From: Flavobacterium sp. | GTDB taxonomy: Bacteria > Bacteroidota > Bacteroidia > Flavobacteriales > Flavobacteriaceae | Direction of reading: 5' to 3' | NCBI RefSeq assembly: GCF_031422135.1 | Contig: NZ_JANOQD010000014.1 | Location: 12,969 to 76,968, forward strand | DNA: 64,000 nucleotides | Shown here: in pieces, positions 1-64,000 of the stretch | How the letters are laid out: every line of letters begins with the position of its first letter | Position numbering within the stretch: the stretch's first letter is position 1 | Notes under the pieces: generated by a model | What the model was told of the DNA's origin: nothing | Database searches by the model: none | What the model saw: the letters and a program-made list of their open reading frames with translations, nothing else | Program-made: the position numbers and the translations under genes

Positions 1-2
1 TT

Positions 3-440
3 GATGTGTTGTATAGATTACTTAAAAACTACAACCAAAAACAAAGTAGGAATTTCTTAAAATATAAGACCAATTTACCACCACTTAAAGAACAAATTAT
101 CAGTTGGATTGAAGAAGAAATAGAATATTTAACCAAGAAAATCAAACTTGAAGCCAATCAATTAACAAATATTTCTAACAACGAAGAAAAGATAAAATTC
201 TTGACTAGTTTGTCTGTCGCACAGTTGAGTTATTTCTTTGGATTGTTGATGGAAGTCGGAATTATAAAGCATAAAAATCAAACCGATGTATTTCGATTTA
301 TTTCCGAAAATTTTAAAACTGGTAATGCTGAAAAAATTTCAGTAGATAGTATAAAAGTCAAATACTACAATGTGGAAAACAATACTAAAAATGCAGTTCG
401 GGAGAAAATTTTAGAATTAATCGAGCTCACGAAGTTCTAA
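3..440 (+). CDS. Hypothetical element protein, 5'-truncated by the window edge (RteC-like C-terminal region possible)
   Basis: Frame is open to the window edge; helical Lys/Glu-rich sequence; sits upstream of the HTH/rep module. Confidence 0.55.
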   Translation, partial: DVLYRLLKNYNQKQSRNFLKYKTNLPPLKEQIISWIEEEIEYLTKKIKLEANQLTNISNNEEKIKFLTSLSVAQLSYFFGLLMEVGIIKHKNQTDVFRFISENFKTGNAEKISVDSIKVKYYNVENNTKNAVREKILELIELTKF

Positions 441-584
441 AACTTCTCGCATCATTCTCCAACCAAAGCCAGCCATTCCGAGCAGTATTTCATCTTCAAT
501 TTGGCGTAATGACGTAAGGTTTGGAATTTTATGCAATTCCATAAAACGTCTTAGTTCGGGACTAATTACAATTTCATTTTTCAT
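417..584 (-). CDS. 55-aa RNA polymerase alpha-CTD-like (helix-hairpin-helix) mini-protein, not in the ORF track
   Basis: Manual translation MKNEIVISPELRRFMELHKIPNLTSLRQIEDEILLGMAGFGWRMMREVLELRELD; aligns without gaps to the alpha-CTD pattern LS.R..N.L....I....DL.....E.LL.I..LG.KS..EI. Confidence 0.5.
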   Translation of the reverse strand: MKNEIVISPELRRFMELHKIPNLTSLRQIEDEILLGMAGFGWRMMREVLELRELD

Positions 585-663
585 ATCAATATTTTTTTAA
601 TGATATACGAAAAAATCCCATTTTGGTTTTGGTACAAACTACAGCGTGGGACATCGATCACCA

Positions 664-775
664 GCATCAGAGGTACGACCAAGCACCTACAGCCACGATA
701 AACCGAGCCCACGCATAGCGAAGGCGAACAGTTTATTCGTAGGCTGATATAAGAAGTTTGGTCGTTTTCTGATGC
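664..775. other. Long multi-bulged stem-loop, candidate structured leader RNA
   Basis: GCATCAGA(664-671)/TCTGATGC(768-775); ACGACCAA(675-682)/TTGGTCGT(758-765); CAGCCACGATAAAC pairs with GTTTATTCGTAGGCTG with two bulges. Confidence 0.5.
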
Positions 776-1007
776 CCTAAATAACTTTCGCAATATATTC
801 TATAGAGTTTAAGCTCTATTTTGTATTCTTAATGCAAATTTAGACATAATCGCATCAAAATTGCAATCAAAAACACATAAATAAAAAAACTTTTAAAAAA
901 GATTGCTTGATTTTATTGGGTTTTGTTGGGGGTTACGGAACCCCTGTAACTGTTTTGGTATTACTTTATTATTTCTCTTTGTCCAAAATATTTAAAACCA
1001 AATTATT

Positions 1008-1301
1008 ATGGCAATTGAAGTTATCACTCGCGAAGACTTAAACGAATTCAGAAGTCTTCTTCTTAATGATTTATTAGATATCATTAAATCTAAACCTCAA
1101 CAGCAAATGCAGTGGCTTAAATCCAATGAAGTCCGAAAGCTGTTAAACATTTCTCCTGGAACTTTACAAAACCTACGAGTAAACGGAACAATCACTTACA
1201 CCAAAATTGGCGGAATTCTATATTATTCCAATAGTGATTTAGAAAAAGTTCTTGAAACTAACAAAGTCGAAGCAACACCCAATTTATTTAATCGTAAATA
1301 A
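1008..1301 (+). CDS. Excisionase-like helix-turn-helix DNA-binding protein (HTH_17/MerR-like)
   Basis: WLKSNEVRKLLNISPGTLQNLRVNGTITYTKIGGILYY motif typical of Bacteroidota element excisionases. Confidence 0.85.
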   Translation: MAIEVITREDLNEFRSLLLNDLLDIIKSKPQQQMQWLKSNEVRKLLNISPGTLQNLRVNGTITYTKIGGILYYSNSDLEKVLETNKVEATPNLFNRK

Positions 1302-1309
1302 CCTCAAAG

Positions 1310-2152
1310 ATGAATTATATAAAACATCTAACAGGATTTTTTGAGAAGGTTGCAATCGACAGAACACTCAATCCAACACACGTCAGTTTGTATATGTCAT
1401 TGTTTCAATTCTGGAATTGCAATCGGTTCAAAAACCCAATAAGCATAAACCGTGATGAGGTAATGCGTATAAGTAAAATCAGCTCCAAAGCAACCTACCA
1501 CAAATGCCTTAAAAACTTACATTCATTAGGATACATCAACTATGAGCCATCTTACAATCCATTCAAAGGAAGCCACGTTTACTTATTCAATTTTTCAGAT
1601 GATTTAAAGCCAGTTCCCAAAAGCGAAAAAACAACAATACCAAAAAATGAACCTCTTTTTGAACTAGTTAATGAACAAGTAGTGAACAAGTCTTATACTA
1701 GTACTGGGACAAGTAGTGGGACTGGTAGTGAACAAGCTCTAGTATCTTATATAAACAATACAAACATAGCAAACATTTCAAACGATTTAAAGATTGTAAA
1801 CTTGGACGAGCAAGCAAAAAATTTTGAAATTGATGATGGTTTTTTTAAAAGCGAGGCTGCTGAAAAAGAAAAAAAGTTGCGCGAAAAAAAGAAAGATGAA
1901 ACACCAACAATCGAAAATGTCAAAGCTTATTTTCTCGAACAGAAATTTCCGGAACTCGAAGCTATTAAGTTTTTCAATTACTTCTCCAGCAACGGTTGGT
2001 TAGTTGGTGGCAAAACCCCAATGGTCGATTGGCAAGCAGCAGCACAAAATTGGATATTAAACGCACCAAAATTCATTTCAAACGAACAACAACCCAACAG
2101 AGCAAAACACCTCAACACCGGAACAGATAAAGATTATTCAGAACCACTTTAA
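1310..2152 (+). CDS. Putative replication initiator (N-terminal winged-helix, phage replisome-organiser-like C-terminus)
   Basis: wHTH-like LYMSLFQFWN...KATYHKCLKNLHSLGYINYEP; C-terminal FFNYFSSNGWLVGG...DWQAAAQNW; followed by a DnaC-like ATPase. Confidence 0.65.
   Translation: MNYIKHLTGFFEKVAIDRTLNPTHVSLYMSLFQFWNCNRFKNPISINRDEVMRISKISSKATYHKCLKNLHSLGYINYEPSYNPFKGSHVYLFNFSDDLKPVPKSEKTTIPKNEPLFELVNEQVVNKSYTSTGTSSGTGSEQALVSYINNTNIANISNDLKIVNLDEQAKNFEIDDGFFKSEAAEKEKKLREKKKDETPTIENVKAYFLEQKFPELEAIKFFNYFSSNGWLVGGKTPMVDWQAAAQNWILNAPKFISNEQQPNRAKHLNTGTDKDYSEPL
1672..1787. repeat. Iteron-like direct repeats plus tandem A-rich 9-mers inside the initiator gene (candidate origin)
   Basis: TGAACAAG at 1672, 1683, 1729; GTAGTGAACAAG at 1679 and 1725; ACAAGTAGTG at 1675 and 1709; four tandem 9-mers TAAACAATA/CAAACATAG/CAAACATTT/CAAACGATT at 1752-1787. 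Confidence 0.5.
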
Positions 2153-2212
2153 CCTGAACTTGTTTCAGGTTCTTTGCGAACCTTGCGTTGTCATCCTGAG
2201 CTTGTCGAAGGA
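2151..2212. repeat. REP-like palindromic repeats
   Basis: AACCTGAA-cttgt-TTCAGGTT palindrome (2151-2171) and GTCATCCTGAGCTTGTCGAAGGA (2190-2212), resembling dispersed intergenic palindromes of Flavobacteriales. Confidence 0.5.
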
Positions 2213-2244
2213 CTTTACGCTCTTTACGGTTAAATCCTAAAATT

Positions 2245-2868
2245 ATGGAAACAGAAATAAAAACCCACTACAACTACCAGGAAGTAATCCTTTGGCTAGA
2301 AAAAAAAGGTGTCGAATTATATGGAAATCATTTCAAAATCCTTGAAACTGATCATCCCATAATTTACAAACTCATCGCCTATTTCCTAAAAGACGAAGCA
2401 ACTTGTTTTCAATATGGCATCAACCTCAATAAAGGAATTTTACTTTCTGGCCCAGTCGGTTGCGGTAAAACCTCATTATTGAATTTAATGAAATACCTAA
2501 CGCCAACCGAACATAAATTTTTCGTAAAACCGTGCCGAGACATAAGTTTTGAATTCATACAAGATGGCTACGAAATAATCCACAAATATAGCAAAGGCAA
2601 ACTCTATGAATCACAACCCAAAATAATTTGCTTCGATGATTTGGGAACAGAAAACAACCTAAAATACTTCGGAAACGAATGCAACGTAATGGCAGAAATT
2701 ATATTAAGTCGGTATGATATTTTCACTACTAAAAAAATCCTAACGCATATAACAACTAACCTTTCGGCAAGTGAAATTGAAACTCATTACGGAAACCGTG
2801 TACGCAGCAGAATGAGAGAAATGTTGAATTTAATATCATTCGATAGAACTATACTTGACAAACGATGA
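2245..2868 (+). CDS. DnaC/IstB-like P-loop ATPase (putative helicase loader)
   Basis: Walker A GPVGCGKT, Walker B ICFDDLGTE, THITTNLS...YGNRVRSRMREM. Confidence 0.8.
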   Translation: METEIKTHYNYQEVILWLEKKGVELYGNHFKILETDHPIIYKLIAYFLKDEATCFQYGINLNKGILLSGPVGCGKTSLLNLMKYLTPTEHKFFVKPCRDISFEFIQDGYEIIHKYSKGKLYESQPKIICFDDLGTENNLKYFGNECNVMAEIILSRYDIFTTKKILTHITTNLSASEIETHYGNRVRSRMREMLNLISFDRTILDKR

Positions 2869-3488
2869 ACCAAATAACTAACTTCTGGAATTACTTCAAA
2901 CAAAACAACTTTGTTTTTCTATTACTAAACGAAATCCCAAACGACGAACTAAAAATTCATTTTGATAAATTAATTGCATTATTACACAAGTATAACAAAG
3001 ATTTAGATTTAATCATAAAAAACAAAAGCAATGGAGCTGAACTAATCATTACTGCAAGTGGAAATCCCTATCTTTTCAAAGAAGTTGAATTAATATTACA
3101 TTATGCTCCAGTTGTAGAACGTTGGAAAATAATACCTTTTTTACAACCCGAAACAAATCTTTCTAAATACCAACAGGGTATAGATAAACCAATAGAAAAC
3201 TATGGAATTTCTTTAAAAATAAGCGAAATGTATTTCGAACCAATCAAAATTAAAAACAAACCTTTAGAAATAGGAATTAGAGTGTATATCAAAAACCATA
3301 TAGTTTACAAAGAGAACCCAAGATTAAGAGAAACTGTTTACATTCACCTGGAACACTTGCTAGGAGAAAAATGTTTTGCAAATGATATTAGCTTGATTGA
3401 TATTACTCAAATTCCAAGCAATTATAAAGAATTGAGATTTATTGAACTTTACAAATTAGGAGCTTATATTGAAAAAATTATAAATTAG
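2865..3488 (+). CDS. Conserved hypothetical protein
   Basis: 207-aa ORF overlapping the ATPase stop (ATGA); ELIITASGN...AP...W pattern. Confidence 0.7.
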   Translation: MNQITNFWNYFKQNNFVFLLLNEIPNDELKIHFDKLIALLHKYNKDLDLIIKNKSNGAELIITASGNPYLFKEVELILHYAPVVERWKIIPFLQPETNLSKYQQGIDKPIENYGISLKISEMYFEPIKIKNKPLEIGIRVYIKNHIVYKENPRLRETVYIHLEHLLGEKCFANDISLIDITQIPSNYKELRFIELYKLGAYIEKIIN

Positions 3489-3734
3489 CTTTCGTTAAAA
3501 AATATATTTTTTAGCCAAAAATTTATTGTGGTAAACGAGAGTAAATTTTGCTTATATCAATGAAATTAAAGTGATATTTTGATAAATTCACCGTCGTTTG
3601 CAATATATCCTGTTTGCGTTTTACTGTACATTGTGTAGTAAAACGCAAACAGGATATTCTTAATTTGATGAGTTTTGAAAAACGAATAATTACCAAGAGT
3701 AAATTACTTACTTTTATAAAAAATAAATTTATAA

Positions 3735-6602
3735 ATGTTAAAACAAATCCTAAATACATTCGATGTCAATACAGATGCCGTTGCTACCAATAGAGGGTTT
3801 TATTATCAATATTTATCTGTTTTAAAAAAATGGATTCAGAATTTTATTGAAGATAAAAACATTGTAACATATACCGAAGTTGACAATGACATTAAGGAAG
3901 TTGGGCAAGAATTAATTTTCACACAAGTAAAATGTTATTCTTCAAATTTCAGCTTTAATTCGGAAGAAATCAAAAACTCAATATTTAATTTTTGGCTACT
4001 TTATTTGAAATATAATACTTCAAATGAAAATATTAGATTCTGTTTTTCAACAAATACAACAATTGCTCCGAGAGAAAGACTATTAACTAAATGGTCTGCA
4101 AATCCAGAATTAAACAACAATGAACTTTATACATTATGCTACGAAAAAATTAAAGAGATTTTAATTAAAGAAATCAATATTCGAAAAAATAAAAAACTTC
4201 AAAATAAAATTACTGAAATTCAGAAAACTGAAATCAAATCTGCTTGCGAATCTTTTAAAAATTACATTCAAAATGCTGATATAGAAGAATTTGTTAGGAA
4301 TATAATTTGGGAATTTAATCACATTTCTCCCGAAGAGTCAATAATGTCAATAAGAAAAGATATTGATTCATTATTGGCAAATTCAAAATTCAACAACAAA
4401 CCACCAAATTTACTTTTTAGTGTATTATTAAGTGAAATTTATAAAAAATCTCAAAATACGAATAGAGATGATCGGTGTGTAACTAATGAAACAATATCAA
4501 TAATTTTAAAACAGACAGATGATGATTTGAAAAAAATAATCAATAGCAAGTTGACAAAATTATTACGAATTGAAATAGAGTTAATACAAAATGATATTCA
4601 ACAAATCCAAATTAAACAAGGTTTACATAGTGAAGAAATAAAAATATTAAAAACCAGTTTTACTAATTTTAATAATAAAACAATTCCAAAAGAATTAACT
4701 TTTATTCCTGATATAAATTCTACTGAAATACTTGGTTGGGATGATTTTATAGTGAACATCAATAACAGTCTTAAAGCAAAAAAAATAGTTTCAATATTTG
4801 CTGAAGGGGGAATGGGGAAAACTTCATTTGCAAAAAAGTATTTAAAAACATATACTAATTATGACCATATTATTTGGATTAATGTTGAGAATTCTATTAG
4901 TTACGCTTTTTCTTTTGATGAAGTTTTAGAAATAAATTTGGGGGTTGAATTTATTAAAAGTGATGCTGTTCATAAATTTAAATTAATCCTAAATGAAATA
5001 AATAAAATTGAGGGTAATAATTTACTAATTGTTGACATACAAGAGTATGAAATTGATAATACTGAATTAAGATTAATCGCAACTTTAACAAATTGGGAGA
5101 AATTAATAATTACTAGAAGTCATATTAAAAACATCACTTCTTTTAAGTTACCCAGAATAAGTTTTGAATGTGCTAAAGAAATATTTACGTCAAACTGTAG
5201 TAAAGAAGAAATAGAAAATAGTTTACTTAATGTATACTTCGAGTACATCGATTACAATGTATTAGTAATTGAATTGACTGCAAAAACAATTGAAAATAGT
5301 ATTGATTTAACATTAAATGTTTTTTTTAATTTACTCAAAGAGCAAAAATTAGACGATAACGATTTTAATATTGATATTGAAGTTAATGAAGAAAATGAAG
5401 TTATAAGAATATTCAATTTTTTACTTAAAAAGTTTAGTCTTAATAATCTTAATTCAGAAGAAAGAAATTATATTGAATATTTAGCATTACTACCATCAAG
5501 TAATATCTACATTGAAGATATTATTCTAATAAATGGTATTGATTTTTTCGATGAAAACAAAATAACTATTGGAAACATAATAAATTCTCTAGAGAAAAAA
5601 GGTTTAGTTGAATACTCATCTGATCGCAAAAGAATAAATATTCACAGAATCATTAGAGAAATTATTATTTATAATTCAAGAAAAGAATTTAACCCATTCA
5701 TTAATAGTCTTTTTTATATTGTTTGGCTTACAGCTAGAATAAAAGAAGGGCAAAACCAACCTTCAAACTCTATTAGATTTTTAAAATACGCCGAATCAAT
5801 ATTAAATTCTGTAAAAGAAGAATATCGTAAGAGTGTCTATCAACCACTTTTGATGTTAGAAAATGAGCTTTTATATTCATACCGGTTTTTTATTGATATT
5901 GGCATAGGAAATGAACACAATCTTCGATGGAATAATTTAGCATTAAGAGCTCAAAAGTATCTTGATTCAAATAATCCCAATTTAGCGGTAATATATAACA
6001 ATTTGGCATTGTCATTTGCTTACAATGAAGATTTTAAAAATGCAATTATTTATTTCAAAAAAGCTTTAATTATTTTCAAAAAGCAGGAATCAAAGTATAT
6101 TGATTTAGTAATAACAATTTCAAACAACATTTCAAATATTTATTTAAAAAGCAAAGATTTAGTTAATGCGATAAACGTATTCAAAAAGGTTCAAGAAATA
6201 AGAACAAAATACAATTATTTTGACGGACAACAATTAGGGATTGAATATCGAATTCTTGCAGATTCTTATAAAATTGCTGGAGATTATGACAAAGCTATAG
6301 AGTTGCTGTGTGAGGGAATTAAACTGCATAAATCACTTAATATTCTCGAACGAAATGATTTTTATTTAGCTGCATACTACAACCAACTGGCACAACTTTT
6401 TCTATGCAAAAATGATATTATACAAGCTATAACCAACCAAGAAATGGCAATAAAAACATTAGAAGACATTAATCTTAATAACAGTGATTATCTATTGCAA
6501 ATGTATTTGATTGTTTTAAGTCTATATCAGCACGAAGGAATTAAAAATAAAGAGCAAGAAGTAATTATCAAGATTAATTCTTTTAAAAATATTCAATCTT
6601 AA
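3735..6602 (+). CDS. Cap4-like PD-(D/E)xK nuclease + NB-ARC/STAND NTPase + TPR protein (Avs/NLR-like antiphage candidate)
   Basis: N-terminal DAVATNRGFYYQ...EVDNDI...TQVK; P-loop AEGGMGKT; Walker B LLIVD; sensor LIITRS; C-terminal TPRs (LAVIYNNLALSF...AIIYFKKAL). Confidence 0.75.
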   Translation: MLKQILNTFDVNTDAVATNRGFYYQYLSVLKKWIQNFIEDKNIVTYTEVDNDIKEVGQELIFTQVKCYSSNFSFNSEEIKNSIFNFWLLYLKYNTSNENIRFCFSTNTTIAPRERLLTKWSANPELNNNELYTLCYEKIKEILIKEINIRKNKKLQNKITEIQKTEIKSACESFKNYIQNADIEEFVRNIIWEFNHISPEESIMSIRKDIDSLLANSKFNNKPPNLLFSVLLSEIYKKSQNTNRDDRCVTNETISIILKQTDDDLKKIINSKLTKLLRIEIELIQNDIQQIQIKQGLHSEEIKILKTSFTNFNNKTIPKELTFIPDINSTEILGWDDFIVNINNSLKAKKIVSIFAEGGMGKTSFAKKYLKTYTNYDHIIWINVENSISYAFSFDEVLEINLGVEFIKSDAVHKFKLILNEINKIEGNNLLIVDIQEYEIDNTELRLIATLTNWEKLIITRSHIKNITSFKLPRISFECAKEIFTSNCSKEEIENSLLNVYFEYIDYNVLVIELTAKTIENSIDLTLNVFFNLLKEQKLDDNDFNIDIEVNEENEVIRIFNFLLKKFSLNNLNSEERNYIEYLALLPSSNIYIEDIILINGIDFFDENKITIGNIINSLEKKGLVEYSSDRKRINIHRIIREIIIYNSRKEFNPFINSLFYIVWLTARIKEGQNQPSNSIRFLKYAESILNSVKEEYRKSVYQPLLMLENELLYSYRFFIDIGIGNEHNLRWNNLALRAQKYLDSNNPNLAVIYNNLALSFAYNEDFKNAIIYFKKALIIFKKQESKYIDLVITISNNISNIYLKSKDLVNAINVFKKVQEIRTKYNYFDGQQLGIEYRILADSYKIAGDYDKAIELLCEGIKLHKSLNILERNDFYLAAYYNQLAQLFLCKNDIIQAITNQEMAIKTLEDINLNNSDYLLQMYLIVLSLYQHEGIKNKEQEVIIKINSFKNIQS

Positions 6603-6726
6603 AAATTTAAATTAATCAAAAATAGATTCAATAAAATTAGTTACAGTTTAAGTTGAAAATCAATCAGAAAAATAAAAATAATCCAAAGGCATAGCTGTCT
6701 TGGCTAAAGCATAATAATTTACATTA

Positions 6727-9700
6727 ATGAAAAATGCGTTTATAGGTTATTCATATCAAGAACAAGTCACATCATTGATGTTGACAAAAATGGATGTTGA
6801 AAGAAGTATTATACAAATAGAAATTGAAGCCACGGTTGAACATAAATTTGATGATATAAAGTTAAATACCGAAGAAGCAGAATATTATTTTCAAATAAAG
6901 GATTTTGATAATATCTCACTTAATGATTTAATAGTTTCAGAAAATGAAATTTCAATCGCACGTAAAGTACATAAACTTTCTTCTTCGGGAACGAATGTTA
7001 TTTTTTTCAAAAATATCGAAATTACTCCAAATTGTATGGTCTTGGATATTGATGCTTACAAATTGAAAAACATCTATATTGTTTCTTTAAATCGTTTAGC
7101 AATAGACCAGAAAATTGAAGAATTATATAAAACAGACCATTTACGCAAATATATTATCGACCAATTTTTTAGTGAATGTCTTGATATCAGAAAGTTATTA
7201 ATTAAAAAAAGTGAATTACCTGTACTCAATGTTTTTAAAACTTATTTAATTGAGCCTACTGTTAATCTTACTATAGAAACATTAGAAATTGAAAACATTT
7301 TGCATATTGAAGGTAAACCAGGTGTTGGTAAAAGTCATCTAGTAGTAAATTTAGAAAACCAATATTCAAATAATATAGTTTATCGTTTTTGGGTTTCTAA
7401 CCAAGACAACGAACGTAACGAGCGATTACAGTATAATAATTTTGTGTTAGATTTCTCAAAGAAATTATTTAACAATTTAAAACCATATACTGAAATAGAA
7501 ATTATATCTAAAATTAAGGAACTGGAAAAAACAGTAATAATTGATGGATTAGATCACGTTGAAAATTATAATTCCAAAGATCTTGAAGCTTATATAGAAT
7601 TTATTGATAAGTTAAAAGAATCTTGTAAAGTAATTATTTTGAGTCGTCCTTTACAACGTGAGCTAAATTGGAAAAAACAATTGCTTGGTAATTGGAATCA
7701 GGAACAGACAAAAAAAGTATTAAATGAACTATATCACATTGAGGAATATACCAACATTGAAAAAATATACAAAATCAGTGATGGTTATCCTATTTTGGTA
7801 AGATACATTTCTGAGCAATATAAATTAAAAGGAAGTGTACCAGATTTTCAAACCTTTGATACAATTGATAAATATTATGAAAAGCTTATTGACGGACAAA
7901 AAGGGAAACTAGCACTTTCACTTTTTCTTTGCGTTCGCTCATACATAATGCAATCTGAAATAGAATTATTTTTAGAATCGATAAATTCATCTTTCGTAAT
8001 CGAATTTATAAAAGAACACCCATATCTTTTTGAACTACGACTGAACAGAATTTCACTTTTTCACGATAGTTTCATAACCTATCTACGTAAAATAAATACA
8101 AATTACAAAGCTATTGCATCAAATGTCAATTCAATAGTTTATTCTTCAATACTAATAGGAAATAAAAGATTTTTATCAAGGTTTAGGTATTTTGACTTTT
8201 CAATTGTAGACAAGAAAAATGTTGTTAAAAAATACTCTTCAATAACAGAATTTAGAATATTGATGAATGGTGTGATTGATTTTGAAGCCATACAGGACTT
8301 CTATAGTCAAATTCGCGAAACAATGCCTGAATTGTCTGCTAATGATTTAGAAATTAATGATTATTATGAATTATCGCTTATATTAAATATGGTATATCGT
8401 GATCATTTATCAACATTAAATGATTTTTATTTTACGTATTGTAAAGCGCTTTTATTTAATGGTTTTACTATTGAAGATATTACTAGTAATCGATATTTAT
8501 TTGGAATGATGTACTATATCGAAACAAATGATGGTTCCTTAATTTTAAATTTGAATAGCGACAGTCATTACGATACAAGTAGCTTTTATTATGACTTACA
8601 AAATGATGCTAATGAAGAAATATCATTTTTTGAAAAACATCGAAAGCCACTTTTAACATCAAAAATTAAAGATTTATTAAAAGATAAATCTAACTGGGAA
8701 TATAGAAAAATAATAACCTACATAATTGAAGATTTATTCATTCACGATTTAAGTAGAAAGAATTTTGAAGATTTGTATAACTCAATCAATCATTATGTAA
8801 ATGGGGATGAATACAAAGCAAATTCAATTTTAGAGAATTTTATTGTGGATTTTGGTATTGAAGACTATCAGGCAAGATGGATATTAAAAGAAGCCTATGA
8901 AAATTTATTAGCATTGGGTTATATCTCTGATAAAAATGACTATTTGAATCTTACACTCAAGGAGTATATTTTAAATAATAAAGATGTAGGAAGTTTTAAT
9001 ATGCGAGTTGAAATTTTAAATTACATACGTTTATCATTACATCACAATAAAAAAATTGACCTAGCTTCAATTTCACTTTTCTGGACAAAATATTATCAAC
9101 GGAAAGACCATACTTTGTACAGTTTATATGCTGCTTTACCTATTTTCGAAAAAAAGGGGTGTATAGAAATGTATGATTCACTTAGTTTAATTTATAAGAT
9201 TCAAGATGTTTCAGAAAAAGGGTATAGAGGACTTTTAGCAGATTATATTTTAGAAAAGACTCCTGAAGTTATCGAAAAGATTCTTGAATATTTCCATCCG
9301 TCAAACTTATCAATTTCGTGGTTTCTTTTGCCATCAGAATATATAAACGTATTACCTGACCTAGTTTATAATCTTGAAAAAGGAACTAAAATAAAATATC
9401 ACCGAACTAGTAGAAAAATTCCTTACGATGAAATCGAAAACCTACTCGACTCGAACAGACTTGAACAGTTTAGAAATGATTTAACTTTTTACAGATACAG
9501 TATTGATATTGAAGAAAAAAATCCTGCAATTAAAAAATTAAAAAGTTTAAAAATTCCATACCAAACATACAAAGACCAAAATTATAGTAGCAAGGAATCT
9601 TCAGCACTTTCGAGATTAGATCAAGGAATATTAGATGATAAAAATAAAGAAATGATTTTAGTAAAGAAATTAAAATCTTATGAAGTAGCTGCATTTAGCG

Positions 9701-9966
9701 ATGGAAATTATTCAGCACTTTCTAATCCAGACATATTTCAGGTTTTTGGTAAAGATGACATCAAAGCCAATATAAAAGAAATTATTTATAATGCAATGAC
9801 ATCAAGATTAAGAGCAATAGACCATTTCCATATTTTATGGCCATTCCCTGGTAATGTAATAAAACTTTTGGATGACAATGAAGTTGTAGATGATTTTGAG
9901 AGTTTATTTCAAAGCTTTGAGATTTTTTTAAATATGTCAATGTTTGATTTGAAAACAAATAGCTAA
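6727..9966 (+). CDS. PD-(D/E)xK nuclease + STAND ATPase with long helical C-terminus (Avs-like antiphage candidate)
   Basis: N-terminal NAFIGYSYQ...KFDDI...FQIK; Walker A GKPGVGKS; Walker B VIIDGLDH; sensor IILSRP. Confidence 0.72.
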   Translation: MKNAFIGYSYQEQVTSLMLTKMDVERSIIQIEIEATVEHKFDDIKLNTEEAEYYFQIKDFDNISLNDLIVSENEISIARKVHKLSSSGTNVIFFKNIEITPNCMVLDIDAYKLKNIYIVSLNRLAIDQKIEELYKTDHLRKYIIDQFFSECLDIRKLLIKKSELPVLNVFKTYLIEPTVNLTIETLEIENILHIEGKPGVGKSHLVVNLENQYSNNIVYRFWVSNQDNERNERLQYNNFVLDFSKKLFNNLKPYTEIEIISKIKELEKTVIIDGLDHVENYNSKDLEAYIEFIDKLKESCKVIILSRPLQRELNWKKQLLGNWNQEQTKKVLNELYHIEEYTNIEKIYKISDGYPILVRYISEQYKLKGSVPDFQTFDTIDKYYEKLIDGQKGKLALSLFLCVRSYIMQSEIELFLESINSSFVIEFIKEHPYLFELRLNRISLFHDSFITYLRKINTNYKAIASNVNSIVYSSILIGNKRFLSRFRYFDFSIVDKKNVVKKYSSITEFRILMNGVIDFEAIQDFYSQIRETMPELSANDLEINDYYELSLILNMVYRDHLSTLNDFYFTYCKALLFNGFTIEDITSNRYLFGMMYYIETNDGSLILNLNSDSHYDTSSFYYDLQNDANEEISFFEKHRKPLLTSKIKDLLKDKSNWEYRKIITYIIEDLFIHDLSRKNFEDLYNSINHYVNGDEYKANSILENFIVDFGIEDYQARWILKEAYENLLALGYISDKNDYLNLTLKEYILNNKDVGSFNMRVEILNYIRLSLHHNKKIDLASISLFWTKYYQRKDHTLYSLYAALPIFEKKGCIEMYDSLSLIYKIQDVSEKGYRGLLADYILEKTPEVIEKILEYFHPSNLSISWFLLPSEYINVLPDLVYNLEKGTKIKYHRTSRKIPYDEIENLLDSNRLEQFRNDLTFYRYSIDIEEKNPAIKKLKSLKIPYQTYKDQNYSSKESSALSRLDQGILDDKNKEMILVKKLKSYEVAAFSDGNYSALSNPDIFQVFGKDDIKANIKEIIYNAMTSRLRAIDHFHILWPFPGNVIKLLDDNEVVDDFESLFQSFEIFLNMSMFDLKTNS

Positions 9967-10080
9967 TTGACACTTCTATTGGTCTAATCAAAAAGCATTA
10001 TTTTAGTATAATCTAAACACTGTCTATCATAAATATTGAAACATTTTTCAAAAGTTCATTATTTTATAAAAAAATAACAC

Positions 10081-10132
10081 TACTTTTGATTACCTTTCAA
10101 CGCAAGATAAACCCCAATTTTTAGGGTTTATC
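10081..10132 (+). promoter_or_regulatory. Promoter -7 element and inverted-repeat operator upstream of abiEi
   Basis: TACTTTTG (Bacteroidota TAnnTTTG) at 10081-10088; perfect 9-bp inverted repeat GATAAACCC(10106-10114)/GGGTTTATC(10124-10132) 15 bp before the ATG. Confidence 0.6.
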
Positions 10133-10147
10133 CTTAAACGATTAGTA

Positions 10148-10948
10148 ATGGCAAAAAGCACCTATATTTCAGAAAACACAACACAAAATCAAATAGATTT
10201 TATGTTAATGCTTGATGATAATGAGTTAGACATCTTTACTTTAGAGGAAATCAAATCAATTGCATCAAGAGAATTTGAAAACATAAACGAGATAGTAGAA
10301 AATCTAGTACATAAAAAACTACTATCACGTATAGAACGAGGTAAATATTGTAGATACAATTTCAGGGACGAAAACGTAATTGGCTGCAAATTAACCGAAG
10401 ATTCCGCAATCGCTTATTGGTCCGCATTAAACAAACACGGTCTTACGGAACAATTTCCAAATTCTATTTTTATACAAACCACAAAAAGAAAATCAGACAA
10501 AAGTGTTTTTGGTGTTTTCTATAAATTCATTCAAATTTCAAAATCAAAAATAGTTGGAATAGAAAAATTAGGATTTGGAAACCACAGCTACCAAATGACC
10601 GATGTTGAAAAAACCATTATTGATTGTTTTGATTTACCACAATATTCCGGTGGTTATGCCGAATTAATTCGGGCATTCAATCAAGCAAACCTCAACAGTG
10701 AGAAAATGATTGCGTATTGTAAAGCCACAAAAAACATTGCTATTACAAAACGAATAGGATATTTGGCTGAATTACTAAATAAAAAAGGGATGAAATCATT
10801 TATAAACTTCGCATTAAAAGAAGTCAACGAAAAATACAATCTCTTTGACCCATTTGGTATAGAAGAAGGCGAATTTGTAAACAAATGGCGATTGAGATTA
10901 AATATAAGCAGCGAAGAAATTTTAAACATCTGTAACAAGCAATATTAA
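10148..10948 (+). CDS. abiEi: Type IV TA antitoxin / transcriptional regulator, AbiEi family
   Basis: wHTH with LSRIERGKY; IAYWSALNKHGLTEQ; TDVEKTIIDCFDLPQYSGG; coupled to the nucleotidyltransferase toxin gene. Confidence 0.88.
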   Translation: MAKSTYISENTTQNQIDFMLMLDDNELDIFTLEEIKSIASREFENINEIVENLVHKKLLSRIERGKYCRYNFRDENVIGCKLTEDSAIAYWSALNKHGLTEQFPNSIFIQTTKRKSDKSVFGVFYKFIQISKSKIVGIEKLGFGNHSYQMTDVEKTIIDCFDLPQYSGGYAELIRAFNQANLNSEKMIAYCKATKNIAITKRIGYLAELLNKKGMKSFINFALKEVNEKYNLFDPFGIEEGEFVNKWRLRLNISSEEILNICNKQY

Positions 10949-11805
10949 TGATTTTACAAAAAGAAATAGCCACCATTTCCGAACAACTAGGCGTATCGAA
11001 ATCAGTTATTGATAAAGATTGGATGTTGGGGCACTTTATAGCAGCAATATTCAACGAACCGGAACTAAAGGAAACATTAATTTTCAAAGGAGGAACTTGT
11101 TTGAAGAAATGTTGGTTTGAAGAATATAGATTTTCAGAAGATTTGGATTTTACTTCAAAGTCACAGGAATTTGAATTTACACAGAATCATTTAAAATTTA
11201 TCACAAAACATATTGAAGATAATACTGAAGTAAAAACACACATTGTTTCATTAAAACTATTACGATTTCAAGACAGACTAACAGGATATGAAGCTATAAT
11301 TAAGTTTTGGGGTGCAGACCATCCAAAAAATATAATGCCTACAACTCCAGACCGATGGCAGACAAAAATTAAAATAGAAATAATTCTCTATGAAGAAATG
11401 ATTTTTGAAGTTACAGAACAAGCAGTTAGCCACCCCTATTCTGACAACCTAGCATTAGTAAACGCAATACCTTGTTACAAAATCGAAGAAGTTTTGGCCG
11501 AAAAAATTAGAGCCTTAATCCAACGTTCTTATACAGCGCCTCGAGATTACTATGACATTTGGTACTTATCGAATAATTTCCCGGATTTAAACTGGATAGT
11601 GATTGTTGAAGCTTTTTACAAGAAAATGAAATTCAAGAATATTGAATTCACTGGAATTGACCAATTAATCAATCCAAAAAGTGATAAAGCTTTAAAAGGA
11701 GCGTGGAAAAACAGTTTGGGTCATCAAATTCAACCTGATAAATTACCCGAATATGAAGTAGTCAGAGAAAACCTTTTACTATTATTTGAGAGTATTTTTA
11801 AATAA
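10948..11805 (+). CDS. abiEii: AbiEii/AbiGii nucleotidyltransferase toxin
   Basis: LIFKGGTCLKKC...YRFSEDLDF; EEVLAEKIRAL...RDYYDIWYL. Confidence 0.92.
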   Translation: MILQKEIATISEQLGVSKSVIDKDWMLGHFIAAIFNEPELKETLIFKGGTCLKKCWFEEYRFSEDLDFTSKSQEFEFTQNHLKFITKHIEDNTEVKTHIVSLKLLRFQDRLTGYEAIIKFWGADHPKNIMPTTPDRWQTKIKIEIILYEEMIFEVTEQAVSHPYSDNLALVNAIPCYKIEEVLAEKIRALIQRSYTAPRDYYDIWYLSNNFPDLNWIVIVEAFYKKMKFKNIEFTGIDQLINPKSDKALKGAWKNSLGHQIQPDKLPEYEVVRENLLLLFESIFK

Positions 11806-11813
11806 TTTTTAAT

Positions 11814-13961
11814 ATGATATTAGTAGCTATATACATAAAAGAACATAAGTTTTTATTTGATAATCAACCTCAAATATTAAATTTTGGAGGTAGGTATTTT
11901 TATGACTTTGAATTCATTACTGATAATGAAATAACCATTTACAGGAAAAAAAATGAAAAATACATAGACAATTTTTACTCAAATGAAATTATTGCAATAT
12001 CTGGAATAGTTGGAGCAAATGGTGTGGGTAAAACAACTCTATTAAAAATAATCCATAAAAGTTATCAAGAAGATACACCTGTAATTTTTGTATACGAGAA
12101 ATTAACTGATGAAGGTATAGAATATTATATTGACAATAGAATTGGTATTATAAATGAAAATGGAAGTATTATTGAGGAATCTAAACCTATTGTTAAATTC
12201 TTTGAAAACATTGAGTACAATAAATTTGATTTCAGTTCATATACCACACTTTACTATTCACCTATTTACGACAAAAGCATTTCAGAATTTTATTCAATTT
12301 TAAACCTTGAAACTAAACATTCTGAAAAAACATTGGAGGAAATATATAGTGACAGTATATTAAAAGAAGTGATCTTTTTAAATAGTAAAGTGAGTGATAA
12401 AATTAAAATAATCTATCCAGATTTTCCAAATTATGATAACATAATTATAAAACCTAAAAAACTTCACAAAAGAGATTTTACTAAGGTTTATATAGATTCA
12501 AATTTGGGAAATCCAAATAAAGGCGAAACATTAAAACATACTATTGAAAGGGATTTAAGTGTTAAAAATTTTCCAAATCCGGTAAACCTTTTAAATAGTT
12601 ATTTATCAATATTAAAAAGTGGAAATGTGACGGATGCTTTAAAGGATATTTGGGATTTACCACAATACAAAAATGATAATGAGCAAAAATCTCATTTAAT
12701 CCACAACTCAAATAACTTCATAAAGAATATAGAAATAAGTATTTTATCATATCTTCTTCTAAATGATACTTTTGCAATAACTGATTTATCGGGTTCGTTT
12801 GATTTTGAAAAAATTTTAAAATCAAAAAGTTTTGAAGAAACCTTAAATTATATATTGGCAAAGTATATAGTCCAAACGGATAAAGGATTTTATAATAATC
12901 CAGAAGAAATTAAGATTGATGAGTATGAAAAACTAATCCAAAAATGTGATACTCTATACAATAAATTTACAGTTTTGAGCGGACTAGATGCTAAAATTAT
13001 TAAGGAGAAAATTACTATTGATATTAATGGTATCAAAGCAATAAAAGATTTTTATGATTTGATTAATAAAAATCAACACTTAATCCAGAATAATGAAGAA
13101 TATTCATACTTGAATCTTAATGTTAAAAATCAAGATACACAAGAAATACTTTCTGAAACAATTAAAGCATATACAAGGGTTAAAACATATTTTTCAAACA
13201 TCCCAATCGCAACAATTGATTTTATTGAAATTGAAGCTGATAAGAAATTATCCTTCGGAGAAAAATCGCTTTTAAACTTGTATTCAACTTTATATGAATT
13301 TACATTAGGAAAAAATCATACAAGAGAAAGTGAAAATTATTTATTGATTCTTGATGAAGCTGATTTAGGTTATCATCCACTATGGAAACGAAAATACATT
13401 GATGCTTTAAATAGAACACTTCCAGAAATATTTAATACTCTAAATGCTAAAGTTTTTGATAACATTAAAAAGAAAAAAGTAAATTCTGAACAGAAAAAAC
13501 CAAAAGTTCAAATAATTTTCACAACTCACGACCCTTTGACGCTATCTGATTTACCAAATAGTTCAATTGTTTTTCTAAAAAAAGTTAACCTTTTTAGTAA
13601 AGTATTAAAAATAGATGATGCCGAAAGACCTACAAAAACTTTCGGAGCCAACATCAGTAATTTACTTTCAGATTCATTTTTCATTAATGATGGTTTAATA
13701 GGTGATTTTGTTAAAGATAAGATTGAGAAAGTCATAATTGAGCTCAATAAATTACTTGATTTAAAAAACAATAATGTATATATCTATATAACAGAAGATA
13801 AAAAAATATTAATCAAGCAAATAATTGAAATAATTGATGAACCTATCATTAAAATGAAATTGATAGATATGTATAATACAATTTTTGAGGTTTCAATAGA
13901 AAATGAGATCAATGATTTGGAGGAAAGATTAAAATATTTAAGAAATCTAAAAAGTAATTAA
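11814..13961 (+). CDS. ABC/AAA_21-type ATPase, Septu PtuA-like (copy 1)
   Basis: Walker A GANGVGKT; signature LSFGE; Walker B/D-loop LILDEADLGYHP; H-loop TTHDPLTLSD; C-terminal TFGANI..LL. Confidence 0.85.
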   Translation: MILVAIYIKEHKFLFDNQPQILNFGGRYFYDFEFITDNEITIYRKKNEKYIDNFYSNEIIAISGIVGANGVGKTTLLKIIHKSYQEDTPVIFVYEKLTDEGIEYYIDNRIGIINENGSIIEESKPIVKFFENIEYNKFDFSSYTTLYYSPIYDKSISEFYSILNLETKHSEKTLEEIYSDSILKEVIFLNSKVSDKIKIIYPDFPNYDNIIIKPKKLHKRDFTKVYIDSNLGNPNKGETLKHTIERDLSVKNFPNPVNLLNSYLSILKSGNVTDALKDIWDLPQYKNDNEQKSHLIHNSNNFIKNIEISILSYLLLNDTFAITDLSGSFDFEKILKSKSFEETLNYILAKYIVQTDKGFYNNPEEIKIDEYEKLIQKCDTLYNKFTVLSGLDAKIIKEKITIDINGIKAIKDFYDLINKNQHLIQNNEEYSYLNLNVKNQDTQEILSETIKAYTRVKTYFSNIPIATIDFIEIEADKKLSFGEKSLLNLYSTLYEFTLGKNHTRESENYLLILDEADLGYHPLWKRKYIDALNRTLPEIFNTLNAKVFDNIKKKKVNSEQKKPKVQIIFTTHDPLTLSDLPNSSIVFLKKVNLFSKVLKIDDAERPTKTFGANISNLLSDSFFINDGLIGDFVKDKIEKVIIELNKLLDLKNNNVYIYITEDKKILIKQIIEIIDEPIIKMKLIDMYNTIFEVSIENEINDLEERLKYLRNLKSN

Positions 13962-13962
13962 A

Positions 13963-15123
13963 ATGATTAGCATAAGAGAATGTATATCAGAATCAGAATT
14001 AATTTCTGTACGAAAAAAACATATAGATTTTGTATCTTTTGAGGTTGAAAAGAGAATTGATTTTTATATCAATCTATTTGAATATTTGTCTTATTTACAA
14101 TTACACCCAAAAACTAGAACGGAAACAATAAAAAGCAAAGTAAACAAAATAATTCATCATTCTCAATATGAACCATTTATTAAAATTATTTTAATCAATG
14201 AGAAAAAATTTGATTATAGTAATCTTAAAAGAATAATCAAATACAAACCTGGTGCTGGGAATTTAACTATTGTAATTAATAGACTAAAAAAGCTAAAGAA
14301 AATTAGTAAATCAATTTTAGAAATAGACTTTAGCTATGGTAGTTTAATAAAAAGAAGATATTATGAATCCAGAAAACTCTTTTTCGCTCCGATAGACTTT
14401 TTACTAAAAAAAATATTTGACTATGAAAATTGGTTTTTAAATCTTGAACCTAATGGAGTTTGGGGACCATATCAATTAACTGAAAAACTAGGATTAAAAG
14501 TATGTTCATATTGTAATCGACAATATACTTTTAGTCTTTCAAAGGGTAAAAATAAAATTACAAGACCAGAATTGGATCATTTTTTACCGAAGAGTGGAAA
14601 TCCTCTATTGGCACTAAGTTTTTTTAATTTAATTCCTTCGTGTACAATTTGTAACAGAGATTGTAAAGGTAAAATTAATTTTAATTATCAAACTCATTTT
14701 TCTCCTTATGAACAAAATCCAAAACACGAATTAATTAAGTATGATTATTATCCAAAAACATATTTAGGTTCTATTGGTGAAACTGAAGAGTTTAGAATAT
14801 TTGTAAAAAATGACGGAGCGAAGCTTGACCCAGTATTGAAAGCAAAAATAGATGGTAATACTAAAGTTTTTGAATTAAATAAAATTATTAATGAACATAA
14901 AGATATAGTTCAGGAAATAATAAAAAAAAGACATATCTCAAATGATAACTACATAGATACATTGCAAAAAACATTCCCAGAAGCTAAACTTACACTCGAA
15001 GAAGCTTATAGGTTAGCTTATGGTAATTTTTATGGAGAAAAAGATTTTAATAAAAGACCTTTAGCTAAATTGACTAAAGACATAGCAGTTTCAATAGGTT
15101 CATTAAAAAAATATTCGAAATAA
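13963..15123 (+). CDS. HNH endonuclease, Septu PtuB-like, with N-terminal extension
   Basis: CSYC...ELDHFLPKSGNPLLALSFFNLIPSCTICN (zinc-binding HNH). Confidence 0.85.
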   Translation: MISIRECISESELISVRKKHIDFVSFEVEKRIDFYINLFEYLSYLQLHPKTRTETIKSKVNKIIHHSQYEPFIKIILINEKKFDYSNLKRIIKYKPGAGNLTIVINRLKKLKKISKSILEIDFSYGSLIKRRYYESRKLFFAPIDFLLKKIFDYENWFLNLEPNGVWGPYQLTEKLGLKVCSYCNRQYTFSLSKGKNKITRPELDHFLPKSGNPLLALSFFNLIPSCTICNRDCKGKINFNYQTHFSPYEQNPKHELIKYDYYPKTYLGSIGETEEFRIFVKNDGAKLDPVLKAKIDGNTKVFELNKIINEHKDIVQEIIKKRHISNDNYIDTLQKTFPEAKLTLEEAYRLAYGNFYGEKDFNKRPLAKLTKDIAVSIGSLKKYSK

Positions 15124-15125
15124 TT

Positions 15126-17126
15126 ATGAGTTTCCAAGTAATAGCAATAAAACCGCTTAAAGGCTGTAATAAAAAATATTTAAAACTATTGAATCCGGAT
15201 TGTACATATTATCTATACAGAGAGTTTACCATAAATGAGAATGATGATGCAATAGCTCTGGAAAAGAAAATTCCTGAAGAATTATACAATGTTGAGAGCT
15301 TAAATAATGAAAAAATAAAAATTAGTATTTCTGCAATATCTGGAAAAAATGGTTCTGGAAAGAGCACTTTAATTGAACTTTTATTTTTGGCAATCAACAA
15401 CTTTTCCGTTAAATTTAATAAGAAAAACCAAAAAGCTGACCTTACTTATGTAAATGATATTAAAGTAGAATTCTATTTTAAAACATACTCACGACAAAAG
15501 AATGAAGATGTTAGTAAATATTATAAGATTAAAGTATATGACAATGAGGTAACAATTCATCGATACAAAAAAAGTAAAAACGAATATGTGCTAAATTCAG
15601 TGCCAATTTATGAGTATAAATATAAACTTCAAGATTTTTTCTACACAGTAACAATTAACCATTCTCATTATGCATATAATACCGAAGATTTAGGTGACTG
15701 GTTAAATGGATTATTTCATAAAAATGACGCCTATCAAACTCCATTAGTCTTAAATCCTATGAGAACTAAAGGTGATTTCAAAATTGGCACAGAAAATCAT
15801 CTAGTAAAATCTAGGTTAATAGCTAATTTAGTAAAACCTACAGCTAAATTTAATTTCAAAAAACTAACAGATAATCTTGAGGCAATTGAACTTGACATTT
15901 CATTAAACGATACTAAAAGAGATAAAATTATTTATGAATTACCAACGGATGATCCACAAATTAACGAAAAAATAAAACTTAAAGACCTTAGTTTTAATGA
16001 GGATTTAATTTTTAAAAAAATCAATAAATATTATAAATTTTCTAATGATGATAATGATAAAATAAAGTTAAGAATAGCTTTCGATTATTTAAAATACAAA
16101 TTGGTTAATATTTGTGTAACCTATTCAGATTATGGTTTATATTTTGATAAAAAAAAGAAAAAATTTAATGAAGAATTATTAGATGAATATTTTAAAGAGC
16201 TTTTTATAAATGATGAAAGCCACATAACATTTAAGTTAAAACAAACACTAAATTATATCAGATTTAGCAAAAATAATATTGAAATTAAAGAGCAAAGAGT
16301 TTCACTTAAAACAATATCAGATTTTATTTCAAGAATTAAAGAAAATAAAACATATAATAAAATTAATACAATAGAATTAATTCCACCTCCATTTTTTAAT
16401 ACGGATATAATTTTAAATTCAGATAAAAATGAAAAAATAGAATTCAAAACATTGAGCTCTGGAGAAAAGCAAAAAATTTATTCAATAAGTTCAATTCTTT
16501 ATCATTTAAGTAATTTAGATTCCGTTAAAAATACTCGAACAAAAACCGCCTATACTAATGTCAATATAGTTCTAGAAGAGATTGAGCTATACTTCCATCC
16601 CGAAATGCAACGGAATTTTATAAATGATATTTTAGATAGTATTTCTGGAATAGAGCTTTATAAAATCAAAGCAATCAATTTTTGTTTTGTTAGTCATTCA
16701 CCATTTATACTTTCAGATATTCCAAAAGAAAATATTATGTTTTTAGAAAATATAGATAATAAAGCGGTACAAATTTCAGATGATAAATCAACATTTGGGG
16801 CTAATATACACGATTTGCTAAAAGATGGATTCTTTATGAAAAAGGGTTCAATTGGAGAATTTGCAAAAAATAGGATTACAAAAACTATTCAATGGCTAAA
16901 TTTAATCCGTGAAGAGAATGAAAAATCTATTAAAAATAATTTTGAATTGCTATTAAAAGAAAAAGAATATCATAAAAATATTATTGAAATTATTGACGAG
17001 CCAATAATAAAAACAAAATTATTAGAAATGTATTCGGAAATTTTCGGAAATGATGAACGCAAAAAGCATCTTGAAAATGAGATTGAAAGATTAGAGAATG
17101 AATTGAAAGTATTAAAAAATAGATAA
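15126..17126 (+). CDS. ABC/AAA_21-type ATPase, Septu PtuA-like (copy 2)
   Basis: Walker A GKNGSGKS; signature LSSGE; Walker B IVLEEIELYFHP; H-loop SHSPFILSD; C-terminal TFGANIHDLL. Confidence 0.85.
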   Translation: MSFQVIAIKPLKGCNKKYLKLLNPDCTYYLYREFTINENDDAIALEKKIPEELYNVESLNNEKIKISISAISGKNGSGKSTLIELLFLAINNFSVKFNKKNQKADLTYVNDIKVEFYFKTYSRQKNEDVSKYYKIKVYDNEVTIHRYKKSKNEYVLNSVPIYEYKYKLQDFFYTVTINHSHYAYNTEDLGDWLNGLFHKNDAYQTPLVLNPMRTKGDFKIGTENHLVKSRLIANLVKPTAKFNFKKLTDNLEAIELDISLNDTKRDKIIYELPTDDPQINEKIKLKDLSFNEDLIFKKINKYYKFSNDDNDKIKLRIAFDYLKYKLVNICVTYSDYGLYFDKKKKKFNEELLDEYFKELFINDESHITFKLKQTLNYIRFSKNNIEIKEQRVSLKTISDFISRIKENKTYNKINTIELIPPPFFNTDIILNSDKNEKIEFKTLSSGEKQKIYSISSILYHLSNLDSVKNTRTKTAYTNVNIVLEEIELYFHPEMQRNFINDILDSISGIELYKIKAINFCFVSHSPFILSDIPKENIMFLENIDNKAVQISDDKSTFGANIHDLLKDGFFMKKGSIGEFAKNRITKTIQWLNLIREENEKSIKNNFELLLKEKEYHKNIIEIIDEPIIKTKLLEMYSEIFGNDERKKHLENEIERLENELKVLKNR

Positions 17127-17129
17127 ACA

Positions 17130-18470
17130 TTGAGCAATCCCATAAACACCAATTTTAATTTCATTAAAATTCTAAATGAAGAGAAAACATACAAGTTGTT
17201 ATTTCCCGAAAGGGAAATAGGTCTTGCTATTGTTTTGATTTATGAGAAAATTAATGATGGTGTTTTTGAAGATGAAAAATTTACTGAAAATGATCTACAC
17301 GAAGCTTTTGAAAATATCTATAAAACAAAGGAACGTTATCCAAAAGAGGTTTATAGCAGTCACATTATGGACTTGCAGGAATATTTTTTAGATTACAACC
17401 AGGAAACCCAAAAGTATTTTTTCAAAGACTATGCTTCTAAATTTTGTAAACACGCTAAAGAAACTCTTATAGGTGCTTTTAATCCAACACGAATCCAAGA
17501 GATTTGTTCATTTCTTTCAAATTCATTATTAGAATCAGAGGATTCAACAGATAAACTTAAATTTTGGCTTAAAGAAACTTTTAAAAAATTTGAACCTGAT
17601 TTAAGAGAACAAATCGATTTTTTAGACCGACAAATTACCGAGTCGATTGAATTACTTAAAAAAGGAACCGATTTTACCAATCAAAATTTCCTTAATATAC
17701 TAGTAGCAACGGATTTTAGTATGAACAAAGCCCAAAAACACGTTGCGGAATTACGTTCGGCTTATTCTGAGACCAAAACAATAAGAGGTTTATTAGAACA
17801 AAAACAAAATCAAGATAATGAAATAAATGAGTTGATTTCGGAAGTGTATTCTTTTGTAAAATACATTAATGATCGATTGAGTTCAATTGATCGCAAATTA
17901 GATAGAATTCAACCTAAAATTAGACAACTATTTTCAACATTAAGCAAACCTTTATTAAGTTCAAAGATTGAAAAGTTCATTCATTTGTTATTGGATAAAA
18001 GTACTTTAGAATCTAACAGTGGCAATAAATCAATAGTGTTTCCACACAATATTATTTCACCACAAATTCATATTCCAACGCCACATTTTACAATAATTGA
18101 CAAAGACCGAGAATTATTTCCTTCCAAACCAAAAGAAAGAAAACAATATATTCAGAACGAAAAAGTAATTGAGGAAAACATTAAGAAAGCTCAAGATAAA
18201 ATAAACGAAATAGACACTATTAGAAATTGGGAAAAATATATTTTATCAGAAATAGAACTAAAAGGGAGTATCAAATTATCAGAAGTCTTCTTTAAAATTA
18301 TTGAAGAAAGTAAAAGCAGTCAAATTGCTGTGAGCGTAACTTTTAACATTATTAAATATGTTTACAGTAATAAAGACAAATATAAATTGGAGATTGATAA
18401 AGAATTAGAAACGAATAGCGAATTTAAAAACATTGCATTATGGAAAATGAAAATAATAAAATTAGTTTAA
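17130..18470 (+). CDS. jetA: Wadjet JetA/MksF-like kleisin subunit (TTG start)
   Basis: 446-aa helical protein, first of a four-gene block before MksE-like, SMC and Toprim genes; assigned mainly by position. Confidence 0.65.
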   Translation: MSNPINTNFNFIKILNEEKTYKLLFPEREIGLAIVLIYEKINDGVFEDEKFTENDLHEAFENIYKTKERYPKEVYSSHIMDLQEYFLDYNQETQKYFFKDYASKFCKHAKETLIGAFNPTRIQEICSFLSNSLLESEDSTDKLKFWLKETFKKFEPDLREQIDFLDRQITESIELLKKGTDFTNQNFLNILVATDFSMNKAQKHVAELRSAYSETKTIRGLLEQKQNQDNEINELISEVYSFVKYINDRLSSIDRKLDRIQPKIRQLFSTLSKPLLSSKIEKFIHLLLDKSTLESNSGNKSIVFPHNIISPQIHIPTPHFTIIDKDRELFPSKPKERKQYIQNEKVIEENIKKAQDKINEIDTIRNWEKYILSEIELKGSIKLSEVFFKIIEESKSSQIAVSVTFNIIKYVYSNKDKYKLEIDKELETNSEFKNIALWKMKIIKLV

Positions 18471-19087
18471 GTAGTTTCTTGTACAGTGATAATTCAGAGG
18501 ATTTATTTGCTTCAATTGATTATTTATTAAAAGATGGTGTACACTTTCAAAAAGAAGGAAAACAAATAAATCAATATAACTTTATTTCACAAAATGAAGA
18601 AAGTCTTAAACTGTATTATAACACCTTTTTCAAAGTTGATTTAGTTAAAGGAGGCGAAGACAATGCAAGCTATTATTATTTAGATTTTATAAATAATGAT
18701 CGAGGAAATATCTCTGATAAACACAGATATATGCTCAAAAGTGAGTATGTAATTATTGGATTTCTAATTTATAAAATTATGTTTATTGACCGAGAATTTG
18801 ATTTGAATTCTGTTCAAAAATTAAAAGAAAAAATCCGGCTTGAATGTGAAGATTACAAACAAGGTATTTATACATTAATTGCTAAATCAAAGAATACAAC
18901 TCCTGGTAATTACAATGATGATATAATAGATAAAACAATTCAATCGGCTCTTGAAGAATTTAAAAAAATTGGTTGGATAACATTAGATAAAGACGAGTTT
19001 CATACATTACCTGCATTCGACAGATTGCTAAAAGTATATGAAGAGTACATTATAAATATAGAGGAAACACTAAACGAACTGAAATGA
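18440..19087 (+). CDS. jetB: Wadjet JetB/MksE-like KITE subunit
   Basis: 215 aa; C-terminal wHTH (ALEEFKKIGWI...LPAFDRL); lies directly before the SMC-like gene. Confidence 0.72.
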   Translation: MENENNKISLSSFLYSDNSEDLFASIDYLLKDGVHFQKEGKQINQYNFISQNEESLKLYYNTFFKVDLVKGGEDNASYYYLDFINNDRGNISDKHRYMLKSEYVIIGFLIYKIMFIDREFDLNSVQKLKEKIRLECEDYKQGIYTLIAKSKNTTPGNYNDDIIDKTIQSALEEFKKIGWITLDKDEFHTLPAFDRLLKVYEEYIINIEETLNELK

Positions 19088-22000
19088 AAGACTATCCACT
19101 AATTAAAAGACTATCAACTTTAGGAATAGTACACCATCAGGGATTTGATTATGATTTTAATCCATTCAGAACTGATTTTGTTGGCGAAGGCGGTGCTGGT
19201 AAAAGTATGATTTCTGATATTTTACAATTAATTTGTGTTGGTACTTCGGCTTTTCATTCTCCTACAAAAGGTACAAGTACTAGAGAACCTAAAACTATGG
19301 TTTTAAGAACTGATGGTAATGGAACCGATATGGGTTATGCTTTTATAAATGTTGAGGTAGAGAAAAATAAATTTATAGTTATTGGTATTTATTTAGAAAG
19401 TGCTGGTACTTCATATATGTTTATTATTCAAGAGGGTAATAATTTTGATGACGACACTCAATTGATGCCTTTTGAAACTGTTTTAGGGTATTCCGATTTT
19501 CTCAAAAACAATCAAATATTACCAATTCAAAATTTGAAGGAACACATCAGTAATACTTTACAACTAACTTGTGAATCTTGGCATAAGACTTCAAATTATC
19601 ATAAAATTCTTTTCAAAAATGAAATATTGCCTATTGATTTGTCAATCAGTAATAAAACGTTAGACAATTATGCCAAAATTATTCAAGCATTTTCTAGAGA
19701 ATCTTTGGATATGAATAAGAGTGAAAAATTACAAAGTTTTTTATTTGGTGAGGAAAAAGAAAAGGAATTACTTGAAAAATTTAATCAAACCGTTAAAGAA
19801 CTGAATGGTGACAACAAAGAATTTGATAAAAACTTAAACGAAATAGAATTACTCACCGATAAGCAAAACGCGTTAAGTGAATTGTTGAAATTGAGAATTG
19901 AAAAAGATAAAAACGAGAAGATTTTCTTGTTAGCATCTTTTAACAATTATTCAAAAGAAGTTACTGATTCAGAAAATGAAATAAGAGAGAAAATTAATCT
20001 TTATGAAAATAGTTCCAAAATACTCATCCAATTAAAAACAAATGTCCAAGAAAAAATAATTTCAACAAATGAAGAAATTAAAATAATAGATCCAAAATGG
20101 GAAACTGCATTTAAAGAAAAAAATAAATGGGAAGAATGTGAAAACAAATTAAAAAAGTTTTTCTCTTGGTTACAGGATTTTAATTGTTCTGAAAAAGAAA
20201 TTTTAAAAGAAAAATATAATAAGCACCATCAAAATAAACTTCAAATAACACAATTAAGAGAATTGACTGAAAAGTTAAAATCAAAAAACATTTTGACTTT
20301 TTTTACCAATGAAAATTTAAAGGGTAAAAATGCACTTGTACAAGCTAATTCAAAAACAGAAGTTTACAAAAAAGAGCTAGAAATTAAAAACAAATTAAAA
20401 GCTTTAAATAATATTGAAGATAAAAAATCATTAGCACATTGGGCTTTAAATCAAACTAAAAAATTAGATTTATTCCAGGAAAGTATAATTCATAAATACC
20501 ACAATGAAAATATAAAAGTAGATGCTCCATCAGATGTTTTATTAAAATATATTCCAGAACCAAATCAATTAATAGAAAATCTTAAAATATCAAATAAAAA
20601 TGACAAAGGTTTTTGGATTGATCTAAATGGTTTAATGGAACACGTAACTTTAATTAAATCACCAATTTTTGACAAGGAAGATAGAGAAGAAATTAAGGAA
20701 TATTTTCAGAAACAAACTTGTACGATAGAAGAAGACATTTCAAATTTAGAGAGAAAATTATCAAACATTGAATTGATTATAGAAGTTTTAGAACAATTAG
20801 AAAATCCTGATGAATATGTATTTGCTTTTAATTCAAATATAGGACTAGATGAACAACTTGAAAATCACGAAATGTATGATGTTTCAAATATCATTTTTGA
20901 TGACTATTTTGATGCTTTTTCTAGAGAAAAAGAAATCAATGAACAGCTTACAAATGCAAAAACAAATTTCAAAAAATTAGAAGACGAAAAGCGAAAATTG
21001 GACAATCTACGCATTAATTTAGAGCGTGAATTAGAATCATTTTTAACACCAATAATTATTGATGAAATTGATGATTACAAAAGTAAATATAATTTTGCAT
21101 CAACTAAAAATCTTGATTTAGAGAGCTTAAATAAAGAATTAAGCGATGCTGAAGATTATTACATAGAATTGAAAAAAGCATATAATACTCAAATAAGTAA
21201 TAACAATCAAACAGCTTCTCTAAAGGAAATAGAATTAAAAATTTTAAAAATTACACATAAAAAAAATGAGATTTATAGTCAAAATCCTAATCTATTTACA
21301 GAAGAAATAGTAATGGATATTTATGATGATAATGAAATTAATGAATTAGAAAAAAAATCTATAGATGCTAATAATGATTATATTTCTAACTACAATTTTG
21401 TAGTCTATACTTTTCTTAAACAGAAGATTAATCATTATAAAGACACTGGCGATTTCAGTCCTTTATGCAGAGAAATTTTACCTAAAGAAATATTTGATGA
21501 AAAAGATTTATTAGAAGAAGATATAATTGAAAACATTTCCAATTACTTACGCAATATAAATATTAAAAATAGAAAGCTAAATAGCCGAAAGCTTCAAAAA
21601 TTAAGTGAGATTATAGACGATGTTTCAAATGAAGTAAGTAGTCAATTAATGGATATAAGAATAATAAGTAATTTTTTGAATTCAGAAGAAAAAAAAATAA
21701 CTGGCGGTCACAAGGTCGATTTAGATGTAATATACGATAATGTTTTCAAAAAAGAATGGATGAATAATTTCACTGATGAGATTAATAAAGATATTCAATA
21801 CGGTATGGATGAATCATTATTTGAAACTCTTAAAACATTTTCCACAGAATTAGAAAGTTTTCCAACGTTGGAAGAAAAATTAAAAGAAGCATTTTATCGA
21901 ACTGGTGGAACAAGAGCAAACAAACTAGAAGTTAGGGACTTACTGAATCCAAAATCATATTATGGGTTGAAGTTTTCAATTAAATCAGCACAAGGGAACA

Positions 22001-22323
22001 AAACTGCTGGTAGCACAAGTCAAACATATTCAGCAATAGCACTTTTATGTATGGCAAAGTTATCTTTAATCGATAAAACTTCAAAATCCAAAATAAGAAA
22101 AGGAATTCGTTATATGGCTATTGATGAGGCAGAAGGTCTTGGAAGTAATTTTGATATGCTATATAATATTGCAAAAGCAAATGATTACCAAATTTTATCT
22201 TTATCGATAAATCCAAATAAAATTGATGCAGAAAATCAAAATATTTATTTGTTGCACAATAGTTTAGAAGATGAAAATATAAACTACACTCCTGTGCCAA
22301 TTTTTGGATCATCAAACAATTAA
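19084..22323 (+). CDS. jetC: Wadjet JetC/MksB SMC-like ATPase
   Basis: N-terminal Walker A GEGGAGKS, long coiled coil, signature-like GSTSQ, Walker B MAIDEA. Confidence 0.8.
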   Translation: MKDYPLIKRLSTLGIVHHQGFDYDFNPFRTDFVGEGGAGKSMISDILQLICVGTSAFHSPTKGTSTREPKTMVLRTDGNGTDMGYAFINVEVEKNKFIVIGIYLESAGTSYMFIIQEGNNFDDDTQLMPFETVLGYSDFLKNNQILPIQNLKEHISNTLQLTCESWHKTSNYHKILFKNEILPIDLSISNKTLDNYAKIIQAFSRESLDMNKSEKLQSFLFGEEKEKELLEKFNQTVKELNGDNKEFDKNLNEIELLTDKQNALSELLKLRIEKDKNEKIFLLASFNNYSKEVTDSENEIREKINLYENSSKILIQLKTNVQEKIISTNEEIKIIDPKWETAFKEKNKWEECENKLKKFFSWLQDFNCSEKEILKEKYNKHHQNKLQITQLRELTEKLKSKNILTFFTNENLKGKNALVQANSKTEVYKKELEIKNKLKALNNIEDKKSLAHWALNQTKKLDLFQESIIHKYHNENIKVDAPSDVLLKYIPEPNQLIENLKISNKNDKGFWIDLNGLMEHVTLIKSPIFDKEDREEIKEYFQKQTCTIEEDISNLERKLSNIELIIEVLEQLENPDEYVFAFNSNIGLDEQLENHEMYDVSNIIFDDYFDAFSREKEINEQLTNAKTNFKKLEDEKRKLDNLRINLERELESFLTPIIIDEIDDYKSKYNFASTKNLDLESLNKELSDAEDYYIELKKAYNTQISNNNQTASLKEIELKILKITHKKNEIYSQNPNLFTEEIVMDIYDDNEINELEKKSIDANNDYISNYNFVVYTFLKQKINHYKDTGDFSPLCREILPKEIFDEKDLLEEDIIENISNYLRNINIKNRKLNSRKLQKLSEIIDDVSNEVSSQLMDIRIISNFLNSEEKKITGGHKVDLDVIYDNVFKKEWMNNFTDEINKDIQYGMDESLFETLKTFSTELESFPTLEEKLKEAFYRTGGTRANKLEVRDLLNPKSYYGLKFSIKSAQGNKTAGSTSQTYSAIALLCMAKLSLIDKTSKSKIRKGIRYMAIDEAEGLGSNFDMLYNIAKANDYQILSLSINPNKIDAENQNIYLLHNSLEDENINYTPVPIFGSSNN

Positions 22324-22327
22324 AAGT

Positions 22328-23278
22328 ATGAAAAAAATTGAATGGAAACATCTAAAAGGATTGCATCAGCTTTATAAATCAAAACAAACAAAGTTAAAAA
22401 TAACTAACAATGATTTTATTAATCAGGTCATTTTAAAACAAAAGAAACTAATAAAATTTAAGGTTGGAAATCATTCTATTATCGAAGCATCATCAAGATT
22501 TAAGGAGTATTACGAGCAGGAATTTTTAGAAACCTATGAATACTACAATAATTTCTTTGAGAAGTCGGGAATAGAAAACGATGCTAAAAAATCTTTTGAT
22601 GATGAAGATTTAAAAGCATTAATGTTTGTTTTTTATAACAAAGAGGAATTAAAAAAAAATGTAACAACAGAGAAAAAATTATCTGCTTTAATTTATAAAA
22701 ATCAAAATTCTAAATACTTATCTAATAAATTAAGTGTTAAAAATGCAGTTTTAAGAATATTAGAACTTGATGAATTTCCAGAAAAAGACCCCAAAAATAA
22801 TCAATGGAGATTTGTAGTTGATTGCCTTAATCCAAAAGTTATTGTGCTTTGTGAGAATCTTGATTGTCTAAAAGTTCCGTTAGAATATAAAAATAATAAT
22901 ATCGAATTATGGTATGTTGGTGGTAATAATACCACACCATTAGAAGACATTTCTCAAGATAAATTAAAACTTCCAATATATTATTTTTGTGATTGGGATT
23001 ATAACGGATTACTGATATATTCAAATGTCAAACAAATATTTAGATCCAAAGGAATTGAAGTCAAAATAATTCTACCACAAACACAAGAAATCGCAATCGA
23101 AGTTGGTGTCAAACATCATAAAAGTAAATGGAATGATAATGAATTCTCAAATTTGAATAAGAATGATTTTTCATTACAAGAAATCGAATTTATCAATCAA
23201 TTAATTTCGGAAAATAAATGGATTGAAGAAGAATCTTTAGATTTAATCAAACTACTGAAAAACGATAATATCATTTAA
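22328..23278 (+). CDS. jetD: Wadjet JetD/MksG Toprim nuclease
   Basis: Toprim motifs VLCENL, YVGGNN and YFCDWDYNG (DxD); follows the SMC gene; ATG at 22328 preferred over the overlapping 22304 start. Confidence 0.8.
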   Translation: MKKIEWKHLKGLHQLYKSKQTKLKITNNDFINQVILKQKKLIKFKVGNHSIIEASSRFKEYYEQEFLETYEYYNNFFEKSGIENDAKKSFDDEDLKALMFVFYNKEELKKNVTTEKKLSALIYKNQNSKYLSNKLSVKNAVLRILELDEFPEKDPKNNQWRFVVDCLNPKVIVLCENLDCLKVPLEYKNNNIELWYVGGNNTTPLEDISQDKLKLPIYYFCDWDYNGLLIYSNVKQIFRSKGIEVKIILPQTQEIAIEVGVKHHKSKWNDNEFSNLNKNDFSLQEIEFINQLISENKWIEEESLDLIKLLKNDNII

Positions 23279-23453
23279 TTACCATTATCTCATTCATCTG
23301 CACAAAATCTTCGTTTAGTCCAAGTATTCCTAAACTCAAATCTTTGTTTGCTTCATTTCACTAATTACGTTTTCAATAGCAAGAATATCTTTTTCGTTCG
23401 GTGGTAAAAAGAAAGTTTTACATTTCATAAGGCACTCCTTTGCCAACGCTCCA

Positions 23454-24347
23454 AAAAAAATTACTGGCACAGTTTTTAGAAAAAACACGTACGCTTCGCA
23501 ACTTGCGCCAGTAATTTTTTTCCCCAAGCTGTGTTACATAATTGAGTATTATAGTTCATTACAAAGCGTTTATATTGTTTTTTTTGGTTTTTGTAACGAA
23601 GCTATAATATCATTTATGTAAAACAGCCGCCACACCCAACGCGCTTGCCAGTGGCTCTAGGACAGCTTTTTTAATTGCTTCCTCGCACCAGCCGGCAATA
23701 AAAAAAGCTGTCCTTCGCCACTGTCTTTAAGAACCTTCGCTATTTCATCGGAAACTTTACAGTTGTAATTACTTTCAAGAACGTTCACGGTAACTGTTTT
23801 TAGCAACTTTGTGTTTAAATCGGTAAGTATTTGCATTGCTTTTGTAAGTGTTGTAAATCGCTTATCAACTCTATTTCTAACATTAACGACATAGGAATAA
23901 GCAATTTACAACACCCACAAAACCAAGAGTAGCCAGCAAGAGTATCATTTTTTTATTTGCCATAAAATAAGAAGTCATTGCTTCAGCGGAAAAGTTGATG
24001 CCATACCGTTACTAATAATAAGCATTGCAAGCTTCAAGCATTATCTTTCTTTTAAGTCTATGGCATCAACTTTTCCACAAAAGCAATCAGAAACATCCCA
24101 GTCAGCAAATAAAAAATGATACACTTGCACGCGCTACTGCACTGTCGCACTAGGTATTATAATGCATTGTTTTTTGAAGATGCTTTCCATTTTCAGAACA
24201 ACATTCCAATTAAATTGAAACTTCACATTTCATAAGACGATTAGGCATCCTCAAAAATCAAATCCAAGAAAGAGTAGCAAATTCTTTGGCCGGATGAAAA
24301 GCATTTTTATTTTTTGATTTGGTTTTTTTATCCATCCAAAGAATTTG
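23454..24347. repeat. Array of six long imperfect inverted repeats
   Basis: Hairpins at 23454-23521 (15-bp perfect stem), 23528-23627, 23649-23723, 23840-23922, 23936-24128 (18-bp perfect inner stem) and 24278-24347 (12-bp perfect stem). Confidence 0.85.
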
Positions 24348-24771
24348 ATACCCTTTCCGAAGACGACCATCTTCCAAATCAATTCTCATTACTTCAGATT
24401 AAATCCGATTAAACAAGAACATTCCGATTGGATATTCAAAACAAAAAATAAAAAAAAAGAGAGCAAAGATAAGTTCCAGGTATTCAGAAAAAAAAGTTCA
24501 AGCCCTAAGGGTTTTAAAAAAAATCTCCACCCTTAACGGTTCGCATCAACATTCAATTCCGATTTCACGCTCATACTTCCGATGATGTATCGGGTAGTAT
24601 TTTTTTTAAAAAACTTTTTTATCTGAAACCTTCCGCTTGAACAGACGGCTTTCTTTTTTTCTTTTTTTCTTTTGAAAAATTTTATAGGTCGAGCGTAGCG
24701 AGGCACACCTACATTTCAAGAGAAAATCCGCGAAAAATTGAAAATCTAATCAATTTTTAAAGCCGAAAGTT

Positions 24772-25194
24772 ATGACCAATTTTATCATCAAAACTCACCG
24801 AGTTGGAACGATTTATTCAAAACCGCATTTATTCCTACTTAACAAAGGGATGAACAGCGGAAAGCCACAAAAAGAGCCATTTACTAACAGTTTTGTTATC
24901 ATTTTTCAAAACGAGGAGGACTGCGAAAGCCTTTTTTTCATTGCTTATAGTTTATGGCAAACAAAATTTTGGCACCAACATTTAGTTGGTTCGGTAATCC
25001 CATTTTTACGCCTTCCAGATTTCAAAAAACAATTCAATCCGCAAGCCAGTTTAATGATGGTGGAACACGAGCAGCACCAAAAAAATGTTGCAGCTCTCAA
25101 ACTTCTGGAAAAAAAAGAAAAACAGTACAAAGAGGATATGATGCTTATAAATGACATCCGTAGAGCCATTTTATATAGGTATTGCAGAAAATAA
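24772..25194 (+). CDS. DUF6943-like protein (weak resemblance to a type I R-M specificity subunit fragment)
   Basis: NKGMNSGKP...LVGSVIPFLRL followed by an amphipathic helix; family label from recall. Confidence 0.6.
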   Translation: MTNFIIKTHRVGTIYSKPHLFLLNKGMNSGKPQKEPFTNSFVIIFQNEEDCESLFFIAYSLWQTKFWHQHLVGSVIPFLRLPDFKKQFNPQASLMMVEHEQHQKNVAALKLLEKKEKQYKEDMMLINDIRRAILYRYCRK

Positions 25195-25484
25195 TCCAAA
25201 TTGTAAACTCAAATTCACTTAAATGAAGCTATTTATTTTGTACCAAACCGACAATTGGAAATCCAAAGCATCAACAGTATGTTTTGGCGTTTTCGACACT
25301 AGAGCCAAAGCTCTTGATAGCGCAAAATGGCAATAATTGTACACATATAATTCTGAAGTAGTGGTTTTAGAGGTTACTCTAAATCTATTTGAAGAAGTTT
25401 AATTTTAGACCATAAAAAAACCCATTCCTCACGGTTTGGGCTTCATTATTGTTTAATCCAAAGGTCACCACAACTAGAATTAAA

Positions 25485-25667
25485 CTATTTTTTGCGCTTT
25501 CTAATAAAAAATTTGAGTAGTAAAGATATTAAAAAACTGACTATCGCACCAAGAGTGGCAAGAATTATAGTTTTTAAAACATCTTCCGAATGTAAATTCG
25601 GTAAAACACTCAAAAATGTACCGCCAGCGGTACCAATTGCAGTTGAATTACTATGTTGCATCGTCAT
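25485..25667 (-). CDS. Small membrane protein, holin-like
   Basis: 60 aa; hydrophobic helix followed by a basic C-terminus KFFIRKRKK; overlaps the upstream ORF by 4 bp. Confidence 0.6.
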   Translation of the reverse strand: MTMQHSNSTAIGTAGGTFLSVLPNLHSEDVLKTIILATLGAIVSFLISLLLKFFIRKRKK

Positions 25668-25897
25668 CCTGAACTTTTGTGAAGGATCTCATCCTCTTTT
25701 GTGGTCAATTGGCTAACTGCCGACACTACACCGCCAACAACCGCCAAATAACCTCCGATAGAAGTTATCACAACTGGCAACGCTATAGGCGCTGCTAGAA
25801 TAGTTCCTCCAACGGCAGCCAACACCAAACCAATATTTCGAAGCACTTTAAAAAATTTTGGAGTTGGAGCTTTCGCTCTATTTATTATTTTTTTCAT
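25664..25897 (-). CDS. Small two-helix membrane protein, holin-like
   Basis: RAKAPTPKFFK followed by a long Gly/Ala-rich hydrophobic segment. Confidence 0.65.
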   Translation of the reverse strand: MKKIINRAKAPTPKFFKVLRNIGLVLAAVGGTILAAPIALPVVITSIGGYLAVVGGVVSAVSQLTTKEDEILHKSSG

Positions 25898-25906
25898 AAT
25901 CTTATT

Positions 25907-26302
25907 TTAAGATTGAACAATTAAAACAACACTTTCATTTTTGTCTAAAATTGGATTGACTAAATTTTTCAATTTAGAAAATGCTTTTCGAGACATAAGA
26001 CCTAAACCAGGTCCAGAAAGTTTTGTTACTGGAGCAATACAACCATTCAATTCTTGCAAAGCATTATTGGCAGGATGAAACAAAATCAAGCTTCTGTTTT
26101 TTACATCTACTATTTCCAAATGCCATTGAAATTTCTTGCTGTAGCGCTTTTTAATAAAATATTTCCCTTCCGGAATGCAGGAAACTTTCGTTTCGTTTAT
26201 CTTCCACGGCAATTCAATGGTTTTACAAATCAATTTGCCTTCGCATTCGAGTATTCCGTTAGTTCCATCAGGGAAATAAGTTCTCGATAGTATTAAAACC
26301 AT
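25907..26302 (-). CDS. DUF5675-family protein (phage-associated, putative cell-wall-acting enzyme)
   Basis: TNG.L...TIELPW...SCIPEGKY...RSLILFHPAN....LNGCIAP pattern. Confidence 0.75.
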   Translation of the reverse strand: MVLILSRTYFPDGTNGILECEGKLICKTIELPWKINETKVSCIPEGKYFIKKRYSKKFQWHLEIVDVKNRSLILFHPANNALQELNGCIAPVTKLSGPGLGLMSRKAFSKLKNLVNPILDKNESVVLIVQS

Positions 26303-26303
26303 C

Positions 26304-27059
26304 TTACAATCCGCTCACTTGCACCAATGCTAATGGATTAAATGCACCATTTTTCAATGGATACATTTGACCATTTACTTCTTGATAAAACTCAACTCCA
26401 AGAGCCAAAAACAAAGGCTTTGTACTAGCTGGAGTTACAGCATTTGTTTGGCTAATCACAGCCGTAGCGGTTGTGTCCCAAGGTAAAATTGCCGTTTCTG
26501 AATGCGCTTCAACAAATGTTTCCGCTTCAAAATCTACTTCTGCACCAGCTGAAATGATTTTAAAATGCGTTGTTCCAGATGGTGCAGCAATCATATTAGC
26601 CGGTATAAATGAAGCCAAATCAACAGTGATGTTTCCTGTAACACGGTCAATTACTCCTACAAAAGGAGCAAATAAACTGGTTCCCAGTTTCCCACGAATA
26701 TTGAATTCAAAGCCTGCTAAAAGTTCAGCTTCGCCATCAATAACATTTCGCAAACCTCTAACGCTGGTTAAATCAGCTTGGATAACTTGGACCATTCTTT
26801 GGGTTAAACGGCTTACCATTCTGCCGTCGGCAGAATTCAAGAGCAGAGCTCTTAATGCCGTTCTCAAAATCTTTCCAGCCTTACCCGCTCGACCAAACTC
26901 CGAACCATTTTCACGCGTTCTTTGAAACGCAGGATCACTTTTGATTCTGCTGGCATCAATGCCACCTTTTTCTCTCGCCAAATGACCGTCTTGGGTTTTG
27001 TAAAAAGTAATATCTCCGATAGTACCTTTCAATTTAATTATGCCTTTCTGTCTTGCCAT
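26304..27059 (-). CDS. Conserved Bacteroidota element protein of unknown function
   Basis: 251 aa; basic N-terminus MARQKGIIKLKGTIGDITFYK, helical middle, beta-rich C-terminal half; first gene of a four-gene minus-strand operon. Confidence 0.75.
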   Translation of the reverse strand: MARQKGIIKLKGTIGDITFYKTQDGHLAREKGGIDASRIKSDPAFQRTRENGSEFGRAGKAGKILRTALRALLLNSADGRMVSRLTQRMVQVIQADLTSVRGLRNVIDGEAELLAGFEFNIRGKLGTSLFAPFVGVIDRVTGNITVDLASFIPANMIAAPSGTTHFKIISAGAEVDFEAETFVEAHSETAILPWDTTATAVISQTNAVTPASTKPLFLALGVEFYQEVNGQMYPLKNGAFNPLALVQVSGL

Positions 27060-27371
27060 AATTTCTAAAATTTTTAATTAATAATCGTTTAAAATTTCCT
27101 CAATCATATTCGCGTTGCAACGTCTTTCAATTGATTTCGAGAACAAATTTTAGCTAATTAAACAGAATAAAAAAGCGAGGACAGTTCCATATGTCGCAAA
27201 GTGACATAAATGGCTTAAATCGACATAAATGCCTGCCAAAAAGCACATAAAAACAACCATAAATTGCGAAAAAAATTTATATTTCAAAAAAACTTACTTT
27301 TGTATAATCTTAAACTTCACTTGTCAGTAGGTTTAAGCTAATCAAAGCCTAGTCAAAGGCATAGATAGTGT

Positions 27372-27575
27372 ATGAAATTTGAAAAACAGAGGGTGTGCAT
27401 ATATCCGAAAGACATACAGCGCATAACAGGCAAGAGTTATCGCCAAAGTACCAGATTAATGCAAAAAGTGAAAACTGACCTCAACAAGCTCGAAAATGAG
27501 TTTTTAACTATTGAAGAGTTTTGTTTGTATGCAGGATTAAAATATGAACAAGTAGCTCATTTGATTTTTGGTTAA
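27372..27575 (+). CDS. Small HTH-type DNA-binding protein
   Basis: IYPKDIQRITGKSYRQSTRLM HTH-like motif; divergent from the minus-strand operon. Confidence 0.7.
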   Translation: MKFEKQRVCIYPKDIQRITGKSYRQSTRLMQKVKTDLNKLENEFLTIEEFCLYAGLKYEQVAHLIFG

Positions 27576-27811
27576 AATGTGGATAAAATCCCAACTCCAT
27601 TTTAAACCATCGTAGATAAACACATCGTTAAATAACTAGTTCATTTTTTAGTATTCTTTACACTTTAAGTTATGTTGTATCAATTTAATTGTGTACTTTT
27701 ATGGTTCACAAGTTAATGGAAGTCCAAACGATATAAAAAGGGGGTAAATTCGGTTACCCAATTTAAAATATAATTGCAAAATACTAAAATATAGCGCATT
27801 AGGGATTAAGT

Positions 27812-27832
27812 TTCAATCCCTCATCGCCCACA
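27812..27832 (+). other. Putative attR: tRNA 3'-end remnant (tRNA-Val-like)
   Basis: TTCAATCCCTC-ATCGCCC-A-CA resembles a T-loop/T-stem, the 3' acceptor strand complementary to 5'-GGGCGAT and the discriminator base; no 5' half of a tRNA upstream. Confidence 0.55.
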
Positions 27833-27853
27833 AGTATTACTACAATTAGTTTC

Positions 27854-27887
27854 AAAACCCTATAAGTCATATGATTTATAGGGTTTT
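27854..27887. terminator. Near-perfect palindrome just beyond att (terminator-like or recombination-associated)
   Basis: AAAACCCTATAA-gtcatatgat-TTATAGGGTTTT. Confidence 0.55.
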
Positions 27888-28229
27888 TCTATTAAGTTTA
27901 TAATTAAATTTTAGGATCTGAACCAATTAATTAGGGATAATTACTGAGATAGTAGGTAAATACAATGGTTCTATGTTTGGTATCTATGGAAAAGTAAGTT
28001 ATCCCATAGTGACATAATGAAATTTAATTGGAAATATGGAGCTAAAAGTAATACTAGGAAACAACTGCCACTGATGTTATGGCAAAAAATTGAATTATAA
28101 ATAGTCGAATCTTTTAAATACTGCTTAGTAATCAGGGTTAAAATACTGTATAAAAACAGGTATTTTCCCCGAAATATAAAAAAGGAATAGTTTGATATTT
28201 GTATCAATAAATAATTAAACTATTTAACT

Positions 28230-29345
28230 ATGAAAACAATTATATACATAATTTTGATTACATTATTCTCAGGATGTAACCTTTTTAAAACTATCGGTGA
28301 GATACCTAATACAGTCAATAAGACCGAAAATTTGATTGATGACGCTATTGCAGAAATTTCTAATCAATCCAGCAGTTGGCAAACTACATTGCAGGATTTA
28401 GAAGGGAAGTTAGTTGGTGATGCTCAAAGTACTGTTAGAACCGAAATACAAAACTTAGCAAGCAGAACCATTGCTGCGGCAGGAGCTGAATTTCGTTGCA
28501 ATAGTGATTTTTTGGGAGCACGCGTGATTCAAGGATTGCAGCGAATTAAAGCGAGGTTATTAAATCAGCCTATCCCAGAATTAAGACCTGTTTTTTGTAG
28601 TGTAATTCCACAAGAAATAACAATGTCTTTAGCGCCAGATAGAAGGAATAAGATTAATATTTCAGGGTATGATTTTGATAATCAGCCTAATTTAAAGCTA
28701 TTTTTACATTCAAATGGAAGAAAAACAGATCTTAGTCAGTTTATCAACAGAATAACACATTATGAAATTGTACTTAATTTGGGTAATAATGGTTTGGTAT
28801 TAAACAATGCTAGTGATAAAATTACTTTGGAGTATAATAATCAAGAGCTATCATCTATTCCTATTATTCAGCCTCAAATTCCTACTTGTATCGTTGAGGA
28901 TTACCAAATTCCCACAGCAACATATACCTTGGTTCCAGCTCATATACAAGGCGATAAGGATTTTTTTGGGCATGGTCCTAGAGTTGATTGTGATGTTAAA
29001 GCCACTATTGAAGGCAATATGATAAAAGTTCGAGTTTTTATGAAAGCGCAAGAAACGGCTTTCGATAATACAAAAGCTGAAGGGACTGAAGTTTACACTC
29101 TGTATACAGCTCCTTCCAATAGGAGAATTTTAAGTATTGTAAGTGATGACTCTTCATCTCAAAGCTATACTGATGGAAATCTTGAAGATGATTATTTTCA
29201 ACAAGGATCGGGAGAGTTTGTCAAACGCTTTGTTTTTACTGGAGATACAGCTTGGGGAGGTGAATCGGGAACAAAAACCAAAGTCGTTGTTGAGCTAAAC
29301 AGACTTTCCATTCGTTTGCAAGAAGTGGGGAATTGTACAAACTAA
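28230..29345 (+). CDS. Orphan multi-domain lipoprotein of unknown function
   Basis: Signal peptide II with lipobox LFSG-C; helical N-terminal region, beta-rich middle and C-terminal regions. Confidence 0.7.
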   Translation: MKTIIYIILITLFSGCNLFKTIGEIPNTVNKTENLIDDAIAEISNQSSSWQTTLQDLEGKLVGDAQSTVRTEIQNLASRTIAAAGAEFRCNSDFLGARVIQGLQRIKARLLNQPIPELRPVFCSVIPQEITMSLAPDRRNKINISGYDFDNQPNLKLFLHSNGRKTDLSQFINRITHYEIVLNLGNNGLVLNNASDKITLEYNNQELSSIPIIQPQIPTCIVEDYQIPTATYTLVPAHIQGDKDFFGHGPRVDCDVKATIEGNMIKVRVFMKAQETAFDNTKAEGTEVYTLYTAPSNRRILSIVSDDSSSQSYTDGNLEDDYFQQGSGEFVKRFVFTGDTAWGGESGTKTKVVVELNRLSIRLQEVGNCTN

Positions 29346-29385
29346 TGTTTGTTTAGCAATGGCAAAACTTTTGTATAAATTTCAC

Positions 29386-29426
29386 AAAAAAAGCAACAGT
29401 TAAAAAACTAAACTGTTGCTTTTTTT
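29386..29426. terminator. Bidirectional intrinsic terminator
   Basis: AAAAAAAGCAACAGTT / AACTGTTGCTTTTTTT between convergent genes. Confidence 0.75.
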
Positions 29427-29683
29427 GATGGTTTACTACGAAATTTTATAAATACTAAGAATGGTTTTTATTGGATTCATATATAGTTTAAAACCATACG
29501 TTTTTAGCGTATTTGCCTTTCAGAGTTTAAAAATTTTACCGATAATTCCCAAATCTAATAGTTAGAATTGTAAGGGTAATAAGTCATAAAACTAGTGATT
29601 TAGCTTTCTTGTTCCTGTTTTATCTTGCAGGCTTTCAGTTTGCAAAACCAAGTGTACGGACTTCTACTTTATGGTTTGATTCT

Positions 29684-30967
29684 TTAAAGCAATTCCAAAG
29701 TTCGTTCTAATGCCATTCCTCTTGAACCTTTAATTAAAATAGTATTGTTTTTAAAGGTTTGATTGCCAAGCTCTAATTTGAAATTTTCAAATGTTTCATA
29801 AAATTTTAGATTTGGATTGGATATTTTATTAGAATAAAAATCTTTACCAATTAAATAGGATTTTATCTCTGTTTTGTCTTTTAAAATAGTTACAATTGAT
29901 TTATGCTCTTCTATGCTTTCGTCTCCAAGCTCAAACATATCTCCTAAAATTGCAATTTTGTTTTCTGCTTCCAATTGAAATAGATTGTCAATCGCAGCTG
30001 ACATACTGCTAGGGTTGGCATTATAAGCGTCAAGTATTATAGTATTGGATTTTTTTTCGATTAATTGAGATCTGTTATTTTCAGGAATATAGTTTTCAAT
30101 GGCATTTTGTATAGCATCATCTTCAATGTTAAAATACTTGCCTATTGTTATTGCAGCATTAATATTGTTTGCATTGTATATTCCAATAAGTTGTGATTGT
30201 ATAGTAGTTGTATTATATTCAATTCTTACCATTGGGTTGGCTGATATTTTTTCAATTATAACATCAGAATTGCTTGCTTCTGAAAAAGTATAGCGCTTTA
30301 TTTCTTTTGATTTTTCATTCTGTATTGAATCGTCGCTATTTACGAACGCTGTTTTGTTATGCTCTTTTAAATAATCGTAGAGTTCACTTTTACCTTTGAT
30401 AACACCTTCAACACCACCAAAACCTTCTAAATGTGCTTTGCCAAAATTTGTAATGTAGCCAAAATCTGGCTCGGCTATAGTGCATAAAAATTCAATTTCT
30501 TTTTGATGATTGGCACCCATTTCAATGATACCAATATCAGTATCGTCTTTTAATCGTAATAAAGTTAAAGGAACACCAATATGATTGTTTAAATTTCCAA
30601 TGGTGGCTATCGTATTGTATTTTTTTGATAAAACAGAATAAATAAGCTCTTTAGTTGTAGTTTTCCCGTTGCTTCCAGTTAAGGCTATGATTGGTAATCC
30701 TAACTCTTTTCTATGATGATTTGCTAGTTCTTGCAGGGTTTTTAAACTATTATCTACAAGTATGATTTTAGAATCGTCAGTTTTATATTTCTTATCATCA
30801 ATGATGACATAAGCAGCCCCTTTTTGCAAAGCTACTTCTGCAAAAGTATTGGCGTCAAAATTATCTCCCTTTAAGGCTACAAAAAGACAGTTTTCTTCAA
30901 TTTTTCTAGTGTCAGTGCAAACTGAACTGCAGAATAAAAAATGGTTGTATATTTCTTCTATTTTCAT
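29684..30967 (-). CDS. murF: UDP-N-acetylmuramoyl-tripeptide--D-alanyl-D-alanine ligase
   Basis: TDTRKI, TGSNGKTTTKE, GNLNNHIGVPLTL, IEMGANH, DAYNANPSSM, KGSRGMALE. Confidence 0.96.
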   Translation of the reverse strand: MKIEEIYNHFLFCSSVCTDTRKIEENCLFVALKGDNFDANTFAEVALQKGAAYVIIDDKKYKTDDSKIILVDNSLKTLQELANHHRKELGLPIIALTGSNGKTTTKELIYSVLSKKYNTIATIGNLNNHIGVPLTLLRLKDDTDIGIIEMGANHQKEIEFLCTIAEPDFGYITNFGKAHLEGFGGVEGVIKGKSELYDYLKEHNKTAFVNSDDSIQNEKSKEIKRYTFSEASNSDVIIEKISANPMVRIEYNTTTIQSQLIGIYNANNINAAITIGKYFNIEDDAIQNAIENYIPENNRSQLIEKKSNTIILDAYNANPSSMSAAIDNLFQLEAENKIAILGDMFELGDESIEEHKSIVTILKDKTEIKSYLIGKDFYSNKISNPNLKFYETFENFKLELGNQTFKNNTILIKGSRGMALERTLELL

Positions 30968-30988
30968 ATTACGAAAGTACTAAAAAAT

Positions 30989-31012
30989 AAAAGCCCTTCG
31001 AAAAGGGCTTTT
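30989..31012 (-). terminator. Intrinsic terminator after gldJ
   Basis: AAAAGCCCTT-cgaa-AAGGGCTTTT. Confidence 0.7.
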
Positions 31013-31032
31013 AAATATTTTATGAAATAAAA

Positions 31033-32751
31033 TTAATTTCTTGGTCTTTTCTTGAAATCAGATTTAGCTCCAACTCTAGACATTGCACATCTAAAACCTA
31101 TATAGTCCGTTGAGATATCCTGTTGGCAAAATCTTCTTTGTGCTGGATCTAACCAGTAAGCTCTGTCTTTCCATGAACCACCTTTGTATACACGAACGTC
31201 ATCGCCAATAAGTGTAGTTCTTTTAGTAGATTTATCAAAAGTCTTAAGAACTTTACCTGTTGAATCTTTTGAGATACTGTGTTGAGGTGAATCGTACATT
31301 TTCTTAACTTTCTTAGGGTCGTCTTCTGCGGTTCCAAAATCAAAGAAACGAGTAGACTGCTTGTCTCCATCACGATAGTTTATCTCATCACTTTTATCGA
31401 AATTTTGTCTTAAGTAAGTCTCGTTCTGATCAACAGGAATACGAGCAATTTCTCCTGGCTTATTTCTTGCTATAATTTTTCCGTTACTTAATGTATCGTA
31501 TTTAATTTTGTCGGCAGTTATAAATTCGATTTTGCCGTCTTCGCCAATTTTGTTTTTACTATATACGTTTCCACGGAAATAGTTAAAATCATTCGCTTCG
31601 TCATCAACTATTGGCCTGTATACATCTTGAACCCATTCTGCAACGTTTCCAGCCATATCATACAATCCAAAATCATTTGGAGCATAAGATTTTACAGCGC
31701 CTGTAATATCTGCACCGTCATCAGACCATCCAGCTATTCCTCCATAATCTCCTTTTCCTTGTTTGAAGTTAGCAAGTTGATCTCCTTTTGTACTTCTTTT
31801 CCCAGATCTTGTGTATGCTCCTCTCCAAGGGTATTTCTTTTGACCTCTGTATATATTGTATTCTCTATTTCCTACATCAGCTGCTGCTGCATATTCCCAT
31901 TCTGCTTCTGTTGGGAGTCTGTATTCAGGTAATATAATTCCAGAGCTTCTTTGTGCATATACATTTTTTGGACCATCACTTCCAGCTCCAACGGAAGTGG
32001 AATCTGTTGAATTTGATTTTGCTGATTTTTTAGCTCTTGTTCCACGTGCAGATTTTTGCAATACTATTTCCTCATTACCACCAAATGAGGTAGATGGTGA
32101 ATTTAAGTACGAATCTGTACTAAAAGTGTTTTCCGCATCTACATCAACAATTTTAGCTCCTTTTTTTAAGAATCCTTCTCTTTCAAGTACATTCTCGTTT
32201 ACTCTGTCCGTTCTCCATACTGAAAATTCAGTAGCTTGAATCCAGTTAACTCCTACAACTGGGTAGTAAGCATAAGCTGGGTGACGCAAGTAATTATTTG
32301 TCATTGTTTCATTGTATCCAAGACGGTTTCTCCATACCAATGTATCTGGTAAAGCACCTTCGTAAATATTTTTATAATTTTCTTCTGTTGGTGGAAATAC
32401 TCTTTTCAACCATTCAAGATACTCAGTATATTGAATGTTTGTAACTTCCGTTTCGTCCATATAAAAAGACTGAACGTGTTGTTGTGTTGGGGAATTGTTC
32501 CAATCGTGCATTGGGTCGTCTTGAACTTTTCCCATTGTAAATGTTCCGCCTTCAACTAAAATTAATCCCGGAGCAGTTTCTTGCTTTACGAAATTAGAAT
32601 TGTATTGGAAGCCTCCATTTGGGTCGTTAATTTTCCATCCTGTAGCAGATGAAATGTTTTTCGAGTTAGACTTTTTACTACAACTAGTAAATCCTAATAG
32701 AACTATTAATGAAAATAGTACTCTTAAAGTCACAATTTTGTTTACTTTCAT
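31033..32751 (-). CDS. gldJ: Gliding motility lipoprotein GldJ
   Basis: Lipobox FTSC; FGE-sulfatase fold motifs YRLPTEAEWEYAA and GLYDMAGNVAEW; murF-gldJ-porU-porV synteny. Confidence 0.92.
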   Translation of the reverse strand: MKVNKIVTLRVLFSLIVLLGFTSCSKKSNSKNISSATGWKINDPNGGFQYNSNFVKQETAPGLILVEGGTFTMGKVQDDPMHDWNNSPTQQHVQSFYMDETEVTNIQYTEYLEWLKRVFPPTEENYKNIYEGALPDTLVWRNRLGYNETMTNNYLRHPAYAYYPVVGVNWIQATEFSVWRTDRVNENVLEREGFLKKGAKIVDVDAENTFSTDSYLNSPSTSFGGNEEIVLQKSARGTRAKKSAKSNSTDSTSVGAGSDGPKNVYAQRSSGIILPEYRLPTEAEWEYAAAADVGNREYNIYRGQKKYPWRGAYTRSGKRSTKGDQLANFKQGKGDYGGIAGWSDDGADITGAVKSYAPNDFGLYDMAGNVAEWVQDVYRPIVDDEANDFNYFRGNVYSKNKIGEDGKIEFITADKIKYDTLSNGKIIARNKPGEIARIPVDQNETYLRQNFDKSDEINYRDGDKQSTRFFDFGTAEDDPKKVKKMYDSPQHSISKDSTGKVLKTFDKSTKRTTLIGDDVRVYKGGSWKDRAYWLDPAQRRFCQQDISTDYIGFRCAMSRVGAKSDFKKRPRN

Positions 32752-32953
32752 ACTTTTAGTAGGTAATTATTTTGTGGCGCAATATAAGAATAAACCATAA
32801 CATTGCAACACATTTTTTACAAATATTAAAAAAATCTTAAAATTTTTTATTTTAAGAATTAAATTTATAACGATATTAGAGTAAGGATATTGTTTAAAAA
32901 GATTTATTTTTGTTTTTTAAAATAAACGGTTTTATTTTACGTTACCTTTTTAT

Positions 32954-35900
32954 ATGAAAAAATTTTTTACTTTTTTAGTATTGTTTCTTTTTCAATTTTC
33001 TTATTCTCAAGTAAATAAAGAATTTAAAATTGATTGGAAAGATGGGGGTTTTTTTGTTTCAGAAAAATCAAGTATTGACATTCCGCATTTTAATTCAGAT
33101 TGTTTTGTCTATGATGATTTAAAAAAAACAATTCTGTATTCAAATAGGTTTGAGGTTTCGTCAGAAATTGATGAGAAAAATATTGCTATTACAAATATGG
33201 TATACGAAGCTGTTGCCGAAAGTAGTTTGGGAATTTTAAACAAATCATATATTTCTAGTTCTCATAACATTTCTGTTCAAAATTCCATTGCCAGAGACCT
33301 AATTTATGGAGTTTTGACACTCTCGCCTATTATTAAGGAAGGAAATAGTTATAAAAGAATAAAATCATTTACTTATACATACACTAATGGGAGTTCAATG
33401 AATAGAATTTCTAATAGGAATGTCAATACAGTTTCAAGTTCTGTTATGAAAACAGGTATCTGGAAAAGATTTTATATTCAAAAATCAGGGGTTTATAAAA
33501 TATCGAAAGCTTTTTTAGTATCGCTAGGATTTGATGTTAATGTAAATCCGAAAAACATAAAAATTTATGGGAATGGAGGTAGAATGCTTCCGTTGCTTAA
33601 TTCTGAATCATATCCAATTGATATTGCTGAAAATGCCATTTATTTTAATGGAGAGGAAGATGGAATGTTTAATGATTTTGATTACATTTTGTTTTATGCT
33701 GAGGGTATGGACAATTGGAGTGCCGAAAATCAAACGCATCTTAACTTATATTCTGACAAATCGTATTATTATGTCACATCGAGCGGTGCTTCTGGAAAGA
33801 GAATTACTCCGATTTCTGAGTCACAAAATCCAATAAATAAGACATTTACAACTTTTGATAATTATGCTTTTCACGAAATAGACAAAGTGAATATACTCAA
33901 GCTAGGTAGAAGATGGTTCGGTGAAGATTTTGATGTGGATAACGAGCAAACTTTTCAATTTCAAATTCCAAATATTGTAACCACAATTCCTGTTCAAGTT
34001 AGGATTCAATCCGCAGCAACGGTATCGAATAATACCTCATTTAGTGTTAAAGCAAACAATCTAGACATAGGAAATATAAATCTTAACTATTCTCCTGGTG
34101 CTGAGGCTGTAGAGTCTTTATTGAATACAACATTTACAGTAGCAAATTCAAACATAGGGATAAGTTTAAATTATAATAACGCAGGAGTTCCTAGTAACAA
34201 TGCTTTTCTGGATTATATAACACTTAAAGCAAAAAGTGATTTAAAAGGTTTTGGTAAGCAATTTAGATTTACTGTAAACGAAGTTGCATCTTCTATAGGC
34301 ACTTGTGAATATCAGATAAGCTCAGCTTCTGCAATAGGTCAAGTATGGGATATAACAGATATTTACAACGTAAAGAGTAAGATAAATGCCAATCAATCTT
34401 CCATCACTTTAAAAGCTCAAATGGGTGAAAATAGAAATTACATCGCGGTTGATAATTTTGATTTTTATTATCCATTAAAAGATTCAAATTCGTTAGTTTT
34501 TAATCAAGATGTTAAAGGGGTAATTTTTCAAAATGCACAAGGTGTTTTTCAAGATGTTGATTACTTGATAGTAACTCCTTATTCATTAAGAACTCAAGCT
34601 GAAAAGTTGGCTAATTTTCACAGAGTGAAATCCAATTTAAATGTAAAAGTAGTAGTAATAGAAGCTTTGTATCAAGAATTTTCGTCTGGAAAACAAGATA
34701 TTGGTGCGGTTAGAAACTTTGTTAAATATGTGTATGATAATGCTTCTGACCCTGCAAAAAGAGTAAAATATTTATGTCTTTTTGGAGACGCCTCTTACGA
34801 TTTTAAAGACAGGATACCTAACAATACTAATATCGTCCCAATATTCCACGCTTTGAATAGTTTTTCATTGTCAGGTTCTTTTATTTCTGACGATTATTTT
34901 GTTTCAATGAATGCGAATGAGGGAAATATGATTGGTTCTCCAGGGCTTGATTTAGCTGTAGGGAGGATACTGGCTTCAAATTCATTTCAAGCCGAACAAT
35001 TAGTAAATAAAATAATTGAGTATCACGATCAAAAATCATATGGAAAATGGCGAAATAATTTAGTCCTAATTTCTGATGATATTGACAAGAGCAGTGACAA
35101 AACAATTCAAACAGATTTGAATTTTTTAGCAGATAAAATTGCTCTTGAAAAACCTTTTTTTAATGTCAAAAAGATACATGCCGATTCGTATGTGCAGGAA
35201 ACTACTTCAGGTGGTCAGAAATATCCAAAAGCACGAACGGATTTTGTAAACTCTTTTGATCAAGGAACCTTAGTTGTTGATTATTTTGGACACGGTGGAG
35301 AAGACGGACTAGCAGGAGAAAGAATATTTGAGCGGTTAGATGCTATAAATTTGAATAACAAATACAAATATCCCTTGTTCGTAACAGTAACTTGTGAGTT
35401 TACTCGGTTTGATAACCCTTATAGACCAACATCTGGAGAAGCTGTATACTGGAATCCAAGTGGAGGTGCCGTTTCAATGGTAACAACAACCCGACAAATA
35501 GGACAAAGTACAGGTGCTGGTTTTAATTTAAACTTGGCTTCAAAACTATTTTCGTATGGTTCAAACAATTATCCCTCTATTGCAGAGGCGGTTAGATTAA
35601 CCAAAAATTCTTCTGCAAATTCCGGAAACAATGTAGTATTTTATATAGGCGATCCTGCTTTGAAATTAGCCATTCCTAAACCAAAAATAAGATTGACAAA
35701 AATTAACGATGTGCCTATTGCTCTCATAGTCAATCCAATAAGCGCTCTGAGTTATGCTAAACTAACAGGTGAAGTGGTCGATGAATTTGATGCTGTTTTA
35801 ACTGCCTATAACGGTGAATTAGCGGTTAATATTTTTGACAAACAAGTGAATAGAAGTACATTGGGAAATGATGGGTATGCGGAAGGTGGAATATTGCAAA

Positions 35901-36778
35901 TAATGCCTTTTACAACACTTGGCGAAACTATATTTAGAGGAAATGCATCGGTTAAGAACGGGCTTTTTGAATTTGGTTTTGTAGTGTCTCGTGATATAAA
36001 AATACCAGTTGGAAATGGAAAGGTTAGTTTCTATGCTAAAAATAATGCAGTGCCAGAAGATCAAACAGGGTATGATTTTAATATAAAAATAGGAGGAATA
36101 AATACAAATGCTGTTGCAGATAATCTAGCGCCAAGAGTTAGGCTGTATATGAATGACGAAGCATTTGTTTCAGGCGGAATTACAAATGAGTCCCCCTTGT
36201 TTCTGGCTATTCTTGAAGATGAAAATGGAATAAATACAGCTAGCGGAATAGGGCATGATATTATTGCATATCTGGATGGTGATGAGACCAAACCCTATGT
36301 TTTGAATGATTTTTACGAAACGGAATTGGATGATTATACCAAAGGAAAACTGAAGTATCCATTCCGAAATTTAGCTGTTGGATTGCATACTTTAACATTT
36401 AAAGCGTGGGATGTATACAATAATTTAATTACTTCCGAGTTACAGTTTATAGTTGTAGGTGATCAAACCCTAACATTGACAAACGTTTTAAATTATCCAA
36501 ACCCATTTGTAAATCATACAGAGTTTTGGTTCACGCACAATAAGCCATTTGAACCATTAGATGTTCAAGTGCAAGTATTGACAATTACTGGGAAAGTAGT
36601 GTGGACAAAAAGTCAGCTGGTAACCAACGATGGTTTTACATCAAGAGATTTAACTTGGGATGGGCGCGATGATTTTGGTGATAAAATAGGCAAGGGAGTT
36701 TATGTTTACAAGCTAACTGTTAGATCAACAATTACAAATAAAAAAACTGAAAAGTTTGAGAAATTAGTAATACTTTGA
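32954..36778 (+). CDS. porU: Type IX secretion system sortase PorU (C25 gingipain-like, T9SS C-terminal domain)
   Basis: YLCLFGDASYD, DYFGHGGE, TVTCEF; C-terminal LNYPNPF...WDGRDDFGDKIGKGVYVYKL. Confidence 0.93.
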   Translation: MKKFFTFLVLFLFQFSYSQVNKEFKIDWKDGGFFVSEKSSIDIPHFNSDCFVYDDLKKTILYSNRFEVSSEIDEKNIAITNMVYEAVAESSLGILNKSYISSSHNISVQNSIARDLIYGVLTLSPIIKEGNSYKRIKSFTYTYTNGSSMNRISNRNVNTVSSSVMKTGIWKRFYIQKSGVYKISKAFLVSLGFDVNVNPKNIKIYGNGGRMLPLLNSESYPIDIAENAIYFNGEEDGMFNDFDYILFYAEGMDNWSAENQTHLNLYSDKSYYYVTSSGASGKRITPISESQNPINKTFTTFDNYAFHEIDKVNILKLGRRWFGEDFDVDNEQTFQFQIPNIVTTIPVQVRIQSAATVSNNTSFSVKANNLDIGNINLNYSPGAEAVESLLNTTFTVANSNIGISLNYNNAGVPSNNAFLDYITLKAKSDLKGFGKQFRFTVNEVASSIGTCEYQISSASAIGQVWDITDIYNVKSKINANQSSITLKAQMGENRNYIAVDNFDFYYPLKDSNSLVFNQDVKGVIFQNAQGVFQDVDYLIVTPYSLRTQAEKLANFHRVKSNLNVKVVVIEALYQEFSSGKQDIGAVRNFVKYVYDNASDPAKRVKYLCLFGDASYDFKDRIPNNTNIVPIFHALNSFSLSGSFISDDYFVSMNANEGNMIGSPGLDLAVGRILASNSFQAEQLVNKIIEYHDQKSYGKWRNNLVLISDDIDKSSDKTIQTDLNFLADKIALEKPFFNVKKIHADSYVQETTSGGQKYPKARTDFVNSFDQGTLVVDYFGHGGEDGLAGERIFERLDAINLNNKYKYPLFVTVTCEFTRFDNPYRPTSGEAVYWNPSGGAVSMVTTTRQIGQSTGAGFNLNLASKLFSYGSNNYPSIAEAVRLTKNSSANSGNNVVFYIGDPALKLAIPKPKIRLTKINDVPIALIVNPISALSYAKLTGEVVDEFDAVLTAYNGELAVNIFDKQVNRSTLGNDGYAEGGILQIMPFTTLGETIFRGNASVKNGLFEFGFVVSRDIKIPVGNGKVSFYAKNNAVPEDQTGYDFNIKIGGINTNAVADNLAPRVRLYMNDEAFVSGGITNESPLFLAILEDENGINTASGIGHDIIAYLDGDETKPYVLNDFYETELDDYTKGKLKYPFRNLAVGLHTLTFKAWDVYNNLITSELQFIVVGDQTLTLTNVLNYPNPFVNHTEFWFTHNKPFEPLDVQVQVLTITGKVVWTKSQLVTNDGFTSRDLTWDGRDDFGDKIGKGVYVYKLTVRSTITNKKTEKFEKLVIL

Positions 36779-36819
36779 TAAAAGAATATATATTTGTTAA
36801 TTATTATACCAAAAAATAA

Positions 36820-38031
36820 ATGAAAAGAATTGTTTTAATACTCACAGGATTATTAATTTTTGTTAATGTAAACGCTCAAACTGATAGGCCAATATCTACT
36901 GGAGTTCCATTTTTACTTATTGCTGCTGATGCTCGTGCTGCGGGTATGGGAGATAATGGTGTGGCTACTTCGCCTGATGCGTTTTCGCAACAATACAATC
37001 CAGCAAAATACGCGTTTTCGCTCAAAAAGCAAGGTTTTTCAGTAAGTTACACACCATATCTTACCGCTCTAGTGAATGACATATCATTGGGACAACTTAC
37101 TTATTTTAATAGATTTAATGAACGAAGTGCTTTTGCGACAAGTTTACGTTATTTTGGATTGGGTGAAATTCAATTAACTGACGAATCTGCAAATTTACTA
37201 AATACAGTAAGTCCAAACGAATTTGCTATAGATTTATCCTATTCATTACAATTAAGCGAAAAATTCTCAATGGGAATTGCAGCAAGATATATCAGGTCAA
37301 ATTTAAGGATTCCTACCGTGACAAATGATGCTTCTTCAGCAAATAGCTTTGCTATTGATGTTGCTGGATTTTATCAATCGCCAGAAATTGCTTTTAATGA
37401 TTTTAATGGTCGCTGGAGAGCAGGTTTTAATTTTCAGAATATGGGACCAAAGCTTTCGTATGATGCCACAGTTTCAGATATAGATAAAACAGCTAATTTT
37501 TTACCTGCAAATATGCGAATTGGTGGTGGTTTTGATTTTATATTGGACGATTATAATAAAATAGGAGTCAATCTCGAGTTTTCAAAATTGCTTGTGCCAA
37601 CACCACAAGAGCCAGGATTGCCAGTAGATGTAAATGGAGACGGTGATTTTACTGATTCAGAAGATATTACTCTTTCAGAGCGTATTGCCGAAAACAATAC
37701 GGCTTATCGCTCTCAAGGTTGGACGTCAGGAATTTTTAAATCGTTTAACGATGCCCCTGATGGTTTTAGCGAAGAACTAAAAGAGTTTACATACGCTATT
37801 GGAGCAGAATACTGGTATCAAGATGCTTTTGCAATGCGATTGGGATACTTTCACGAAAGTGAGCAAAAAGGAAAAAGAAAATACTTTACTCTAGGAGCTG
37901 GATTCAAGTACAATGTGGTTGGTTTAGATGTTTCGTATTTATTCTCTACTTCAAAAGTCCCTAATCCTTTAGAAAACACACTTCGTTTCTCTTTAACATT
38001 CAATTTTGGAGATGATTATGATGAATATTAA
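36820..38031 (+). CDS. porV: T9SS outer-membrane shuttle PorV
   Basis: TGVPFLLIAADARAAGMGD...NPAKYAF; C-terminal NPLENTLRFSLTF; follows porU. Confidence 0.93.
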   Translation: MKRIVLILTGLLIFVNVNAQTDRPISTGVPFLLIAADARAAGMGDNGVATSPDAFSQQYNPAKYAFSLKKQGFSVSYTPYLTALVNDISLGQLTYFNRFNERSAFATSLRYFGLGEIQLTDESANLLNTVSPNEFAIDLSYSLQLSEKFSMGIAARYIRSNLRIPTVTNDASSANSFAIDVAGFYQSPEIAFNDFNGRWRAGFNFQNMGPKLSYDATVSDIDKTANFLPANMRIGGGFDFILDDYNKIGVNLEFSKLLVPTPQEPGLPVDVNGDGDFTDSEDITLSERIAENNTAYRSQGWTSGIFKSFNDAPDGFSEELKEFTYAIGAEYWYQDAFAMRLGYFHESEQKGKRKYFTLGAGFKYNVVGLDVSYLFSTSKVPNPLENTLRFSLTFNFGDDYDEY

Positions 38032-38052
38032 TAGTAACATAATTTAAATAGT

Positions 38053-38088
38053 AATCCAAGTTTCATTTCTGAGATTTGGATTTTTTTT
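38053..38088 (+). terminator. Intrinsic terminator after porV
   Basis: AATCCAAGTTTCA / TGAGATTTGGATT stem followed by a T run. Confidence 0.6.
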
Positions 38089-38106
38089 CCCTTATAAACG
38101 TAGCCT

Positions 38107-38589
38107 ATGAAAGAAATAAACATTACTACACAATTGTTGGTTTTTGAATCCCTTAAAGAACTTAATCTTGATGAACAAGATTTAATGAATCAAGCCGTTG
38201 AAATTAGAAAGAAAGCCTATGCGCCCTACTCGAAGTTCAGGGTTGGCGCAGCAATATTGTTAGACAACGGAAAAATTATATTAGGCTCAAATCAAGAAAA
38301 TGCGGCCTATCCGTCAGGATTATGTGCTGAAAGAACCGCTATTTTTTATGCTGGAGCAAACTACCCAGAAGCTAAAATTCTTAAAATTGCAGTTTCTGCA
38401 ACATCAGATTTAACCCCAAATACCACACCAATTCCACCTTGCGGTTCTTGCCGACAATCCATAGCGGAATATGAGTTCAAACAAGAAGCTCCAATCGAAA
38501 TGTTTTTTATGGGAGAAGCGGGTATGATTTATAAATCAAATTCACTAAAAAATCTCCTTCCTTTTACATTTGATAAAAACTTCCTTTAA
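38107..38589 (+). CDS. cdd: Cytidine deaminase
   Basis: AYAPYSKFRVGAA, NQENAAYPSGLCAERTA, PPCGSCRQ. Confidence 0.93.
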   Translation: MKEINITTQLLVFESLKELNLDEQDLMNQAVEIRKKAYAPYSKFRVGAAILLDNGKIILGSNQENAAYPSGLCAERTAIFYAGANYPEAKILKIAVSATSDLTPNTTPIPPCGSCRQSIAEYEFKQEAPIEMFFMGEAGMIYKSNSLKNLLPFTFDKNFL

Positions 38590-38726
38590 AAAAGATAAAA
38601 ACTACTACATAAATTTTACTACTTACTCGGAATGTCTTATTTTTGCTTTTCGCAAATTTGTGTGAGGTCAATATTTTGCGTTTTAAAATACTATTCAAAC
38701 ACAAAACATTTTAGCAAGAAAAGAAA

Positions 38727-39725
38727 ATGAAAGAAATTACAAAAGAAGTTTACTTAAAGTGGTACGAAGACATGCTGCTTTGGAGAAAGTTTGAAGACAA
38801 GCTAGCAGCCCTTTATATTCAACAAAAAGTAAGAGGATTTCTTCACTTATATAACGGTCAAGAAGCAGTTTTAGCGGGTGCTTTGCACGCAATGGAATTG
38901 GGTAAAGACAAAATGATTACCGCTTATCGTAATCACGTGCAACCTATTGGAATGGGTGTGGATCCTAAAGCAGTAATGGCTGAATTACTTGGAAAAGTTA
39001 CAGGGACATCAAAAGGAATGGGTGGTTCAATGCATATTTTTTCAAAAGAAAAAGGGTTTTTTGGAGGTCACGGAATCGTTGGAGCTCAAATTCCAGTTGG
39101 TGCAGGTATGGCTTTTGCGGATCAGTATTTTGGACGCGATGGGGTTACCTTAACCTATTTTGGGGATGGAGCAGCGCGTCAAGGTTCTTTGCACGAAACA
39201 TTTAATATGGCGATGTTGTGGAAACTTCCAGTAGTTTTTATTGTAGAAAATAATGGGTACGCAATGGGAACTTCTGTAGAAAGAACTGCAAACCACACTG
39301 ATATTTGGAAATTAGGTCTTGGCTACGAAATGCCTTGTGGTCCAGTAGATGGTATGAATCCTGTGAAAGTTGCTGAGGCTATGCATGAAGCTATTAATAG
39401 AGCACGTCGGGGTGATGGTCCAACGTTTTTAGAAATGAAAACATACCGTTACAGAGGACACTCTATGTCTGATGCACAATTATATAGAACTAAAGACGAA
39501 GTAGAAGAATACAAAAAAATAGATCCTATTACACAAGTGCTTGATGTAATTATGGAAAAAAAATATGCTACAGAAGCAGAAATTGAAATTATTGATGAAA
39601 GAGTAAAAGATTTAGTAGAAGAATGTGTAAAATTCGCTGAAGAATCGCCTTTCCCAGAAGTGCAACAATTGTATGATGTGGTTTACGAACAAGAAAATTA
39701 TCCATTTATTCCTCATAGACTATAA
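38727..39725 (+). CDS. pdhA: Pyruvate dehydrogenase E1 alpha subunit
   Basis: RGFLHLYNGQEAV, GDGAARQG...ENN TPP motif, TYRYRGHSMSD. Confidence 0.96.
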   Translation: MKEITKEVYLKWYEDMLLWRKFEDKLAALYIQQKVRGFLHLYNGQEAVLAGALHAMELGKDKMITAYRNHVQPIGMGVDPKAVMAELLGKVTGTSKGMGGSMHIFSKEKGFFGGHGIVGAQIPVGAGMAFADQYFGRDGVTLTYFGDGAARQGSLHETFNMAMLWKLPVVFIVENNGYAMGTSVERTANHTDIWKLGLGYEMPCGPVDGMNPVKVAEAMHEAINRARRGDGPTFLEMKTYRYRGHSMSDAQLYRTKDEVEEYKKIDPITQVLDVIMEKKYATEAEIEIIDERVKDLVEECVKFAEESPFPEVQQLYDVVYEQENYPFIPHRL

Positions 39726-39727
39726 TT

Positions 39728-41353
39728 ATGGCAACAGTAATCACAATGCCTCGTTTGAGCGATACAATGACCGAAGGAACAGTAGCTGCTTGGTTAAAGA
39801 AAGTGGGTGACAAAATTTCTGAAGGGGATATTCTTGCTGAAATTGAAACCGATAAAGCTACTATGGAGTTTGAATCTTTCAATTCAGGAACACTTTTATA
39901 CATTGGTATTCCTGAAGGAGAGTCGGCGCCAGTAGATTCGCTTTTAGCCATTATTGGTAAAGATGGAGAAGATATTTCTGCTTTATTGAATGGAAATCCA
40001 GTTGCTGCAAAAGAAGAAGCTAAAGCTGAAATTGCTGAAGCTCCCAAAACCCAAGACTCAAAACCTGAAACCACTTTGCCAAAAGGAGTTGTAGTAGTTA
40101 CAATGCCTCGTTTAAGTGATACAATGACCGATGGAACAGTTGCGACTTGGATTAAAAAAGTAGGAGATAAAGTGGCCGAAGGAGATATTCTTGCAGAAAT
40201 TGAAACGGATAAAGCTACAATGGAATTTGAATCTTTCAATGCTGGAACTTTATTATTTATAGGAATACAAGAAGGAGAATCTGCACCTGTAGATAGCGTT
40301 TTAGCTATTATTGGACCAGATGGAACTGATATTACTGGAATTGCTGAAAATTATAAAAAAGGAGGAAATAGTGCTCCCGAAGCTTCGGGACCAGTTGCTG
40401 AAAAAGTAGTTGAAGTCGCAACACAAACTTCTAATACACAACTTCCAGTGTCTAATTCAAACGAAAGAATTTTCGCATCGCCATTAGCTAAAAAAATAGC
40501 TTCAGATAAAGGAATTAGTTTATCTCAAGTAAAAGGTTCTGGTGAAAACGGAAGAATTACAAAATCTGATGTAGAAAACTTTAATCCATCAAAAGCAAGT
40601 GCCCCAGTGCAAGCGGTTGCGGAAACAACAAATGCTGTAGTTACGGTGAAACCATTTGTTCCAGCCGGAGAAAAGTTTACAGAAGAAATTAAGAATTCGC
40701 AAATGCGAAAAATAATCGCAAAACGATTAGCAGAATCTTTGTTTACTGCGCCACATTACAACTTAGTAATCGAGGTAACAATGGACGAAGCTATGAAATC
40801 GAGAACGATTATCAATAGCATTCCTGATACAAAAGTGTCTTTTAACGATATGGTTATCAAGGCATCTGCAATGGCTTTGAAAAAACATCCAAAAATAAAC
40901 TCACAATGGAGAGAAGATTCAATTCTTATTAACCATCACGTGAATATTGGTGTTGCTGTCGCTGTTGAAGACGGTTTAGTTGTGCCAGTTTTAAACTTTA
41001 CAGACCAAATGAGTTTGTCTCAAATTGGTACTGGTGTTCGTGATTTAGCAGGTAGAGCAAAATCTAAAAAATTATTGCCTACAGAAATGGAAGGAAGTAC
41101 TTTTACTATTTCTAACCTTGGGATGTTTGGTATTACTGAATTCAATTCTATCATAAATCAACCCAATTCTGCGATACTTTCAGTTGGTGCAATTGTAGAA
41201 AAACCAGTGGTTAAAAACGGACAAATTGTAGTAGGAAATACCATGATGCTTTCTTTAGCTTGCGATCACAGAACAATTGATGGCGCAACTGGAGCTCAAT
41301 TTTTACAAACACTGAAACAATTTATTGAAAATCCGGTAACAATGCTCGCGTAA
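39728..41353 (+). CDS. pdhC: Pyruvate dehydrogenase E2 dihydrolipoamide acetyltransferase (two lipoyl domains)
   Basis: Two EIETDKATME lipoyl motifs, ASPLAKKIA E1/E3-binding domain, catalytic DHRTIDG. Confidence 0.95.
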   Translation: MATVITMPRLSDTMTEGTVAAWLKKVGDKISEGDILAEIETDKATMEFESFNSGTLLYIGIPEGESAPVDSLLAIIGKDGEDISALLNGNPVAAKEEAKAEIAEAPKTQDSKPETTLPKGVVVVTMPRLSDTMTDGTVATWIKKVGDKVAEGDILAEIETDKATMEFESFNAGTLLFIGIQEGESAPVDSVLAIIGPDGTDITGIAENYKKGGNSAPEASGPVAEKVVEVATQTSNTQLPVSNSNERIFASPLAKKIASDKGISLSQVKGSGENGRITKSDVENFNPSKASAPVQAVAETTNAVVTVKPFVPAGEKFTEEIKNSQMRKIIAKRLAESLFTAPHYNLVIEVTMDEAMKSRTIINSIPDTKVSFNDMVIKASAMALKKHPKINSQWREDSILINHHVNIGVAVAVEDGLVVPVLNFTDQMSLSQIGTGVRDLAGRAKSKKLLPTEMEGSTFTISNLGMFGITEFNSIINQPNSAILSVGAIVEKPVVKNGQIVVGNTMMLSLACDHRTIDGATGAQFLQTLKQFIENPVTMLA

Positions 41354-41376
41354 TTGTCGATAATTTTTTTAAATAT

Positions 41377-41413
41377 AAATCTCATCTTGAATTATCTTGA
41401 TGAGATTTTTTTT
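41377..41413 (+). terminator. Intrinsic terminator after pdhC
   Basis: AAATCTCATC / GATGAGATTT stem followed by a T run. Confidence 0.6.
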
Positions 41414-41435
41414 ATTTTAGCTAAAATTCATTTTT

Positions 41436-42113
41436 ATGAAAAACATAATCATTACAGGAACTTCTCGTGGAATTGGACACGAATTAGCGCTACAATTTGC
41501 CAATGCAGGACACCAAGTTTTAGCTATTTCTAGAAAAACACCTCAAGATTTATTGGGGAATCCTAATATCACATCACTTTCGATAGATTTGTCTGTTGAA
41601 AATGATTTGAAAAAAGTGAACGATTTTTTATCTTCTACTTGGAAAAATGTAGATATTGTAATTCAAAATGCGGGTTTATTGCTATTAAAACCTTTTGGTG
41701 AAACTACAGCAGAAGAATTTGAGAACATATACAAGGTGAATGTTTTTGGAGTGGCAAGTTTAACTCGAATTTGCATTCCTTATATGCAAAAAGGAAGCCA
41801 TGTCGTAACCATTAGTTCTATGGGCGGAATTCAAGGAAGTATGAAATTTTCTGGACTTTCTGCATACAGTTCAAGTAAAGGAGCCGTGATTACCTTGTCA
41901 GAACTATTAGCAGAAGAATACAAAGAACGTGGGATTGCGTTTAATGTTTTAGCATTAGGAGCTGTAAATACCGAAATGCTGCAAGAAGCTTTTCCTGGTT
42001 ATGAAGCACCACTTTCTGCAACAGAAATGGCCGATTATATTTTTAATTTTGCTCTAACGGGTAATAAATATTATAATGGGAAAGTATTGCAAGTTTCCTC
42101 AACTACACCTTAA
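41436..42113 (+). CDS. Short-chain dehydrogenase/reductase
   Basis: TGTSRGIG, NAG, YSSSKG (YxxxK). Confidence 0.9.
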   Translation: MKNIIITGTSRGIGHELALQFANAGHQVLAISRKTPQDLLGNPNITSLSIDLSVENDLKKVNDFLSSTWKNVDIVIQNAGLLLLKPFGETTAEEFENIYKVNVFGVASLTRICIPYMQKGSHVVTISSMGGIQGSMKFSGLSAYSSSKGAVITLSELLAEEYKERGIAFNVLALGAVNTEMLQEAFPGYEAPLSATEMADYIFNFALTGNKYYNGKVLQVSSTTP

Positions 42114-42153
42114 AATATTTTGTAAATTGTGATTTCAATTAAATTATATCCCT

Positions 42154-42990
42154 ATGACAAAATTAAACGCCATTCAGCTATTTGAAAACAAAAAAGTAAG
42201 AACCATTTGGGATTCCGAACAGGAAAAATGGTACATGTCTATTATTGATATAATAGAAGTTTTAACAGAAACAGATAGATCCAGAAAGTATTGGAGCGAC
42301 TTAAAAAAGAAATTAGAAAAAGAAGGAAGTCAGTTGTCCGAAAATATCGGACAACTGAAAATGCAATCTTCTGACGGAAAATTTTATAAAACAGACGTTG
42401 CTGATACCGAACAACTTTTTCGCTTAATCCAATCGATTCCTTCTCCAAAAGCAGAACCATTCAAACTTTGGTTGGCACAAATTGCGTCAGAAAGATTAGA
42501 TGAATTACAAGATCCTGAAATTACTATCGACAGAGCTTTAGAGCAATATTTGCAATTGGGTTATTCTGAAAACTGGATTAATCAACGACTAAAAAGTATC
42601 GAAATCCGCAAAGAATTAACCGATGAATGGAAGCATAGAGGGTTAAAAGAAGGGCAACAATTTGCAACACTTACCGATATAATTTCTAAAGCTTGGGCAG
42701 GAAAAACAACCAAAGAATACAAAGTTTTAAAAGGATTAAAAAAAGAAAATCTTCGTGATAACATGACTAATACCGAATTGATATTAAATATGTTAGCCGA
42801 AGCATCTGCAAAAGATATTTCACAAGCAGTAAATCCGAAAACCTTTGAAGACAGCAAAAAAGTGGCAAAACAAGGTGGAAATGTAGCTAAAGTTGCTCTT
42901 GAGGAATTGGAAGCTCAGACTGGGAAAAAAGTAGTTTCTGCTTTAAATGCAAAATCGTTATTGCAACAAAAGAAAGGTATCGATAAATAA
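42154..42990 (+). CDS. Bro-N domain protein (antirepressor-like)
   Basis: FENKKVRTIWD...WYMSIIDII...RKYWSDLKKKL...RLIQSIPSPKAEPFKLWLA. Confidence 0.85.
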   Translation: MTKLNAIQLFENKKVRTIWDSEQEKWYMSIIDIIEVLTETDRSRKYWSDLKKKLEKEGSQLSENIGQLKMQSSDGKFYKTDVADTEQLFRLIQSIPSPKAEPFKLWLAQIASERLDELQDPEITIDRALEQYLQLGYSENWINQRLKSIEIRKELTDEWKHRGLKEGQQFATLTDIISKAWAGKTTKEYKVLKGLKKENLRDNMTNTELILNMLAEASAKDISQAVNPKTFEDSKKVAKQGGNVAKVALEELEAQTGKKVVSALNAKSLLQQKKGIDK

Positions 42991-43589
42991 TGAAAACCGT
43001 TTTAGAAAAATATATTCCAGAACATTCGGTAGAACCCGTTTTTGAATTAATCAAAATTAATCAAGTGCATCTAAAAATCGTCAATGAGCGAGTGACTCGT
43101 CATGGAGATTACAGAAAAGGAATGTCAGGGAAACACGAAATCACGGTAAATACTAGTTTGAATAAATATCGTTTCTTGATGACGTTAATTCACGAAATTG
43201 CGCATTTAGTAGCTTTCGAAAAATACGGGCGAAGTATAAAACCGCACGGTGACGAGTGGAAACTCACTTTTCAACGGTTGATGGTTCCGTTTATTCGCCC
43301 AGAGATATTTCCAAGTCAATTATTACCATTGTTGGCTAGACATTTCAGAAATCCAAAAGCAAGTAGTGATACCGATGCGACTTTATCATTGGCCTTAAAA
43401 CAATTTGACCCAGAGAACGATAAAAACTATATCTTTGAAATTCCCTACGGAAGTGTGTTTCGTATTCATAACGGGAAAATTTTTAAAAAAGTAGCTGTCA
43501 GATTAAAAAGATTTGAATGTTTAGAGATGAGTTCTGGGCGGACTTATTTATTTAATCCAAATGCTGAGGTTGAGTTGTTACCTAATTAA
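42990..43589 (+). CDS. SprT-like zinc metalloprotease
   Basis: LIHEIAHL (HExxH) and PHGDEWK. Confidence 0.9.
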   Translation: MKTVLEKYIPEHSVEPVFELIKINQVHLKIVNERVTRHGDYRKGMSGKHEITVNTSLNKYRFLMTLIHEIAHLVAFEKYGRSIKPHGDEWKLTFQRLMVPFIRPEIFPSQLLPLLARHFRNPKASSDTDATLSLALKQFDPENDKNYIFEIPYGSVFRIHNGKIFKKVAVRLKRFECLEMSSGRTYLFNPNAEVELLPN

Positions 43590-43652
43590 TTTTAAATTGA
43601 TAAGAAACCTTTGTAATTCTGTTACTTTGAACCTTTGCAACTAAGAAAACAA

Positions 43653-44720
43653 ATGAATAAAAATTATTACGCAATATTAATGGCTGGTGGTGTTGGTTCT
43701 AGATTTTGGCCAGTAAGCACAACGGATTTTCCAAAACAGTTTCACGATATGCTGGGTTCTGGGGAAACCTTGATTCAAAAAACATTTTCGAGACTTTCCA
43801 AGCTAATTCCTATCGAAAATATTCTCATTTTAACCAATGAAAAATACAATCATTTGGTTTTAGAACAATTACCAATGGTAAAACAAGAGCAGGTTTTATT
43901 AGAACCTGCAATGCGTAACACAGCACCTTGTATTTTGTATGCCTCACTAAAAATTCAGAAGAAAAATCAGGATGCCATTATGGTAGTTGCTCCAAGCGAT
44001 CACTGGATCGAAAATGAGGATGAGTTTGCTGAAAACTTACAATACTGTTTTGATTTTTGTAATGAAGAAAATGTATTAATGACGCTAGGAATTCAACCTA
44101 CATTTCCAAATACAGGTTTTGGGTATATTGAATATGATAAAACGGATAATGAACCTATAAAAAAAGTTTTTCAATTTAGAGAAAAACCAGATTATGAAAC
44201 TGCAAAATCATTCCTTGACTCTGGAAATTTTCTTTGGAATGGAGGGATTTTTATTTGGAGTGTTAAATCAATTACTCAAGCATTTGAGAAATTTCAGCCT
44301 AAAATGAATGCTTTATTTCAAAAAGGGATTGAAAGTTATAATACTGATGCTGAAAAATCTTTTATAGAACAAAATTATGCACTAGCGGATAATATTTCTA
44401 TTGATTATGCCATTATGGAAAATGCAAAAAATGTATATGTTTTACCAGCTAGTTTCGATTGGAACGATCTGGGGACTTGGGGTTCACTTCACGAAAAACT
44501 AGACAAAGACCAAAATAATAATGCTGTGGTTAACGCCAAAGTTTTTTTAGAAAATGCTTCCAATAATATTATTCGTTCCGATGCTGATAAACTCATCATC
44601 ATTGACGGATTGAACGATTATATTATTGTGGATAAAGAAGGCGTACTGTTAATTTACCCAAAAAGTAAAGAACAGGATATTAAAAGCATTGTCCAAAAAT
44701 TAGAAAATCAAAAATCATAA
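43653..44720 (+). CDS. Mannose-1-phosphate guanylyltransferase
   Basis: ILMAGGVGSRFWPVS...PKQF, RNTAPCI, PSDHWI, WNDLGTW; ATG at 43653. Confidence 0.93.
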   Translation: MNKNYYAILMAGGVGSRFWPVSTTDFPKQFHDMLGSGETLIQKTFSRLSKLIPIENILILTNEKYNHLVLEQLPMVKQEQVLLEPAMRNTAPCILYASLKIQKKNQDAIMVVAPSDHWIENEDEFAENLQYCFDFCNEENVLMTLGIQPTFPNTGFGYIEYDKTDNEPIKKVFQFREKPDYETAKSFLDSGNFLWNGGIFIWSVKSITQAFEKFQPKMNALFQKGIESYNTDAEKSFIEQNYALADNISIDYAIMENAKNVYVLPASFDWNDLGTWGSLHEKLDKDQNNNAVVNAKVFLENASNNIIRSDADKLIIIDGLNDYIIVDKEGVLLIYPKSKEQDIKSIVQKLENQKS

Positions 44721-44739
44721 TAGGATATTTTTTTCGACT

Positions 44740-45507
44740 TTAAGACTTTTGGCTTAATACTGCTTCCCTTACTTTTTTAAACAATTCAGACGAATAAACA
44801 AAATCAGTTACGGCTTCGTTATCGGTTCTAAAAATTTCATCTTTGGAGCCTTCCCAAGCTTTGAGTCCGTTTTTTAGAAATACAATTTTGTCCCCAATTT
44901 CCATAACCGAGTTCATATCGTGTGTATTAATAACAGTTGTAATGTTGTATTCAGCAGTGATTTCTTGAATCAAATTGTCAATTACAATGGCTGTTTTTGG
45001 GTCTAATCCAGAGTTGGGTTCGTCACAAAACAAGTATTTTGGATTGTTTACAATAGCTCTTGCAATGGCAACCCTTTTTTGCATTCCACCCGAAATTTCG
45101 GATGGTTTTTTAGTATTTGCATTTATCAAATGAACTCTATCAATCACAAAATCAACACGCTCTTTGATTTCTGCTTTGGTTTTATTGGTAAACATTTTCA
45201 ACGGGAAACCTATATTTTCTTCCACAGTCATAGAGTCGAACAAGGCACTTCCTTGAAAAACCATTCCAATTTCTGTGCGAAGCTCTCTTTTTTCATCAGA
45301 ATTCAAATCAGAATAAATACGACCGTCAAACGATATAGTGCCACTTTCAGGAGTATGAATTCCTAACAATGACTTCAAGAAAACCGTTTTTCCAGAACCA
45401 CTCTGCCCAATGATTAGATTTGTTTTCCCAGCTTCTAATATTGTCGAAACTCCTTTTAAAACCATTTGATCTCCAAAAGATTTTTTGATGTCTTTAACTT
45501 CTATCAT
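44740..45507 (-). CDS. mlaF: MlaF-like ABC transporter ATP-binding protein
   Basis: GQSGSGKT, ISGGMQKRVAIARA, CDEPNSGLDP; adjacent to MlaE. Confidence 0.85.
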   Translation of the reverse strand: MIEVKDIKKSFGDQMVLKGVSTILEAGKTNLIIGQSGSGKTVFLKSLLGIHTPESGTISFDGRIYSDLNSDEKRELRTEIGMVFQGSALFDSMTVEENIGFPLKMFTNKTKAEIKERVDFVIDRVHLINANTKKPSEISGGMQKRVAIARAIVNNPKYLFCDEPNSGLDPKTAIVIDNLIQEITAEYNITTVINTHDMNSVMEIGDKIVFLKNGLKAWEGSKDEIFRTDNEAVTDFVYSSELFKKVREAVLSQKS

Positions 45508-45510
45508 AAT

Positions 45511-46260
45511 CTAATTGGTTAAAAGTAGTTGTGTTAAAATATAATTCACTAAAATAATCACTACCGAAGTCCATACAAACGCAACTGTACTGGCTTTACC
45601 TACTTCTAGTGCACCACCTTTCATATAAAAACCGTGAAAACTTGGAATGGTTGCTAAAATTATTGCAAAACAAAGTGTTTTTATAAAAGCATACGCCACG
45701 TGAAACGGTATAAATTCTACTTGTAAGCCATTTATAAATTCATCTGAAGAAGCAAATCCGCCATATACGGCAGCTAGCCAACCTCCAAAAATTCCTAAAA
45801 ACATAGCTATTCCTATTATAAATGGATACAAAAGTAAGGCGATTAATTTTGGAAAAACCAGATAGTTCAAGGAATTCACACCCATTACTTCCAAGGCATC
45901 AATCTGTTCGGTAACACGCATTGTTCCTATACTTGAGGTAATAAACGAACCCATTTTTCCAGCCATAATTATCGAAATGAATGTGGGAGCAAATTCTAAT
46001 ATTACAGATTGCCTTGTGGCAAAACCTATTAAATATTTAGGAATTAAAGGATTAGTCAAGTTTAACGCTGTTTGAATCGCCACAACACCACCAACGAAAA
46101 AGGAAATGAAAGCTACAATGCCAAGGGAATCGATTATCAAATCATCGACTTCTTTGAAAATTAAAGTTCGCATCACGGACCATTTGGTTGGCTTTTTGAA
46201 GATTTCTCGTATCATTAAAAAATATCTTCCGATTTGCGATAAGTAACGAATTAACATCAT
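45511..46260 (-). CDS. mlaE: MlaE-family ABC permease
   Basis: ITSSIGTMRVTEQIDALEVMG motif; likely start at ATG 46260. Confidence 0.88.
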   Translation of the reverse strand: MMLIRYLSQIGRYFLMIREIFKKPTKWSVMRTLIFKEVDDLIIDSLGIVAFISFFVGGVVAIQTALNLTNPLIPKYLIGFATRQSVILEFAPTFISIIMAGKMGSFITSSIGTMRVTEQIDALEVMGVNSLNYLVFPKLIALLLYPFIIGIAMFLGIFGGWLAAVYGGFASSDEFINGLQVEFIPFHVAYAFIKTLCFAIILATIPSFHGFYMKGGALEVGKASTVAFVWTSVVIILVNYILTQLLLTN

Positions 46261-46389
46261 AGGGTTTAAAATATTTTCAAAAATACGAAAATTGTTAAGA
46301 CTTAATAAATAATACAGCAACCTTTCTGAAATTTGAGAAATATAATGTGGTAAAAAAATAAATGTATTGTTGAGAAACTCAAATATAAG

Positions 46390-47145
46390 CTATTTAGCTA
46401 CTGAAGGCAAAGCTTCTAAAGCCGTTTTTTTGTATTCTTCTTTTTTTGTGAAATAAAAATCCATAACCCCCATAATATTTTTCTCATCCACAATGAGTTT
46501 AGATTTAGGGTCAGCAGTACAAAATTCAAGAAAAAGGGCCACTTCGTCCTCATGCAGTTCCAGCGTTTTAGTAAAAAAACTTTCGCTAAATGTATTTGTA
46601 GAAAATTCTTTAAAGTCAATTTCCTTAACTTTCTTCTTATCATACCCTTTTTTGTTTTTAAAAAGTTTGATAAGTTCTTTTCCCATTCTCATAAAATCCA
46701 TTCCATTTTCAATGGATCCATCATATATTAATCTGTTTTTAGGAGAGGAATACTTGTCATCAAAATACTGACCATCTACATATTTTTGTGTATTCTGCGA
46801 TACAGGTGAAAGCCTATTTTTTTTAATAATAACTTCTTTTAGAGCGATTGTTTTTTTAGTCAAAGAGATAACCAAATTATTTTTATTTATATCTTCTTGG
46901 CTCAATTGGATTCTATGATATTCATAATTGTCCGCAATAAAAACCAAGACATCACCTGCTTTGGCAAGAATAGAAAACTCCCCTTTATCATTCGTAGCCA
47001 TAAATTCCTTAGAATCAGGATTTATAATATCAGCTACAACAAGCAAATTCTTGCAAACAACTTTGCCTATGATACGTTTTTTTGCTTGCGAAAAAGTACA
47101 TTGACATATAAAAAGAAGGAGTACAACTACTAGTTTGATTTTCAT
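46390..47145 (-). CDS. Secreted hypothetical protein with carboxypeptidase-regulatory-like N-terminal domain
   Basis: Signal peptide; TNDKGEFSILAKAGDVLVF; LKEVII. Confidence 0.65.
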   Translation of the reverse strand: MKIKLVVVLLLFICQCTFSQAKKRIIGKVVCKNLLVVADIINPDSKEFMATNDKGEFSILAKAGDVLVFIADNYEYHRIQLSQEDINKNNLVISLTKKTIALKEVIIKKNRLSPVSQNTQKYVDGQYFDDKYSSPKNRLIYDGSIENGMDFMRMGKELIKLFKNKKGYDKKKVKEIDFKEFSTNTFSESFFTKTLELHEDEVALFLEFCTADPKSKLIVDEKNIMGVMDFYFTKKEEYKKTALEALPSVAK

Positions 47146-47277
47146 AAAAGGAGTTAAATCTTGAAAGTAAAGGTAACAAATGTTGTCACATTGTTTTTGT
47201 AAGGAAGTTGTAACCTTTTGTTAATTCTTTTTTACGAGTTCGGTTTATGGTTTTGAATGTTCAGTAATAATCATTGA

Positions 47278-48129
47278 TTACTTAAATATTTTAGCCTTCA
47301 TTTTCTTCCAACGGTAATTTCTTATAAATTGGGCTTGTTCTATGGTTACCAATAAAGATTTTTTTTCTGATTTTGCTTTCCAAAATCCTTTCATATAATC
47401 TAAAAACAAAAGAGGTTTCTTTTTCATCATCGCTAGTTTTACCGAAGCAATTGCGGTAATAAAAAAGCCATAACCTAATGTGTAAAATGCTTCGCCTTGT
47501 TTGTAACGAGCCGTTTTGTTATAGTTTGCACCAGTTGGTTTCAAGTGTTTTACTTTCAGGCTTTCATCGGTTAGTACTTTCCAATTGTAAAACTTACACA
47601 ATAATTCATCAACCGTATCCCAACCCATTGCTGGTTTGAGTCCGCCAATATCTTGAAAACATTTTTTGCGATAGGCTTTAAAAGCACCTCGAATATGATC
47701 TTTATCGGTTAAATTTTCTAGAATCCAATCGTCGTTTTTTTCGATGTAAGCAAAACCGCCAACCATTCCGACACTTTCATCGGATTTAAAATGTTTTATT
47801 ATCGTTTCAAAATAATTTTTTGGAAAAATCAAGTCAGCATCGGCTTTAACAATGAAATCATAATCTTCACCCAAAGTTTCTAATCCCTTATGGAAAGCCT
47901 GAATTACTTTGCTTCCTGGTAGATGTATCGCTTCTGAAGTTGTAGTAATTACAGTCATAAACGGATATTTTTTGGCAAATTCTAAGGCGATTTTACCGGT
48001 ATTGTCTGTAGAATTATCATTAACTACAATAACTTTAGAAGGTAAAACCGATTGATTTACCAATGATTCAAGTGTACGAGAAATAAATTTTTCTTCGTTA
48101 TGCGCTGGAATTATAATATAATAGTTCAT
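47278..48129 (-). CDS. Glycosyltransferase family 2
   Basis: IIIPAHNEE, VVNDNSTD, KADAD; likely start 48129. Confidence 0.9.
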   Translation of the reverse strand: MNYYIIIPAHNEEKFISRTLESLVNQSVLPSKVIVVNDNSTDNTGKIALEFAKKYPFMTVITTTSEAIHLPGSKVIQAFHKGLETLGEDYDFIVKADADLIFPKNYFETIIKHFKSDESVGMVGGFAYIEKNDDWILENLTDKDHIRGAFKAYRKKCFQDIGGLKPAMGWDTVDELLCKFYNWKVLTDESLKVKHLKPTGANYNKTARYKQGEAFYTLGYGFFITAIASVKLAMMKKKPLLFLDYMKGFWKAKSEKKSLLVTIEQAQFIRNYRWKKMKAKIFK

Positions 48130-48187
48130 TGTATGTAGTAAGTTGTACAAATATCTTTATTTTTGTGGAATTAGAAAGCTAATTCCT

Positions 48188-49312
48188 TTGAAAAAAATAT
48201 CAATTGCCTTTATTGAACTCGAAACTCATTCTGCGTTGTTAGAACAATGGTATTTTCTATTGAAGGAAATGAATGGTATCGATTTTCATTTTTTTGTACA
48301 TCAAAAAGTCAAAGAAAAATTAACTGGAATTCCTGAAATTGCAATCACTTTAGTTCTAAATGCTTCCGAAATTGACCCTCAAATAGATGATTTTGATGCT
48401 GTGATTGTGAATACCTTTCATAGAAATTTTGAACAATACCAATATATTTTCAGAAACAAACCAACACTGATATTGATACATAACATCAATTTTAGTTTGT
48501 TTTTTAAGAAGCTTAATTTAAAAAACATCTGGCTCGAAAAAGAACGTTTTGTGTACTATTTGAAATTGTATTTTTTAGAAAAAATAAGTTCTAACCGAAA
48601 GTTCATTCAAAATGCTAGTAATTACGGTGTGCTTTCGCCTAATCTATTGGAAACAATAGCATCAAAAAACAGTAATTTATCTCTAAACACTCAAGTTGTA
48701 TCTTTAAATTATTGTAAAAAATCTTCTTTTAAAACCTCCAAAAGCATTCATATTGTGATGCCTGGTAATGTTTCTAGAAAACGAAAAGATATCGACTTGG
48801 TTTTTGATGTTATTGCTGGGTTGAATCCAAAATCTAAATTGCAATTTACTTTTTTGGGTAAGCCCGAATCAAATGAAATTCTAAATAGAATCGAAAAACT
48901 GAAAGTGACTTGCCATCAAAATATAACGATACAGTATTATTCTAAATTTATTCCGTGGGAAGAATATTCAGATGTGATTTCAAAATCACATTTGTTATTG
49001 TGTCCAATCAAATCCAAAACTTCCTTTTATTGGGTTGATGAGGTGTATGGAAAGACCAAAGTGAGTGGTGCTGAAACGGATTGTATTTATAATGGAAAAG
49101 TGGGATTATTTCCCCAAACGTATCCCAAAATGCATTGGCACAATTTGTATTATGAAAATAGTGTAGATTTGTCTTTTATTTTAAATGAATTAACACTCGA
49201 AAATTTGGAAATGGAATATCAAAAACTAGACCGTTATTTAGACGATTATTCTTTTGAAAAAGTAAAAAATAAACTTGAAAATCAATTACTAGAATTGGCA
49301 AAAGCTCAATAA
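48188..49312 (+). CDS. Putative glycosyltransferase-like protein (GT-B fold?)
   Basis: IVMPGNVSRKRKD and late EEYSDVISKSHLLLCP segment reminiscent of GT-B C-terminal domains; TTG start at 48188; in a polysaccharide cluster. Confidence 0.5.
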   Translation: MKKISIAFIELETHSALLEQWYFLLKEMNGIDFHFFVHQKVKEKLTGIPEIAITLVLNASEIDPQIDDFDAVIVNTFHRNFEQYQYIFRNKPTLILIHNINFSLFFKKLNLKNIWLEKERFVYYLKLYFLEKISSNRKFIQNASNYGVLSPNLLETIASKNSNLSLNTQVVSLNYCKKSSFKTSKSIHIVMPGNVSRKRKDIDLVFDVIAGLNPKSKLQFTFLGKPESNEILNRIEKLKVTCHQNITIQYYSKFIPWEEYSDVISKSHLLLCPIKSKTSFYWVDEVYGKTKVSGAETDCIYNGKVGLFPQTYPKMHWHNLYYENSVDLSFILNELTLENLEMEYQKLDRYLDDYSFEKVKNKLENQLLELAKAQ

Positions 49313-49313
49313 A

Positions 49314-50084
49314 ATGTTGAAATTATTAATCAAATTAGCCTACAATTATTGGCCTTCATTATACAAAAAAAGATACTACAAAACATTAGACTCGCTTTCA
49401 ACAGGAAACTACAAGTGCGAACCAGAATTGTTGTATTTGAATCAAATTTTGAAATCAGACTCTGTTTTTATAGATGTTGGGACTAATAAAGGAATTTATT
49501 TGTATCAAGCTGAAAAAGTAATTAAAACGGGAAAGATATATGGTTTTGAACCTAATAAAACGTTGGTAAATTATATTCAACCCTTGTTCCCAAACTCCAC
49601 GTTATTTACCCAAGCTGTTTCGTCACAAACGGGTGTTTCGGTGCTAAACATTCCAAAAAAGGGATCAACTTTGCAAGACACACGAGCTTCACTAGAAGCT
49701 TTGGGAGATGATGTAGAGCGTATTGAAATTGAAACCACTACGCTCGACGATTGGGCAAAACAGCAAAATTGTACAAAAATTGATGTAGTTAAAATTGATG
49801 TAGAAGGACATGAATTGGATTCAATCAAAGGATGTGGAAAGATTTTAGAGAAAATAAAGCCCATTTTTATTATCGAAATCGAATTGCGTCACGCAAAATA
49901 CCCAATTGAAGAAATTTTTAATTTTATTTTAAATTTTGGTTATGATGTGTTTTATTTCAACCGAAAAACGCTCCAAACTAGTGCTTTTGATTATACAAAA
50001 ATGAATGATTTTCAAAAAGACGAATATCTGAATGATTTTAATTTGTATATCAATAATTTTATATTTATTCCAAATTCAAAATAA
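49314..50084 (+). CDS. FkbM-family methyltransferase
   Basis: FIDVGTNKG, GFEPN, KIDVEGHE. Confidence 0.9.
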   Translation: MLKLLIKLAYNYWPSLYKKRYYKTLDSLSTGNYKCEPELLYLNQILKSDSVFIDVGTNKGIYLYQAEKVIKTGKIYGFEPNKTLVNYIQPLFPNSTLFTQAVSSQTGVSVLNIPKKGSTLQDTRASLEALGDDVERIEIETTTLDDWAKQQNCTKIDVVKIDVEGHELDSIKGCGKILEKIKPIFIIEIELRHAKYPIEEIFNFILNFGYDVFYFNRKTLQTSAFDYTKMNDFQKDEYLNDFNLYINNFIFIPNSK

Positions 50085-51575
50085 ATGGGCGTAGTTGCTA
50101 GGCAAAGTATTAAGTATGGTTTCGTTGGGTATTTCAGTGTTTTGATTGGGATATTCTCGACGCTTTTTATTTATCCTAACGACTTGGAGTTTGCTGGGAA
50201 ATTGCAGTTTATTTTGCCGACAGCCTTACTTATTTTTCCTTTGGTTTCCATAGGGATTATTCCAGCCAATATTCGATTTTTTCCTCGATTGTCAAAAACA
50301 AACGATCATTTTAATTTGCTGAAATTTTCGGCATTGTTCTTAATTTCAAATTTTATTTTTGTTACAATCCTTTTTTTTATTGCCTCTTTTTTGTTTCCTC
50401 GAATTCAAAAAATGGATATTTGGCAAATGGCACTCTATGTTTTTCCTGTATTGTTTATATTATCGCTTATTCAATTGATTTCTAAATACATCTCAATAAA
50501 AAAAAGAATTGTTGTTCCAAATATTTTAGAAAATGTTTTGCCTAAACTGGGAATGATTTCTGCTTTTTTAGCCTATTCGCATTTTAATTTTTCTGAAAAA
50601 AACGCCATTTTAGTTTTTGTCTCTTTCTTTGTTTTGGCTTTGTTTGGAATGGTTGTTTATTTGTTAAAATTAGATGCAATTCCAGCTAAAACCTCATTTC
50701 AATTTTTAAAAGAAAATAATTTTCAAAAGGAATTGTTGACTTTTTCGTTTTACACTTTTTTTGGAAGTTTAGGCTCTGTAGTTGCTTTGAATATTGATAC
50801 CTATATGATTGGCGAATTTTTAGGCTATTCTGATATCGCTATTTACAACACGTCTTTCAATTTGGTGCGTATGATTACAGTTCCAGCTTTGGGCGTGTAC
50901 ACTATTTCGGCACCAATTATTGCGGACTATATCGAAAATAATAAGCTTAAAGAGCTTAAAGATTTGCATCATAAAACGTCATTATATTTGTTTACTTTGG
51001 GAGCGGTTTTGTTTTCGTTGATTGTTGTTGGTATCGATGACTTGTTTCTTTTGATGAAAAATGGAGCAATACTCTCACAAGGTAAAAACGTGATTTATAT
51101 TATGGGATTTGCACTTTTATTTGATTTAGCAACGGGTTTTAATGGATATATTATTACCAATTCAAAATATTATAAGTTTAATAATACGACTACTTTTGCA
51201 CTTGCTTTTTTGACTATTAGTAGTAATTTATTTTTTATTTTTTATCTAAAACTTGGAATTATTGGTGTTGCCACAGCTACATCTATTTCTATCACGTTGT
51301 ATAATGTGATAAAGATTTGGTTTAATTACAAAAAATTTGGTGTACACCCATTCAGTAATCAATACTTTTATAGTATTGGTTTTATTATTTTGTCAATTCT
51401 GATTGGATTTATATTGCCTAATTCTGACAGTAAGTCTCTGAATTTATGTTACAAACCGTTTGTGGTACTGATTTTGTTTTTTGTTGGAAATTCTATTTTT
51501 AAAGTGATTCCAATTGCGGAATTAGTGCCTAAAAAAATCAAACATTTTTTTAGCAGCGGTACACAATCGCATTAA
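50085..51575 (+). CDS. Polysaccharide flippase (Wzx/MOP family)
   Basis: MGVVARQSIK start, about 12-14 hydrophobic segments, IDTYMIG motif. Confidence 0.85.
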   Translation: MGVVARQSIKYGFVGYFSVLIGIFSTLFIYPNDLEFAGKLQFILPTALLIFPLVSIGIIPANIRFFPRLSKTNDHFNLLKFSALFLISNFIFVTILFFIASFLFPRIQKMDIWQMALYVFPVLFILSLIQLISKYISIKKRIVVPNILENVLPKLGMISAFLAYSHFNFSEKNAILVFVSFFVLALFGMVVYLLKLDAIPAKTSFQFLKENNFQKELLTFSFYTFFGSLGSVVALNIDTYMIGEFLGYSDIAIYNTSFNLVRMITVPALGVYTISAPIIADYIENNKLKELKDLHHKTSLYLFTLGAVLFSLIVVGIDDLFLLMKNGAILSQGKNVIYIMGFALLFDLATGFNGYIITNSKYYKFNNTTTFALAFLTISSNLFFIFYLKLGIIGVATATSISITLYNVIKIWFNYKKFGVHPFSNQYFYSIGFIILSILIGFILPNSDSKSLNLCYKPFVVLILFFVGNSIFKVIPIAELVPKKIKHFFSSGTQSH

Positions 51576-52608
51576 TATTCATTCCAGCACCAACGGAGGC
51601 AAAAATAATCACATCCCCTTTATTTAATTCTTGATTTTCTATTTGATTTTTTATCAATAAATCATACAATGTTGGAACGGTAGCTACACTGGAATTTCCA
51701 AGTTTGTGAATGCTCATAGGCATTACACCATCAGGAGGATTTTGATTGTATAATTTAAAAAAGCGATGAATAATGGCTTCGTCCATTTTCTCATTTGCCT
51801 GATGAATTAAGACTTTCTTGACTTCAGAAATAGTAACACCACTTTCTTCGAGACATTCTTTCATTGCTTTTGGGACTTCGATCAATGCAAATTCGTATAT
51901 TTTTCGTCCATACATTTTGATGTAACGAACATCTTCATCTAGATTTTTATTGTATGAATTCCCAAAAAATAAATAATCAGCTTCATTAGTTGCGAAAGTA
52001 GCAGAAGCGTGTGCTAGAATGCCACCTTCTTCATTGCTAGCTTCAATAATTGTTGCACCAGCACCATCAGAATAAATCATACTGTCACGATCGTGAATGT
52101 CTACAACTCTTGATAAAGTTTCGGCGCCAATAACCATACACTTTTTTGCCATTCCAGCCTTGATGAAGGCATTGGCTTGAATTACGCCTTCTATCCAACC
52201 AGGACAACCAAAGAGGATATCGTAAGCAACACATTTTGGGTTTTTAATGGCTAGTTTTTGTTTCACCCTAGCTGCCAAACTAGGTACTGCATCTGCTTGA
52301 ATAGCACGATGTTTTACATTACCAAAATTGTGTGCAAAAATGATATAATCTAAAGTTTCGGGGTCAATTTTGGCGTCTTCAATTGCCTTTTGTGCCGCAA
52401 AAAACGCAAGATCTGATGTGACAAGGTTTGAATTAGCATAACGACGTTCCTCGATGCCAGTGATTTGTTTGAATTTTTGGGCAACTACATCATTTGGATA
52501 CGGAAAAGGCGTCCCATCTTCATTTAGAAATTCGTGATTTTCAAAATCTAAATTGGTAACTATTTGATTCGGAATATAGCTTCCAGATCCCGTTATTTTG
52601 ATATTCAT
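51550..52608 (-). CDS. fabH: 3-oxoacyl-ACP synthase III family protein
   Basis: ITGSGSYIP, catalytic FGCPGW, HQANEK, GNSS. Confidence 0.88.
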   Translation of the reverse strand: MNIKITGSGSYIPNQIVTNLDFENHEFLNEDGTPFPYPNDVVAQKFKQITGIEERRYANSNLVTSDLAFFAAQKAIEDAKIDPETLDYIIFAHNFGNVKHRAIQADAVPSLAARVKQKLAIKNPKCVAYDILFGCPGWIEGVIQANAFIKAGMAKKCMVIGAETLSRVVDIHDRDSMIYSDGAGATIIEASNEEGGILAHASATFATNEADYLFFGNSYNKNLDEDVRYIKMYGRKIYEFALIEVPKAMKECLEESGVTISEVKKVLIHQANEKMDEAIIHRFFKLYNQNPPDGVMPMSIHKLGNSSVATVPTLYDLLIKNQIENQELNKGDVIIFASVGAGMNINAIVYRC

Positions 52609-52732
52609 TTGGAAAAATATTTTTTTGCTAAAGTATCAATTATATCTTCTTTTTTATTCAAATGATTTATAATTTATACATTATTACGAAATATTCAATT
52701 AACATTATCTTAATTTATTGATAATATAAAAA

Positions 52733-53110
52733 TTATTGATTTTGTTGAATAATTTTAATTTGCATTATGGTAGCAATACTTAACGCTTGAGTTTTTATTT
52801 TTTCAGAATTTTCGCCTGAAAAATTTTCATCAACAGTTTTATAAAAATGGTTTAGCCAAATATCGAAAAGTTCTTTGGTAAGATGTTCTTTTTTGTCTAT
52901 ATCCAGATGAATTTGAGTCAAATTTTTGGTGTAACCTCCAGTTCCTAAAATGGCTTGGGACCAAAATGTCACTAAAATAGGTAAATGTTCTTCAATTTTA
53001 ATTTTTACAACATCGGTGAAAATATAACTTATAGATTTATCTGAGAGTAGTTTTTTATAAAATTCGTCTACTAATACATATAAATCTTCTTGATTTTGAA
53101 TGTCTTTCAT
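52733..53110 (-). CDS. Group III truncated hemoglobin
   Basis: LVDEFYKK, HLPILVTFWSQ, H...F..WL..F pattern. Confidence 0.88.
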   Translation of the reverse strand: MKDIQNQEDLYVLVDEFYKKLLSDKSISYIFTDVVKIKIEEHLPILVTFWSQAILGTGGYTKNLTQIHLDIDKKEHLTKELFDIWLNHFYKTVDENFSGENSEKIKTQALSIATIMQIKIIQQNQ

Positions 53111-53123
53111 TAAGGTTGTTCTA

Positions 53124-54980
53124 TTATTTAACTCGTTTGTCTAATTCCGATTTTGGAAGATGTAATAATCTTCCCAGTTGTTTCCCATCTCTAAAAGTGG
53201 TAGCTCGCAATATTATTTTTGTATTTGGAATTTCAAATGGTACAGTATATATTGTAGATTTTTTGTTCGGAAATGTACTGTCTAGGGTATAATAAATAGT
53301 AGTAGAATTGGTTTCGCACGAAAGTGCACACATTATTTTTTCTCCTTCTTTATATACTTTTATAATTGGGTCATAAACCGCTTTACAAATGTCTATTTCT
53401 TCTTTATCAAAAATGGAAAAGTGATAGTCTATTTTTTTTGAAAAAGCATCCCAATTTTTTGATTCTCTTGGCGACCATAATGATTCTGAAATTGCCAATG
53501 CTCTAGGATAAGTCATATAAAAAGCGTGAGATAAATTTGGGACTTGTTCGGTCCATAAATTGCCTTGTCCTCCAAGGATAAGCTTTTCATCAACGCCATC
53601 AGGAACTGGGTTGAATTCGTACGTTTTTTTTAAAGATAAGTCAGCATATACTGTTTCTTCAATGCTTTTGTCGCCTTGAGTATAATCTAGATAGCAATAT
53701 TGAGTAGGCGACATTACCACTTTATGACCTGCTTTTGCAGCTTCAATCCCACCTTTCATTCCTTGCCAGCTCATTACTGCTGCGCCATCAGCTAATCCTC
53801 CGTATAATATTTCGTCCCAGCCAATCATTTTTTTACCTTTGGAAGTAATAATTTTTTCCACTCGTTTCATAAAGTAAGATTGCAACTCAAGGCTGTTTTT
53901 GAGATTATTGCATTCCATTAATTTTTGACAGTTTTTGTCAGCTTCCCAATAGCCGTGATATGCCTCGTCACCACCTACGTGAATGTATTCGCTAGGGAAT
54001 AATAGTGCCACTTCACCGTATATTTTATCAAGAAAATCATACACATTTTCGTCAGATGGATTTAGAGTGTTTTCTACTAGCATTTTAAATTTTCCTTCGC
54101 CATACCATTCCGAAAATTTGAATCCACAACTTACCATTTTTGGTTCTTTTTTGGTAGACAATTCAGGATAAGCGGCTAGTAGCGCCATACTGTGTCCTGG
54201 AACATCAATTTCAGGAACAATAGTGATGTGTCTTTCTTTAGCATAAGCCACAACTTCCTTTATTTGATCTTGGGTGTAAAATCCACCATAGGTTTTAGGT
54301 TCTGAGGCGGTTGGTGCTTCTCTGGTTCGAAATTTACCGGTTCTTTCTGCTCGCCAAGCACCAATTTCAGTTAGTTTTGGGAGTGATTTTATTTCTATTC
54401 TCCAGCCTTCATCATCAGTCAAATGCCAGTGAAAAACATTAAATTTATAGCGTGACATTAAGTCAATATAGGATTTTACTTCTGCAACTGTAAAAAAATG
54501 GCGACTCACATCTAGCATCAATCCACGCCATCCCATTTTAGGATAATCATTTATAATGCAATTGGTCATTTTTTGATTTTCTGTAAACCAAGGAAAAAGT
54601 TGGTCTAAAGTTTGAATACCTCTAAATATTCCTTCATTTTGTGAAGCGACCAATTCAATTGTGTTATCATTACATTTTATAGAATATTCTTCAGGATTTT
54701 GATTCGAAATATCATTTAGATTGATGTTCAATTCAATTGATTTTATGGTTTGTTTTTCATTTAAGGCAACTTCATAACCTTTTTTTTCTAGTAATTGCTT
54801 GAGATATATTATTTCAAAAGCTAAAGAATCACTCATAGTATTGATGTTGATTTTTTTTGTCAACTCAAATTTTACATCTTTATATTCAATAGTTTGTGGT
54901 TCAGGAATAATGTGATGTTGAGAAAATAGTGATGAACAAAATAGAAGAATCAGAAAAGAAATTTTTTTAGAGAAATTCAT
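53124..54980 (-). CDS. Beta-N-acetylhexosaminidase (GH20) with C-terminal chitobiase-like domain
   Basis: WRGLMLDVSRHF, HWHLTDDEGWR, PEIDVPGH, HVGGDEA; likely start 54980. Confidence 0.92.
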   Translation of the reverse strand: MNFSKKISFLILLFCSSLFSQHHIIPEPQTIEYKDVKFELTKKININTMSDSLAFEIIYLKQLLEKKGYEVALNEKQTIKSIELNINLNDISNQNPEEYSIKCNDNTIELVASQNEGIFRGIQTLDQLFPWFTENQKMTNCIINDYPKMGWRGLMLDVSRHFFTVAEVKSYIDLMSRYKFNVFHWHLTDDEGWRIEIKSLPKLTEIGAWRAERTGKFRTREAPTASEPKTYGGFYTQDQIKEVVAYAKERHITIVPEIDVPGHSMALLAAYPELSTKKEPKMVSCGFKFSEWYGEGKFKMLVENTLNPSDENVYDFLDKIYGEVALLFPSEYIHVGGDEAYHGYWEADKNCQKLMECNNLKNSLELQSYFMKRVEKIITSKGKKMIGWDEILYGGLADGAAVMSWQGMKGGIEAAKAGHKVVMSPTQYCYLDYTQGDKSIEETVYADLSLKKTYEFNPVPDGVDEKLILGGQGNLWTEQVPNLSHAFYMTYPRALAISESLWSPRESKNWDAFSKKIDYHFSIFDKEEIDICKAVYDPIIKVYKEGEKIMCALSCETNSTTIYYTLDSTFPNKKSTIYTVPFEIPNTKIILRATTFRDGKQLGRLLHLPKSELDKRVK

Positions 54981-55107
54981 TTTAGAAAATTTTAATAATT
55001 TTGTTATTGGACTCAAATATTAAATGAATTCAATCAAAGATAAAAACAAATTTCGAGTTTCTTGATGTTTTAAGATTTCTATATAAATTTGTTTCGAAGT
55101 TATAAAA

Positions 55108-55141
55108 AAACCCTTTCAAATTCTAAATTCTGAAAGGGTTT
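55108..55141 (-). terminator. Intrinsic terminator after gcvP
   Basis: AAACCCTTTCA / TGAAAGGGTTT with adjoining A run (U run on the minus strand). Confidence 0.65.
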
Positions 55142-55159
55142 GTGTTTTTATACATATTA

Positions 55160-58009
55160 TTAATTCTCCATATAAGCTTCAATTGGCGCACAACTACAAA
55201 CCAAATTTCTATCGCCATACGCTTCGTCAACTCGACGGACCGTTGGCCAAAACTTATTTTCGGCAATATAATCTAATGGAAATGCTGCTTGTTCACGTGT
55301 GTATGGAAAATTCCAAGTATCAGTTGTAACCATCATTAAAGTATGTGGCGCATTTTTCAAGATATTGTTTTTATCCTCTATTGTGGCAGCCTCAATTTCT
55401 TTACGAATTGAAATCATAGCGTCACAAAAACGATCTAATTCATCTAGATCTTCACTTTCTGTTGGCTCAATCATCAAAGTTCCAGCTACCGGAAAAGAAA
55501 CGGTTGGTGCATGGAAACCATAATCCATTAATCGTTTGGCAATATCAGTTACTTCAATTCCTTTTTCTTTGAATGGGCGACATTCTAGAATCATTTCGTG
55601 AGCCGCACGACCCATTTCACCAGAATATAGCGTGGCATAATGACCGTTTAATCTTTCTTTAATATAATTGGCATTCAAAATAGCGTGTTTGGTAGCACTT
55701 GTTAAACCTTCTGCTCCTAACATACAAATGTATCCGTAAGAAATCAAGCAAGCCAAAGCCGAACCCCAAGGTGCTGCCGAAATTGCAGTAATCGCTGATG
55801 TTCCGCCAGTTTGAATGATTGGATTGGTTGGTAAAAAAGGCACTAACTGTGGCGCTACACATATTGGACCTACACCTGGTCCACCACCTCCGTGAGGAAT
55901 TGCGAATGTTTTATGAAGATTCAAATGGCAAACATCAGCGCCAATAGTTGCAGGATTAGTCAATCCTACCTGAGCGTTCATATTTGCACCATCCATATAG
56001 ACTTGTCCGCCATTGTCGTGAATGAGTTTTGTAATTTCAATAATAGCACTTTCGAAAACACCGTGAGTTGATGGATACGTTACCATCAAACACGAAAGAT
56101 TGTCTTTATGAAGTATTGCTTTTTCCCGTAAATCATCCACATCGATATTTCCGTTTTCCAATGTTTTGGTAACAACTACTTGCATTCCAGCCATTGCTGC
56201 TGAAGCAGGATTGGTGCCGTGGGCTGAAGATGGAATCAAGGCAATATTTCGGTGATAATCGCCACGAGATTGATGATACGCACGAATAACCATCAGTCCT
56301 GCATATTCGCCTTGTGCGCCAGAATTGGGTTGTAAAGTAGTGCCAGCAAAACCAGTGATTACATTCAATTGTTGTTCTAATTTGGTTAACATTTCTTGAT
56401 AACCTTGTGCTTGATCCAGTGGTGCAAATGGGTGAATGTTGTTCCATTGTGCCGTGCTTAATGGCAGCATTTCTGAAGCGGCATTCAATTTCATCGTACA
56501 AGAACCTAGCGAAATCATAGAATGATTCAAAGCTAAATCTTTGCGTTCTAGCATTTTTATGTAACGCATCAAAGCCGATTCGGAATGGTATTTGTTGAAA
56601 ACATCGTGTTTCAAGAATGCTGATTTCCTTTCTAAATTGGATGGAAATTGATTCCCGTTTTGCAATCCTGAAATTGTTGTTGCTTGTTTTCCATTGGCTT
56701 GTGCGAAAATAGAAATAATCGTATTCAAATCGTCAATGGAAACCGTTTCGTTTAATGAAATGGAAATCGTATTGTCGTCGATATAATAAAAGTTAACTTC
56801 GTGTTTTTCTGCAATTTGTTTTACTTTTTTGGCATCGATTTTAATAACAATAGTGTCAAAATAAGCAGAATTGATTTGGTATAAACCTAATTTTTCTAAT
56901 TCGTTTGCCAAAGTTACTGCAGAAGCGTGTACTTTTCCTGCAATATATTGCAATCCTTTTGGTCCGTGGTATACGGCATACATTCCAGCCATAACTGATA
57001 AAAGCACTTGTGCTGTACAAATGTTAGATGTTGCTCTATCACGTTTAATGTGCTGTTCGCGAGTTTGCAATGCCATACGCAAGGCACGATTTCCGTCGGT
57101 ATCGATGGTTACGCCAATGATTCTGCCGGGCATACTGCGTTTGTATTCTTCTTTTGTAGCAAAATAAGCGGCGTGTGGTCCACCATAACCTAGCGGAATT
57201 CCGAAACGTTGTGTAGTTCCAAGAACTACATCAGCTCCGATTTCGCCTGGAGGAGTTAAGATGGCTAAACTCAAAATATCTGCAGCAACAGCCACTTTTA
57301 TTTCGTTTGTTTTTGCTTTTGCGATAAATCCAGCATAATCATGAATTTGTCCGAATTTGCCTGGATATTGAAGGATTGCTCCAAAAAATTGAGTTGAAAA
57401 ATCGAAAGTTTCGTGGTTTCCAACAACCAATTCCACACCAATAGGAGTGGAGCGAGTTTGTAAAACCGATAAGGTTTGTGGTAAAATTTCTTCTGAAACG
57501 AAGAACTTGCAAACATTATTTTTCTTTTGGTCGCGAGATCGAACATCAAAAAGTAACGCCATAGCTTCGGCTGCTGCTGTTCCTTCGTCTAGTAAAGAAG
57601 CGTTTGCAATTTCCATTCCAGATAGTTCAATAACGGTAGTTTGAAAATTCAAAATGGCTTCCAAACGACCCTGAGCAATTTCGGCTTGATATGGGGTGTA
57701 AGCGGTGTACCACCCCGGGTTTTCCAATACATTTCGTTGAATTACAGCTGGAACAATAGCTTGATTGTAACCCAAACCAATATAGGATTGAAAAACTTTA
57801 TTTTTGTTTCCTAAAGCTGCAATGTGCTTTGCAAACTCATATTCGGTCATTGCAGGTGCTAAATCTAAATCTGATTTTAATCGGATATCATCTGGTAGTG
57901 TTTCATAAATAAGTTGTTCTAAAGATTCAACTCCTATGGTTTTCAACATTTTCGGAAGGTCGTTTTCCGTTGTACCAATGTGACGTAAAGCAAAAGCATC
58001 TGTTTTCAT
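55160..58009 (-). CDS. gcvP: Glycine dehydrogenase (decarboxylating), glycine cleavage P protein
   Basis: YTPYQAEIAQGRLE, TSNICTAQ, LGSCTMKLN, HLNLHKTF, MIEPTESE. Confidence 0.97.
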   Translation of the reverse strand: MKTDAFALRHIGTTENDLPKMLKTIGVESLEQLIYETLPDDIRLKSDLDLAPAMTEYEFAKHIAALGNKNKVFQSYIGLGYNQAIVPAVIQRNVLENPGWYTAYTPYQAEIAQGRLEAILNFQTTVIELSGMEIANASLLDEGTAAAEAMALLFDVRSRDQKKNNVCKFFVSEEILPQTLSVLQTRSTPIGVELVVGNHETFDFSTQFFGAILQYPGKFGQIHDYAGFIAKAKTNEIKVAVAADILSLAILTPPGEIGADVVLGTTQRFGIPLGYGGPHAAYFATKEEYKRSMPGRIIGVTIDTDGNRALRMALQTREQHIKRDRATSNICTAQVLLSVMAGMYAVYHGPKGLQYIAGKVHASAVTLANELEKLGLYQINSAYFDTIVIKIDAKKVKQIAEKHEVNFYYIDDNTISISLNETVSIDDLNTIISIFAQANGKQATTISGLQNGNQFPSNLERKSAFLKHDVFNKYHSESALMRYIKMLERKDLALNHSMISLGSCTMKLNAASEMLPLSTAQWNNIHPFAPLDQAQGYQEMLTKLEQQLNVITGFAGTTLQPNSGAQGEYAGLMVIRAYHQSRGDYHRNIALIPSSAHGTNPASAAMAGMQVVVTKTLENGNIDVDDLREKAILHKDNLSCLMVTYPSTHGVFESAIIEITKLIHDNGGQVYMDGANMNAQVGLTNPATIGADVCHLNLHKTFAIPHGGGGPGVGPICVAPQLVPFLPTNPIIQTGGTSAITAISAAPWGSALACLISYGYICMLGAEGLTSATKHAILNANYIKERLNGHYATLYSGEMGRAAHEMILECRPFKEKGIEVTDIAKRLMDYGFHAPTVSFPVAGTLMIEPTESEDLDELDRFCDAMISIRKEIEAATIEDKNNILKNAPHTLMMVTTDTWNFPYTREQAAFPLDYIAENKFWPTVRRVDEAYGDRNLVCSCAPIEAYMEN

Positions 58010-58148
58010 ATTGTAATAAAAAGTGTTGTGTTTTTTGAAAGTACAAATTTATAGATAATTATCAAAAACAACTGCTTTTTGACGGTCTATTTCTGTCATT
58101 TTTTCAACTAAAAGCATTTCTTATTAACAGTTTGATTAATTTTGTTGA

Positions 58149-58919
58149 ATGAGAATTTTAAAGGAAGGATTAGATTTTTATATAAACACAAGCATTCACG
58201 TTGCTATTGCAGTTTATGCCTTAGTACAAATCACAAAATTATCTTTAAATGTTTCGACAAATTTGAATTTGGATTATTTCATTTTTTTTGGAACAATTGT
58301 TGGTTATAATTTCTTAAAATATTTTGAAATATTTTGGGTTAGAGTTTTAAATTTTAAAAATAGTTATTCAATTTTTTTGGTTAGTTTGATAGCTATTTTT
58401 GGAATGATTTATTATTTTTTTAAGCTGGAATTGGATTTTAAAGTATCGTTTTTGAAAATAGGATTTGTCGTTTTATGGTATCCGTTTTTGAGGAAATATG
58501 GATTGCTAAAAATGTTTGTAGTGGCATTTTGTGTGACCTACATCAGTCTTTATATTCCTTTATCTCATTATGGTTTTAAAGGGAACGATATTTTTGTTTT
58601 TTTACTTCAAAGGTTTTTGATTGTGATTTGTCTTTTAGTTCCTTTAGAAATTGTTGATGTTGAAAAAGATGCCAAAACGATAATTACGTTACCCCAAAAA
58701 ATAGGAATTCAGAATACAAAGTTTTTAGGCTATTTTTTGTTGATTTTATTATTGGTGATAGATTTTTTTGTGCTCAAATTTTATATTGAAGTGGTTGTTG
58801 CAATTGTCATTTCCATTTTTATTTTCTTTTCAAATGAAAAGCGATCTAAATATTATGTTTCTTTTTGGGTAGAAAGTATTCCTGTTTTTTGGTGGTTTTT
58901 ACTTTTGATTTTCAGCTAA
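58149..58919 (+). CDS. Hypothetical integral membrane protein (UbiA-like)
   Basis: Multiple TM segments; PLEIVDVEKD...TLPQKIG segment. Confidence 0.6.
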   Translation: MRILKEGLDFYINTSIHVAIAVYALVQITKLSLNVSTNLNLDYFIFFGTIVGYNFLKYFEIFWVRVLNFKNSYSIFLVSLIAIFGMIYYFFKLELDFKVSFLKIGFVVLWYPFLRKYGLLKMFVVAFCVTYISLYIPLSHYGFKGNDIFVFLLQRFLIVICLLVPLEIVDVEKDAKTIITLPQKIGIQNTKFLGYFLLILLLVIDFFVLKFYIEVVVAIVISIFIFFSNEKRSKYYVSFWVESIPVFWWFLLLIFS

Positions 58920-59354
58920 ATTTTTCAAAACCTTATTTCTTTCCATAATGAAATGGGTTAAATGTTTTTTCAAAAACAAAGCATTAAACAATTTTCCAAT
59001 TATTCCGAAAGGCGTTTCATATTCCAAGTTGTCAGTCATAATTGTTTTGTTATTTTTTTCTTCAAAAAAATGTTCGTGCTTGAACGATTTGAATTTTCCT
59101 TCTTCCATTTCATCTACAAAATAATCGTAAAAATTCATTGCTGTCATTCTGCTTTTGTGAGTAAGATAAAATCCAAAATGTTTACCCCTCCATGTAACGG
59201 TTTCATTAAGATTTATCAATCCAGAAGTTACGCCTGCAATTGCGGTTTCATTAGTGTTGCTTGCTGAATCTTGATGAACGTCAATATTTCTAGACAAGTC
59301 AAAAACGATTTGTTTTGGTGCATTTATGATGGTTGTGAGATGAATGGCTGTCAT
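58899..59354 (-). CDS. SRPBCC/START-like family protein
   Basis: VFDLSRNIDVH...FVDEMEEGKFKSFKHEH. Confidence 0.8.
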   Translation of the reverse strand: MTAIHLTTIINAPKQIVFDLSRNIDVHQDSASNTNETAIAGVTSGLINLNETVTWRGKHFGFYLTHKSRMTAMNFYDYFVDEMEEGKFKSFKHEHFFEEKNNKTIMTDNLEYETPFGIIGKLFNALFLKKHLTHFIMERNKVLKNLAENQK

Positions 59355-60262
59355 TATTGAATTAAATTTTCAATTGCTTTCTCTAAAGTGTCATATTTAT
59401 ATTGAAATCCGTTTTCTTGTAATCGTTTTGGAATGACGTTTCTGCTTTTTAAAACTAATTCTGGTTCTGTTCTTATGAAAAATGAACCTATTTCGAGCAA
59501 GAATTCACTTGTAGAAATTCCAAAAGGAGCTCCAATTATTGTTCGAAGTGTTTTCATAAATTCGTAATTTGCGATTGGTTTTGGCGAAACAATATTCACA
59601 ACTCCAGTCATTTCTTTTTCAAGTGTAAATTCAATTGCTTTTGCAAAATCTTTTTCGTGAATCCAACTAATGAATTGATTTCCTTTTCCTTGTTTGCCAC
59701 CAAATCCAAATTTGGCAAGCGTTTTTATTGGAATAAATGCACCCCCATTTTTTCCCAAAACTATTGAAGTTCGCAATGCAGTTTTTAAAGTTTCTGGAGT
59801 TTCTATTTCAAAAAATACTTTTTCCCAAGATTTTGCAATATTCATTGAAAAGTCATCGCCTATTTCGCCGTCAATTTCATCCATTTGTTTGTCCAATGAA
59901 AATCTATAAATGGTAGATGTTGATGAATTTAGCCAATGTTTTGGTGGATTTTTACATTTTAAAACAGCTTCGTTTAGAATTTTTGTACTATCAATTCGGG
60001 AATTGTAAATTTCTTTTTTATTGGCATCAGTATACCTACAATCTACAGATTTTCCAGCAAGATTTATCAAAGCTGATGCGTTTTCTAATTCATTTTCCCA
60101 TCCAGAAAGTGTTTTGGCATCCCAATTTACATATTTTATAGTATTTGAAATTTTAGATTTTCCACGAGTTAGAATAATAATTTCATCAAATTTATTTTTG
60201 AAATGCTCCACTAAAACGCGACCTAAAAATCCTGTTCCAGCAGCAATAATTAATTTTTTCAT
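59354..60262 (-). CDS. TIGR01777-family NAD-dependent epimerase/oxidoreductase
   Basis: AAGTGFLG, INLAGKSVDCRY, FISWIHEKD, DUF1731-like C-terminus; start 60262. Confidence 0.88.
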   Translation of the reverse strand: MKKLIIAAGTGFLGRVLVEHFKNKFDEIIILTRGKSKISNTIKYVNWDAKTLSGWENELENASALINLAGKSVDCRYTDANKKEIYNSRIDSTKILNEAVLKCKNPPKHWLNSSTSTIYRFSLDKQMDEIDGEIGDDFSMNIAKSWEKVFFEIETPETLKTALRTSIVLGKNGGAFIPIKTLAKFGFGGKQGKGNQFISWIHEKDFAKAIEFTLEKEMTGVVNIVSPKPIANYEFMKTLRTIIGAPFGISTSEFLLEIGSFFIRTEPELVLKSRNVIPKRLQENGFQYKYDTLEKAIENLIQ

Positions 60263-60264
60263 AA

Positions 60265-61086
60265 TTATAAATTTAAGATAATTAATAAAGCAATAATTCG
60301 ATACAATACCCAAGTAAATGATAAGTATGATGGTAATTCTAGAATTTTTACTCTTCTAAAATGTTCTGAAAACATAATCCCAACGGTTATTCCAAACCAA
60401 CTTAAAATTACTATTTCAGGAACGATTGCAAATGTATGGAGTATAATTATTGGCATTAAAATAATTGAACCCATTAATGAAACGGTCATTAAATTTCCTA
60501 GATAATTTAGGACAGTTTTTTTATCAAATTTAAATAGAAATACACTTTGAAAAACCATTTGACCAAGCGCTAAAATAAGTTCTCGGGCAATATTTGTTTT
60601 GGGTAAACCGTTTATCATTTCAGAAAAAAAGAACAAACTGAAAGTGGTAATTATGGTTGCAAATGCAATATAAAAAAACCGATATTTGTAATTAAAATCA
60701 GGAACACATTGTGGTTTAATTGCTGGATTTATTTTACTTGGAATAATTACTTTTCGATTGTATGAAATGAAAGAATATAGTTTTTTTAGAAAATAATAGG
60801 TTGGTTTTAGATTGCCTACTTTTTCCATCCAAGGAAAAGAATGACCAACAACTTTCAGTAAACTATTGATACCGTAAATTACAGTTTTATTTTTGGTGTC
60901 TATTAAAGCGATTTCGTTTGAAGCACGTTTTATATCTACAAAAATCTCTTCCTCTTCACTGAGTTGGCAATAGGGTTTTTTGCCATTTTCGTCCAGCATT
61001 CCAGCTGTTATGAAGCCTTTCGTGTACACACGACAAAGTGGGCAATCTTCATCGTAGAGTAAGGTTTGGTTAATTAAGGTTTTCAT
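60265..61086 (-). CDS. DCC1-like (DUF393) thiol-disulfide oxidoreductase with C-terminal TM region
   Basis: LLYDEDCPLC (DxxCxxC). Confidence 0.8.
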   Translation of the reverse strand: MKTLINQTLLYDEDCPLCRVYTKGFITAGMLDENGKKPYCQLSEEEEIFVDIKRASNEIALIDTKNKTVIYGINSLLKVVGHSFPWMEKVGNLKPTYYFLKKLYSFISYNRKVIIPSKINPAIKPQCVPDFNYKYRFFYIAFATIITTFSLFFFSEMINGLPKTNIARELILALGQMVFQSVFLFKFDKKTVLNYLGNLMTVSLMGSIILMPIIILHTFAIVPEIVILSWFGITVGIMFSEHFRRVKILELPSYLSFTWVLYRIIALLIILNL

Positions 61087-61793
61087 TTTATCATTTTTTT
61101 ACCTTCAATCGTAATTTTTGAACCTAATGCAAGAAATGTAGAAGTAGGTTTTAAATCTTGTAAAAATGTAAAGTCTTTACCATAAATACTTTCAAAATCC
61201 ACATCAATTTTATAATCTAATACTTGTAATTGTTGCCATCTTGGATGTGTGACTTCATATTCAATAGTTGTTGATTCATTATATTTAGTGTATCCAAAAT
61301 AATGTTCGGTTATGAATTCGGCTTCTGAATTTTCTTCAATTGGAATGGCATTTTTAGTAGTTGTCATTGTAATGGAATTCCAGTTGCCGTCTTTTTTCCA
61401 TTCGTATTGAAATGATTTTGAAGTTTCATTTTCAGTTCTTGAATGACGCATTTTTAAGGTTTGATACTGTTCTTTATACAATGTATTGGCAACAATAGTA
61501 ATGGCGTTTTTTGGAACAATTTCTTTTATAAAAACGACACCTCTTTTCCATTGCCCATCCTCAAAACGTTTTACATAAAATCGTAGATTCACTTCTTCAA
61601 AATTGATGTGAAAGGGAATTTTGAGTCCTAAAATTTTCACATTTTCAAACATAAAACCTATTAAACTGATGTAGCATTTTCCATTCCATAAATCGAGTTC
61701 GGTTCCTTTTGGAATGTGTTTTTCTAATATTTGTGGATTGATTTCATAGTTTATTAAGACTAAATCATTCCACTCTGCGGTTAAGAAGCTCAT
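61083..61793 (-). CDS. YqjF/DUF2071-family protein
   Basis: FLTAEWNDL, FEEVNLRFYV, EFITEHYFGY. Confidence 0.85.
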   Translation of the reverse strand: MSFLTAEWNDLVLINYEINPQILEKHIPKGTELDLWNGKCYISLIGFMFENVKILGLKIPFHINFEEVNLRFYVKRFEDGQWKRGVVFIKEIVPKNAITIVANTLYKEQYQTLKMRHSRTENETSKSFQYEWKKDGNWNSITMTTTKNAIPIEENSEAEFITEHYFGYTKYNESTTIEYEVTHPRWQQLQVLDYKIDVDFESIYGKDFTFLQDLKPTSTFLALGSKITIEGKKMIK

Positions 61794-61796
61794 TTT

Positions 61797-62075
61797 TTAT
61801 AATTTTTGTTTGTAAATAATAAAAGTTAAAAAGAAGATTAAGAAAGCTGGAATTGCAAATAACCAATCTATACTATGTTGATCCCAAATCAAGAAAAATA
61901 AGATTACTAAAATAAAATAAATATAAATCAATTTATTTTTTGGAAACATAATTATAAATATAATAGCAGCAATAACTTGTAAGAATCCAGTAGCAGGCAA
62001 TCCGTAGCCGCCCATAAGTAGAAATAGCAGTGCAATTATATTGATGATTTTTGTTGTTTTGAATAAAGTTTTCAT
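61797..62075 (-). CDS. Small membrane protein
   Basis: 92 aa, about 3-4 hydrophobic helices, in the same operon. Confidence 0.7.
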   Translation of the reverse strand: MKTLFKTTKIINIIALLFLLMGGYGLPATGFLQVIAAIIFIIMFPKNKLIYIYFILVILFFLIWDQHSIDWLFAIPAFLIFFLTFIIYKQKL

Positions 62076-62132
62076 TTGTTTTTGTTTTAAACTTTCAGAA
62101 AAAAATGAAAGTTATTATTAAATTTTTTTATG

Positions 62133-62636
62133 TTACTTCATTATTTTTAAAACCAATCTTCCCAACCAGTTTTCATTAAATTCGGTGATTTTGTCGAGCA
62201 TATTATCTGCTTTTAAAACAAAATCATACAGTTTAGTAGTTTGATCTATAAAGTGTTTTTCTTCTTTTGTATTGTCTGAAGTGATAGATGAAACCTCTTT
62301 CAATACTTTTAAAGCCGGTTTGATTTCACGTTTGCTTCGTTCTCTAGAAATTTTTACAGCCAACTCATCAAGATTTTTTTCGGCAGTGAAAAATTCTCTA
62401 CGTTCACCAGCTTTGTATTCTTTGTAAACAATGCCCCAATCCATTAAAGCACGTAAATTCATCGAAGCATTTCCACGAGAAATTTGAAGTTCGTCCATAA
62501 TATCTTCCATAGAAACGGGTACGCTAGAAACCATTAACAACGCGTGAATTTGCGCCATAGTTTTGTTAATTCCCCATTGAGAGCCTAAGGCTCCCCATGT
62601 TTGTACGAACTTATTTTTTGCTTCTTTGAATTCCAT
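62133..62636 (-). CDS. GbsR/MarR-family transcriptional regulator
   Basis: WGALGSQWGINKTMAQIHALL...ISRGNASMNLRALMDWG...GERREFF. Confidence 0.9.
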   Translation of the reverse strand: MEFKEAKNKFVQTWGALGSQWGINKTMAQIHALLMVSSVPVSMEDIMDELQISRGNASMNLRALMDWGIVYKEYKAGERREFFTAEKNLDELAVKISRERSKREIKPALKVLKEVSSITSDNTKEEKHFIDQTTKLYDFVLKADNMLDKITEFNENWLGRLVLKIMK

Positions 62637-62777
62637 ACAACAAATATAGTAAATGTTTTTGAACTTTCAATAATAAATGAAAGTTCATTTAAAAAATAAT
62701 TTGAAATTAATAATATTGGTGGTTAAGTATTATTTTTTTATAGTTTTGAAGTAATTAATCTGTTAGGGTTGATTAAC

Positions 62778-64000
62778 CTAAACCAACCCAGCCCTTTTCA
62801 ACAACGCATCAGCCTTTGGTTCTTGACCTCTAAAACGTTTGTACAATTCCATTGGCAATTCAGTTCCGCCTTGCGAAAGAACATTGTCTTTGAATTTGGT
62901 TGCAGTTTCCTTATCAAAAATTCCTTTTTCTTGGAAATACGCAAACGCATCAGCATCGAGAACTTCTGCCCATTTGTAACTGTAATATCCTGAAGAATAA
63001 CCGCCAGCAAAAATGTGCGAAAACGAAACTGACATACAATTTTCGGCAACATCTGGAAATAACGTAGTGGTTTCAAAAATCGATTTCTCGAAGGCTTTGA
63101 TATCCGAAATTTCGGTTGGATTGTTACTATGAAAAGCCATATCCAATAAGCCGAAACTCAATTGTCGTAAGGTTGCCATTCCTTCCTGAAAACTTGCTGA
63201 TTCTTTGATTTTTTCGACATATTCTTGCGGAATAATTTCGCCTGTTTGGTAATGTTTAGCAAATAAAGCTAACGCTTCTGGTTCGTAACACCAGTTTTCC
63301 ATAACTTGACTTGGCAATTCGACAAAATCCCAAAAAACCGATGTTCCAGATAAACTCGGATAAACCGTATTCGCCAACATTCCATGCAAACCGTGACCAA
63401 ATTCGTGAAACAAGGTCGTTACTTCATTGAATGTTAAAAGTGATGGTTTTGTTTCTGTTGGTTTGGTAAAATTACAAACATTAGAAACGTGTGGACGCTC
63501 GTTTTTTCCGTCCTTTATATATTGTGATTTGAAACTGGTCATCCAAGCGCCATTTCGTTTGCCTTTTCTTGGAAAAAAATCAGCGTAAAATACAGCAACT
63601 AGTTCTTCAAATTCGTCTTTAACTTCATAGGTTGTGACTTCTTCGTGGTATTTGTCAATATCAAAAACTTCGGTAAATGTCAATCCGAATAATTTATTGG
63701 CAATGGTAAAAGCACCATCTAAAACTTTTTCTAATTGAAAATAGGGTTTCAATTTTTCGTCATCCAAATTGAATAATTTCTGTTTTAATTTTTCTGAATA
63801 ATAGGACGAATCCCATTTTTGAAGTTGGTCAATTCCGTCCAAATCTTTTGCAAATGCTGCTAATTCTGTAAATTCACGTTTAGCTGCTGGTTTTGCTTTT
63901 TCTAATAAATCATTCAGGAACGATTTTACTTTTTCAGGATTTTGTGCCATTCGTTCTTCAAGAACAAAGTGAGAATGGGTTTTATATCCTAATAAATTGG
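62778..64000 (-). CDS. M3-family metallopeptidase (peptidyl-dipeptidase Dcp-like), 5' part outside the window
   Basis: FHEFGHGLH, DFVELPSQ, YSSGYYSYKWAEVLDAD; frame is open to position 64000. Confidence 0.92.
   Translation of the reverse strand, partial: NLLGYKTHSHFVLEERMAQNPEKVKSFLNDLLEKAKPAAKREFTELAAFAKDLDGIDQLQKWDSSYYSEKLKQKLFNLDDEKLKPYFQLEKVLDGAFTIANKLFGLTFTEVFDIDKYHEEVTTYEVKDEFEELVAVFYADFFPRKGKRNGAWMTSFKSQYIKDGKNERPHVSNVCNFTKPTETKPSLLTFNEVTTLFHEFGHGLHGMLANTVYPSLSGTSVFWDFVELPSQVMENWCYEPEALALFAKHYQTGEIIPQEYVEKIKESASFQEGMATLRQLSFGLLDMAFHSNNPTEISDIKAFEKSIFETTTLFPDVAENCMSVSFSHIFAGGYSSGYYSYKWAEVLDADAFAYFQEKGIFDKETATKFKDNVLSQGGTELPMELYKRFRGQEPKADALLKRAGLV

Follow-up and report, generated by a model that had tools for sequence, protein, structure and literature searches.

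Described integrative elements resembling the locus

For the order Flavobacteriales, experiments have shown that the '10K' genomic island of Riemerella anatipestifer is released as a circle through the action of its integrase (PMC6764341). The element family analysed here, as found in a stretch of 64,000 nucleotides from Flavobacterium sp. (the window), resembles this island in its Flavobacteriales host, in an integrase adjoining a tRNA gene, in att sites of the same kind, consisting of the tRNA 3' end and the downstream terminator (53 bp in the island), and in a content of mainly hypothetical genes, among them one for a small DNA-binding protein; that induction of the island gave no plaques (PMC6764341) is listed as a further likeness. 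The island differs in its size of 10 kb with 12 ORFs and in its Fic and AntA/AntB genes, and in its gene list, compared by description only, neither a rep/DnaC pair nor DUF5675 nor a defence slot is annotated.

The integrative mobilizable elements (IMEs) NBU1 and NBU2 and the CTnDOT ICEs of Bacteroidota insert at tRNA 3' ends as the present family does, and they have in common with it small DNA-binding proteins of the HTH_17 type and a type of tyrosine integrase in which Arm-DNA-bind_5 and SAM_5 domains accompany the catalytic one. The present family has no relaxase/Mob, recognised oriT or tra genes; in their place it appears to carry a lysis cassette and a theta-replication module of phage type. 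The pSAM2-type AICEs, integrative plasmids of actinomycetes (PMC2440964), are alike in tRNA-gene integration, replicating circles and a modular int-xis-rep layout, whereas neither their FtsK-like Tra, which conjugates double-stranded DNA, nor their rolling-circle Rep was found in the present element. Islands of the Pseudomonas I55 family/VPI-1 type (PMC12595487) and tycheposons also combine a tyrosine integrase, a tRNA or tmRNA target, direct repeats and defence cargo with a lack of recognised autonomous transfer genes; they belong to another phylum, have an unrelated backbone and are without the replication module, lysis cassette, structured non-coding region and plasmid state of the present family. 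Phage satellites of the PICI/SaPI, cfPICI, P4 and PLE types, finally, have an integrase, an excision regulator, their own replication module, site-specific integration and accessory or defence cargo and are missing a full virion module. From these the present family differs in that no packaging or capsid-remodelling genes were found, in its much larger and variable size (25-54 kb) and in hallmark genes that ParAB/Rep plasmids have and phages lack.

Extent of the element and its attachment sites

The window is read here, with a probability of about 0.6, as containing the right part (28 kb) of an element of ~47 kb that is integrative and plasmid-like (episomal) and is lodged in a Flavobacterium tRNA-Val 3' end. 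The first-pass annotation had confined the element to positions 1-27832, and these bounds need correction: the gene truncated at position 1 (1-440, plus strand; full gene at 11918-13408 of the contig, C14) is a backbone gene, and the element therefore extends leftwards beyond the window. Homologues of this 496-aa accessory backbone gene lie at the same position in the sister copies on contigs C48 (91%) and C22 (42%), and pieces of it are contained in Marivirga plasmid p1; it has no match in Pfam, PHROG or NCBIfam, and by eye the C-terminus of its product may be HTH-like.

At the right end, attR (27812-27910, plus strand; BLAST and alignment) consists of a displaced tRNA-Val(tac) 3' end and a terminator hairpin, and no intact tRNA is detected there by ARAGORN. 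It matches positions 6033-5934 of another contig, C109, with 86% identity over 101 nt (BLAST, E 1.5e-21; 86-88% across ~100 nt), and the window attR and the C109 attL have an exact 30-nt core in common (27818-27847). The candidate arm-type integrase-binding motif CGGTTACCC (27751-27759, plus strand) recurs on C109 as an inverted pair in the interval from tRNA-Val to integrase; such arm motifs vary with the integrase, being GAGACCCTAG in the C22 element and GTGTCCA in Marivirga. The C109 integrase is a tyrosine integrase of the Bacteroidota type, in which Pfam recognises an Arm-binding, a SAM-like and a catalytic domain. It is adjoined by two intact tRNA-Val genes, and together with the attL/attR core it provides a site-specific integrase with a tRNA 3'-end att as in NBU-type IMEs. 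The genome contains five integrases of the family and as many replication modules, and only C109 has an integrase without a replication module and only C14 a replication module without an integrase. Since these are the sole unpartnered copies, and since the two contigs share the exact core, the ~100 nt of similarity and the CGGTTACCC motif, C109 is paired with C14, and it is C109 that most probably carries the tyrosine integrase of the element and its intact tRNA-Val attL. Counting against the inferred join, the contigs overlap by just 300 bp (97% identity); a counterpart of C14:1-422 was not found on C109. Of the earlier proposal to search leftwards for the integrase and attL, the leftward continuation of the element is confirmed; both features are most probably to be sought on a separate contig.

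Replication module and cargo slots

The left arm of the element begins with small genes. Behind a conserved 55-aa ORF (417-584, minus strand; C48 93%, C22 48%; no family match) lies a gene for a 97-aa HTH_17 excisionase-like DNA-binding protein (1008-1301, plus strand; PF12728, E 1.2e-9, and PHROG excisionase families), which is present in six copies in the genome and is a candidate recombination directionality factor or regulator. It is followed by a replication-initiator candidate of 280 aa (1310-2152, plus strand), identified by homology and internal repeats, which has an N-terminal winged-helix-like domain, a repeat-bearing linker and a C-terminal phage-type domain. A homologue of the N-terminal domain is encoded directly 5' of a 'DNA replication protein' in Polaribacter phage Freya, the C-terminal domain matches PHROGs 15768 and 28809, and iteron-like repeats of the TGAACAAG type are situated within the linker part of the gene (1663-1736) and at the equivalent position in the four other, diverged paralogues (five paralogues in all). 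The next gene encodes a DnaC/IstB-like AAA+ helicase-loader candidate of 207 aa (2245-2868, plus strand; PF00004) with matches to the DnaC-like loader families PHROG 50 and 3277 and, all sub-cut-off, to NCBIfam PRK08116, PRK06835 and DnaI. Judged by these similarities the initiator and loader are a phage-type pair, whose replication function and origin are predicted from homology and the repeats; an own replication module (rep280 and the DnaC-like ATPase) besides an integrase is also what satellites have. A conserved backbone protein, likewise of 207 aa (2865-3488, plus strand), with homologues in the copies C90, C22 and C28, is the last one encoded ahead of cargo slot 2 and delimits the closed end of this slot in loci L004, L015 and L028.

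The element has two cargo slots, one between integrase and replication module and the other between replication module and hairpin region, and both take interchangeable accessory genes. Slot 2 of the window (3735-23278, plus strand, 19.5 kb), annotated by Pfam and PADLOC, contains five defence systems: a STAND+TPR NTPase (3735-6602), a second STAND-like NTPase (6727-9966), AbiEi/AbiEii (10148-11805), a PDC-M62/Septu-like ATPase-HNH-ATPase set (11814-17126) and a Wadjet-like four-gene set (MksE/MukB-N/JetD_C; 17130-23278). Its GC content is 0.26 as compared to 0.33-0.36 for the backbone, and its AbiE shares 90% identity with that of the C22 element. Across 67 loci slot 2 holds 179 distinct protein clusters (ORFs of at least 150 aa), in which defence families are common and intermixed with efflux and metal-resistance genes. 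The slot between replication module and hairpin region had been proposed to be a defence hotspot, and its conserved flanks and hypervariable, defence-rich interior bear this out, with the addition that metal-efflux and other genes are found there, too.

Wadjet is an anti-plasmid system, and its carriage by a circle-forming element constitutes a tension that is counted against the episomal reading.

The right arm

The cargo is followed by a conserved non-coding hairpin-rich region (23282-24771, minus strand), recognised by inverted repeats, conservation and folding, and conserved at nucleotide level in 57 of the 80 related loci. Its hairpin array (~23440-24370) comprises at least six long imperfect inverted repeats with arms of 18-33 nt, and the minimum free energy z-score is -13.9 for the minus strand and -9.0 for the plus strand. 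Among homologues 14 of 27 and 10 of 30 pairs are compensatory, the G-U pairs belonging to the minus strand, a pattern with which RNA would agree as well as, or better than, single-stranded DNA; Rfam returned no family above threshold for the region.

Next to it lies the gene for a 140-aa DUF6943 protein (24772-25194, plus strand; PF22105, E 3.7e-56), a universal backbone gene that in 67 of 80 loci comes after the 251-aa operon; the AF2 model of its product (pLDDT 72) gave no fold match. The operon itself is on the minus strand and consists of the 251-aa gene, the DUF5675 gene and two genes for small holin-like membrane proteins of 77 aa (25664-25897) and 60 aa (25485-25667). The 60-aa and 77-aa proteins, assigned by hydrophobicity, have a basic C-terminal tail and hydrophobic stretches (KD19 maxima 2.5 and 2.2) and are kept in almost every related locus. 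The 131-aa DUF5675 protein (25907-26302; PF18925, E 4e-32) carries a His...Gly-Cys motif, FHPANNALQELNGC, has homologues in 118 phage records and is a candidate L,D-peptidase-type, endolysin-like cell-wall hydrolase; DUF5675 has been presented as a C82-like lysin candidate (bioRxiv 10.64898/2026.04.11.717860). Together with the two small membrane proteins it appears to make up a phage-type lysis cassette of phage origin.

The hallmark of the family is the 251-aa protein (26304-27059, minus strand), recognised by family-wide conservation. It forms at least 6,771 clusters at 90% and 3,343 at 50% identity, and is 83-100% identical over dozens of species, with several copies per genome. Although AF2 predicts a confident fold (pLDDT 92.5), comparison with PDB and BFVD gave no match below E 1e-3 and no capsid or virion protein. 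Divergent from its gene lies that of a DNA-binding-like protein of 67 aa (HTH67; 27372-27575, plus strand) without Pfam match, which is always paired with the 251-aa gene and found in nearly every locus as well as on the Marivirga and Fulvitalea plasmids. All features listed in the first-pass annotation are present where it had placed them.

Distribution and circular forms

That the backbone genes would co-occur in other genomes is confirmed many times over. Within the same genome the backbone recurs at least three further times; copies are located on C22, C90, C48/C104 and C28. The C22 copy is complete, with tRNA-Ser, integrase and a 17-nt att core at either end of 54 kb, the C28 copy adjoins a tmRNA gene, and related copies use differing tRNA/tmRNA sites. 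Of 151 Flavobacterium species genomes, 79 contain the 251-aa gene, the number of copies in one genome reaching 6. The family is very common and yet absent from the literature searched, none of the papers containing a description of it.

Eight plasmids carry the 251-aa gene. Marivirga plasmid p1, circular and 25.3 kb in size, contains the entire backbone, circularly permuted (p60, p77, DUF5675, p251, HTH67, attP-like region, integrase, HTH97, rep, ATPase), with the attP-like region placed between HTH67 and integrase, as would be expected of the excised form. It has frameshifts in backbone genes, and the p1 record may have been assembled from excised copies and not represent a stably maintained plasmid. 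Through p1 the family presents one backbone in both an integrated and a circular-replicon state. Moreover, on Fulvitalea plasmid pFA12 the p251/HTH67 pair adjoins ParAB and Rep, and homologues of p251 are found on six more Fulvitalea plasmids. The circular 25-kb family member and the location of the pair next to ParAB/Rep argue for a plasmid-like episome and not a satellite.

Transfer and virion genes and alternative explanations

How could such an element move between cells? Among the 26 ORFs of the window that were scanned, which include every long non-nested ORF, none matched tra, relaxase, terminase, portal or tail families. In the 13 kb at the left end of the contig (16 ORFs scanned), for which a conjugation or virion module had been considered, neither was found, and no transfer or virion genes were seen in the sister copies examined, by Pfam for selected ORFs and by eye on N-terminal sequence for the rest. 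TrwB-like matches elsewhere in the family were considered as coupling proteins and rejected, as these are HerA/DUF87 defence ATPases. By its gene content the element would be neither self-conjugative nor self-packaging, and the earlier view, by which both a typical ICE and a full prophage are excluded, is upheld.

It could be imagined that the element is a minimal, relaxase-less integrative mobilizable element, the hairpin region of which serves as oriT and/or as single-strand promoters while a co-resident conjugative element of Bacteroidota gives relaxase and type IV secretion. Relaxase-less islands riding conjugative elements have been proposed (bioRxiv 10.64898/2026.01.13.699239), and compensatory conservation of the hairpins and their one-strand stability would be expected for structures acting in single-stranded nucleic acid. 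TraM-type conjugation genes occur in 13 of 35 element-bearing isolates, and for L073 (G062 C12) the reported position of TraM lies inside the limits of the element locus if the contig numbering matches. However, TraM is missing in the other 22 isolates and, with a control genome positive, in the whole present genome (PF12508), which also contains no PF03432 relaxase; a Mob or relaxase family was found neither in element nor in genome. Furthermore, MOB-suite places all 8 plasmids that bear the 251-aa gene in its non-mobilizable class, a nic-site consensus was not identified, and the G-U pattern is no less suited to RNA, so that mobilization in trans of this kind is considered unlikely.

The first-pass annotation had suggested that the element may be phage-satellite-like. 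On this reading a helper phage would induce the element, which after replication would be packed into capsids of the helper and leave the cell through its own lysis cassette or the helper's lysis, its defence cargo hindering competing phages. Integrase, excisionase-like HTH and phage-type replication module, the phage-derived DUF5675/holin-like cassette, defence cargo typical of satellites and the failure to find virion and tra genes would all be in line with such a lifestyle, tandem arrays at tRNA sites are common, and jumbo phages can transduce large defence islands without transfer genes (PMC12595487). Nevertheless, small terminase, Cpm/Sid-like, capsid, portal, head-size redirection or packaging genes were not recognised in the element, PHROG and Pfam terminase, portal, major capsid and tail families gave no match in window or flank, and two major terminase (TerL) families, PF03237 and PF03354, are missing from a genome with at least five copies of the element. 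The confidently folded 251-aa protein has no capsid match and no relatives in 50,697 phage records or in 2.9 million IMG/VR contigs, and the hallmark pair occurs on ParAB/Rep plasmids. Satellites have a size that fits helper or reduced capsids, about 5-20 kb. In the present family at least 28 kb are in view and ~47 kb inferred for the window element, 54 kb are found for C22 and 25 kb for Marivirga p1, which speaks against a capsid-size constraint. The satellite designation is left without direct support and such a lifestyle judged improbable.

That the locus is a remnant in decay, for instance a dead island or a defective prophage that has become fixed in the chromosome and in which chromosomal defence genes accompany a relic backbone, is very hard to maintain, since the right arm missing in the assembly for two of the five genome copies (C28, C48/C104), the degenerate attR core of C90 and the missing nearby replication module of some related loci are outweighed by the intact backbone genes of the window, the high identity of the multicopy 251-aa protein between species, the different tRNA/tmRNA sites occupied by related copies, the circular Marivirga form and the extreme turnover of cargo, which argue for current or recent activity.

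Proposed mode of propagation

For the integrative episome the following sequence of events is suggested. The integrase would recombine attP, comprising the tRNA 3' end, the terminator and flanking arm-type repeats, with the tRNA gene, so that attL would be formed by the intact tRNA and attR by the displaced 3' end (27818-27847). Excision would probably require one of the two small HTH proteins, and the excised circle would then be replicated by the phage-type pair, the 280-aa initiator binding the iteron-like repeats within its own gene and the DnaC-like ATPase loading the host helicase. The right arm, from the structured minus-strand region to HTH67, may serve release from the donor and/or establishment in the new cell. 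The locus would on this reading, favoured with odds of roughly three to two, belong to a family of non-conjugative integrative episomes that are able to excise and to copy themselves as plasmids.

Organization of the element in the window

Every feature that the first-pass annotation had listed for this integrative island was found where it had been placed. A 496-aa gene (C14:11918-13408; C numbers denote contigs of this assembly) is truncated by the left edge of the window at position 1; it is without family match and has the same position in the sister elements. It is followed by a 55-aa ORF on the minus strand (417-584), an excisionase-like HTH_17 protein (HTH97; 1008-1301) with a Pfam match and matches to PHROG excisionase families, a 280-aa initiator candidate (1310-2152), a DnaC/IstB-like AAA+ ATPase (2245-2868) and a 207-aa protein without assigned function (2865-3488). 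The cargo between replication module and hairpin region (slot 2; 3735-23278) comprises 19.5 kb with exclusively defence-type genes and a GC content of 26% versus 33-36% in the backbone. Downstream lie a non-coding region with six long imperfect hairpins (23282-24771), a DUF6943 gene (24772-25194) and, on the minus strand of the right arm, a tight operon encoding a 251-aa protein, a DUF5675 protein and two small membrane proteins. A divergent 67-aa gene (HTH67; 27372-27575) and a copy of the 3'-end of tRNA-Val(tac) with its terminator (attR; 27812-27910) complete the right end; ARAGORN detected no intact tRNA in the window. The original view that the element is neither a typical ICE nor a full prophage is supported. 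Relaxase, T4SS, terminase, portal, capsid and tail families found no match among the 26 scanned window ORFs, which include every long non-nested one.

Left end and integration site

Where is the remainder of the element? The first-pass annotation had proposed to seek integrase and attL to the left of the window, which corresponds to C14:12969-76968. The 12,968 bases available there indeed contain no tra or virion gene, but integrase and tRNA are absent as well. The genes in this flank look accessory and encode a DJ-1/PfpI protein, an HMA/MauE protein, two cNMP-binding regulators, a fatty-acid hydroxylase, a Cass2/GyrI-like protein, an S41 peptidase, a metallo-beta-lactamase fold and an HD domain. 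In the whole genome tRNA-Val(tac) genes occur only as two tandem copies on C109, followed by a terminator, an inverted CGGTTACCC motif pair and a tyrosine integrase of 413 aa with Arm-DNA-bind_5, Phage_int_SAM_5 and Phage_integrase domains. The attR of the window matches this site over ~100 nt at 86-88% identity (BLAST E 1.5e-21), both have the exact 30-nt core CCCTCATCGCCCACAAGTATTACTACAATT in common (window 27818-27847), and the CGGTTACCC motif recurs at 27751, just inside the attR end of the element. Five family integrases (C109, C48, C90, C22, C28) and five replication modules (C14, C104, C90, C22, C28) are found in the genome, C104 apparently being the continuation of C48; on C109 alone an integrase lacks a replication module, and on C14 alone a replication module lacks an integrase. 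Because of the match between attR and the C109 site and of this genome-wide count, C109 was paired with C14. The joined element would then start with tRNA-Val x2 as attL, continue through the integrase, a cargo slot 1 of at least 17 kb, the 496-aa gene, the replication module, slot 2 and the right arm, and end in attR, with a length of about 47 kb. The two contig ends have no exact k-mer overlap, and their sole common stretch is 300 bp at 97% identity (C14:423-722 versus C109:1-300), which covers the beginning of a DJ-1/PfpI-like 389-aa gene and lies where C109 ends. This suggests that the left part of the element exists in another paralogous copy or is heterogeneous between strains. In an empty-site comparison the host flank genes (Mur ligase, FGE-sulfatase) were syntenic in relatives; ten relatives lacked a tRNA-Val within 1.5 kb and three of these within ~14 kb, and the 371-aa flank gene was found in this genome only. 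As these relatives are too distant (~65% amino-acid identity), attB is not definable from them.

Sister copies and spread of the family

The genome contains at least five copies of the family. C22 holds a complete 54-kb copy that extends from tRNA-Ser(tga) and integrase through to an attR repeating the 17-nt core AATCCCTCTTTCTCCGC, with the same gene order as the window element. C90 holds a further copy, and C48/C104 and C28 carry integrase-to-replication parts. The C28 integrase (C28:34694-35905) directly adjoins a tmRNA gene (C28:36154-36548), and the C28 element either targets the tmRNA gene or carried one in. A second tmRNA gene (C86:126932-127326) is 77% identical and differs in its flanks. 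Strain mixture or contamination as source of the copies was ruled out, since duplications of at least 1 kb total only ~70 kb per direction at 69-92% identity, and the two distinct tmRNA genes likewise exclude a second genome; the copies are thus paralogous elements. As a separate observation, six atypical tRNA genes (Asn, Arg, Asp, His, Pro, Phe) are crowded within 600 bp at C99:15453-16033 and have a phage-like or mobile-element-like look.

Relatives of the 251-aa protein, the hallmark of the family, form at least 6,771 clusters at 90% and 3,343 at 50% identity, every one named 'hypothetical'. With one genome per species more than 500 relatives were found, the best 80 of which are almost all from Flavobacterium (82-100% identity), and in an even sample of 151 Flavobacterium species genomes 79 carried the gene, the highest copy number being six. 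Across 80 fetched loci the order HTH67, 251-aa gene, DUF5675, two membrane proteins, DUF6943 is near-invariant. The replication module lies within 3-7 kb in four of them, and in more than ten HTH67 is followed within ~1.7 kb by integrase, HTH97 and initiator gene; these loci are tandem arrays, joined at a tRNA remnant. The co-occurrence of the backbone genes in other genomes, on which the first-pass reading depended, is borne out by the 80 loci. A literature search found no paper on this element family. In one locus of Flavobacterium zhoui ZS1P70 (L073, contig 12, ~129.4 kb) the reported coordinates put a TraM-type gene upstream of a divergent integrase preceding the family element, assuming that contig 12 of the genome assembly is the contig of the locus record; a conjugative element may occupy the same site in tandem.

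Cargo

Slot 2 of the window encodes two STAND NTPases, AbiEi/AbiEii, a set of ATPase-HNH-ATPase type for which PADLOC gives PDC-M62 as match and Septu as a weaker one, and a Wadjet-like four-gene set (17130-23278) consisting of an unassigned 446-aa gene, MksE, a MukB N-terminal domain and JetD_C. The PADLOC Jet models did not match the latter set, and only Pfam MksE, MukB_N and JetD_C match, weakly. Wadjet-like systems act against plasmids, yet the element that bears this one belongs to a family which can form circles of 25-54 kb. In the C90 copy the cargo comprises Gabija and TIR proteins, in the C22 copy SIR2-HerA, AbiE and a large metal-efflux block. Clustering the slot 2 ORFs of 150 aa or more from 67 loci at 50% identity gave 179 clusters. 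The commonest Pfam families, tallied among the matches listed as the 25 commonest per batch so that rare families may be absent, are type I restriction-modification parts, SWI2/SNF2 and ResIII helicases, HerA, Schlafen/AlbA_2, Pycsar effector, TOTE primase, AbiEii, HipA, patatin and IrrE-type peptidase. In addition, the slot holds RND and P-type metal efflux, copper oxidase and regulators. The slot, proposed to be a defence hotspot, is thus a true hotspot and rich in defence genes but not restricted to them.

The hairpin region and the slot boundaries

The hairpin region is conserved at the nucleotide level in 57 of the 80 loci. In two hairpins tested on homologues pairing is kept via double changes (14 of 27 and 10 of 30 pairs), with G-U pairs on the minus strand, and the region folds much better than shuffled sequence (z = -13.9 for the minus strand, -9.0 for the plus strand). 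Rfam gave only sub-threshold, chance-level matches in window 23200-28300. Nucleotide conservation, compensatory changes and folding above shuffled sequence together indicate that the minus strand of the region is read as a functional element, either a structured RNA or single-stranded DNA.

In Flavobacterium psychraquaticum LB-N7 (L056:4700-12888, contig 14), adjacent to DUF6943, five unrelated genes, for secreted/WG-repeat, LRR, membrane-glycosyltransferase-like and other proteins, alternate with five ~620-bp spacers. The spacers are 92-100% identical and each includes a homologue of the window hairpin 24255-24370, a layout that resembles an integron-like gene-cassette array. A segment of ~90 nt directly 3' of the last cargo gene (23282-23370) is conserved in about 28 loci and present in two copies in some (L012, L024), bracketing extra cargo; it may mark where recombination delimits slot 2. 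The left edge of the slot holds a near-perfect palindrome (3605-3657; 26-nt arms, 92% complementary, 1-nt loop) within a 78-aa minus-strand ORF without family match.

Candidate replication and lysis proteins and the right arm

The N-terminal domain of the initiator candidate has a homologue in Polaribacter phage Freya, directly 5' of a gene annotated 'DNA replication protein', and the C-terminal domain is also found in Vibrio and gut phages. In all five paralogues of the genome TGAACAAG-like words occur two to four times in the variable linker of the gene, consistent with an origin inside the putative initiator gene. The DUF5675 protein contains a His...Gly-Cys motif, has relatives in 118 phage records, and DUF5675 has been placed structurally with C82 L,D-peptidase-type lysins (bioRxiv 10.64898/2026.04.11.717860). 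The two small membrane proteins encoded after it (p60 and p77) each contain a hydrophobic stretch, with a basic tail in one of them. Together these three proteins would form a putative lysis cassette.

The AF2 model of the 251-aa protein (pLDDT 92.5) consists of N-terminal beta-hairpins, a helical bundle and a C-terminal beta-sandwich. Foldseek found no match below E 1e-3 in PDB and BFVD, and only weak matches to C2/Ig-like beta-sandwiches; no relative occurs among 50,697 phage genomes, and a single-protein scan of IMG/VR detected none. That the protein could be a capsid was rejected, given this confident fold without PDB or BFVD match and an empty phmmer search against PDB. The guess from sequence that DUF6943 is HsdS-like or anti-restriction is unsupported (pLDDT 72, no fold match). 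For the right arm as a whole a role in release or establishment is plausible.

A circular family member and plasmid links

A tblastn search of PLSDB with the initiator and the 251-aa protein identified plasmid p1 of Marivirga sp. BKB1-2, which is circular, 25,320 bp long and typed 'non-mobilizable'. Its order is p60, p77, DUF5675, 251-aa gene (minus strand), HTH67, intergenic region, integrase, 496-aa-like fragments, HTH97, initiator gene and ATPase, the latter spanning the origin of the record, and then ~18 kb of helicase/endonuclease/TPR cargo. This permutation is exactly what would be expected from attL x attR recombination of an integrated element. Moreover, in the intergenic region between HTH67 and integrase GTGTCCA repeats flank a short core with a terminator hairpin after it, the layout expected for attP. 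Several backbone genes of p1 are frameshifted, sequencing error and decay being indistinguishable. The relatives extend further to plasmids of Cytophagales, and seven plasmids of Fulvitalea axinellae (44-325 kb) encode a homologue of the 251-aa protein. In pFA12, the only one of these examined, the 251-aa gene and a small HTH gene lie between ParAB and a Rep gene, and no integrase or DUF5675 homologue was detected. Since the pair is found beside ParAB and Rep without DUF5675, it is a module of the plasmid world, to which the lysis genes are a separable addition.

How could the elements move?

The first-pass annotation called the element satellite-like. This label is unproven, and a plasmid-like integrative episome is on balance more likely. 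Packaging limited by a capsid finds no support in the size range of the family (25-54 kb) and the absence of terminases of two families. Genome-wide searches for the PF03432 relaxase, for TraM and for terminases of PF03237 or PF03354 were negative, with control genomes positive in each, and TraM is absent in 22 of 35 element-bearing isolates. This speaks against a resident conjugative element being obligatory for movement; transient helpers may take part in movement.

It could be imagined that such episomes are a kind of mobile element as yet undescribed, a capsid-less 'lytic episome', to which in its entirety we give a probability of roughly 15%. The element would excise and replicate like a plasmid, whereupon its own holin-endolysin cassette would lyse a fraction of the hosts, and spread would occur as free DNA, as vesicle-enclosed DNA or via opportunistic packaging. 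The 251-aa protein, its HTH partner, DUF6943 and the ~1.4-kb minus-strand hairpin chain would constitute a new release or establishment apparatus, a ribonucleoprotein or single-stranded DNA, common to Bacteroidota plasmids. The hairpin units would double as boundaries for the capture of cargo cassettes, as hinted by the five gene-spacer repeats of F. psychraquaticum.

The backbone resides in about half of the sampled Flavobacterium species, often in multiple copies, and the family appears to be a main vehicle for the exchange of anti-phage and metal-resistance genes in this genus of weight in freshwater ecology and fish disease. For the question how large islands move without conjugation or virion genes, it offers testable candidate parts in the lysis cassette, the 251-aa protein and the hairpins. 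Furthermore, the integrase/att pairs and the replication module are possible genetic tools for Flavobacterium.

Follow-up and report, generated by a model that had tools for sequence, protein, structure and literature searches.

The window analyzed here is a stretch of 64,000 nucleotides from Flavobacterium sp. (GCF_031422135.1, NZ_JANOQD010000014.1:12969-76968). It contains a unit of nine co-oriented genes, made up of abiEi and abiEii, an ATPase-HNH-ATPase cassette of the PDC-M62 type, and a jetABCD set that is divergent in sequence. The features of the unit are as follows, in window coordinates.

10081-10088, plus strand: -7 box of the abiE promoter (P_abiE), Bacteroidota-type, TACTTTTG, 12.5 bits with a genome-trained PWM
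10088-10150, no strand: two-block palindrome of 63 bp, presumed AbiEi operator, from the -7 box to the abiEi ATG, centre at 10119
10148-10948, plus strand: abiEi, COG5340-type antitoxin and wHTH repressor, 266 aa (PADLOC, Pfam and fold match)
10948-11805, plus strand: abiEii, DUF1814 nucleotidyltransferase toxin, 285 aa, overlapping abiEi by 1 nt
11814-13961, plus strand: PDC-M62A, ABC/AAA_21-type ATPase, 715 aa, 8 nt after abiEii
13963-15123, plus strand: PDC-M62B, HNH nuclease, 386 aa, 1 nt after the first ATPase gene
15126-17126, plus strand: second PDC-M62A-like ATPase, 666 aa, 2 nt after the HNH gene
17130-18470, plus strand: jetA-like gene, 446 aa, TTG start, 3 nt after the second ATPase gene
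18440-19087, plus strand: jetB, MksE-like, 215 aa, overlapping jetA by 31 nt
19084-22323, plus strand: jetC, SMC/MukB-like ATPase, 1079 aa, overlapping jetB by 4 nt
22328-23278, plus strand: jetD, Toprim nuclease, 316 aa from the ATG at 22328
23279-24771, no strand: gene-free stretch of 1.5 kb that closes the unit at the inner edge of the island, with no ORF of at least 90 aa

The first-pass annotation had described nine co-oriented genes with minimal gaps or overlaps, and all junctions proved exact when the ORFs were recomputed. For jetD this holds with the ATG at 22328, the start used by homologues, which lies 4 nt behind jetC; the ORF itself opens with a TTG at 22304. The gaps at the borders between systems are 8 nt (abiEii to M62A) and 3 nt (second ATPase gene to jetA). 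No terminator was detected in a scan of positions 6500-24500, not even behind jetD, which makes the scan uninformative about terminators within the unit. An Rfam search over 9900-24800 returned no family. The gene-free stretch is partly similar to the sequence behind a second abiE copy on contig C22 of the source genome.

The antitoxin is recognized by PADLOC (AbiEi, 5e-96) and by Pfam (AbiEi_4, 25 bits, at the cut-off). Searching the PDB by sequence gave no match and searching by fold succeeded: the AF2 model (pLDDT 87, pTM 0.83) retrieved 6y8q_A, an AbiEi, with a Foldseek E of 2.3e-8, and 1zel_A, Rv2827c, with a TM of 0.61. Judged by this model, AbiEi shares the fold of characterized autorepressors. 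Its partner matches PF08843 over profile positions 4-235 of 238 (9.5e-39) and the PADLOC AbiEii profile (1.5e-88). The pair resembles AbiE of Streptococcus agalactiae and Lactococcus and Rv2827c/Rv2826c (MenA3/MenT3) of M. tuberculosis, in which a two-domain wHTH antitoxin is followed by an overlapping DUF1814 toxin. It differs from them in that its 266-aa antitoxin falls in a Bacteroidota subfamily, its -7 promoter is of the Bacteroidota type, and identity to the solved proteins is only 12-16%. The second copy, on contig C22, is stand-alone and encodes an AbiEi that is 94% identical; two islands of the source genome carry an abiE copy each.

The PDC-M62 genes match their PADLOC profiles at 9e-64 (A), 8e-141 (B) and 1e-50 (second A), and the Pfam HNH match of the B protein is weak. 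They include the A and B pair that defines this Septu-like PADLOC candidate (ATPase plus HNH). The cassette differs from the candidate in its second ATPase gene and A-B-A order, which recurs in two related loci (L014, L017). The jetABCD genes share gene order and sizes with Wadjet/MksBEFG, as well as an MksE domain (JetB, Pfam 3.2e-19), a MukB-like N-terminus (JetC, Pfam MukB_N, 24.5 bits, just over the threshold of 23) and a JetD/MksG Toprim fold with the E...DxD residues. As a difference from Wadjet, no PADLOC Wadjet profile recognizes JetA, JetB or JetC. A single-sequence PDB search with JetC gave no match. JetA has no match in Pfam, NCBIfam or the PDB, including by profile, and only a weak off-family hit to PADLOC DruC (2e-4); we assign it, as a putative jetA, only from its size and its place before jetBCD, both conserved in 10 related loci. 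JetD is weakly similar to PADLOC JetD3 by sequence (9e-6). A profile search of the PDB with JetD found nothing, and the fold search succeeded: its AF2 model (pLDDT 80) retrieved the MksG nuclease 8b7f at the top (E 2.4e-5), topoisomerase VI subunit A, and JetD 7til. This fold model, together with the invariant residues E184 and D230-W-D232, identifies JetD as a Toprim nuclease of the JetD/MksG type found in Wadjet.

Promoters were sought with a PWM trained on the source genome itself, in place of a sigma-70 scan that was discarded as uninformative (108 promoter-like sites against 119 expected). The element TAnnTTTG is enriched about 15-fold at -30 to -21 of start codons genome-wide. One such element had been reported upstream of the unit, and it is present as TACTTTTG within the intergenic region of 181 nt ahead of abiEi (9967-10147). 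Its 12.5 bits place it at the 86th percentile among first genes. Motifs of the TACTTTTG type recur at -66/-67 in many, not all, relatives, and the box lacks its G in the close relatives L002, L004 and L008. No other strong site lies 150 nt or less from any of the nine starts: the eight genes behind abiEi reach between -2.5 and +4.6 bits, as operon-internal genes do (median -0.2). A similar distribution is seen in other fused chains, where head genes are strong (13.2 bits for the abiEi subtype of L017 and 10.4-10.9 for SIR2 in L018 and L019) and jetA junctions score -9.8 to +1.0 bits, the window's own jetA standing at +1.0.

A perfect 9-bp inverted repeat had also been noted in the upstream region. 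It exists, as GATAAACCC at 10106-10114 and GGGTTTATC at 10124-10132 with a loop of 9 nt, and it forms the core of the larger palindrome, whose outer arms lie at 10089-10093 and 10145-10149. When the intergenic region was dinucleotide-shuffled 2000 times, 9 shuffles yielded a perfect repeat no shorter than 9 bp containing three or more G:C pairs. The symmetry centre is common to 78 of 86 distinct related upstream sequences; among those 78, complementarity holds in 50-78 sequences across both blocks, inner and outer, with covarying pairs. In the 3.56-Mb genome, where 0.09 occurrences of the core AAACCC-N9-GGGTTT are expected, there are two, each before an abiEi. No further copy was found in the island or genome beyond that of the second abiE, and there is no sign of sites in trans. 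Compared with the window's palindrome, the C22 operator has changes only in the loop and at the margin of the inner arm.

Known AbiEi operators consist of two 23-bp inverted repeats (23-3-23 or 23-13-23) over the promoter, the +1 position and downstream sequence (PMC3985639, PMC7319586). The palindrome likewise covers the region of transcription start as a long inverted repeat, here of about 26-9-26 (two 26-bp arms and a 9-bp spacer), and differs in lying between the -7 box and the ATG instead of over -35/-10. Its layout thus resembles that of characterized operators, and we infer that AbiEi would bind it. In relatives with the AAGACC operator class, all eight class-specific AbiEi substitutions fall within residues 5-50 of the wHTH domain, and operator class is reflected more in the grouping of the AbiEi N-domain than in that of its C-domain. 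Such co-evolution of protein and operator was rejected as proof of binding, as the operator is physically linked to the 5' end of the gene.

Comparison with related loci indicates how the unit was assembled. Homology between the window and L003 begins at the jetA TTG; with L017, whose AbiE pair is not orthologous, it begins behind that pair at the M62A ATG. Because both start at start codons, the PDC-M62 and jet cassettes appear to carry no promoter region themselves. Both systems likewise lack an upstream region in several genomes, where they ride behind another system. By contrast with these fused forms, an abiE module with the same operator is stand-alone in L005-L007, in L011 and on C22, and jetABCD stands alone with its own intergenic region in L016 and L021-L023.

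We surveyed 57 intact abiE loci of Bacteroidota. None of 39 co-directional upstream neighbours lies within 60 nt, the minimum gap being 96 nt. Downstream, the next co-directional gene is no more than 30 nt away in 15 of 51 loci and no more than 100 nt away in 29, though these gaps may be understated by the longest-ORF rule used. On this spacing, abiE is predicted to be always first in its transcription unit, and often not last, across Bacteroidota. None of the 15 tightly coupled downstream genes has a site of at least 6 bits, as compared to 40% for abiEi itself. Most downstream genes belong to defence systems, including R-M types I, IIG and ISP, BREX, Avs1, DRT, KAP and PIN. Non-defence chromosomal neighbours tend to be more distant, and the one in L093 (46 nt) has its own site of 9.2 bits. 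Whereas canonical AbiE is a bicistron, the present unit continues with gaps of at most 8 nt and no recognizable promoter into seven more defence genes, and such run-on is seen in about a third to half of related loci. A literature search for AbiE-headed defence operons found no description of one.

We therefore favour, as somewhat better than an even bet, a reading in which the nine genes form one transcription unit driven by P_abiE, repressed by AbiEi at the palindrome, with the downstream cassettes expressed by read-through. Transcription would start from the -7 box at 10081-10088. The two-domain winged-helix AbiEi (COG5340) would bind 10088-10150 as two inverted monomers and repress P_abiE, and the PDC-M62 and jetABCD cassettes would have been joined to abiE at their start codons. 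Since they lack an upstream region, most of their transcription would come as read-through from P_abiE, which limits its own output. With AbiEi present, expression would stay low and homeostatic; where the protein is absent or diluted, as might happen right after the island's entry into a new cell, the promoter would be derepressed. As the C22 operator is nearly the same and its AbiEi 94% identical, the C22 protein should repress P_abiE in trans.

On this basis AbiEi probably sets the expression of the downstream defence systems. It had been cast as a master repressor of all three systems, in a role usually ascribed to WYL/BrxR-type proteins. The repressor role is partly supported by the autorepressor fold, the conserved and covarying palindrome, the lack of recognizable downstream promoters, the borders at start codons and the gap asymmetry of the family; the likeness to a dedicated WYL/BrxR-like regulator is not. 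The existence of stand-alone abiE modules, and of jetABCD with its own intergenic region, instead suggests promoter capture by a portable cassette and not a dedicated signal-sensing master regulator.

Three other explanations were weighed against read-through from P_abiE. According to the first, which we consider rather unlikely, abiE mainly stabilizes the mobile island or adjacent cargo by addiction and any effect on downstream transcription is incidental. AbiE is known to stabilize plasmids and an ICE (PMC3985639, PMC11062541), related loci sit on mobilizable elements with MobC, relaxase, coupling protein and RteC, and two islands of the source genome each carry a copy. Addiction is, however, compatible with read-through from P_abiE, and it leaves unexplained why abiE is always first in its unit and so often has defence genes within 30 nt.

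An autonomous abiE bicistron is the second, and in our judgement unlikely, alternative: AbiEi would control its own pair only, PDC-M62 and jetABCD would be driven mainly by unrecognized promoters in the preceding coding sequences, and the tight spacing would reflect one-directional compaction of the island. Canonical AbiE is indeed bicistronic (PMC3985639), and abiE occurs alone in several loci and on C22. In addition, at 6 bits the promoter model picks up only some 45% of first genes and the stand-alone jetA genes reach only 1.5-3.6 bits, so a weak internal promoter could be missed. Exact TAnnTTTG elements do lie inside the operon, including those at 12767, 16937, 21090 and 22146, but their number is at chance level (8 observed, 7.1 expected), they are distant from the start codons they would serve, and the one nearest jetA (16937) is not kept in L002. 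The borders of 8 and 3 nt, the homology from start codons, the lack of sites before tightly coupled genes and the greater distance of non-defence neighbours also argue against this view.

Least probable is that the palindrome acts as a 5'-leader RNA hairpin governing mRNA stability or start-codon access: the inner arms fold at -11.6 kcal/mol and the AUG lies within the outer right arm, but the fold z-score is just -1.7, usual Bacteroidota spacing would put the probable transcription start at or downstream of the outer left arm (10089-10093) and so leave this arm out of the RNA, the arm overlaps the -7 box in L060-type relatives, the two-fold symmetry fits known AbiEi operator architecture, and the altered operator class travels with changes confined to AbiEi residues 5-50, for which physical linkage is also a possible cause. 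One-sided changes give somewhat more G:T than A:C on the sense strand (14 vs 9 in the inner block; 27 vs 7 in the outer block, position 25 omitted), as a hairpin would favour; this wobble excess was rejected as a test of RNA against DNA because independent events are too few.

The predicted read-through from P_abiE has parallels in other regulators. BrxR, CapW and WYL regulators are DNA-binding repressors encoded 5' of diverse defence systems that bind inverted repeats in their own promoters (PMC9122601). As with BrxR, a repressor-type gene heads the defence operon here, and one abiE relative lies directly ahead of brxA-brxB-brxC, the usual position of BrxR. Unlike these proteins, AbiEi is a toxin-antitoxin antitoxin, the toxin gene separates it from the cargo, and its regulation of that cargo is predicted. 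Pfam finds AbiEi_4 only, with no WYL or other recognized ligand-sensing domain, and the protein has the AbiEi/Rv2827c fold in place of the wHTH-WYL-WCX architecture; AbiEi is not a member of the WYL/BrxR group, though it may work like one. Likewise, AbiEi of ICESsuHN105 from Streptococcus suis binds oriT and the SezAT promoter (PMC11062541). Both proteins are encoded on mobile islands and act, here by prediction, beyond their own operon; the S. suis protein does so through separate palindromes in trans, whereas read-through in cis is predicted here, with no operator copy beyond the second abiE.

To our knowledge, the switching and cost control of defence islands are little understood outside a few families, such as WYL/BrxR/CapW and some sigma/anti-sigma pairs. 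The present data partly support the view that a portable promoter-operator cassette of the known AbiE type has brought downstream defence genes under its control. We tentatively extend it, at less than even chances, to the Bacteroidota AbiE subfamily as a whole. This would be a portable promoter-operator-addiction cassette and a general 5' controller of island defence operons (R-M, BREX, Avs, DRT, PDC-M62, Wadjet), in which the antitoxin keeps the operon low, a burst follows in an AbiEi-free cell, the toxin penalizes promoter-proximal loss, and paralogues cross-repress one another's cargo. If this is true, AbiE should no longer be presumed a stand-alone bicistron, and there would be a simple rule to predict which Bacteroidota defence genes are co-regulated. 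Costly systems, such as Wadjet and R-M, might also be established after horizontal transfer through derepression in a recipient that lacks AbiEi.

The nine open reading frames within 10081-23278, re-derived here with the jetD start checked separately, and their junctions are exactly as given in the first-pass annotation, which had proposed AbiEi as the master repressor of a single operon holding three defence systems. All genes across 3735-23278 are on the forward strand, and G+C content is 24-30% in this interval, compared with about 33% for the flanking DNA. F. cellulosilyticum, F. restrictum, and F. luminosum harbour closely related loci. Profile matches clearly identify AbiEi and AbiEii, and the AbiEi model (pLDDT 87) matches both S. 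agalactiae AbiEi (6y8q) and Rv2827c (1zel). The ATPase-HNH-ATPase trio corresponds to the PADLOC candidate system PDC-M62 (M62), in the order A-B-A. A further PDC-M62-like ATPase and HNH pair, with 31-45% identity, is present in the same genome (contig C33, 4270-7018).

The final four genes appear to be a divergent Wadjet system. JetB is MksE-like (3e-19) and JetC scores only just above the cut-off for MukB_N. Sequence matches to JetD are weak; the best fold matches of its AlphaFold model (pLDDT 80) are the MksG nuclease (8b7f), topoisomerase VI subunit A, and JetD (7til), and its E...DxD motif is invariant. JetA matched no family in family searches and is putatively assigned from its conserved place. 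In jetABCD of this type (17130-23278 and related loci L014-L023), no PADLOC Wadjet profile matched JetA, JetB, or JetC. Such clusters were found in Flavobacterium, Chryseobacterium, and Pedobacter, often following another system at a distance of 3-49 nt (PDC-M62, DRT, or SIR2-HerA with a 341-aa protein); in L022, PDC-M62 directly follows jetD.

In the literature, AbiE is a bicistronic operon under autoregulation (PMC3985639), and our literature searches found no account of it heading longer defence operons as their promoter-proximal module. The locus is therefore classified as a member of AbiE with an operon architecture that departs from the family norm. Whether it forms one operon was approached by comparative anatomy, using among others the regions listed below.

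Regions compared between the window and related loci
Window 11814-17126, forward strand: variable slot between abiE and jetABCD
L002:11711-16634: variable slot in a Bacteroidota MAG
L003:11721-15844: variable slot in F. restrictum
L017:3077-16145: F. luminosum, non-orthologous AbiE pair heading a PDC-M62 and jetABCD block
C22:66034-67691 (L130:11035-12692): second abiEi/abiEii copy in the genome of the window, 94% and 92% amino acid identity

The abiE and jetABCD modules frame a variable slot whose borders fall at start codons. In the MAG (L002/L014), these modules are 89-99% identical to those of the window, while the intervening M62 genes are just 37-45% identical. The F. restrictum locus (L003/L015) has a DRT system (UG6 reverse transcriptase plus nitrilase) in this slot, and its homology with the window begins at the TTG start of jetA. 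In F. luminosum, a non-orthologous AbiE pair (202 and 330 aa) is followed by an M62-jet block about 80-90% identical to that of the window, with homology starting at the ATG of the first M62 gene. The inverted repeat of this pair, TTTGTCCC-N16-GGGACAAA, overlaps its -7 box, TAAATTTG. Both modules also stand alone: the same abiE module and operator form a separate pair in L005-L007 and L011, and in L016 and L021-L023 jetABCD stands behind an intergenic region of its own. The second abiE copy, on contig C22, is the last cargo gene of a second island, with genes for an MmeI-like R-M enzyme, SIR2-HerA, and an HNH protein before it and non-coding DNA after it. Its promoter and operator are nearly identical to those of the window, and with operators so similar the two AbiEi proteins should cross-repress.

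Gaps on the two sides of abiE were asymmetric in a survey of 57 loci with an intact pair, taken from 80 species genomes in a family of roughly 1,400 members. Where the upstream neighbour was co-directional, it was never closer than 96 nt to abiE. Of 51 loci, 15 had a co-directional downstream gene at most 30 nt away and 29 had one at most 100 nt away; a second source of gene calls gave gaps of 0, 7, 8, 14, and 67 nt. No promoter-like site preceded any of the 15 tightly coupled downstream genes, compared with 40% for abiEi. The downstream genes mostly encode defence functions, namely R-M systems of types I, IIG, and ISP, BREX, Avs1, DRT, KAP and STAND NTPases, PIN, and DUF4365 proteins. In L050 (1592-7988) and L051, brxA-brxB-brxC starts 14 nt after abiEii, so that the abiE pair takes the place where the WYL regulator BrxR is normally encoded. 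Non-defence chromosomal neighbours were found at 33-78 nt, one of which (L093) has its own 9.2-bit site. Together with the other comparisons, these gaps suggest that abiE always begins, and frequently does not end, a transcription unit.

Promoter analysis was performed with a position-weight model, for which genes whose upstream region is free served as the training set and the island was excluded. In the genome of the window, TAnnTTTG occurs at 12.3/kb at -30 to -21 of start codons against 0.79/kb in coding sequence, about a 15-fold enrichment; the Bacteroidota -7 element is thus in use in this organism, and leaders are short. The site at 10081 before abiEi scores 12.5 bits (86th percentile among first genes, 99th among operon-internal genes). 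At the remaining eight starts, the top site within 150 nt reaches between -2.5 and +4.6 bits, as is typical of operon-internal genes, and exact TAnnTTTG matches within the operon occur at the chance rate. Since a site of at least 6 bits is detected in only 45% of first genes, a missing site is weak evidence. In the fused chains, head sites score 10.4-13.2 bits and jetA junctions -9.8 to +1.0, so that the only predicted strong promoter is at the head. Most transcription of the M62 and jet genes probably originates from the abiE promoter.

The 9-bp inverted repeat reported upstream of abiEi is real and unlikely to have arisen by chance: 9 of 2000 shuffles yielded a perfect repeat of 9 bp or more containing three or more G:C pairs. 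Two copies of its AAACCC-N9-GGGTTT core exist in 3.56 Mb, where 0.09 are expected, and each stands in front of an abiEi gene. When 86 distinct upstream sequences of the 266-aa AbiEi subfamily across Bacteroidota were compared, the repeat proved to be just the inner block of a more extended element with two-fold symmetry.

Element upstream of abiEi
Window 10088-10150: palindromic element, starting on the final base of the -7 box and ending on the G of the abiEi ATG

A single symmetry centre, 29 nt before the ATG, is common to 78 of the 86 sequences, and the inner (-41 to -34 and -24 to -17) and outer (-59 to -51 and -7 to +1) blocks are complementary in 50-78 of these 78. One pair covaries as C:G in 58 sequences and T:A in 18, with just two broken, and other positions alternate between A:T and G:C. 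The layout parallels the 23-13-23 repeats of Rv2827c (PMC3985639, PMC7319586), and the element is likely the AbiEi operator. It could instead act as an RNA hairpin (fold of -11.6 kcal/mol, z -1.7), a less likely reading given that its outer left arm falls at or upstream of the presumed start of transcription. An operator variant, AAGACC/GGTCTT, replaces AAACCC/GGGTTT in seven loci (L109, L115, L123-L126, L128) together with eight substitutions, all in AbiEi residues 5-50. The AbiEi of L109 groups with the AAGACC class in its N-terminal domain and with the common class in its C-terminal domain, which points to exchange of operator and wHTH domain as one unit. The operator is also kept where frameshifts split abiEii (L005, L012) or both genes (L013).

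Other features of the island were also recorded. The 1.5-kb gene-free stretch after jetD (23279-24771) looks like island backbone rather than cargo, as conserved segments (about 24450-24650) recur downstream of the C22 abiE copy, beside a DUF6943-like gene. Upstream of abiE are two large NTPase genes encoding a TPR protein (3735-6602, 955 aa) and a STAND-like protein (6727-9966, 1079 aa); neither matched a PADLOC profile, and promoter-like sites are weak in both. The left flank (1008-3488) carries an HTH_17 gene, a 280-aa gene, and AAA-like genes, and a related abiE locus (L037:1585-7899) resides on a mobilisable element with MobC, a relaxase, a coupling protein, and RteC. Taken jointly, the two observations point to mobility of the islands.

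WYL regulators are known to control defence islands (PMC9122601), and one AbiEi binds extra sites on its own ICE (PMC11062541). The AbiEi of the window is predicted to work like a BrxR-type 5' regulator without being a member of that group. The master-repressor proposal is upheld in part: promoter, palindrome, and gaps speak for it, while the stand-alone occurrence of the same abiE and jetABCD modules, the terminal position of abiE in the C22 island, the loss of the G of the -7 box in some close relatives, and the lack of a recognised signal-sensing domain in AbiEi speak against it. Its full form, that AbiEi materially controls the M62 and jet genes, is mildly favoured. Rather than a dedicated regulator, abiE looks like a portable, self-repressed promoter cassette that has repeatedly captured cargo.

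Follow-up and report, generated by a model that had tools for sequence, protein, structure and literature searches.

The locus analysed here carries the gene of an HNH nuclease enclosed by the genes of two long ABC-type ATPases, and it raises the question whether all three belong to one defence system, with two different ATPases acting on a single nuclease, or whether a complete ATPase-nuclease pair lies next to a second, separate ATPase. The evidence presented below favours the former: with a probability of about 0.62, the block A1-B-A2 represents one co-expressed anti-phage module, a version of the Septu-like candidate system PDC-M62 that comprises three genes.

Organization of the A1-B-A2 block

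Inspection of the window, i.e. the whole stretch of 64,000 nucleotides of Flavobacterium sp. DNA that was analysed, confirmed the layout proposed in the initial annotation, an HNH nuclease gene between two ATPase genes. The three open reading frames encode proteins of 715, 386 and 666 aa (A1, B and A2, respectively), all on the + strand and with gaps of 1 and 2 nt, the junctions being read in the sequence as TAA-a-ATG for A1/B and TAA-tt-ATG for B/A2. The features of the block are as follows.

11814..13961, + strand: A1, leading ABC ATPase, 715 aa; PADLOC PDC-M62A, clade alpha
12012..12035, + strand: Walker A of A1, GANGVGKT, residues 67-74; G67, G70, G72 and K73 are invariant in the alignment
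13341..13358, + strand: Walker B of A1, LLILDE, residues 510-515, with canonical D-E; D514 and E515 are invariant
13638..13682, + strand: family-wide C-terminal motif of A1, TFGANISNLLSDSFF, residues 609-623; low-confidence linker ahead of the helical C-terminal extension
13963..15123, + strand: B, HNH nuclease, 386 aa, PDC-M62B (PADLOC PDLC04740); distant relative of PtuB
14494..14673, + strand: HNH catalytic core of B, residues 178-237, CSYCN...DH...NLIPSCTICN; kept in 42 of 42 aligned B proteins
15126..17126, + strand: A2, trailing ABC ATPase, 666 aa; PADLOC PDC-M62A, clade beta
15342..15365, + strand: Walker A of A2, GKNGSGKS, residues 73-80; alignment-invariant
16566..16580, + strand: Walker B of A2, IVLEE, residues 481-485, with Asp replaced by Glu (from the motif table)
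16791..16835, + strand: family-wide C-terminal motif of A2, TFGANIHDLLKDGFF, residues 556-570; ahead of a C-terminal extension of five helices

The tight spacing proves little for the triplet, because the AbiE and Wadjet-like neighbours in the window are packed just as closely (8 nt and 3 nt); short gaps are thus not specific to the triplet, and the dense packing of the whole island may be counted in favour of two modules lying side by side. No terminator-like site was found inside the A1-B-A2 block, and a promoter scan of the block returned fewer matches than were obtained in shuffles, the consensus used being that of sigma-70, which is not applicable to Bacteroidota. As had been stated previously, there is no reverse transcriptase (RT): none of the flanking ORFs contains an RT domain. 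Likewise, no Rfam family reached its gathering score in window positions 1-30000 and no tRNA was found nearby, and a retron or other RNA partner of the triplet was ruled out on these grounds.

Assignment of the three proteins

Searches with PADLOC HMMs assigned both ATPases to PDC-M62A, with values of 8.7e-64 (PDLC04733) and, over the full length, 7.2e-59 (PDLC04734) for A1, and of 1e-50 (PDLC04737) for A2. In comparisons with PDB entries, the clade alpha profile matched the PtuA of retron Ec78 at 1.3e-16 and the Septu PtuA 8ee4 at 3.3e-13, and A2 matched 8ee4 at 3.1e-5 as a single sequence and at 7e-11 as a profile. PtuA chains were the best fold matches of the AF2 models of both A1 and A2. 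In the A1 model, a stretch with pLDDT <50 (residues 609-633) is followed by predicted helices at residues 631-714; in that of A2 (pLDDT 84), the corresponding values are residues 563-568 and 578-665. Furthermore, the A2 motif TFGANIHDLLKDGFF aligns with residues ~383-396 of E. coli PtuA.

B was recognized by PDLC04740 (PDC-M62B) at 7.8e-141 over residues 1-383 of 386, and by PtuB at 1.6e-11. It scored 20 bits with the NCBIfam model TIGR02646 (cut-off 52) and 19 bits with NF041761 (cut-off 150), and in the PDB it matched 9n69_F, a TIGR02646 family protein, at 3.9e-4. The HNH core, CxxC...DH...N...CxxCN, is intact, and the Pfam HNH match is weak.

The two ATPases represent two deep clades

Both ATPases possess ABC-type Walker A, signature, Walker B and H-loop motifs, and the initial annotation had regarded them as diverged paralogues sharing a C-terminal module. 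The motifs quoted for that module are indeed present, and BLASTP aligns the two proteins over the C-terminal ~250 aa only (36% identity, E=1e-20); the module, however, is common to the whole PDC-M62A family, and the ATPases are not recent paralogues but fall into two deep clades. In a tree of 52 ATPases, obtained by quick search and with SH-aLRT support only, 10 of 10 leading ATPases were placed in clade alpha and 11 of 11 trailing ATPases in clade beta (100% SH-aLRT), the latter as one subclade within beta (96% support) whose single origin was not rejected (AU p=0.22). The expectation that leading and trailing ATPases would form stable separate clades was therefore borne out. The 'A' component of PDC-M62 in PADLOC is made up of two deep clades, between which HNH partners are freely exchanged, and since HNH proteins have moved between alpha and beta ATPase partners over evolution, one HNH protein can plausibly serve both types.

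The Walker B of all 11 trailing ATPases reads LEE, as does that of their three nearest relatives from doublets, with LDE elsewhere; LEE also occurs in some distant doublets. The Asp to Glu exchange was thus ruled out as a marker specific to the trailing role, as it is present in ordinary A-B pairs too. Within a locus, the C-terminal modules of A1 and A2 resemble each other no more than between loci (diagonal 0.434 vs off-diagonal 0.439, p=0.68), which gives no sign of co-adaptation to one HNH protein. The absence of co-variation might be counted in favour of two separate modules; as regards sharing of B, the result speaks neither for nor against it, because the C-terminal module is nearly invariant throughout the family.

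Conservation and distribution of the triplet

The synteny ATPase-HNH-ATPase, the conservation of which had been left for a wider search, proved to be kept in about 14 non-redundant loci, the flanks of which differ. Besides the window, carriers are F. luminosum, F. psychrophilum, Elizabethkingia anophelis, F. frigidarium, F. orientale, three further Flavobacterium species and metagenomes; the F. psychrophilum triplet protein is present on 164 contigs. The junction between B and A2 measured −14 to +9 nt in 15 triplets, as opposed to +357 nt in the single tandem A-B-A-B locus (L109). The genes upstream of the triplets vary (AbiE, NucS-like, DnaJ/MerR, Gabija-like, HsdR, AbiGi), and so do those downstream (Wadjet-like, small HNH, DUF2971, GmrSD, integrase, or none). 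The downstream genes are unrelated to one another, which ruled out that the module continues beyond A2 with an overlooked fourth conserved gene. A small N-terminal HNH downstream of A2 is common to the sister loci L036 and L041 alone.

The triplet is rare, being represented by 1 of 15 loci in the phylum sample, 1 of 20 genomes in the family sample and 4 of 56 in the genus sample. PDC-M62 loci mostly consist of a simple A -> B pair, the triplet forming a minority lineage, and the triplets found so far are confined to Flavobacteriales. Plasmid and phage collections gave distant plasmid matches alone and no phage matches. When metagenomes were scanned with the trailing-clade alignment, its degenerate patterns proved too generic and retrieved only distant relatives (27-40% identity), which serve as a background sample of pairs.

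Where it occurs, A1-B-A2 is conserved as a unit, its genes are under purifying selection (dN/dS 0.08-0.18) and its motifs are intact. The individual dN/dS values were 0.10-0.18 for A1, 0.11-0.12 for B and 0.08-0.15 for A2, the last matching the low values of B and JetA. In every locus, the ORF of A2 is intact and of full length, with identities across genera ranging from 93% down to 45%.

The leading ATPase as the exchangeable component

A1 shares 43% identity with its Elizabethkingia counterpart, and B and A2 share 65-69%. In the mosaic locus L116, an A1 of the window type (85-87%) is combined with a B (87-88%) and an A2 (86%) of the Elizabethkingia type. A1 is thus the fast-evolving, exchangeable component of the triplet, and L116 shows that B and A2 have been inherited together with A1 having been swapped. 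This is the reverse of the roles implied by the initial annotation, as the co-inherited core is formed by B and A2 and the exchangeable part by the leading ATPase.

Does the trailing ATPase belong to the same system?

The most serious alternative is that A1-B constitutes a complete PDC-M62/Septu-like pair and that A2 is a separate module which has lost its own HNH gene, acts as a regulator, decoy or sensor or has its effector elsewhere, and merely travels along in defence islands. Beta ATPases are usually located upstream of their own HNH gene and, as the tandem locus L109 demonstrates, two pairs can follow each other; the triplet could therefore represent two systems, one of which has lost its nuclease. 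Members of the trailing subclade have no HNH gene of their own downstream. Nevertheless, we regard this explanation as unlikely. In all of the about 14 non-redundant loci read for the context of a trailing-subclade member, this member directly follows an HNH gene at −14 to +9 nt, even though the other surroundings change, and B and A2 have stayed together through the recombination that replaced A1. Moreover, A2 retains a C-terminal extension of the HNH-docking type under purifying selection, and an effector-less ABC ATPase would have no obvious defence output.

The possibility that A2 is an accessory ATPase of the downstream Wadjet-like JetABCD genes arises from the finding that the same four genes follow A2, at −29 to +18 nt, in the window, F. 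luminosum, F. psychrophilum, E. anophelis and the loci L039, L115 and L116, and that a related Wadjet-like cluster adjoins a PDC-M62 pair, in another order, in L051. The neighbour in L051, however, is a complete A-B pair, and triplets free of Jet genes exist both near the window (L113/L114, A2 78%) and further off (L036, L041, L042, L043, L044, L045 and L117). As there is no obligate co-occurrence with Jet genes, this role of A2 was ruled out as highly improbable. Equally remote is the explanation that A2 has no function and is decaying, having been left over from a tandem duplication or a second system: tandem pairs do exist (L109) and the Walker B of A2 carries Glu in place of Asp, but Glu is also found at this position in ordinary pairs that look functional, the remaining catalytic motifs are intact, and a gene that persists intact in all loci from 93% to 45% identity across genera with the low dN/dS given above is not pseudogene-like.

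Proposed mechanism and its implications

In the single-module reading that we prefer, B would be a PtuB-like HNH nuclease acting as the effector, and A1 and A2, as deeply diverged PtuA-like ATPases, would both dock onto this single B. The nuclease would be held inactive in an ATP-bound oligomer, with A1 and A2 forming either separate or mixed oligomers. A cue of infection, perceived through the lineage-specific inserts, or a drop in ATP would release or activate B, which would then cut nucleic acid and thereby stop phage replication. B-A2 would provide the constant, co-inherited core and A1 an exchangeable specificity module. That the genes are co-transcribed, that the proteins assemble and that both ATPases share B is inferred here, as are the trigger, the target and the anti-phage activity. 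The ideas of the initial annotation that a second ATPase might widen trigger recognition, or that one ATPase might stand in for the retron as inhibitor, are likewise conjectural.

Going one step further, we lean towards a dual-ATPase module of the Septu type, in which an alpha 'specificity' ATPase and a conserved beta ATPase that has given up its own nuclease would converge on a single HNH protein, as two sensors or as a sensor plus a brake for one effector, and in which alpha would be shuffled by recombination.

In structural terms, Septu and type I-A retrons are now understood to consist of a single ATPase oligomer that clamps a single HNH nuclease. The triplet would be a conserved natural counterpart in which one nuclease is combined with two very different ATPases, and could offer a direct route to how ATPase sensors specify their triggers and to whether different sensor oligomers share one nuclease. 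Similarly, the mosaic L116, in which A1 as the putative sensor module has been swapped, may provide a route to studying such swaps in the arms race, and the split of PDC-M62 'A' into alpha and beta should improve annotation. Phage therapy against F. psychrophilum is being explored for aquaculture; the triplet is common in this species and may affect its susceptibility to phages.

Comparison with known systems

PARIS (AriA ABC ATPase and AriB Toprim nuclease) and systems of the OLD/Gabija type share the logic of an ABC ATPase sensor that holds a nuclease effector, and AriA and OLD were the next-best PDB matches of A1 and A2 after PtuA. In these systems, however, the effector is a Toprim and not an HNH protein, the ATPase is single and the similarity is far weaker than to PtuA.

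Septu consists of the ABC ATPase PtuA and the HNH nuclease PtuB (Doron 2018; structures 8EE4, 8EEA and 8SUX). The gene order is that of A1-B, and PtuA possesses a helical C-terminal extension like those of the A1 and A2 models. In solved PtuAB complexes, paired C-terminal extensions of the ATPase clamp the helical C-terminal domain of one nuclease (PMC12819146). The kinship with Septu put forward in the initial annotation was found to be real but distant: profile and fold searches alike place PtuA first among the PDB matches of the two ATPases, whereas the identity in structural alignments amounts to ~12-13%, the NCBIfam PtuA model NF041760 gave 26 and 42 bits for the ATPases against a cut-off of 500, and the PADLOC PtuA HMMs matched them partially (1e-13 to 1e-18). 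By these scores, membership of A1 and A2 in PtuA appears to hold at the superfamily level and not at the equivalog level. In addition, the triplet ATPases are 200-250 aa longer than PtuA and contain large inserts, B has 386 aa and PtuB about 220 aa, and Septu has one ATPase gene where the triplet has two.

Type I-A retrons (Ec78/Eco7 and Ec83; RT, ncRNA, PtuA and PtuB; 'Septu type II' in PADLOC) are likewise a three-component elaboration of PtuAB, the complex of ATPase and nuclease being modulated by an additional partner, and their PtuA chains are the top structural matches of A1 and A2. Their third part is an RT located upstream; the triplet is devoid of RT and ncRNA, and its third part is an ATPase downstream of the nuclease.

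The closest relative is PDC-M62, a PADLOC-DB v2 candidate with the genes A and B, whose loci are labelled Septu by DefenseFinder according to another study. Both A1 and A2 match M62A HMMs over the full length and B matches M62B; as in the triplet, A precedes B on the same strand with the genes overlapping or abutting, and PDC-M62 relatives are also embedded in type I R-M loci and defence islands. The term 'distinct three-component defence system' used in the initial annotation thus goes too far with respect to the A+B pair, which was already catalogued; novelty is limited to the third gene and to the division into alpha and beta. PDC-M62 is defined by two genes, with all ATPases lumped as 'A', whereas in the triplets a second ATPase of the M62A type follows the nuclease and the order alpha-B-beta is fixed.

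Organization of the three-gene locus

The initial annotation described an HNH nuclease gene placed between two long ABC-type ATPase genes, with gaps of 1 and 2 bp, and the ORFs, the junction sequences and the Pfam signatures all agreed with this description. The leading ATPase (A1), the nuclease (B) and the trailing ATPase (A2) lie among the following genes.

Genes of the A1-B-A2 region
3735-6602, + strand: TPR protein, 955 aa, a large ORF of the low-GC island
6727-9966, + strand: P-loop protein, 1079 aa, with NPHP3_N/AAA_22 (STAND-like) matches
10148-11805, + strand: AbiEi/AbiEii, a complete type IV toxin-antitoxin/abortive-infection pair (PADLOC 5.2e-96 and 1.5e-88), 8 nt upstream of A1
11814-13961, + strand: A1, 715 aa ATPase (ORF call; ABC/AAA_21-type Pfam signatures)
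13963-15123, + strand: B, 386 aa HNH nuclease (ORF call; weak Pfam HNH)
15126-17126, + strand: A2, 666 aa ATPase (ORF call; ABC/AAA_21-type Pfam signatures)
17130-23278, + strand: Wadjet/MksBEFG-like cluster of four genes (446, 215, 1079 and 324 aa), 3 nt downstream of A2
24772-25194, + strand: DUF6943 protein (Pfam 3.7e-56), just beyond the high-GC boundary of the island

The A1/B junction reads TAA-a-ATG and the B/A2 junction TAA-tt-ATG. No terminator-like sites were seen across the A1-B-A2 block, and the sole terminator-like hairpin of the 9.9-24.8 kb region is located at 24578-24594. As the flanking AbiE and Wadjet-like genes are spaced just as tightly, the spacing is by itself weak evidence.

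The triplet is situated in a low-GC stretch (~3-23 kb; GC about 0.22-0.30 versus 0.30-0.40 elsewhere in the window) made up of co-directional defence genes. The TPR and P-loop proteins matched no PADLOC model and may thus represent a defence gene, or two paired genes, of Avs/STAND type that has yet to be catalogued. Among the other species with the triplet, F. psychrophilum alone has an AbiEi/AbiEii pair in front of it. The Wadjet-like cluster was weakly recognized (Pfam MksE 3.2e-19, MukB N-terminal 2.6e-5, PADLOC JetD3 9.3e-6), with no PADLOC matches for the JetA-, JetB- and JetC-like proteins of the window, and lies behind the triplet, with junctions of −29 to +18 nt, in seven or more loci; it may be a divergent Wadjet subtype recurrently linked to the PADLOC candidate system PDC-M62. 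A related cluster (JetB 65%, JetC 48%, JetD 58%) lies directly 5' of a complete PDC-M62 pair in the compared locus L051.

Family assignment and conserved motifs

PADLOC assigned both ATPases to PDC-M62A (A1, 8.7e-64; A2, 1e-50) and the nuclease to PDC-M62B (7.8e-141), whereas the PtuA and PtuB HMMs gave partial matches (1e-11 to 1e-18) and the NCBIfam PtuA/PtuB/TIGR02646 scores were far under the cut-offs. In profile searches of the PDB, PtuA ranked first, ahead of AriA and OLD, for both deep ATPase clades defined below (alpha: retron Ec78 PtuA 1.3e-16 and Septu 8EE4 3.3e-13; beta: 8EE4 7e-11). Likewise, the top Foldseek matches of the AlphaFold models (pLDDT 84 for A2, 70 for A1) were PtuA chains of retron I-A, Eco7 and Septu complexes with a probability of 1.0, the TM-scores reaching just 0.2-0.38 because of large inserts. 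Taken together, these results identify the triplet as a distant Septu relative, catalogued as the two-gene candidate PDC-M62. A survey of Bacillus cereus had 203 PDC-M62 calls that coincide with 'Septu' calls by DefenseFinder.

By BLASTP, A1 and A2 align solely over their C-terminal ~250 residues (36% identity, E=1e-20) and the Walker A region. The C-terminal module proposed to be common to them is therefore real but not private to the pair, since its motifs, TFGANI..DLL.D.FF and II.IIDEPIIK.KL.EMY, are family-wide and intact in every ATPase. The invariant TFGANI motif falls, in the A1 and A2 models alike, in a low-confidence linker directly before a C-terminal extension of four to five helices. 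Walker A, the LSxGE signature and the H-loop are likewise intact in every ATPase, as is the HNH core in 42/42 B proteins. The Walker B of the trailing subclade is LEE rather than LDE (16566-16580 in the window, and its homologues). LEE was ruled out as a mark of the trailing role, as it also occurs in three pair relatives of this subclade, in several distant pairs and in scattered other beta ATPases. Stand-alone Septu PtuA has been reported to be without ATPase activity (PMC12819146).

Conservation and frequency of the triplet

The A2 orthologue clade (identity 56% or above) comprises more than 50 clusters, and every member whose context was examined is a trailing ATPase behind an A-B pair: F. 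luminosum, F. psychrophilum (protein present on 164 contigs), Elizabethkingia anophelis and the compared loci L039/40, L036, L041, L113/114, L115 and L116. A second trailing group, at 43-47% identity, was found in F. frigidarium, F. orientale and three further Flavobacterium species. The flanks vary both upstream (AbiE, a NucS-like gene, DnaJ/MerR, a Gabija-like pair, HsdR or AbiGi) and downstream (Wadjet-like genes, a small HNH, DUF2971, GmrSD, an integrase, or nothing), and the genes following A2 are related to one another only between the sister loci L036 and L041, whereas the B-to-A2 junction measures −14 to +9 nt in 15/15 triplets. The conserved unit therefore consists of three genes, and the synteny, upheld across 15 triplets with differing flanks, is real and so far restricted to Flavobacteriales.

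In L036 (9014-9823, 269 aa) and L041 (4366-5250, 294 aa), the trailing ATPase is followed by a small protein bearing an HNH at its N terminus; the two copies share 69% identity and are not related to M62B, and in L041 a DUF2971/PDC-S31-like gene has been inserted ahead of it. This may be either a fourth gene specific to the lineage or a separate restriction gene of a type IV-like kind.

Both HNH-centred and ATPase-centred searches indicated that most PDC-M62 loci are plain A-to-B pairs. M62B was present in 13/401 Bacteroidota genomes, with one triplet, the window's own, in 15 loci; M62A-type ATPases occurred in 20/401 genomes of the family, two being adjacent in the window's genome alone, and in 56/401 species of the genus, four with the triplet; and ~45 metagenomic loci contained none, all these frequencies being lower bounds because no more than three candidates per genome were scored. 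One metagenomic locus (L109, 1622-8137) carries two complete tandem pairs, A639-B315 and A707-B399, separated by a 357-nt spacer, an arrangement from which the triplet could plausibly have arisen. An ordinary pair of a 608-aa alpha ATPase and a 321-aa HNH lies on another contig of the window's own genome (C33; L061, 4270-7051); triplet and plain pair thus coexist in one genome.

Phylogeny and exchange of the leading ATPase

A tree of 52 ATPases and an alignment of 42 HNH proteins were based on loci L001-L061. The ATPases separated into two deep clades (SH-aLRT 100% each): alpha, with 10/10 leading and 10 pair ATPases, and beta, with 11/11 trailing and 21 pair ATPases. A1 and A2 thus belong to separate stable clades, with all trailing ATPases in one 14-member beta subclade (96% support) that includes three pair ATPases; the hypothesis that the trailing state arose once was not rejected (AU p=0.22). 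Leading ATPases are dispersed over alpha, with at least three forced changes, and their topology conflicts with that of the trailing ATPases.

In the HNH tree, the partners of alpha and beta ATPases are fully intermixed, and nuclease and ATPase therefore recombine freely across the two clades. This implies frequent re-pairing within PDC-M62 and probably a generic docking interface. In the group that includes the window, B and A2 have matching topologies, and the identity matrices of both separate the window, L032, L001 and L113 from L115, L116, L035 and L039. For A1, L116 instead joins the window group (85-87%), and this locus has an atypical 73-nt gap precisely at the A1-B junction. Between the window and Elizabethkingia, identity is 43% for A1, 69% for B and 65% for A2. 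These per-gene identities show B-A2 to be a co-inherited core and A1 to be exchanged.

A proposed model with a shared nuclease

In the solved structures of the retron Ec78 and Septu complexes, the helical C-terminal domain of a single PtuB is held between the C-terminal extensions of a PtuA dimer, forming a nine-helix bundle; the nuclease is kept in check by the PtuA oligomer until it is set free by infection or by changes in ATP (PMC12819146). By analogy, A1 and A2 may both dock a single B via their conserved C-terminal extensions, B-A2 serving as a constant core and A1 as an exchangeable sensor that diversifies; once activated, the HNH would be released to cut nucleic acid and abort infection. 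The serious rival holds that A2 is an independent, B-less beta ATPase merely travelling with A-B pairs. It is favoured, and a shared B disfavoured, by the fact that a beta ATPase ordinarily comes with an HNH of its own and by the negative result for within-locus co-variation of the A1 and A2 C-terminal modules (p=0.68, a test of low power). We nevertheless regard it as unlikely and prefer one module over two neighbouring systems, because the trailing subclade is strictly placed after an HNH, B and A2 stayed together when A1 was replaced, and a docking-type extension was kept in an ATPase without its own nuclease gene. Eight triplets that lack Wadjet-like genes contradict a role of A2 as a Wadjet accessory, and the idea of a decaying remnant is contradicted by its dN/dS (Nei-Gojobori) of 0.08-0.15, alongside 0.11-0.12 for B, 0.10-0.18 for A1 and 0.07-0.08 for JetA.

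Comparison with known systems

Type I-A retrons combine a PtuA-PtuB pair with an RT and an ncRNA. Unlike these, the triplet has neither an RT in its flanking ORFs, as initially noted, nor an Rfam match within positions 1-30000, and a retron-like third partner is thereby excluded. A literature search found no description of an alpha-B-beta triplet, a trailing subclade or an exchangeable leading ATPase. The proposal of a distinct three-component system accordingly holds in part: the A+B pair is already known, being catalogued as the Septu-like PDC-M62, whereas the novelty lies in the conserved alpha-B-beta triplet with its third gene, in the subclade dedicated to trailing ATPases and in the exchangeability of the leading one.

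Follow-up and report, generated by a model that had tools for sequence, protein, structure and literature searches.

A conserved hairpin array under selection for minus-strand folding in genomic islands of Flavobacterium

A gene-free module of 1.4 kb was found at positions 23283-24711 of the window (the whole 64-kb stretch of Flavobacterium DNA analyzed here), and its nine hairpins form a chain in which pairing, not sequence, is preserved, and this for the minus strand only. Since pairing is kept for one strand alone, the module acts as a single-stranded minus-strand nucleic acid, an RNA or a DNA of a hitherto undescribed type. Selection on minus-strand folding is strongly supported. As to its form, a structured minus-strand non-coding RNA is tentatively preferred.

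The array, whose core spans the hairpins H1-H7 (23452-24361), is present in 85 of 401 Flavobacterium genomes, i.e., in about one fifth of the genus, where it resides in chromosomes with one to three copies per genome. It belongs to a family of Flavobacterium integrative genomic islands and its position is constant, namely between the variable cargo (here a Wadjet system) and a DUF6943 gene at the inner edge of the mobile island. In every island the border between core and cargo coincides with the array site, and synteny of DUF6943 with the array was observed at 12 of 12 loci. Sequence conservation across species amounts to 74-92%, unpaired linkers included. The order H1-H8 is identical in 36 copies and no cassettes are inserted between hairpins; the number of hairpin units varies by duplication, e.g., in G279 and L030. 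Within the genome that contains the window (G000), array sequence recurs solely as whole homologous modules on the contigs C90, C61, and C22; three contigs carry array copies and at least six carry genes of the island module.

Homology to all other copies begins exactly at 23283 (CATTATCTCATTCA[GT]CTGCACAAAA), and left of this identical junction about 30 different sequence contexts were found. The left-end segment of the module (23283-23451, assigned to neither strand) is conserved and unstructured; neither strand shows a folding signal (z about 0). The first 85-330 nt of the module also recur alone, beyond the cargo, in other islands, and they form direct repeats flanking the cargo in G020, G023, and G033.

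A first-pass annotation of this DNA had described about 900 bp without an open reading frame of more than 63 aa, and indeed the ORF list contains none longer than that. The small ORFs of 30, 59, and 63 aa were rejected as genes because their frames and lengths are not conserved among 36 homologues, and the stretch 23283-24711 is non-coding. The 59-aa ORF, which differs in frame and length among these homologues, is carried by the linker between H3 and H4 (23729-23831, assigned to neither strand). This linker is unstructured (z about +1 on both strands) and of conserved length, with the interval 23640-23845 measuring 204-206 nt, mostly 206 nt, in 33 of the 36 homologues. Searching the 64 kb with Rfam 15 (including ROOL, GOLLD, OLE, and 6S-Flavo) at gathering scores yielded no match, and at E <= 5 generic miRNA-precursor-like matches alone were obtained, far below threshold. 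Array DNA matched nothing in plasmid and phage collections, and the literature searched contained nothing relevant on Flavobacterium ssDNA promoters or island ncRNAs.

Hairpins had already been recognized in the first-pass annotation, which counted six of them and let the array end at 24347. An inverted-repeat scan and ViennaRNA folding confirmed the hairpins but not their number, as 23452-24361 contains seven after addition of H2 and H6, nor the end of the array, which extends further with H8 (24437-24680) and H9 (24685-24711). All nine are assigned to the minus strand. H1 (23452-23523; arms 23454-23471/23504-23521), recovered by scan and ViennaRNA and more stable on the minus strand in 34 of 36 homologues, is preceded by an A-tract and followed by a T-tract, which at the border to the cargo makes it look like a bidirectional intrinsic terminator; in five relatives it is swapped for an unrelated hairpin that again has A/T tracts. 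As read from sequence and fold, a U-tract on the minus strand follows H1 only, and H2-H8 have none. H2 (23526-23629; 104 nt; ViennaRNA; minus strand more stable in 35 of 36) has, in roughly half of the homologues, an inner part exchanged for unrelated sequence that nevertheless pairs. The same scan and folding delineated H3 (23646-23728; 83 nt; arms 23659-23678/23695-23714), with a mean of 4.2 G.U pairs on the minus vs. 0.4 on the plus strand in 36 homologues, and the two-tier H5 (23934-24130; 197 nt; arms 23936-23953/24111-24128 and 23977-24005/24059-24087), for which these means are 11.4 and 2.2. H4 (23832-23930; 99 nt; ViennaRNA; arms 23836-23865/23897-23926) has conserved tandem G.U pairs at its base (GTGGGT/ACTTAC) and an inner stem that occurs in several unrelated versions. 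For H3, H4, and H5 the minus strand is more stable in 36 of 36 homologues, and for H6 (24165-24262; 98 nt; ViennaRNA), missed at first pass, in 35 of 36. H7 (24264-24361; 98 nt; arms 24268-24300/24325-24357) and H8 are additionally characterized by covariation. The arms from the inverted-repeat scan are 85-95% complementary, and in relatives the inner stems of H2, H4, and H7 give way to unrelated sequences with pairing retained. H8 exceeds all other hairpins in length and conservation and pairs a purine-rich with a pyrimidine-rich arm below a variable apical insert; it was also found in islands without H1-H7 and is present on contig C22 of the same genome. The small and variable H9 lies just upstream of DUF6943.

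The initial description of the hairpins as unrelated to each other is mostly correct, except that H5 and H7 share the base motif AAGAGTA[GT]C, which is also found at the H4/H5 junction; in one relative, the place of H7 is taken by a unit resembling H5. The accompanying view that the array is no CRISPR, tandem, or REP-like repeat agrees with our results, as just three weak two-copy direct repeats and no periodic family were detected, and as in G000 only whole homologous modules recur and no dispersed short palindromic units of the REP, BIME, or MITE kind.

Folding of 23440-24360 gave -321.3 kcal/mol for the minus strand in comparison to -212 kcal/mol for shuffled sequences (z = -13.3), and -261.8 kcal/mol in comparison to -176 kcal/mol for the plus strand (z = -12.8). 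The scan of the 64 kb gave 38 inverted repeats; of those among the 25 longest that have arms of at least 18 nt with at least 85% complementarity, most are located at 23.45-24.36 kb. A GC-rich alternative region on C22 was rejected; its folding signal is weak (z about -2.2 on both strands). Compensatory double changes keep pairing intact among the homologues of H7 and H8. Of the 20 consensus pairs of H7, 11 show such changes, and 97.1% of its cells are paired vs. 82.6% in shuffles and 35-60% with slid partners. H8 has 47 consensus pairs, 11 of them with double changes, and 95 double-change cells vs. 26 in shuffled alignments; 98.6% of its cells are paired vs. 93.4% (maximum 94.4%) after shuffling, and its ratio of G.U to A.C is 222:23.

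For every hairpin from H1 to H7, the minus-strand fold is the more stable one in 34-36 of 36 distinct homologous copies. In the window alone, minus-strand stems contain 26 G.U vs. 3 A.C (binomial p = 1.5e-5), and the plus-strand fold has 8 G.U; the homologues together contain 1076 G.U vs. 29 A.C (37:1) in their minus-strand stems, G.U making up 12.6% of stem pairs. The strand-biased mismatch pattern reported at first pass is therefore real, and the selection on the minus strand proposed there is borne out by these stabilities and counts together with the compensatory changes. The minus strand also remains favored when energy parameters for DNA are used (23-35 of 28-35 copies), and the transferred strand of the F-plasmid Frpo region, folded as a control, contains 20 G.T vs. 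1 A.C. After these two analyses the use of the G.U bias as a discriminator between RNA and DNA was given up; since the F-plasmid Frpo is equally G.T-rich, wobble bias cannot decide between RNA and ssDNA.

The islands begin with an integrase, an RteC-like gene, an HTH_17 gene, and a replication-type pair (o1310 and a DnaC-like ATPase), followed by the variable cargo. Next come the hairpin module, DUF6943, two small membrane proteins, a DUF5675 lysin-like protein, and a 251-aa protein, and the islands end with a small HTH gene and a tRNA-like attachment remnant. For the 251-aa neighbor the structure model (pLDDT 62.5) is of insufficient quality for a fold search. The cargo of the islands includes defense systems, here Wadjet, AbiE, and STAND NTPases, and metal-resistance genes; all 17 cargo ORFs of the window (1008-23278) are plus-sense, with the minus strand as template. 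Integrases of the family are of the Phage_int_SAM_5/Arm-DNA-bind_5 type and located at the far end of the island; the contig of the window contains none. Neither a relaxase (PF03432, the sole relaxase family searched) nor TraJ (PF07863) was found in G000, and no mobilization genes were found among the conserved island genes. TraJ is present in 13 of 85 array-bearing genomes vs. 93 of 316 others (odds ratio 0.43, p = 0.008), so that 85% of array-bearing genomes are without it. The replication genes are of the DnaC-loader type, with the o1310 neighbor DnaD-like by eye only, and no rolling-circle Rep family was matched among the conserved island genes. A 190-aa ORF in L025 contains an HVH motif and has no family match. 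Taken together, the missing relaxase and TraJ in G000 and the missing rolling-circle Rep weaken the specific ssDNA readings (single-strand origin, Frpo-type promoters) suggested by the first-pass annotation. The orientation of 16 arrays in complete genomes relative to replication showed no consistent lagging-template bias (about 5 of 16) when the origin was assumed at base 1, a result that carries no weight because this assumption is unverified.

The DUF6943 gene (24772-25194, plus strand; Pfam PF22105, E = 3.7e-56) is read away from the array with the minus strand as template. Its AlphaFold model (pLDDT 95.1) has type I restriction-modification specificity subunits as best Foldseek matches (probability 0.82-0.99, TM only 0.33-0.40), and the predicted protein thus resembles half of an HsdS specificity subunit. 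A weak phmmer match (E about 0.7) had raised an IS200/IS605-type TnpA as a candidate, which was dismissed in view of the HsdS-like proteins indicated by the fold search. At five distant DUF6943 loci (33-43% identity), the upstream region folds 40-90 kcal/mol better on the antisense strand. Searches with the protein gave one distant match in plasmid and none in phage collections, and eleven IMG/VR contigs contain distant relatives; no paper mentioning DUF6943 was found in the literature.

On the minus strand, the internal loop of H8 contains TATCTTTG (24464-24471), which matches TAnnTTTG, the -7 box consensus of the Flavobacterium sigma-A promoter (PMC9723704). It is the only exact match on either strand in 23200-25300, i.e., one in 2 x 2.1 kb, where chance would give about one per kb per strand. 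The box is exact in 17 of 33 homologues, and in 9 its final G is changed to A together with the pairing partner. As this G covaries with its partner, pairing and not promoter identity seems to be under constraint. A TTG 19-23 nt upstream of the box is found in 18 of 33 homologues and is absent in the window itself. No promoter boxes were detected in H1-H7, and the stretch of 70-110 nt to the right of H8 contains no conserved promoter.

According to the preferred RNA reading, the resident island would transcribe the module leftwards, away from DUF6943, to give a structured ncRNA of about 1.0-1.3 kb that consists of long, wobble-rich hairpins and terminates at H1. By ending at the sole hairpin with a U-tract, the transcript would not run on into the cargo. 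It might act jointly with the conserved genes nearby; its most plausible roles would be that of a partner of DUF6943, bound or processed, or that of a regulator of the right-hand module. RNA is favored over ssDNA by the lack of a visible ssDNA source (relaxase, TraJ, rolling-circle Rep) and by the restriction of the U-tract to H1, as expected of one transcription unit ending there; stable chromosomal residence would likewise fit a function in the resident state. Against RNA speaks that a convincing promoter was not found. With the sole exact minus-strand TAnnTTTG inside H8, a transcript starting there would lack the other arm of H8, despite the covariation of both arms. Read-through from the o251 operon as a source of minus-strand RNA is unlikely because a terminator at 25414-25441 ends this operon to the right of DUF6943. 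The loops are large, A-rich, and not conserved, and junctions or pseudoknots are missing, which sets the array apart from large RNAs of known function and is more like ssDNA hairpin elements, and no Rfam family matches.

A possible but somewhat doubtful alternative is that the minus strand folds as ssDNA when entering a cell, or when otherwise exposed, in the manner of Frpo/ssi elements. H8 would then present a sigma-A promoter, with the -33 element in the stem, the -7 box in the internal loop, and the template arm continuing into DUF6943; expression of the half-HsdS-like gene would precede synthesis of the complementary strand, and H1-H7 would be priming or protection signals. The minus strand is in fact the template of DUF6943 and the 17 cargo ORFs, as in plasmid leading regions (PMC11541004), but H1-H7 contain no promoter boxes and have no downstream genes. 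The -7 box of the covarying H8 points to DUF6943 only when folded, and DUF6943 has no exact plus-strand TAnnTTTG within 1.5 kb upstream; still, the box is exact in just about half of the homologues, its G covaries, the window lacks a correctly spaced -33 TTG, and a single occurrence of the box does not exceed chance. In their simplicity, length, free loops, and turnover of units the hairpins resemble signals of ssDNA, the G.T richness is similar in the F Frpo, and DNA parameters favor the minus strand, too. An RteC-like regulator, known from Bacteroides conjugative transposons, is part of the island; relaxase, TraJ, and rolling-circle Rep, on the other hand, were not found in island or G000, the association with TraJ is negative, and the array occurs on no plasmid or phage record searched. 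An extended version of this scenario, in which array and DUF6943 are one device that establishes a transfer-gene-less Bacteroidota island from ssDNA, we consider rather unlikely. The island would enter by conjugation of a helper or by transformation, its minus strand would fold, and H8 would be a folded-only promoter driving the half-HsdS-like protein; this protein would divert or dampen the type I restriction or modification of the host, with H1-H7 priming or shielding the strand.

The remaining explanations are less probable. It is unlikely that the hairpins are a transcriptional insulator, acting only in cis by stopping or destabilizing read-through across the core/cargo border, with no trans-acting product. 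The array does lie exactly at this border in every island, H1 has its bidirectional-terminator shape and gives way to a different hairpin of this shape in some relatives, and unit number varies by duplication (G279, L030). However, cargo transcripts are plus-sense and yet selection is for minus-strand folding, H2-H8 are without U-tracts, and eight hairpins of 20-77 pairs each, conserved over 1.3 kb at the level given above with linkers included, are far beyond the needs of termination. Recombination sites of the attC type, formed only in folded ssDNA and swapping cargo modules at the sharp junction, are very unlikely. Although the 70-105-nt hairpins are strand-specific and conserved in structure above sequence, and although the razor-sharp 23283 junction with its many left contexts and the solitary module starts flanking cargo as direct repeats would suit such sites, the junction is placed in an unstructured segment, 170 nt away from the first hairpin, H1-H8 follow one another in a fixed order without cassettes, and there is no IntI-type integrase, nor any integrase on the contig of the window. 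Palindromic protein sites or cruciforms in dsDNA (e.g., operators for a dimeric DUF6943), or functionless decayed repeats, are extremely unlikely. A protein resembling half a specificity subunit would dimerize and read symmetric DNA, and co-evolving half-sites can also produce arm-to-arm covariation, but dsDNA sites predict no strand asymmetry, so that the G.U to A.C ratio of 37:1 largely refutes them, and stems of 20-77 pairs with freely replaced sequence are unlike operators. Chance is excluded by conservation in 85 genomes and z = -13, and copies occur only inside homologous modules and not as dispersed hairpins, contrary to decayed repeats.

The islands ferry defense systems and metal-resistance genes between Flavobacterium species. 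Among their conserved non-coding parts the hairpin array stands out most, and it is tied to DUF6943. If it is an RNA, a family of about 1 kb would join the short list of large bacterial ncRNAs and a nucleoprotein function of DUF6943 would be indicated. If it is an ssDNA element, the Frpo principle would reach into a further phylum and into elements that have no conjugation genes; if array and DUF6943 were the establishment device considered above, non-conjugative islands would provide the first example of an ssDNA-promoter system beyond Proteobacteria-type plasmids. The question of RNA vs. ssDNA is directly testable in genetically tractable Flavobacterium strains.

Several known systems share features with the array. 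The intergenic region of Ff phages and the sso of rolling-circle plasmids are compact gene-free blocks of unrelated strand-specific hairpins that are functional only in ssDNA. The array has the same compact layout, with several unrelated, strand-specific hairpins and no genes, but it is 2-3 times longer, and the island has DnaC-loader-type replication genes and no rolling-circle Rep, phage morphogenesis genes, or visible ssDNA lifestyle. With the attC arrays of integrons and CALINs it has in common hairpins of 60-140 nt, conservation of structure and not of sequence, restriction to one strand, and location in a region of variable cargo; it differs in its back-to-back hairpins without cassettes, the fixed order of units, the lack of IntI, and a junction of variability outside the hairpins. 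Frpo/ssi promoters and priming signals are described for the leading regions of the conjugative plasmids F and ColIb-P9 (Masai and Arai, 1997, as cited in PMC11541004). Compared by features, they resemble the array as long imperfect, G.T-rich hairpins of a mobile element on the template strand of adjacent genes, which can occur several times per region, and H8 contains a promoter-like box. In contrast to them, no oriT, relaxase, or T4SS was found in the island or most hosts (PF03432 relaxase and TraJ searched), phylum and promoter type are different, only one of nine hairpins has promoter-like boxes, which are poorly conserved, and seven have no downstream gene. Unlike ROOL, GOLLD, OLE, and 6S RNA, the array is a simple string of hairpins without multi-way junctions, pseudoknots, or conserved loops, and no promoter was identified. 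Like ROOL, GOLLD, and OLE, it is about 1 kb long, non-coding, located in mobile DNA, and rich in G.U, with strong strand-specific covariation, and the long helix of H8, whose internal loop shows a promoter-like strand, is reminiscent of the principle of 6S and 6S-Flavo RNA.

The gene-free stretch is a run of hairpins that reaches further than the first-pass annotation had proposed. Of the six hairpins which it placed between 23454 and 24347, the structures are real but their number is seven, namely H1 (23452-23523), H2 (23526-23629), H3 (23646-23728), H4 (23832-23930), H5 (23934-24130), H6 (24165-24262) and H7 (24264-24361), and the array continues with the long hairpin H8 (24437-24680) and the small hairpin H9 (24685-24711). 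An ORF scan confirmed that no reading frame in the hairpin stretch exceeds 63 aa, and two ORFs of 59 and 30 aa were ruled out as genes since their frame, start and length vary among relatives. For 23440-24360 (921 nt), the minus-strand folding energy was -321 kcal/mol and the plus-strand one -262 kcal/mol, with z-scores against shuffled controls of -13.3 and -12.8, and the segments between the hairpins contained no structure (z near 0). Most inverted repeats of the whole window with arms of at least 18 nt and at least 85% complementarity lie in these 0.9 kb. H5 and H7 both carry the motif AAGAGTA[GT]C at their base, and it is also present where H4 meets H5 (23925-23944, 24270-24276); judged by this shared motif, the hairpins may descend from one anciently duplicated unit. 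In another Flavobacterium genome, G279, the H5-to-H7 segment (window about 23912-24174) is present in additional tandem copies.

Homologous regions revealed compensatory changes in both hairpins that were aligned. For H7 (24 distinct copies, 20 consensus pairs), double changes were found at 11 pairs, 97.1% of cells were paired compared with 82.6% in shuffles and 35-60% with slid partners, and 71 cells held double changes versus 21.8 in shuffles. The corresponding values for H8 (33 copies, 47 pairs) were 11 pairs with double changes, 98.6% paired versus 93.4% in shuffles (maximum 94.4) and 95 double-change cells versus 26. The inner stems of H2, H4 and H7 exist in several unrelated versions with pairing retained, H1 is swapped for a different A-tract/T-tract hairpin in five copies, and hairpin units are duplicated in some genomes. 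It is the hairpin itself that is conserved, neither its sequence nor its loop.

The proposal that this structure is selected on the minus strand also held. In individual folds of both strands of every hairpin copy, the minus strand was the more stable one in 34, 35, 36, 36, 36, 35 and 34 of 36 distinct copies for H1 to H7, with on average 3.1-11.4 G.U pairs per hairpin against 0.4-2.2 on the plus strand. Inside the minus-strand structures, in which a plus-strand G.U would show up as an A.C mismatch, H1-H7 contained 1076 G.U versus 29 A.C (224 hairpin sequences, which are related, so that these counts are not independent) and H8 222 versus 23. The strand-biased mismatches reported for the window itself were recovered as 26 G.U versus 3 A.C on the minus strand (binomial p = 1.5e-5). 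Random transitions in a palindrome yield G.U and A.C at a ratio of 1:1, and the direction observed is identical across every hairpin and lineage; the minus-strand assignment is therefore right.

Left of the array, family matches outline a defence island with genes on the plus strand only (window 1-23278); all large ORFs between about 1 and 23.3 kb are on this strand, in a window with a GC content of about 30% that carries PorU/PorV type IX secretion genes at 33-38 kb. The island core at 1008-3488, which extends into upstream parts of the contig, comprises HTH_17, o1310, a DnaC/IstB-like ATPase and o2865, and includes a 496-aa protein ending at 440. It is followed by two STAND/NB-ARC-like NTPases with TPR repeats (3735-9966), AbiEi/AbiEii (10148-11805), ABC/AAA_21 ATPases (11814-17126; an HNH-like match there was weak, E = 0.007, and below the cut-off) and a Wadjet-like JetABCD set (17130-23278) with MksE, MukB-N and JetD_C matches, all on the plus strand. 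The opposite border of core and cargo, where o2865 gives way to the first cargo gene, holds a near-perfect palindrome with 26-nt arms (3605-3657, 92%). To the right of the array, the plus-strand DUF6943 gene (24772-25194) and a 37-aa ORF are followed by minus-strand genes for two small membrane proteins, DUF5675 and a 251-aa protein, and then by a 67-aa HTH gene. A clear minus-strand intrinsic terminator (25414-25441), directly after a small membrane-protein gene, closes this minus-strand operon ahead of DUF6943. At the right island end lies a fragment that resembles a tRNA T-arm and acceptor end (27794-27832), probably an attachment-site remnant, with a terminator-like palindrome (27841-27900) after it and a chromosomal Mur ligase gene beyond; ARAGORN predicted no tRNA gene anywhere in the window. 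On another contig of the source genome, C109, a portion of the same stretch adjoins an integrase.

Complete islands (on contig C22 of the source genome and in genome G020) carry at their far end a tyrosine integrase, an RteC-like gene, HTH_17, o1310, a DnaC-like ATPase and o2865. Contig C14, of which the window is a part, has no integrase even though left-core genes are present at 1-3.5 kb, whereas the sister islands on C22 and C90 do carry one; the island copy in the window may be immobile, or may depend on an integrase supplied in trans. In a neighbouring island, the integrase is followed by a 190-aa ORF (L025:14773-15345) that contains an HVH motif without matching any family and might encode a small HUH-type protein.

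The entire gene-free region was found again in other genomes of the genus at 68-92% identity. With a cut-off of E <= 1e-30, 30 of 61 relatives and 85 of 401 sampled genus genomes carried the array, frequently in two or three copies each; the source genome itself has a second full copy on C90 and a partial one on C61. All 12 loci fetched with flanks share the right-hand neighbours, starting with DUF6943 and the 37-aa ORF and continuing with two membrane peptides, an optional DUF5675, the 251-aa protein and the HTH gene, while their left-hand neighbours vary (Wadjet, metal efflux with P-type ATPase, other defence genes). The gene-free region belongs, as a conserved module, to a family of mobile islands. 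The sequences to the left of the module fall into about 30 unrelated contexts, and homology between copies starts at one exact base, 23283 (CATTATCTCATTCA...). In several islands, isolated and directly oriented copies of the module's first 85-330 nt lie at the cargo's other side (L065:16207-16291; L067:7985-8073; L066:6390-6621 and 16443-16769), so that the cargo is bracketed by direct repeats. This junction has the appearance of a site-specific or hot-spot point at which cargo is exchanged.

The structure model of DUF6943 is confident (pLDDT 95.1) and matches type I R-M specificity subunits best (7eew, 1ydx, 7vru, 1yf2; probability 0.82-0.99, TM just 0.33-0.40). As modeled, the protein resembles a "half-HsdS", with one target-recognition-like domain and a long helix; no literature on the family was found. 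Among ten distant DUF6943 loci from IMG/VR contigs (33-43% identity), five likewise show an antisense-strand preference in the upstream 500-900 nt: that strand folds 40-90 kcal/mol better and contains 33-49 versus 8-16 G.U pairs. Another island of the source genome, on C22, retains H8 and DUF6943, and H1-H7 are replaced there (C22:67700-68390) by about 620 GC-rich nt (C-rich on the plus strand) that fold only weakly better than shuffles. DUF6943 therefore seems to have been coupled to an antisense-strand structure upstream of it before the present array arose.

The wobble bias by itself does not decide between RNA and single-stranded DNA, because the F plasmid Frpo region upstream of ssb shows 20 G.T versus 1 A.C on the transferred strand (11 versus 3 on the other strand) and because DNA energy parameters still favor the minus strand in 23-35 of 28-35 copies. 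We tentatively prefer a structured minus-strand RNA, although this reading falls somewhat short of probable. RNA is the sole single-stranded form certainly made by a resident chromosomal island, G.U accounts for 12.6% of stem pairs with tandem G.U pairs conserved, and a U-tract follows only H1, the last hairpin in minus direction. On the other hand, no convincing promoter takes in both H8 arms, the right-hand operon ends at its terminator, and an Rfam match as well as conserved loops and junctions are absent.

A Frpo/ssi-like single-stranded DNA element is possible, if doubtful. DUF6943 and the cargo genes use the minus strand as template, a feature of plasmid leading regions (PMC11541004), and plain hairpins with free loops resemble ssi signals. 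The Flavobacterium sigma-A -7 box, TAnnTTTG (PMC9723704), occurs in an internal loop on the H8 3' arm, from where, with the strand folded, it would drive transcription along the other arm into DUF6943. However, this sole exact match on either strand of 2.1 kb is no more than chance predicts, it is exact in just 17 of 33 copies, its G changing to A jointly with the pairing partner, and a correctly spaced -33 TTG is present in 18 of 33 copies but not in the window. Nor is a route to single-stranded DNA visible in the source genome, in which a family search found neither relaxase (PF03432) nor TraJ (PF07863) and in which array copies occupy three contigs and island-module genes at least six. The association of the array with conjugation genes is negative, TraJ being present in only 13 of 85 array-bearing genomes versus 93 of 316 others (Fisher p = 0.008), the island replication genes are of the helicase-loader type rather than a rolling-circle Rep, and the array is absent from known plasmids and phages. 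Besides the preferred minus-strand RNA, a pure cis insulator is unlikely, single-stranded DNA recombination sites are highly improbable, and a function as double-stranded DNA, or none at all, is the least probable reading.

The array matched no database family, and no matching paper was found. Although it is without a defining feature of each comparison family, where testable, the nearest known systems are Frpo/ssi signals, the Ff phage intergenic region and plasmid single-strand origins, integron attC arrays, and large ncRNAs such as ROOL, GOLLD and OLE.
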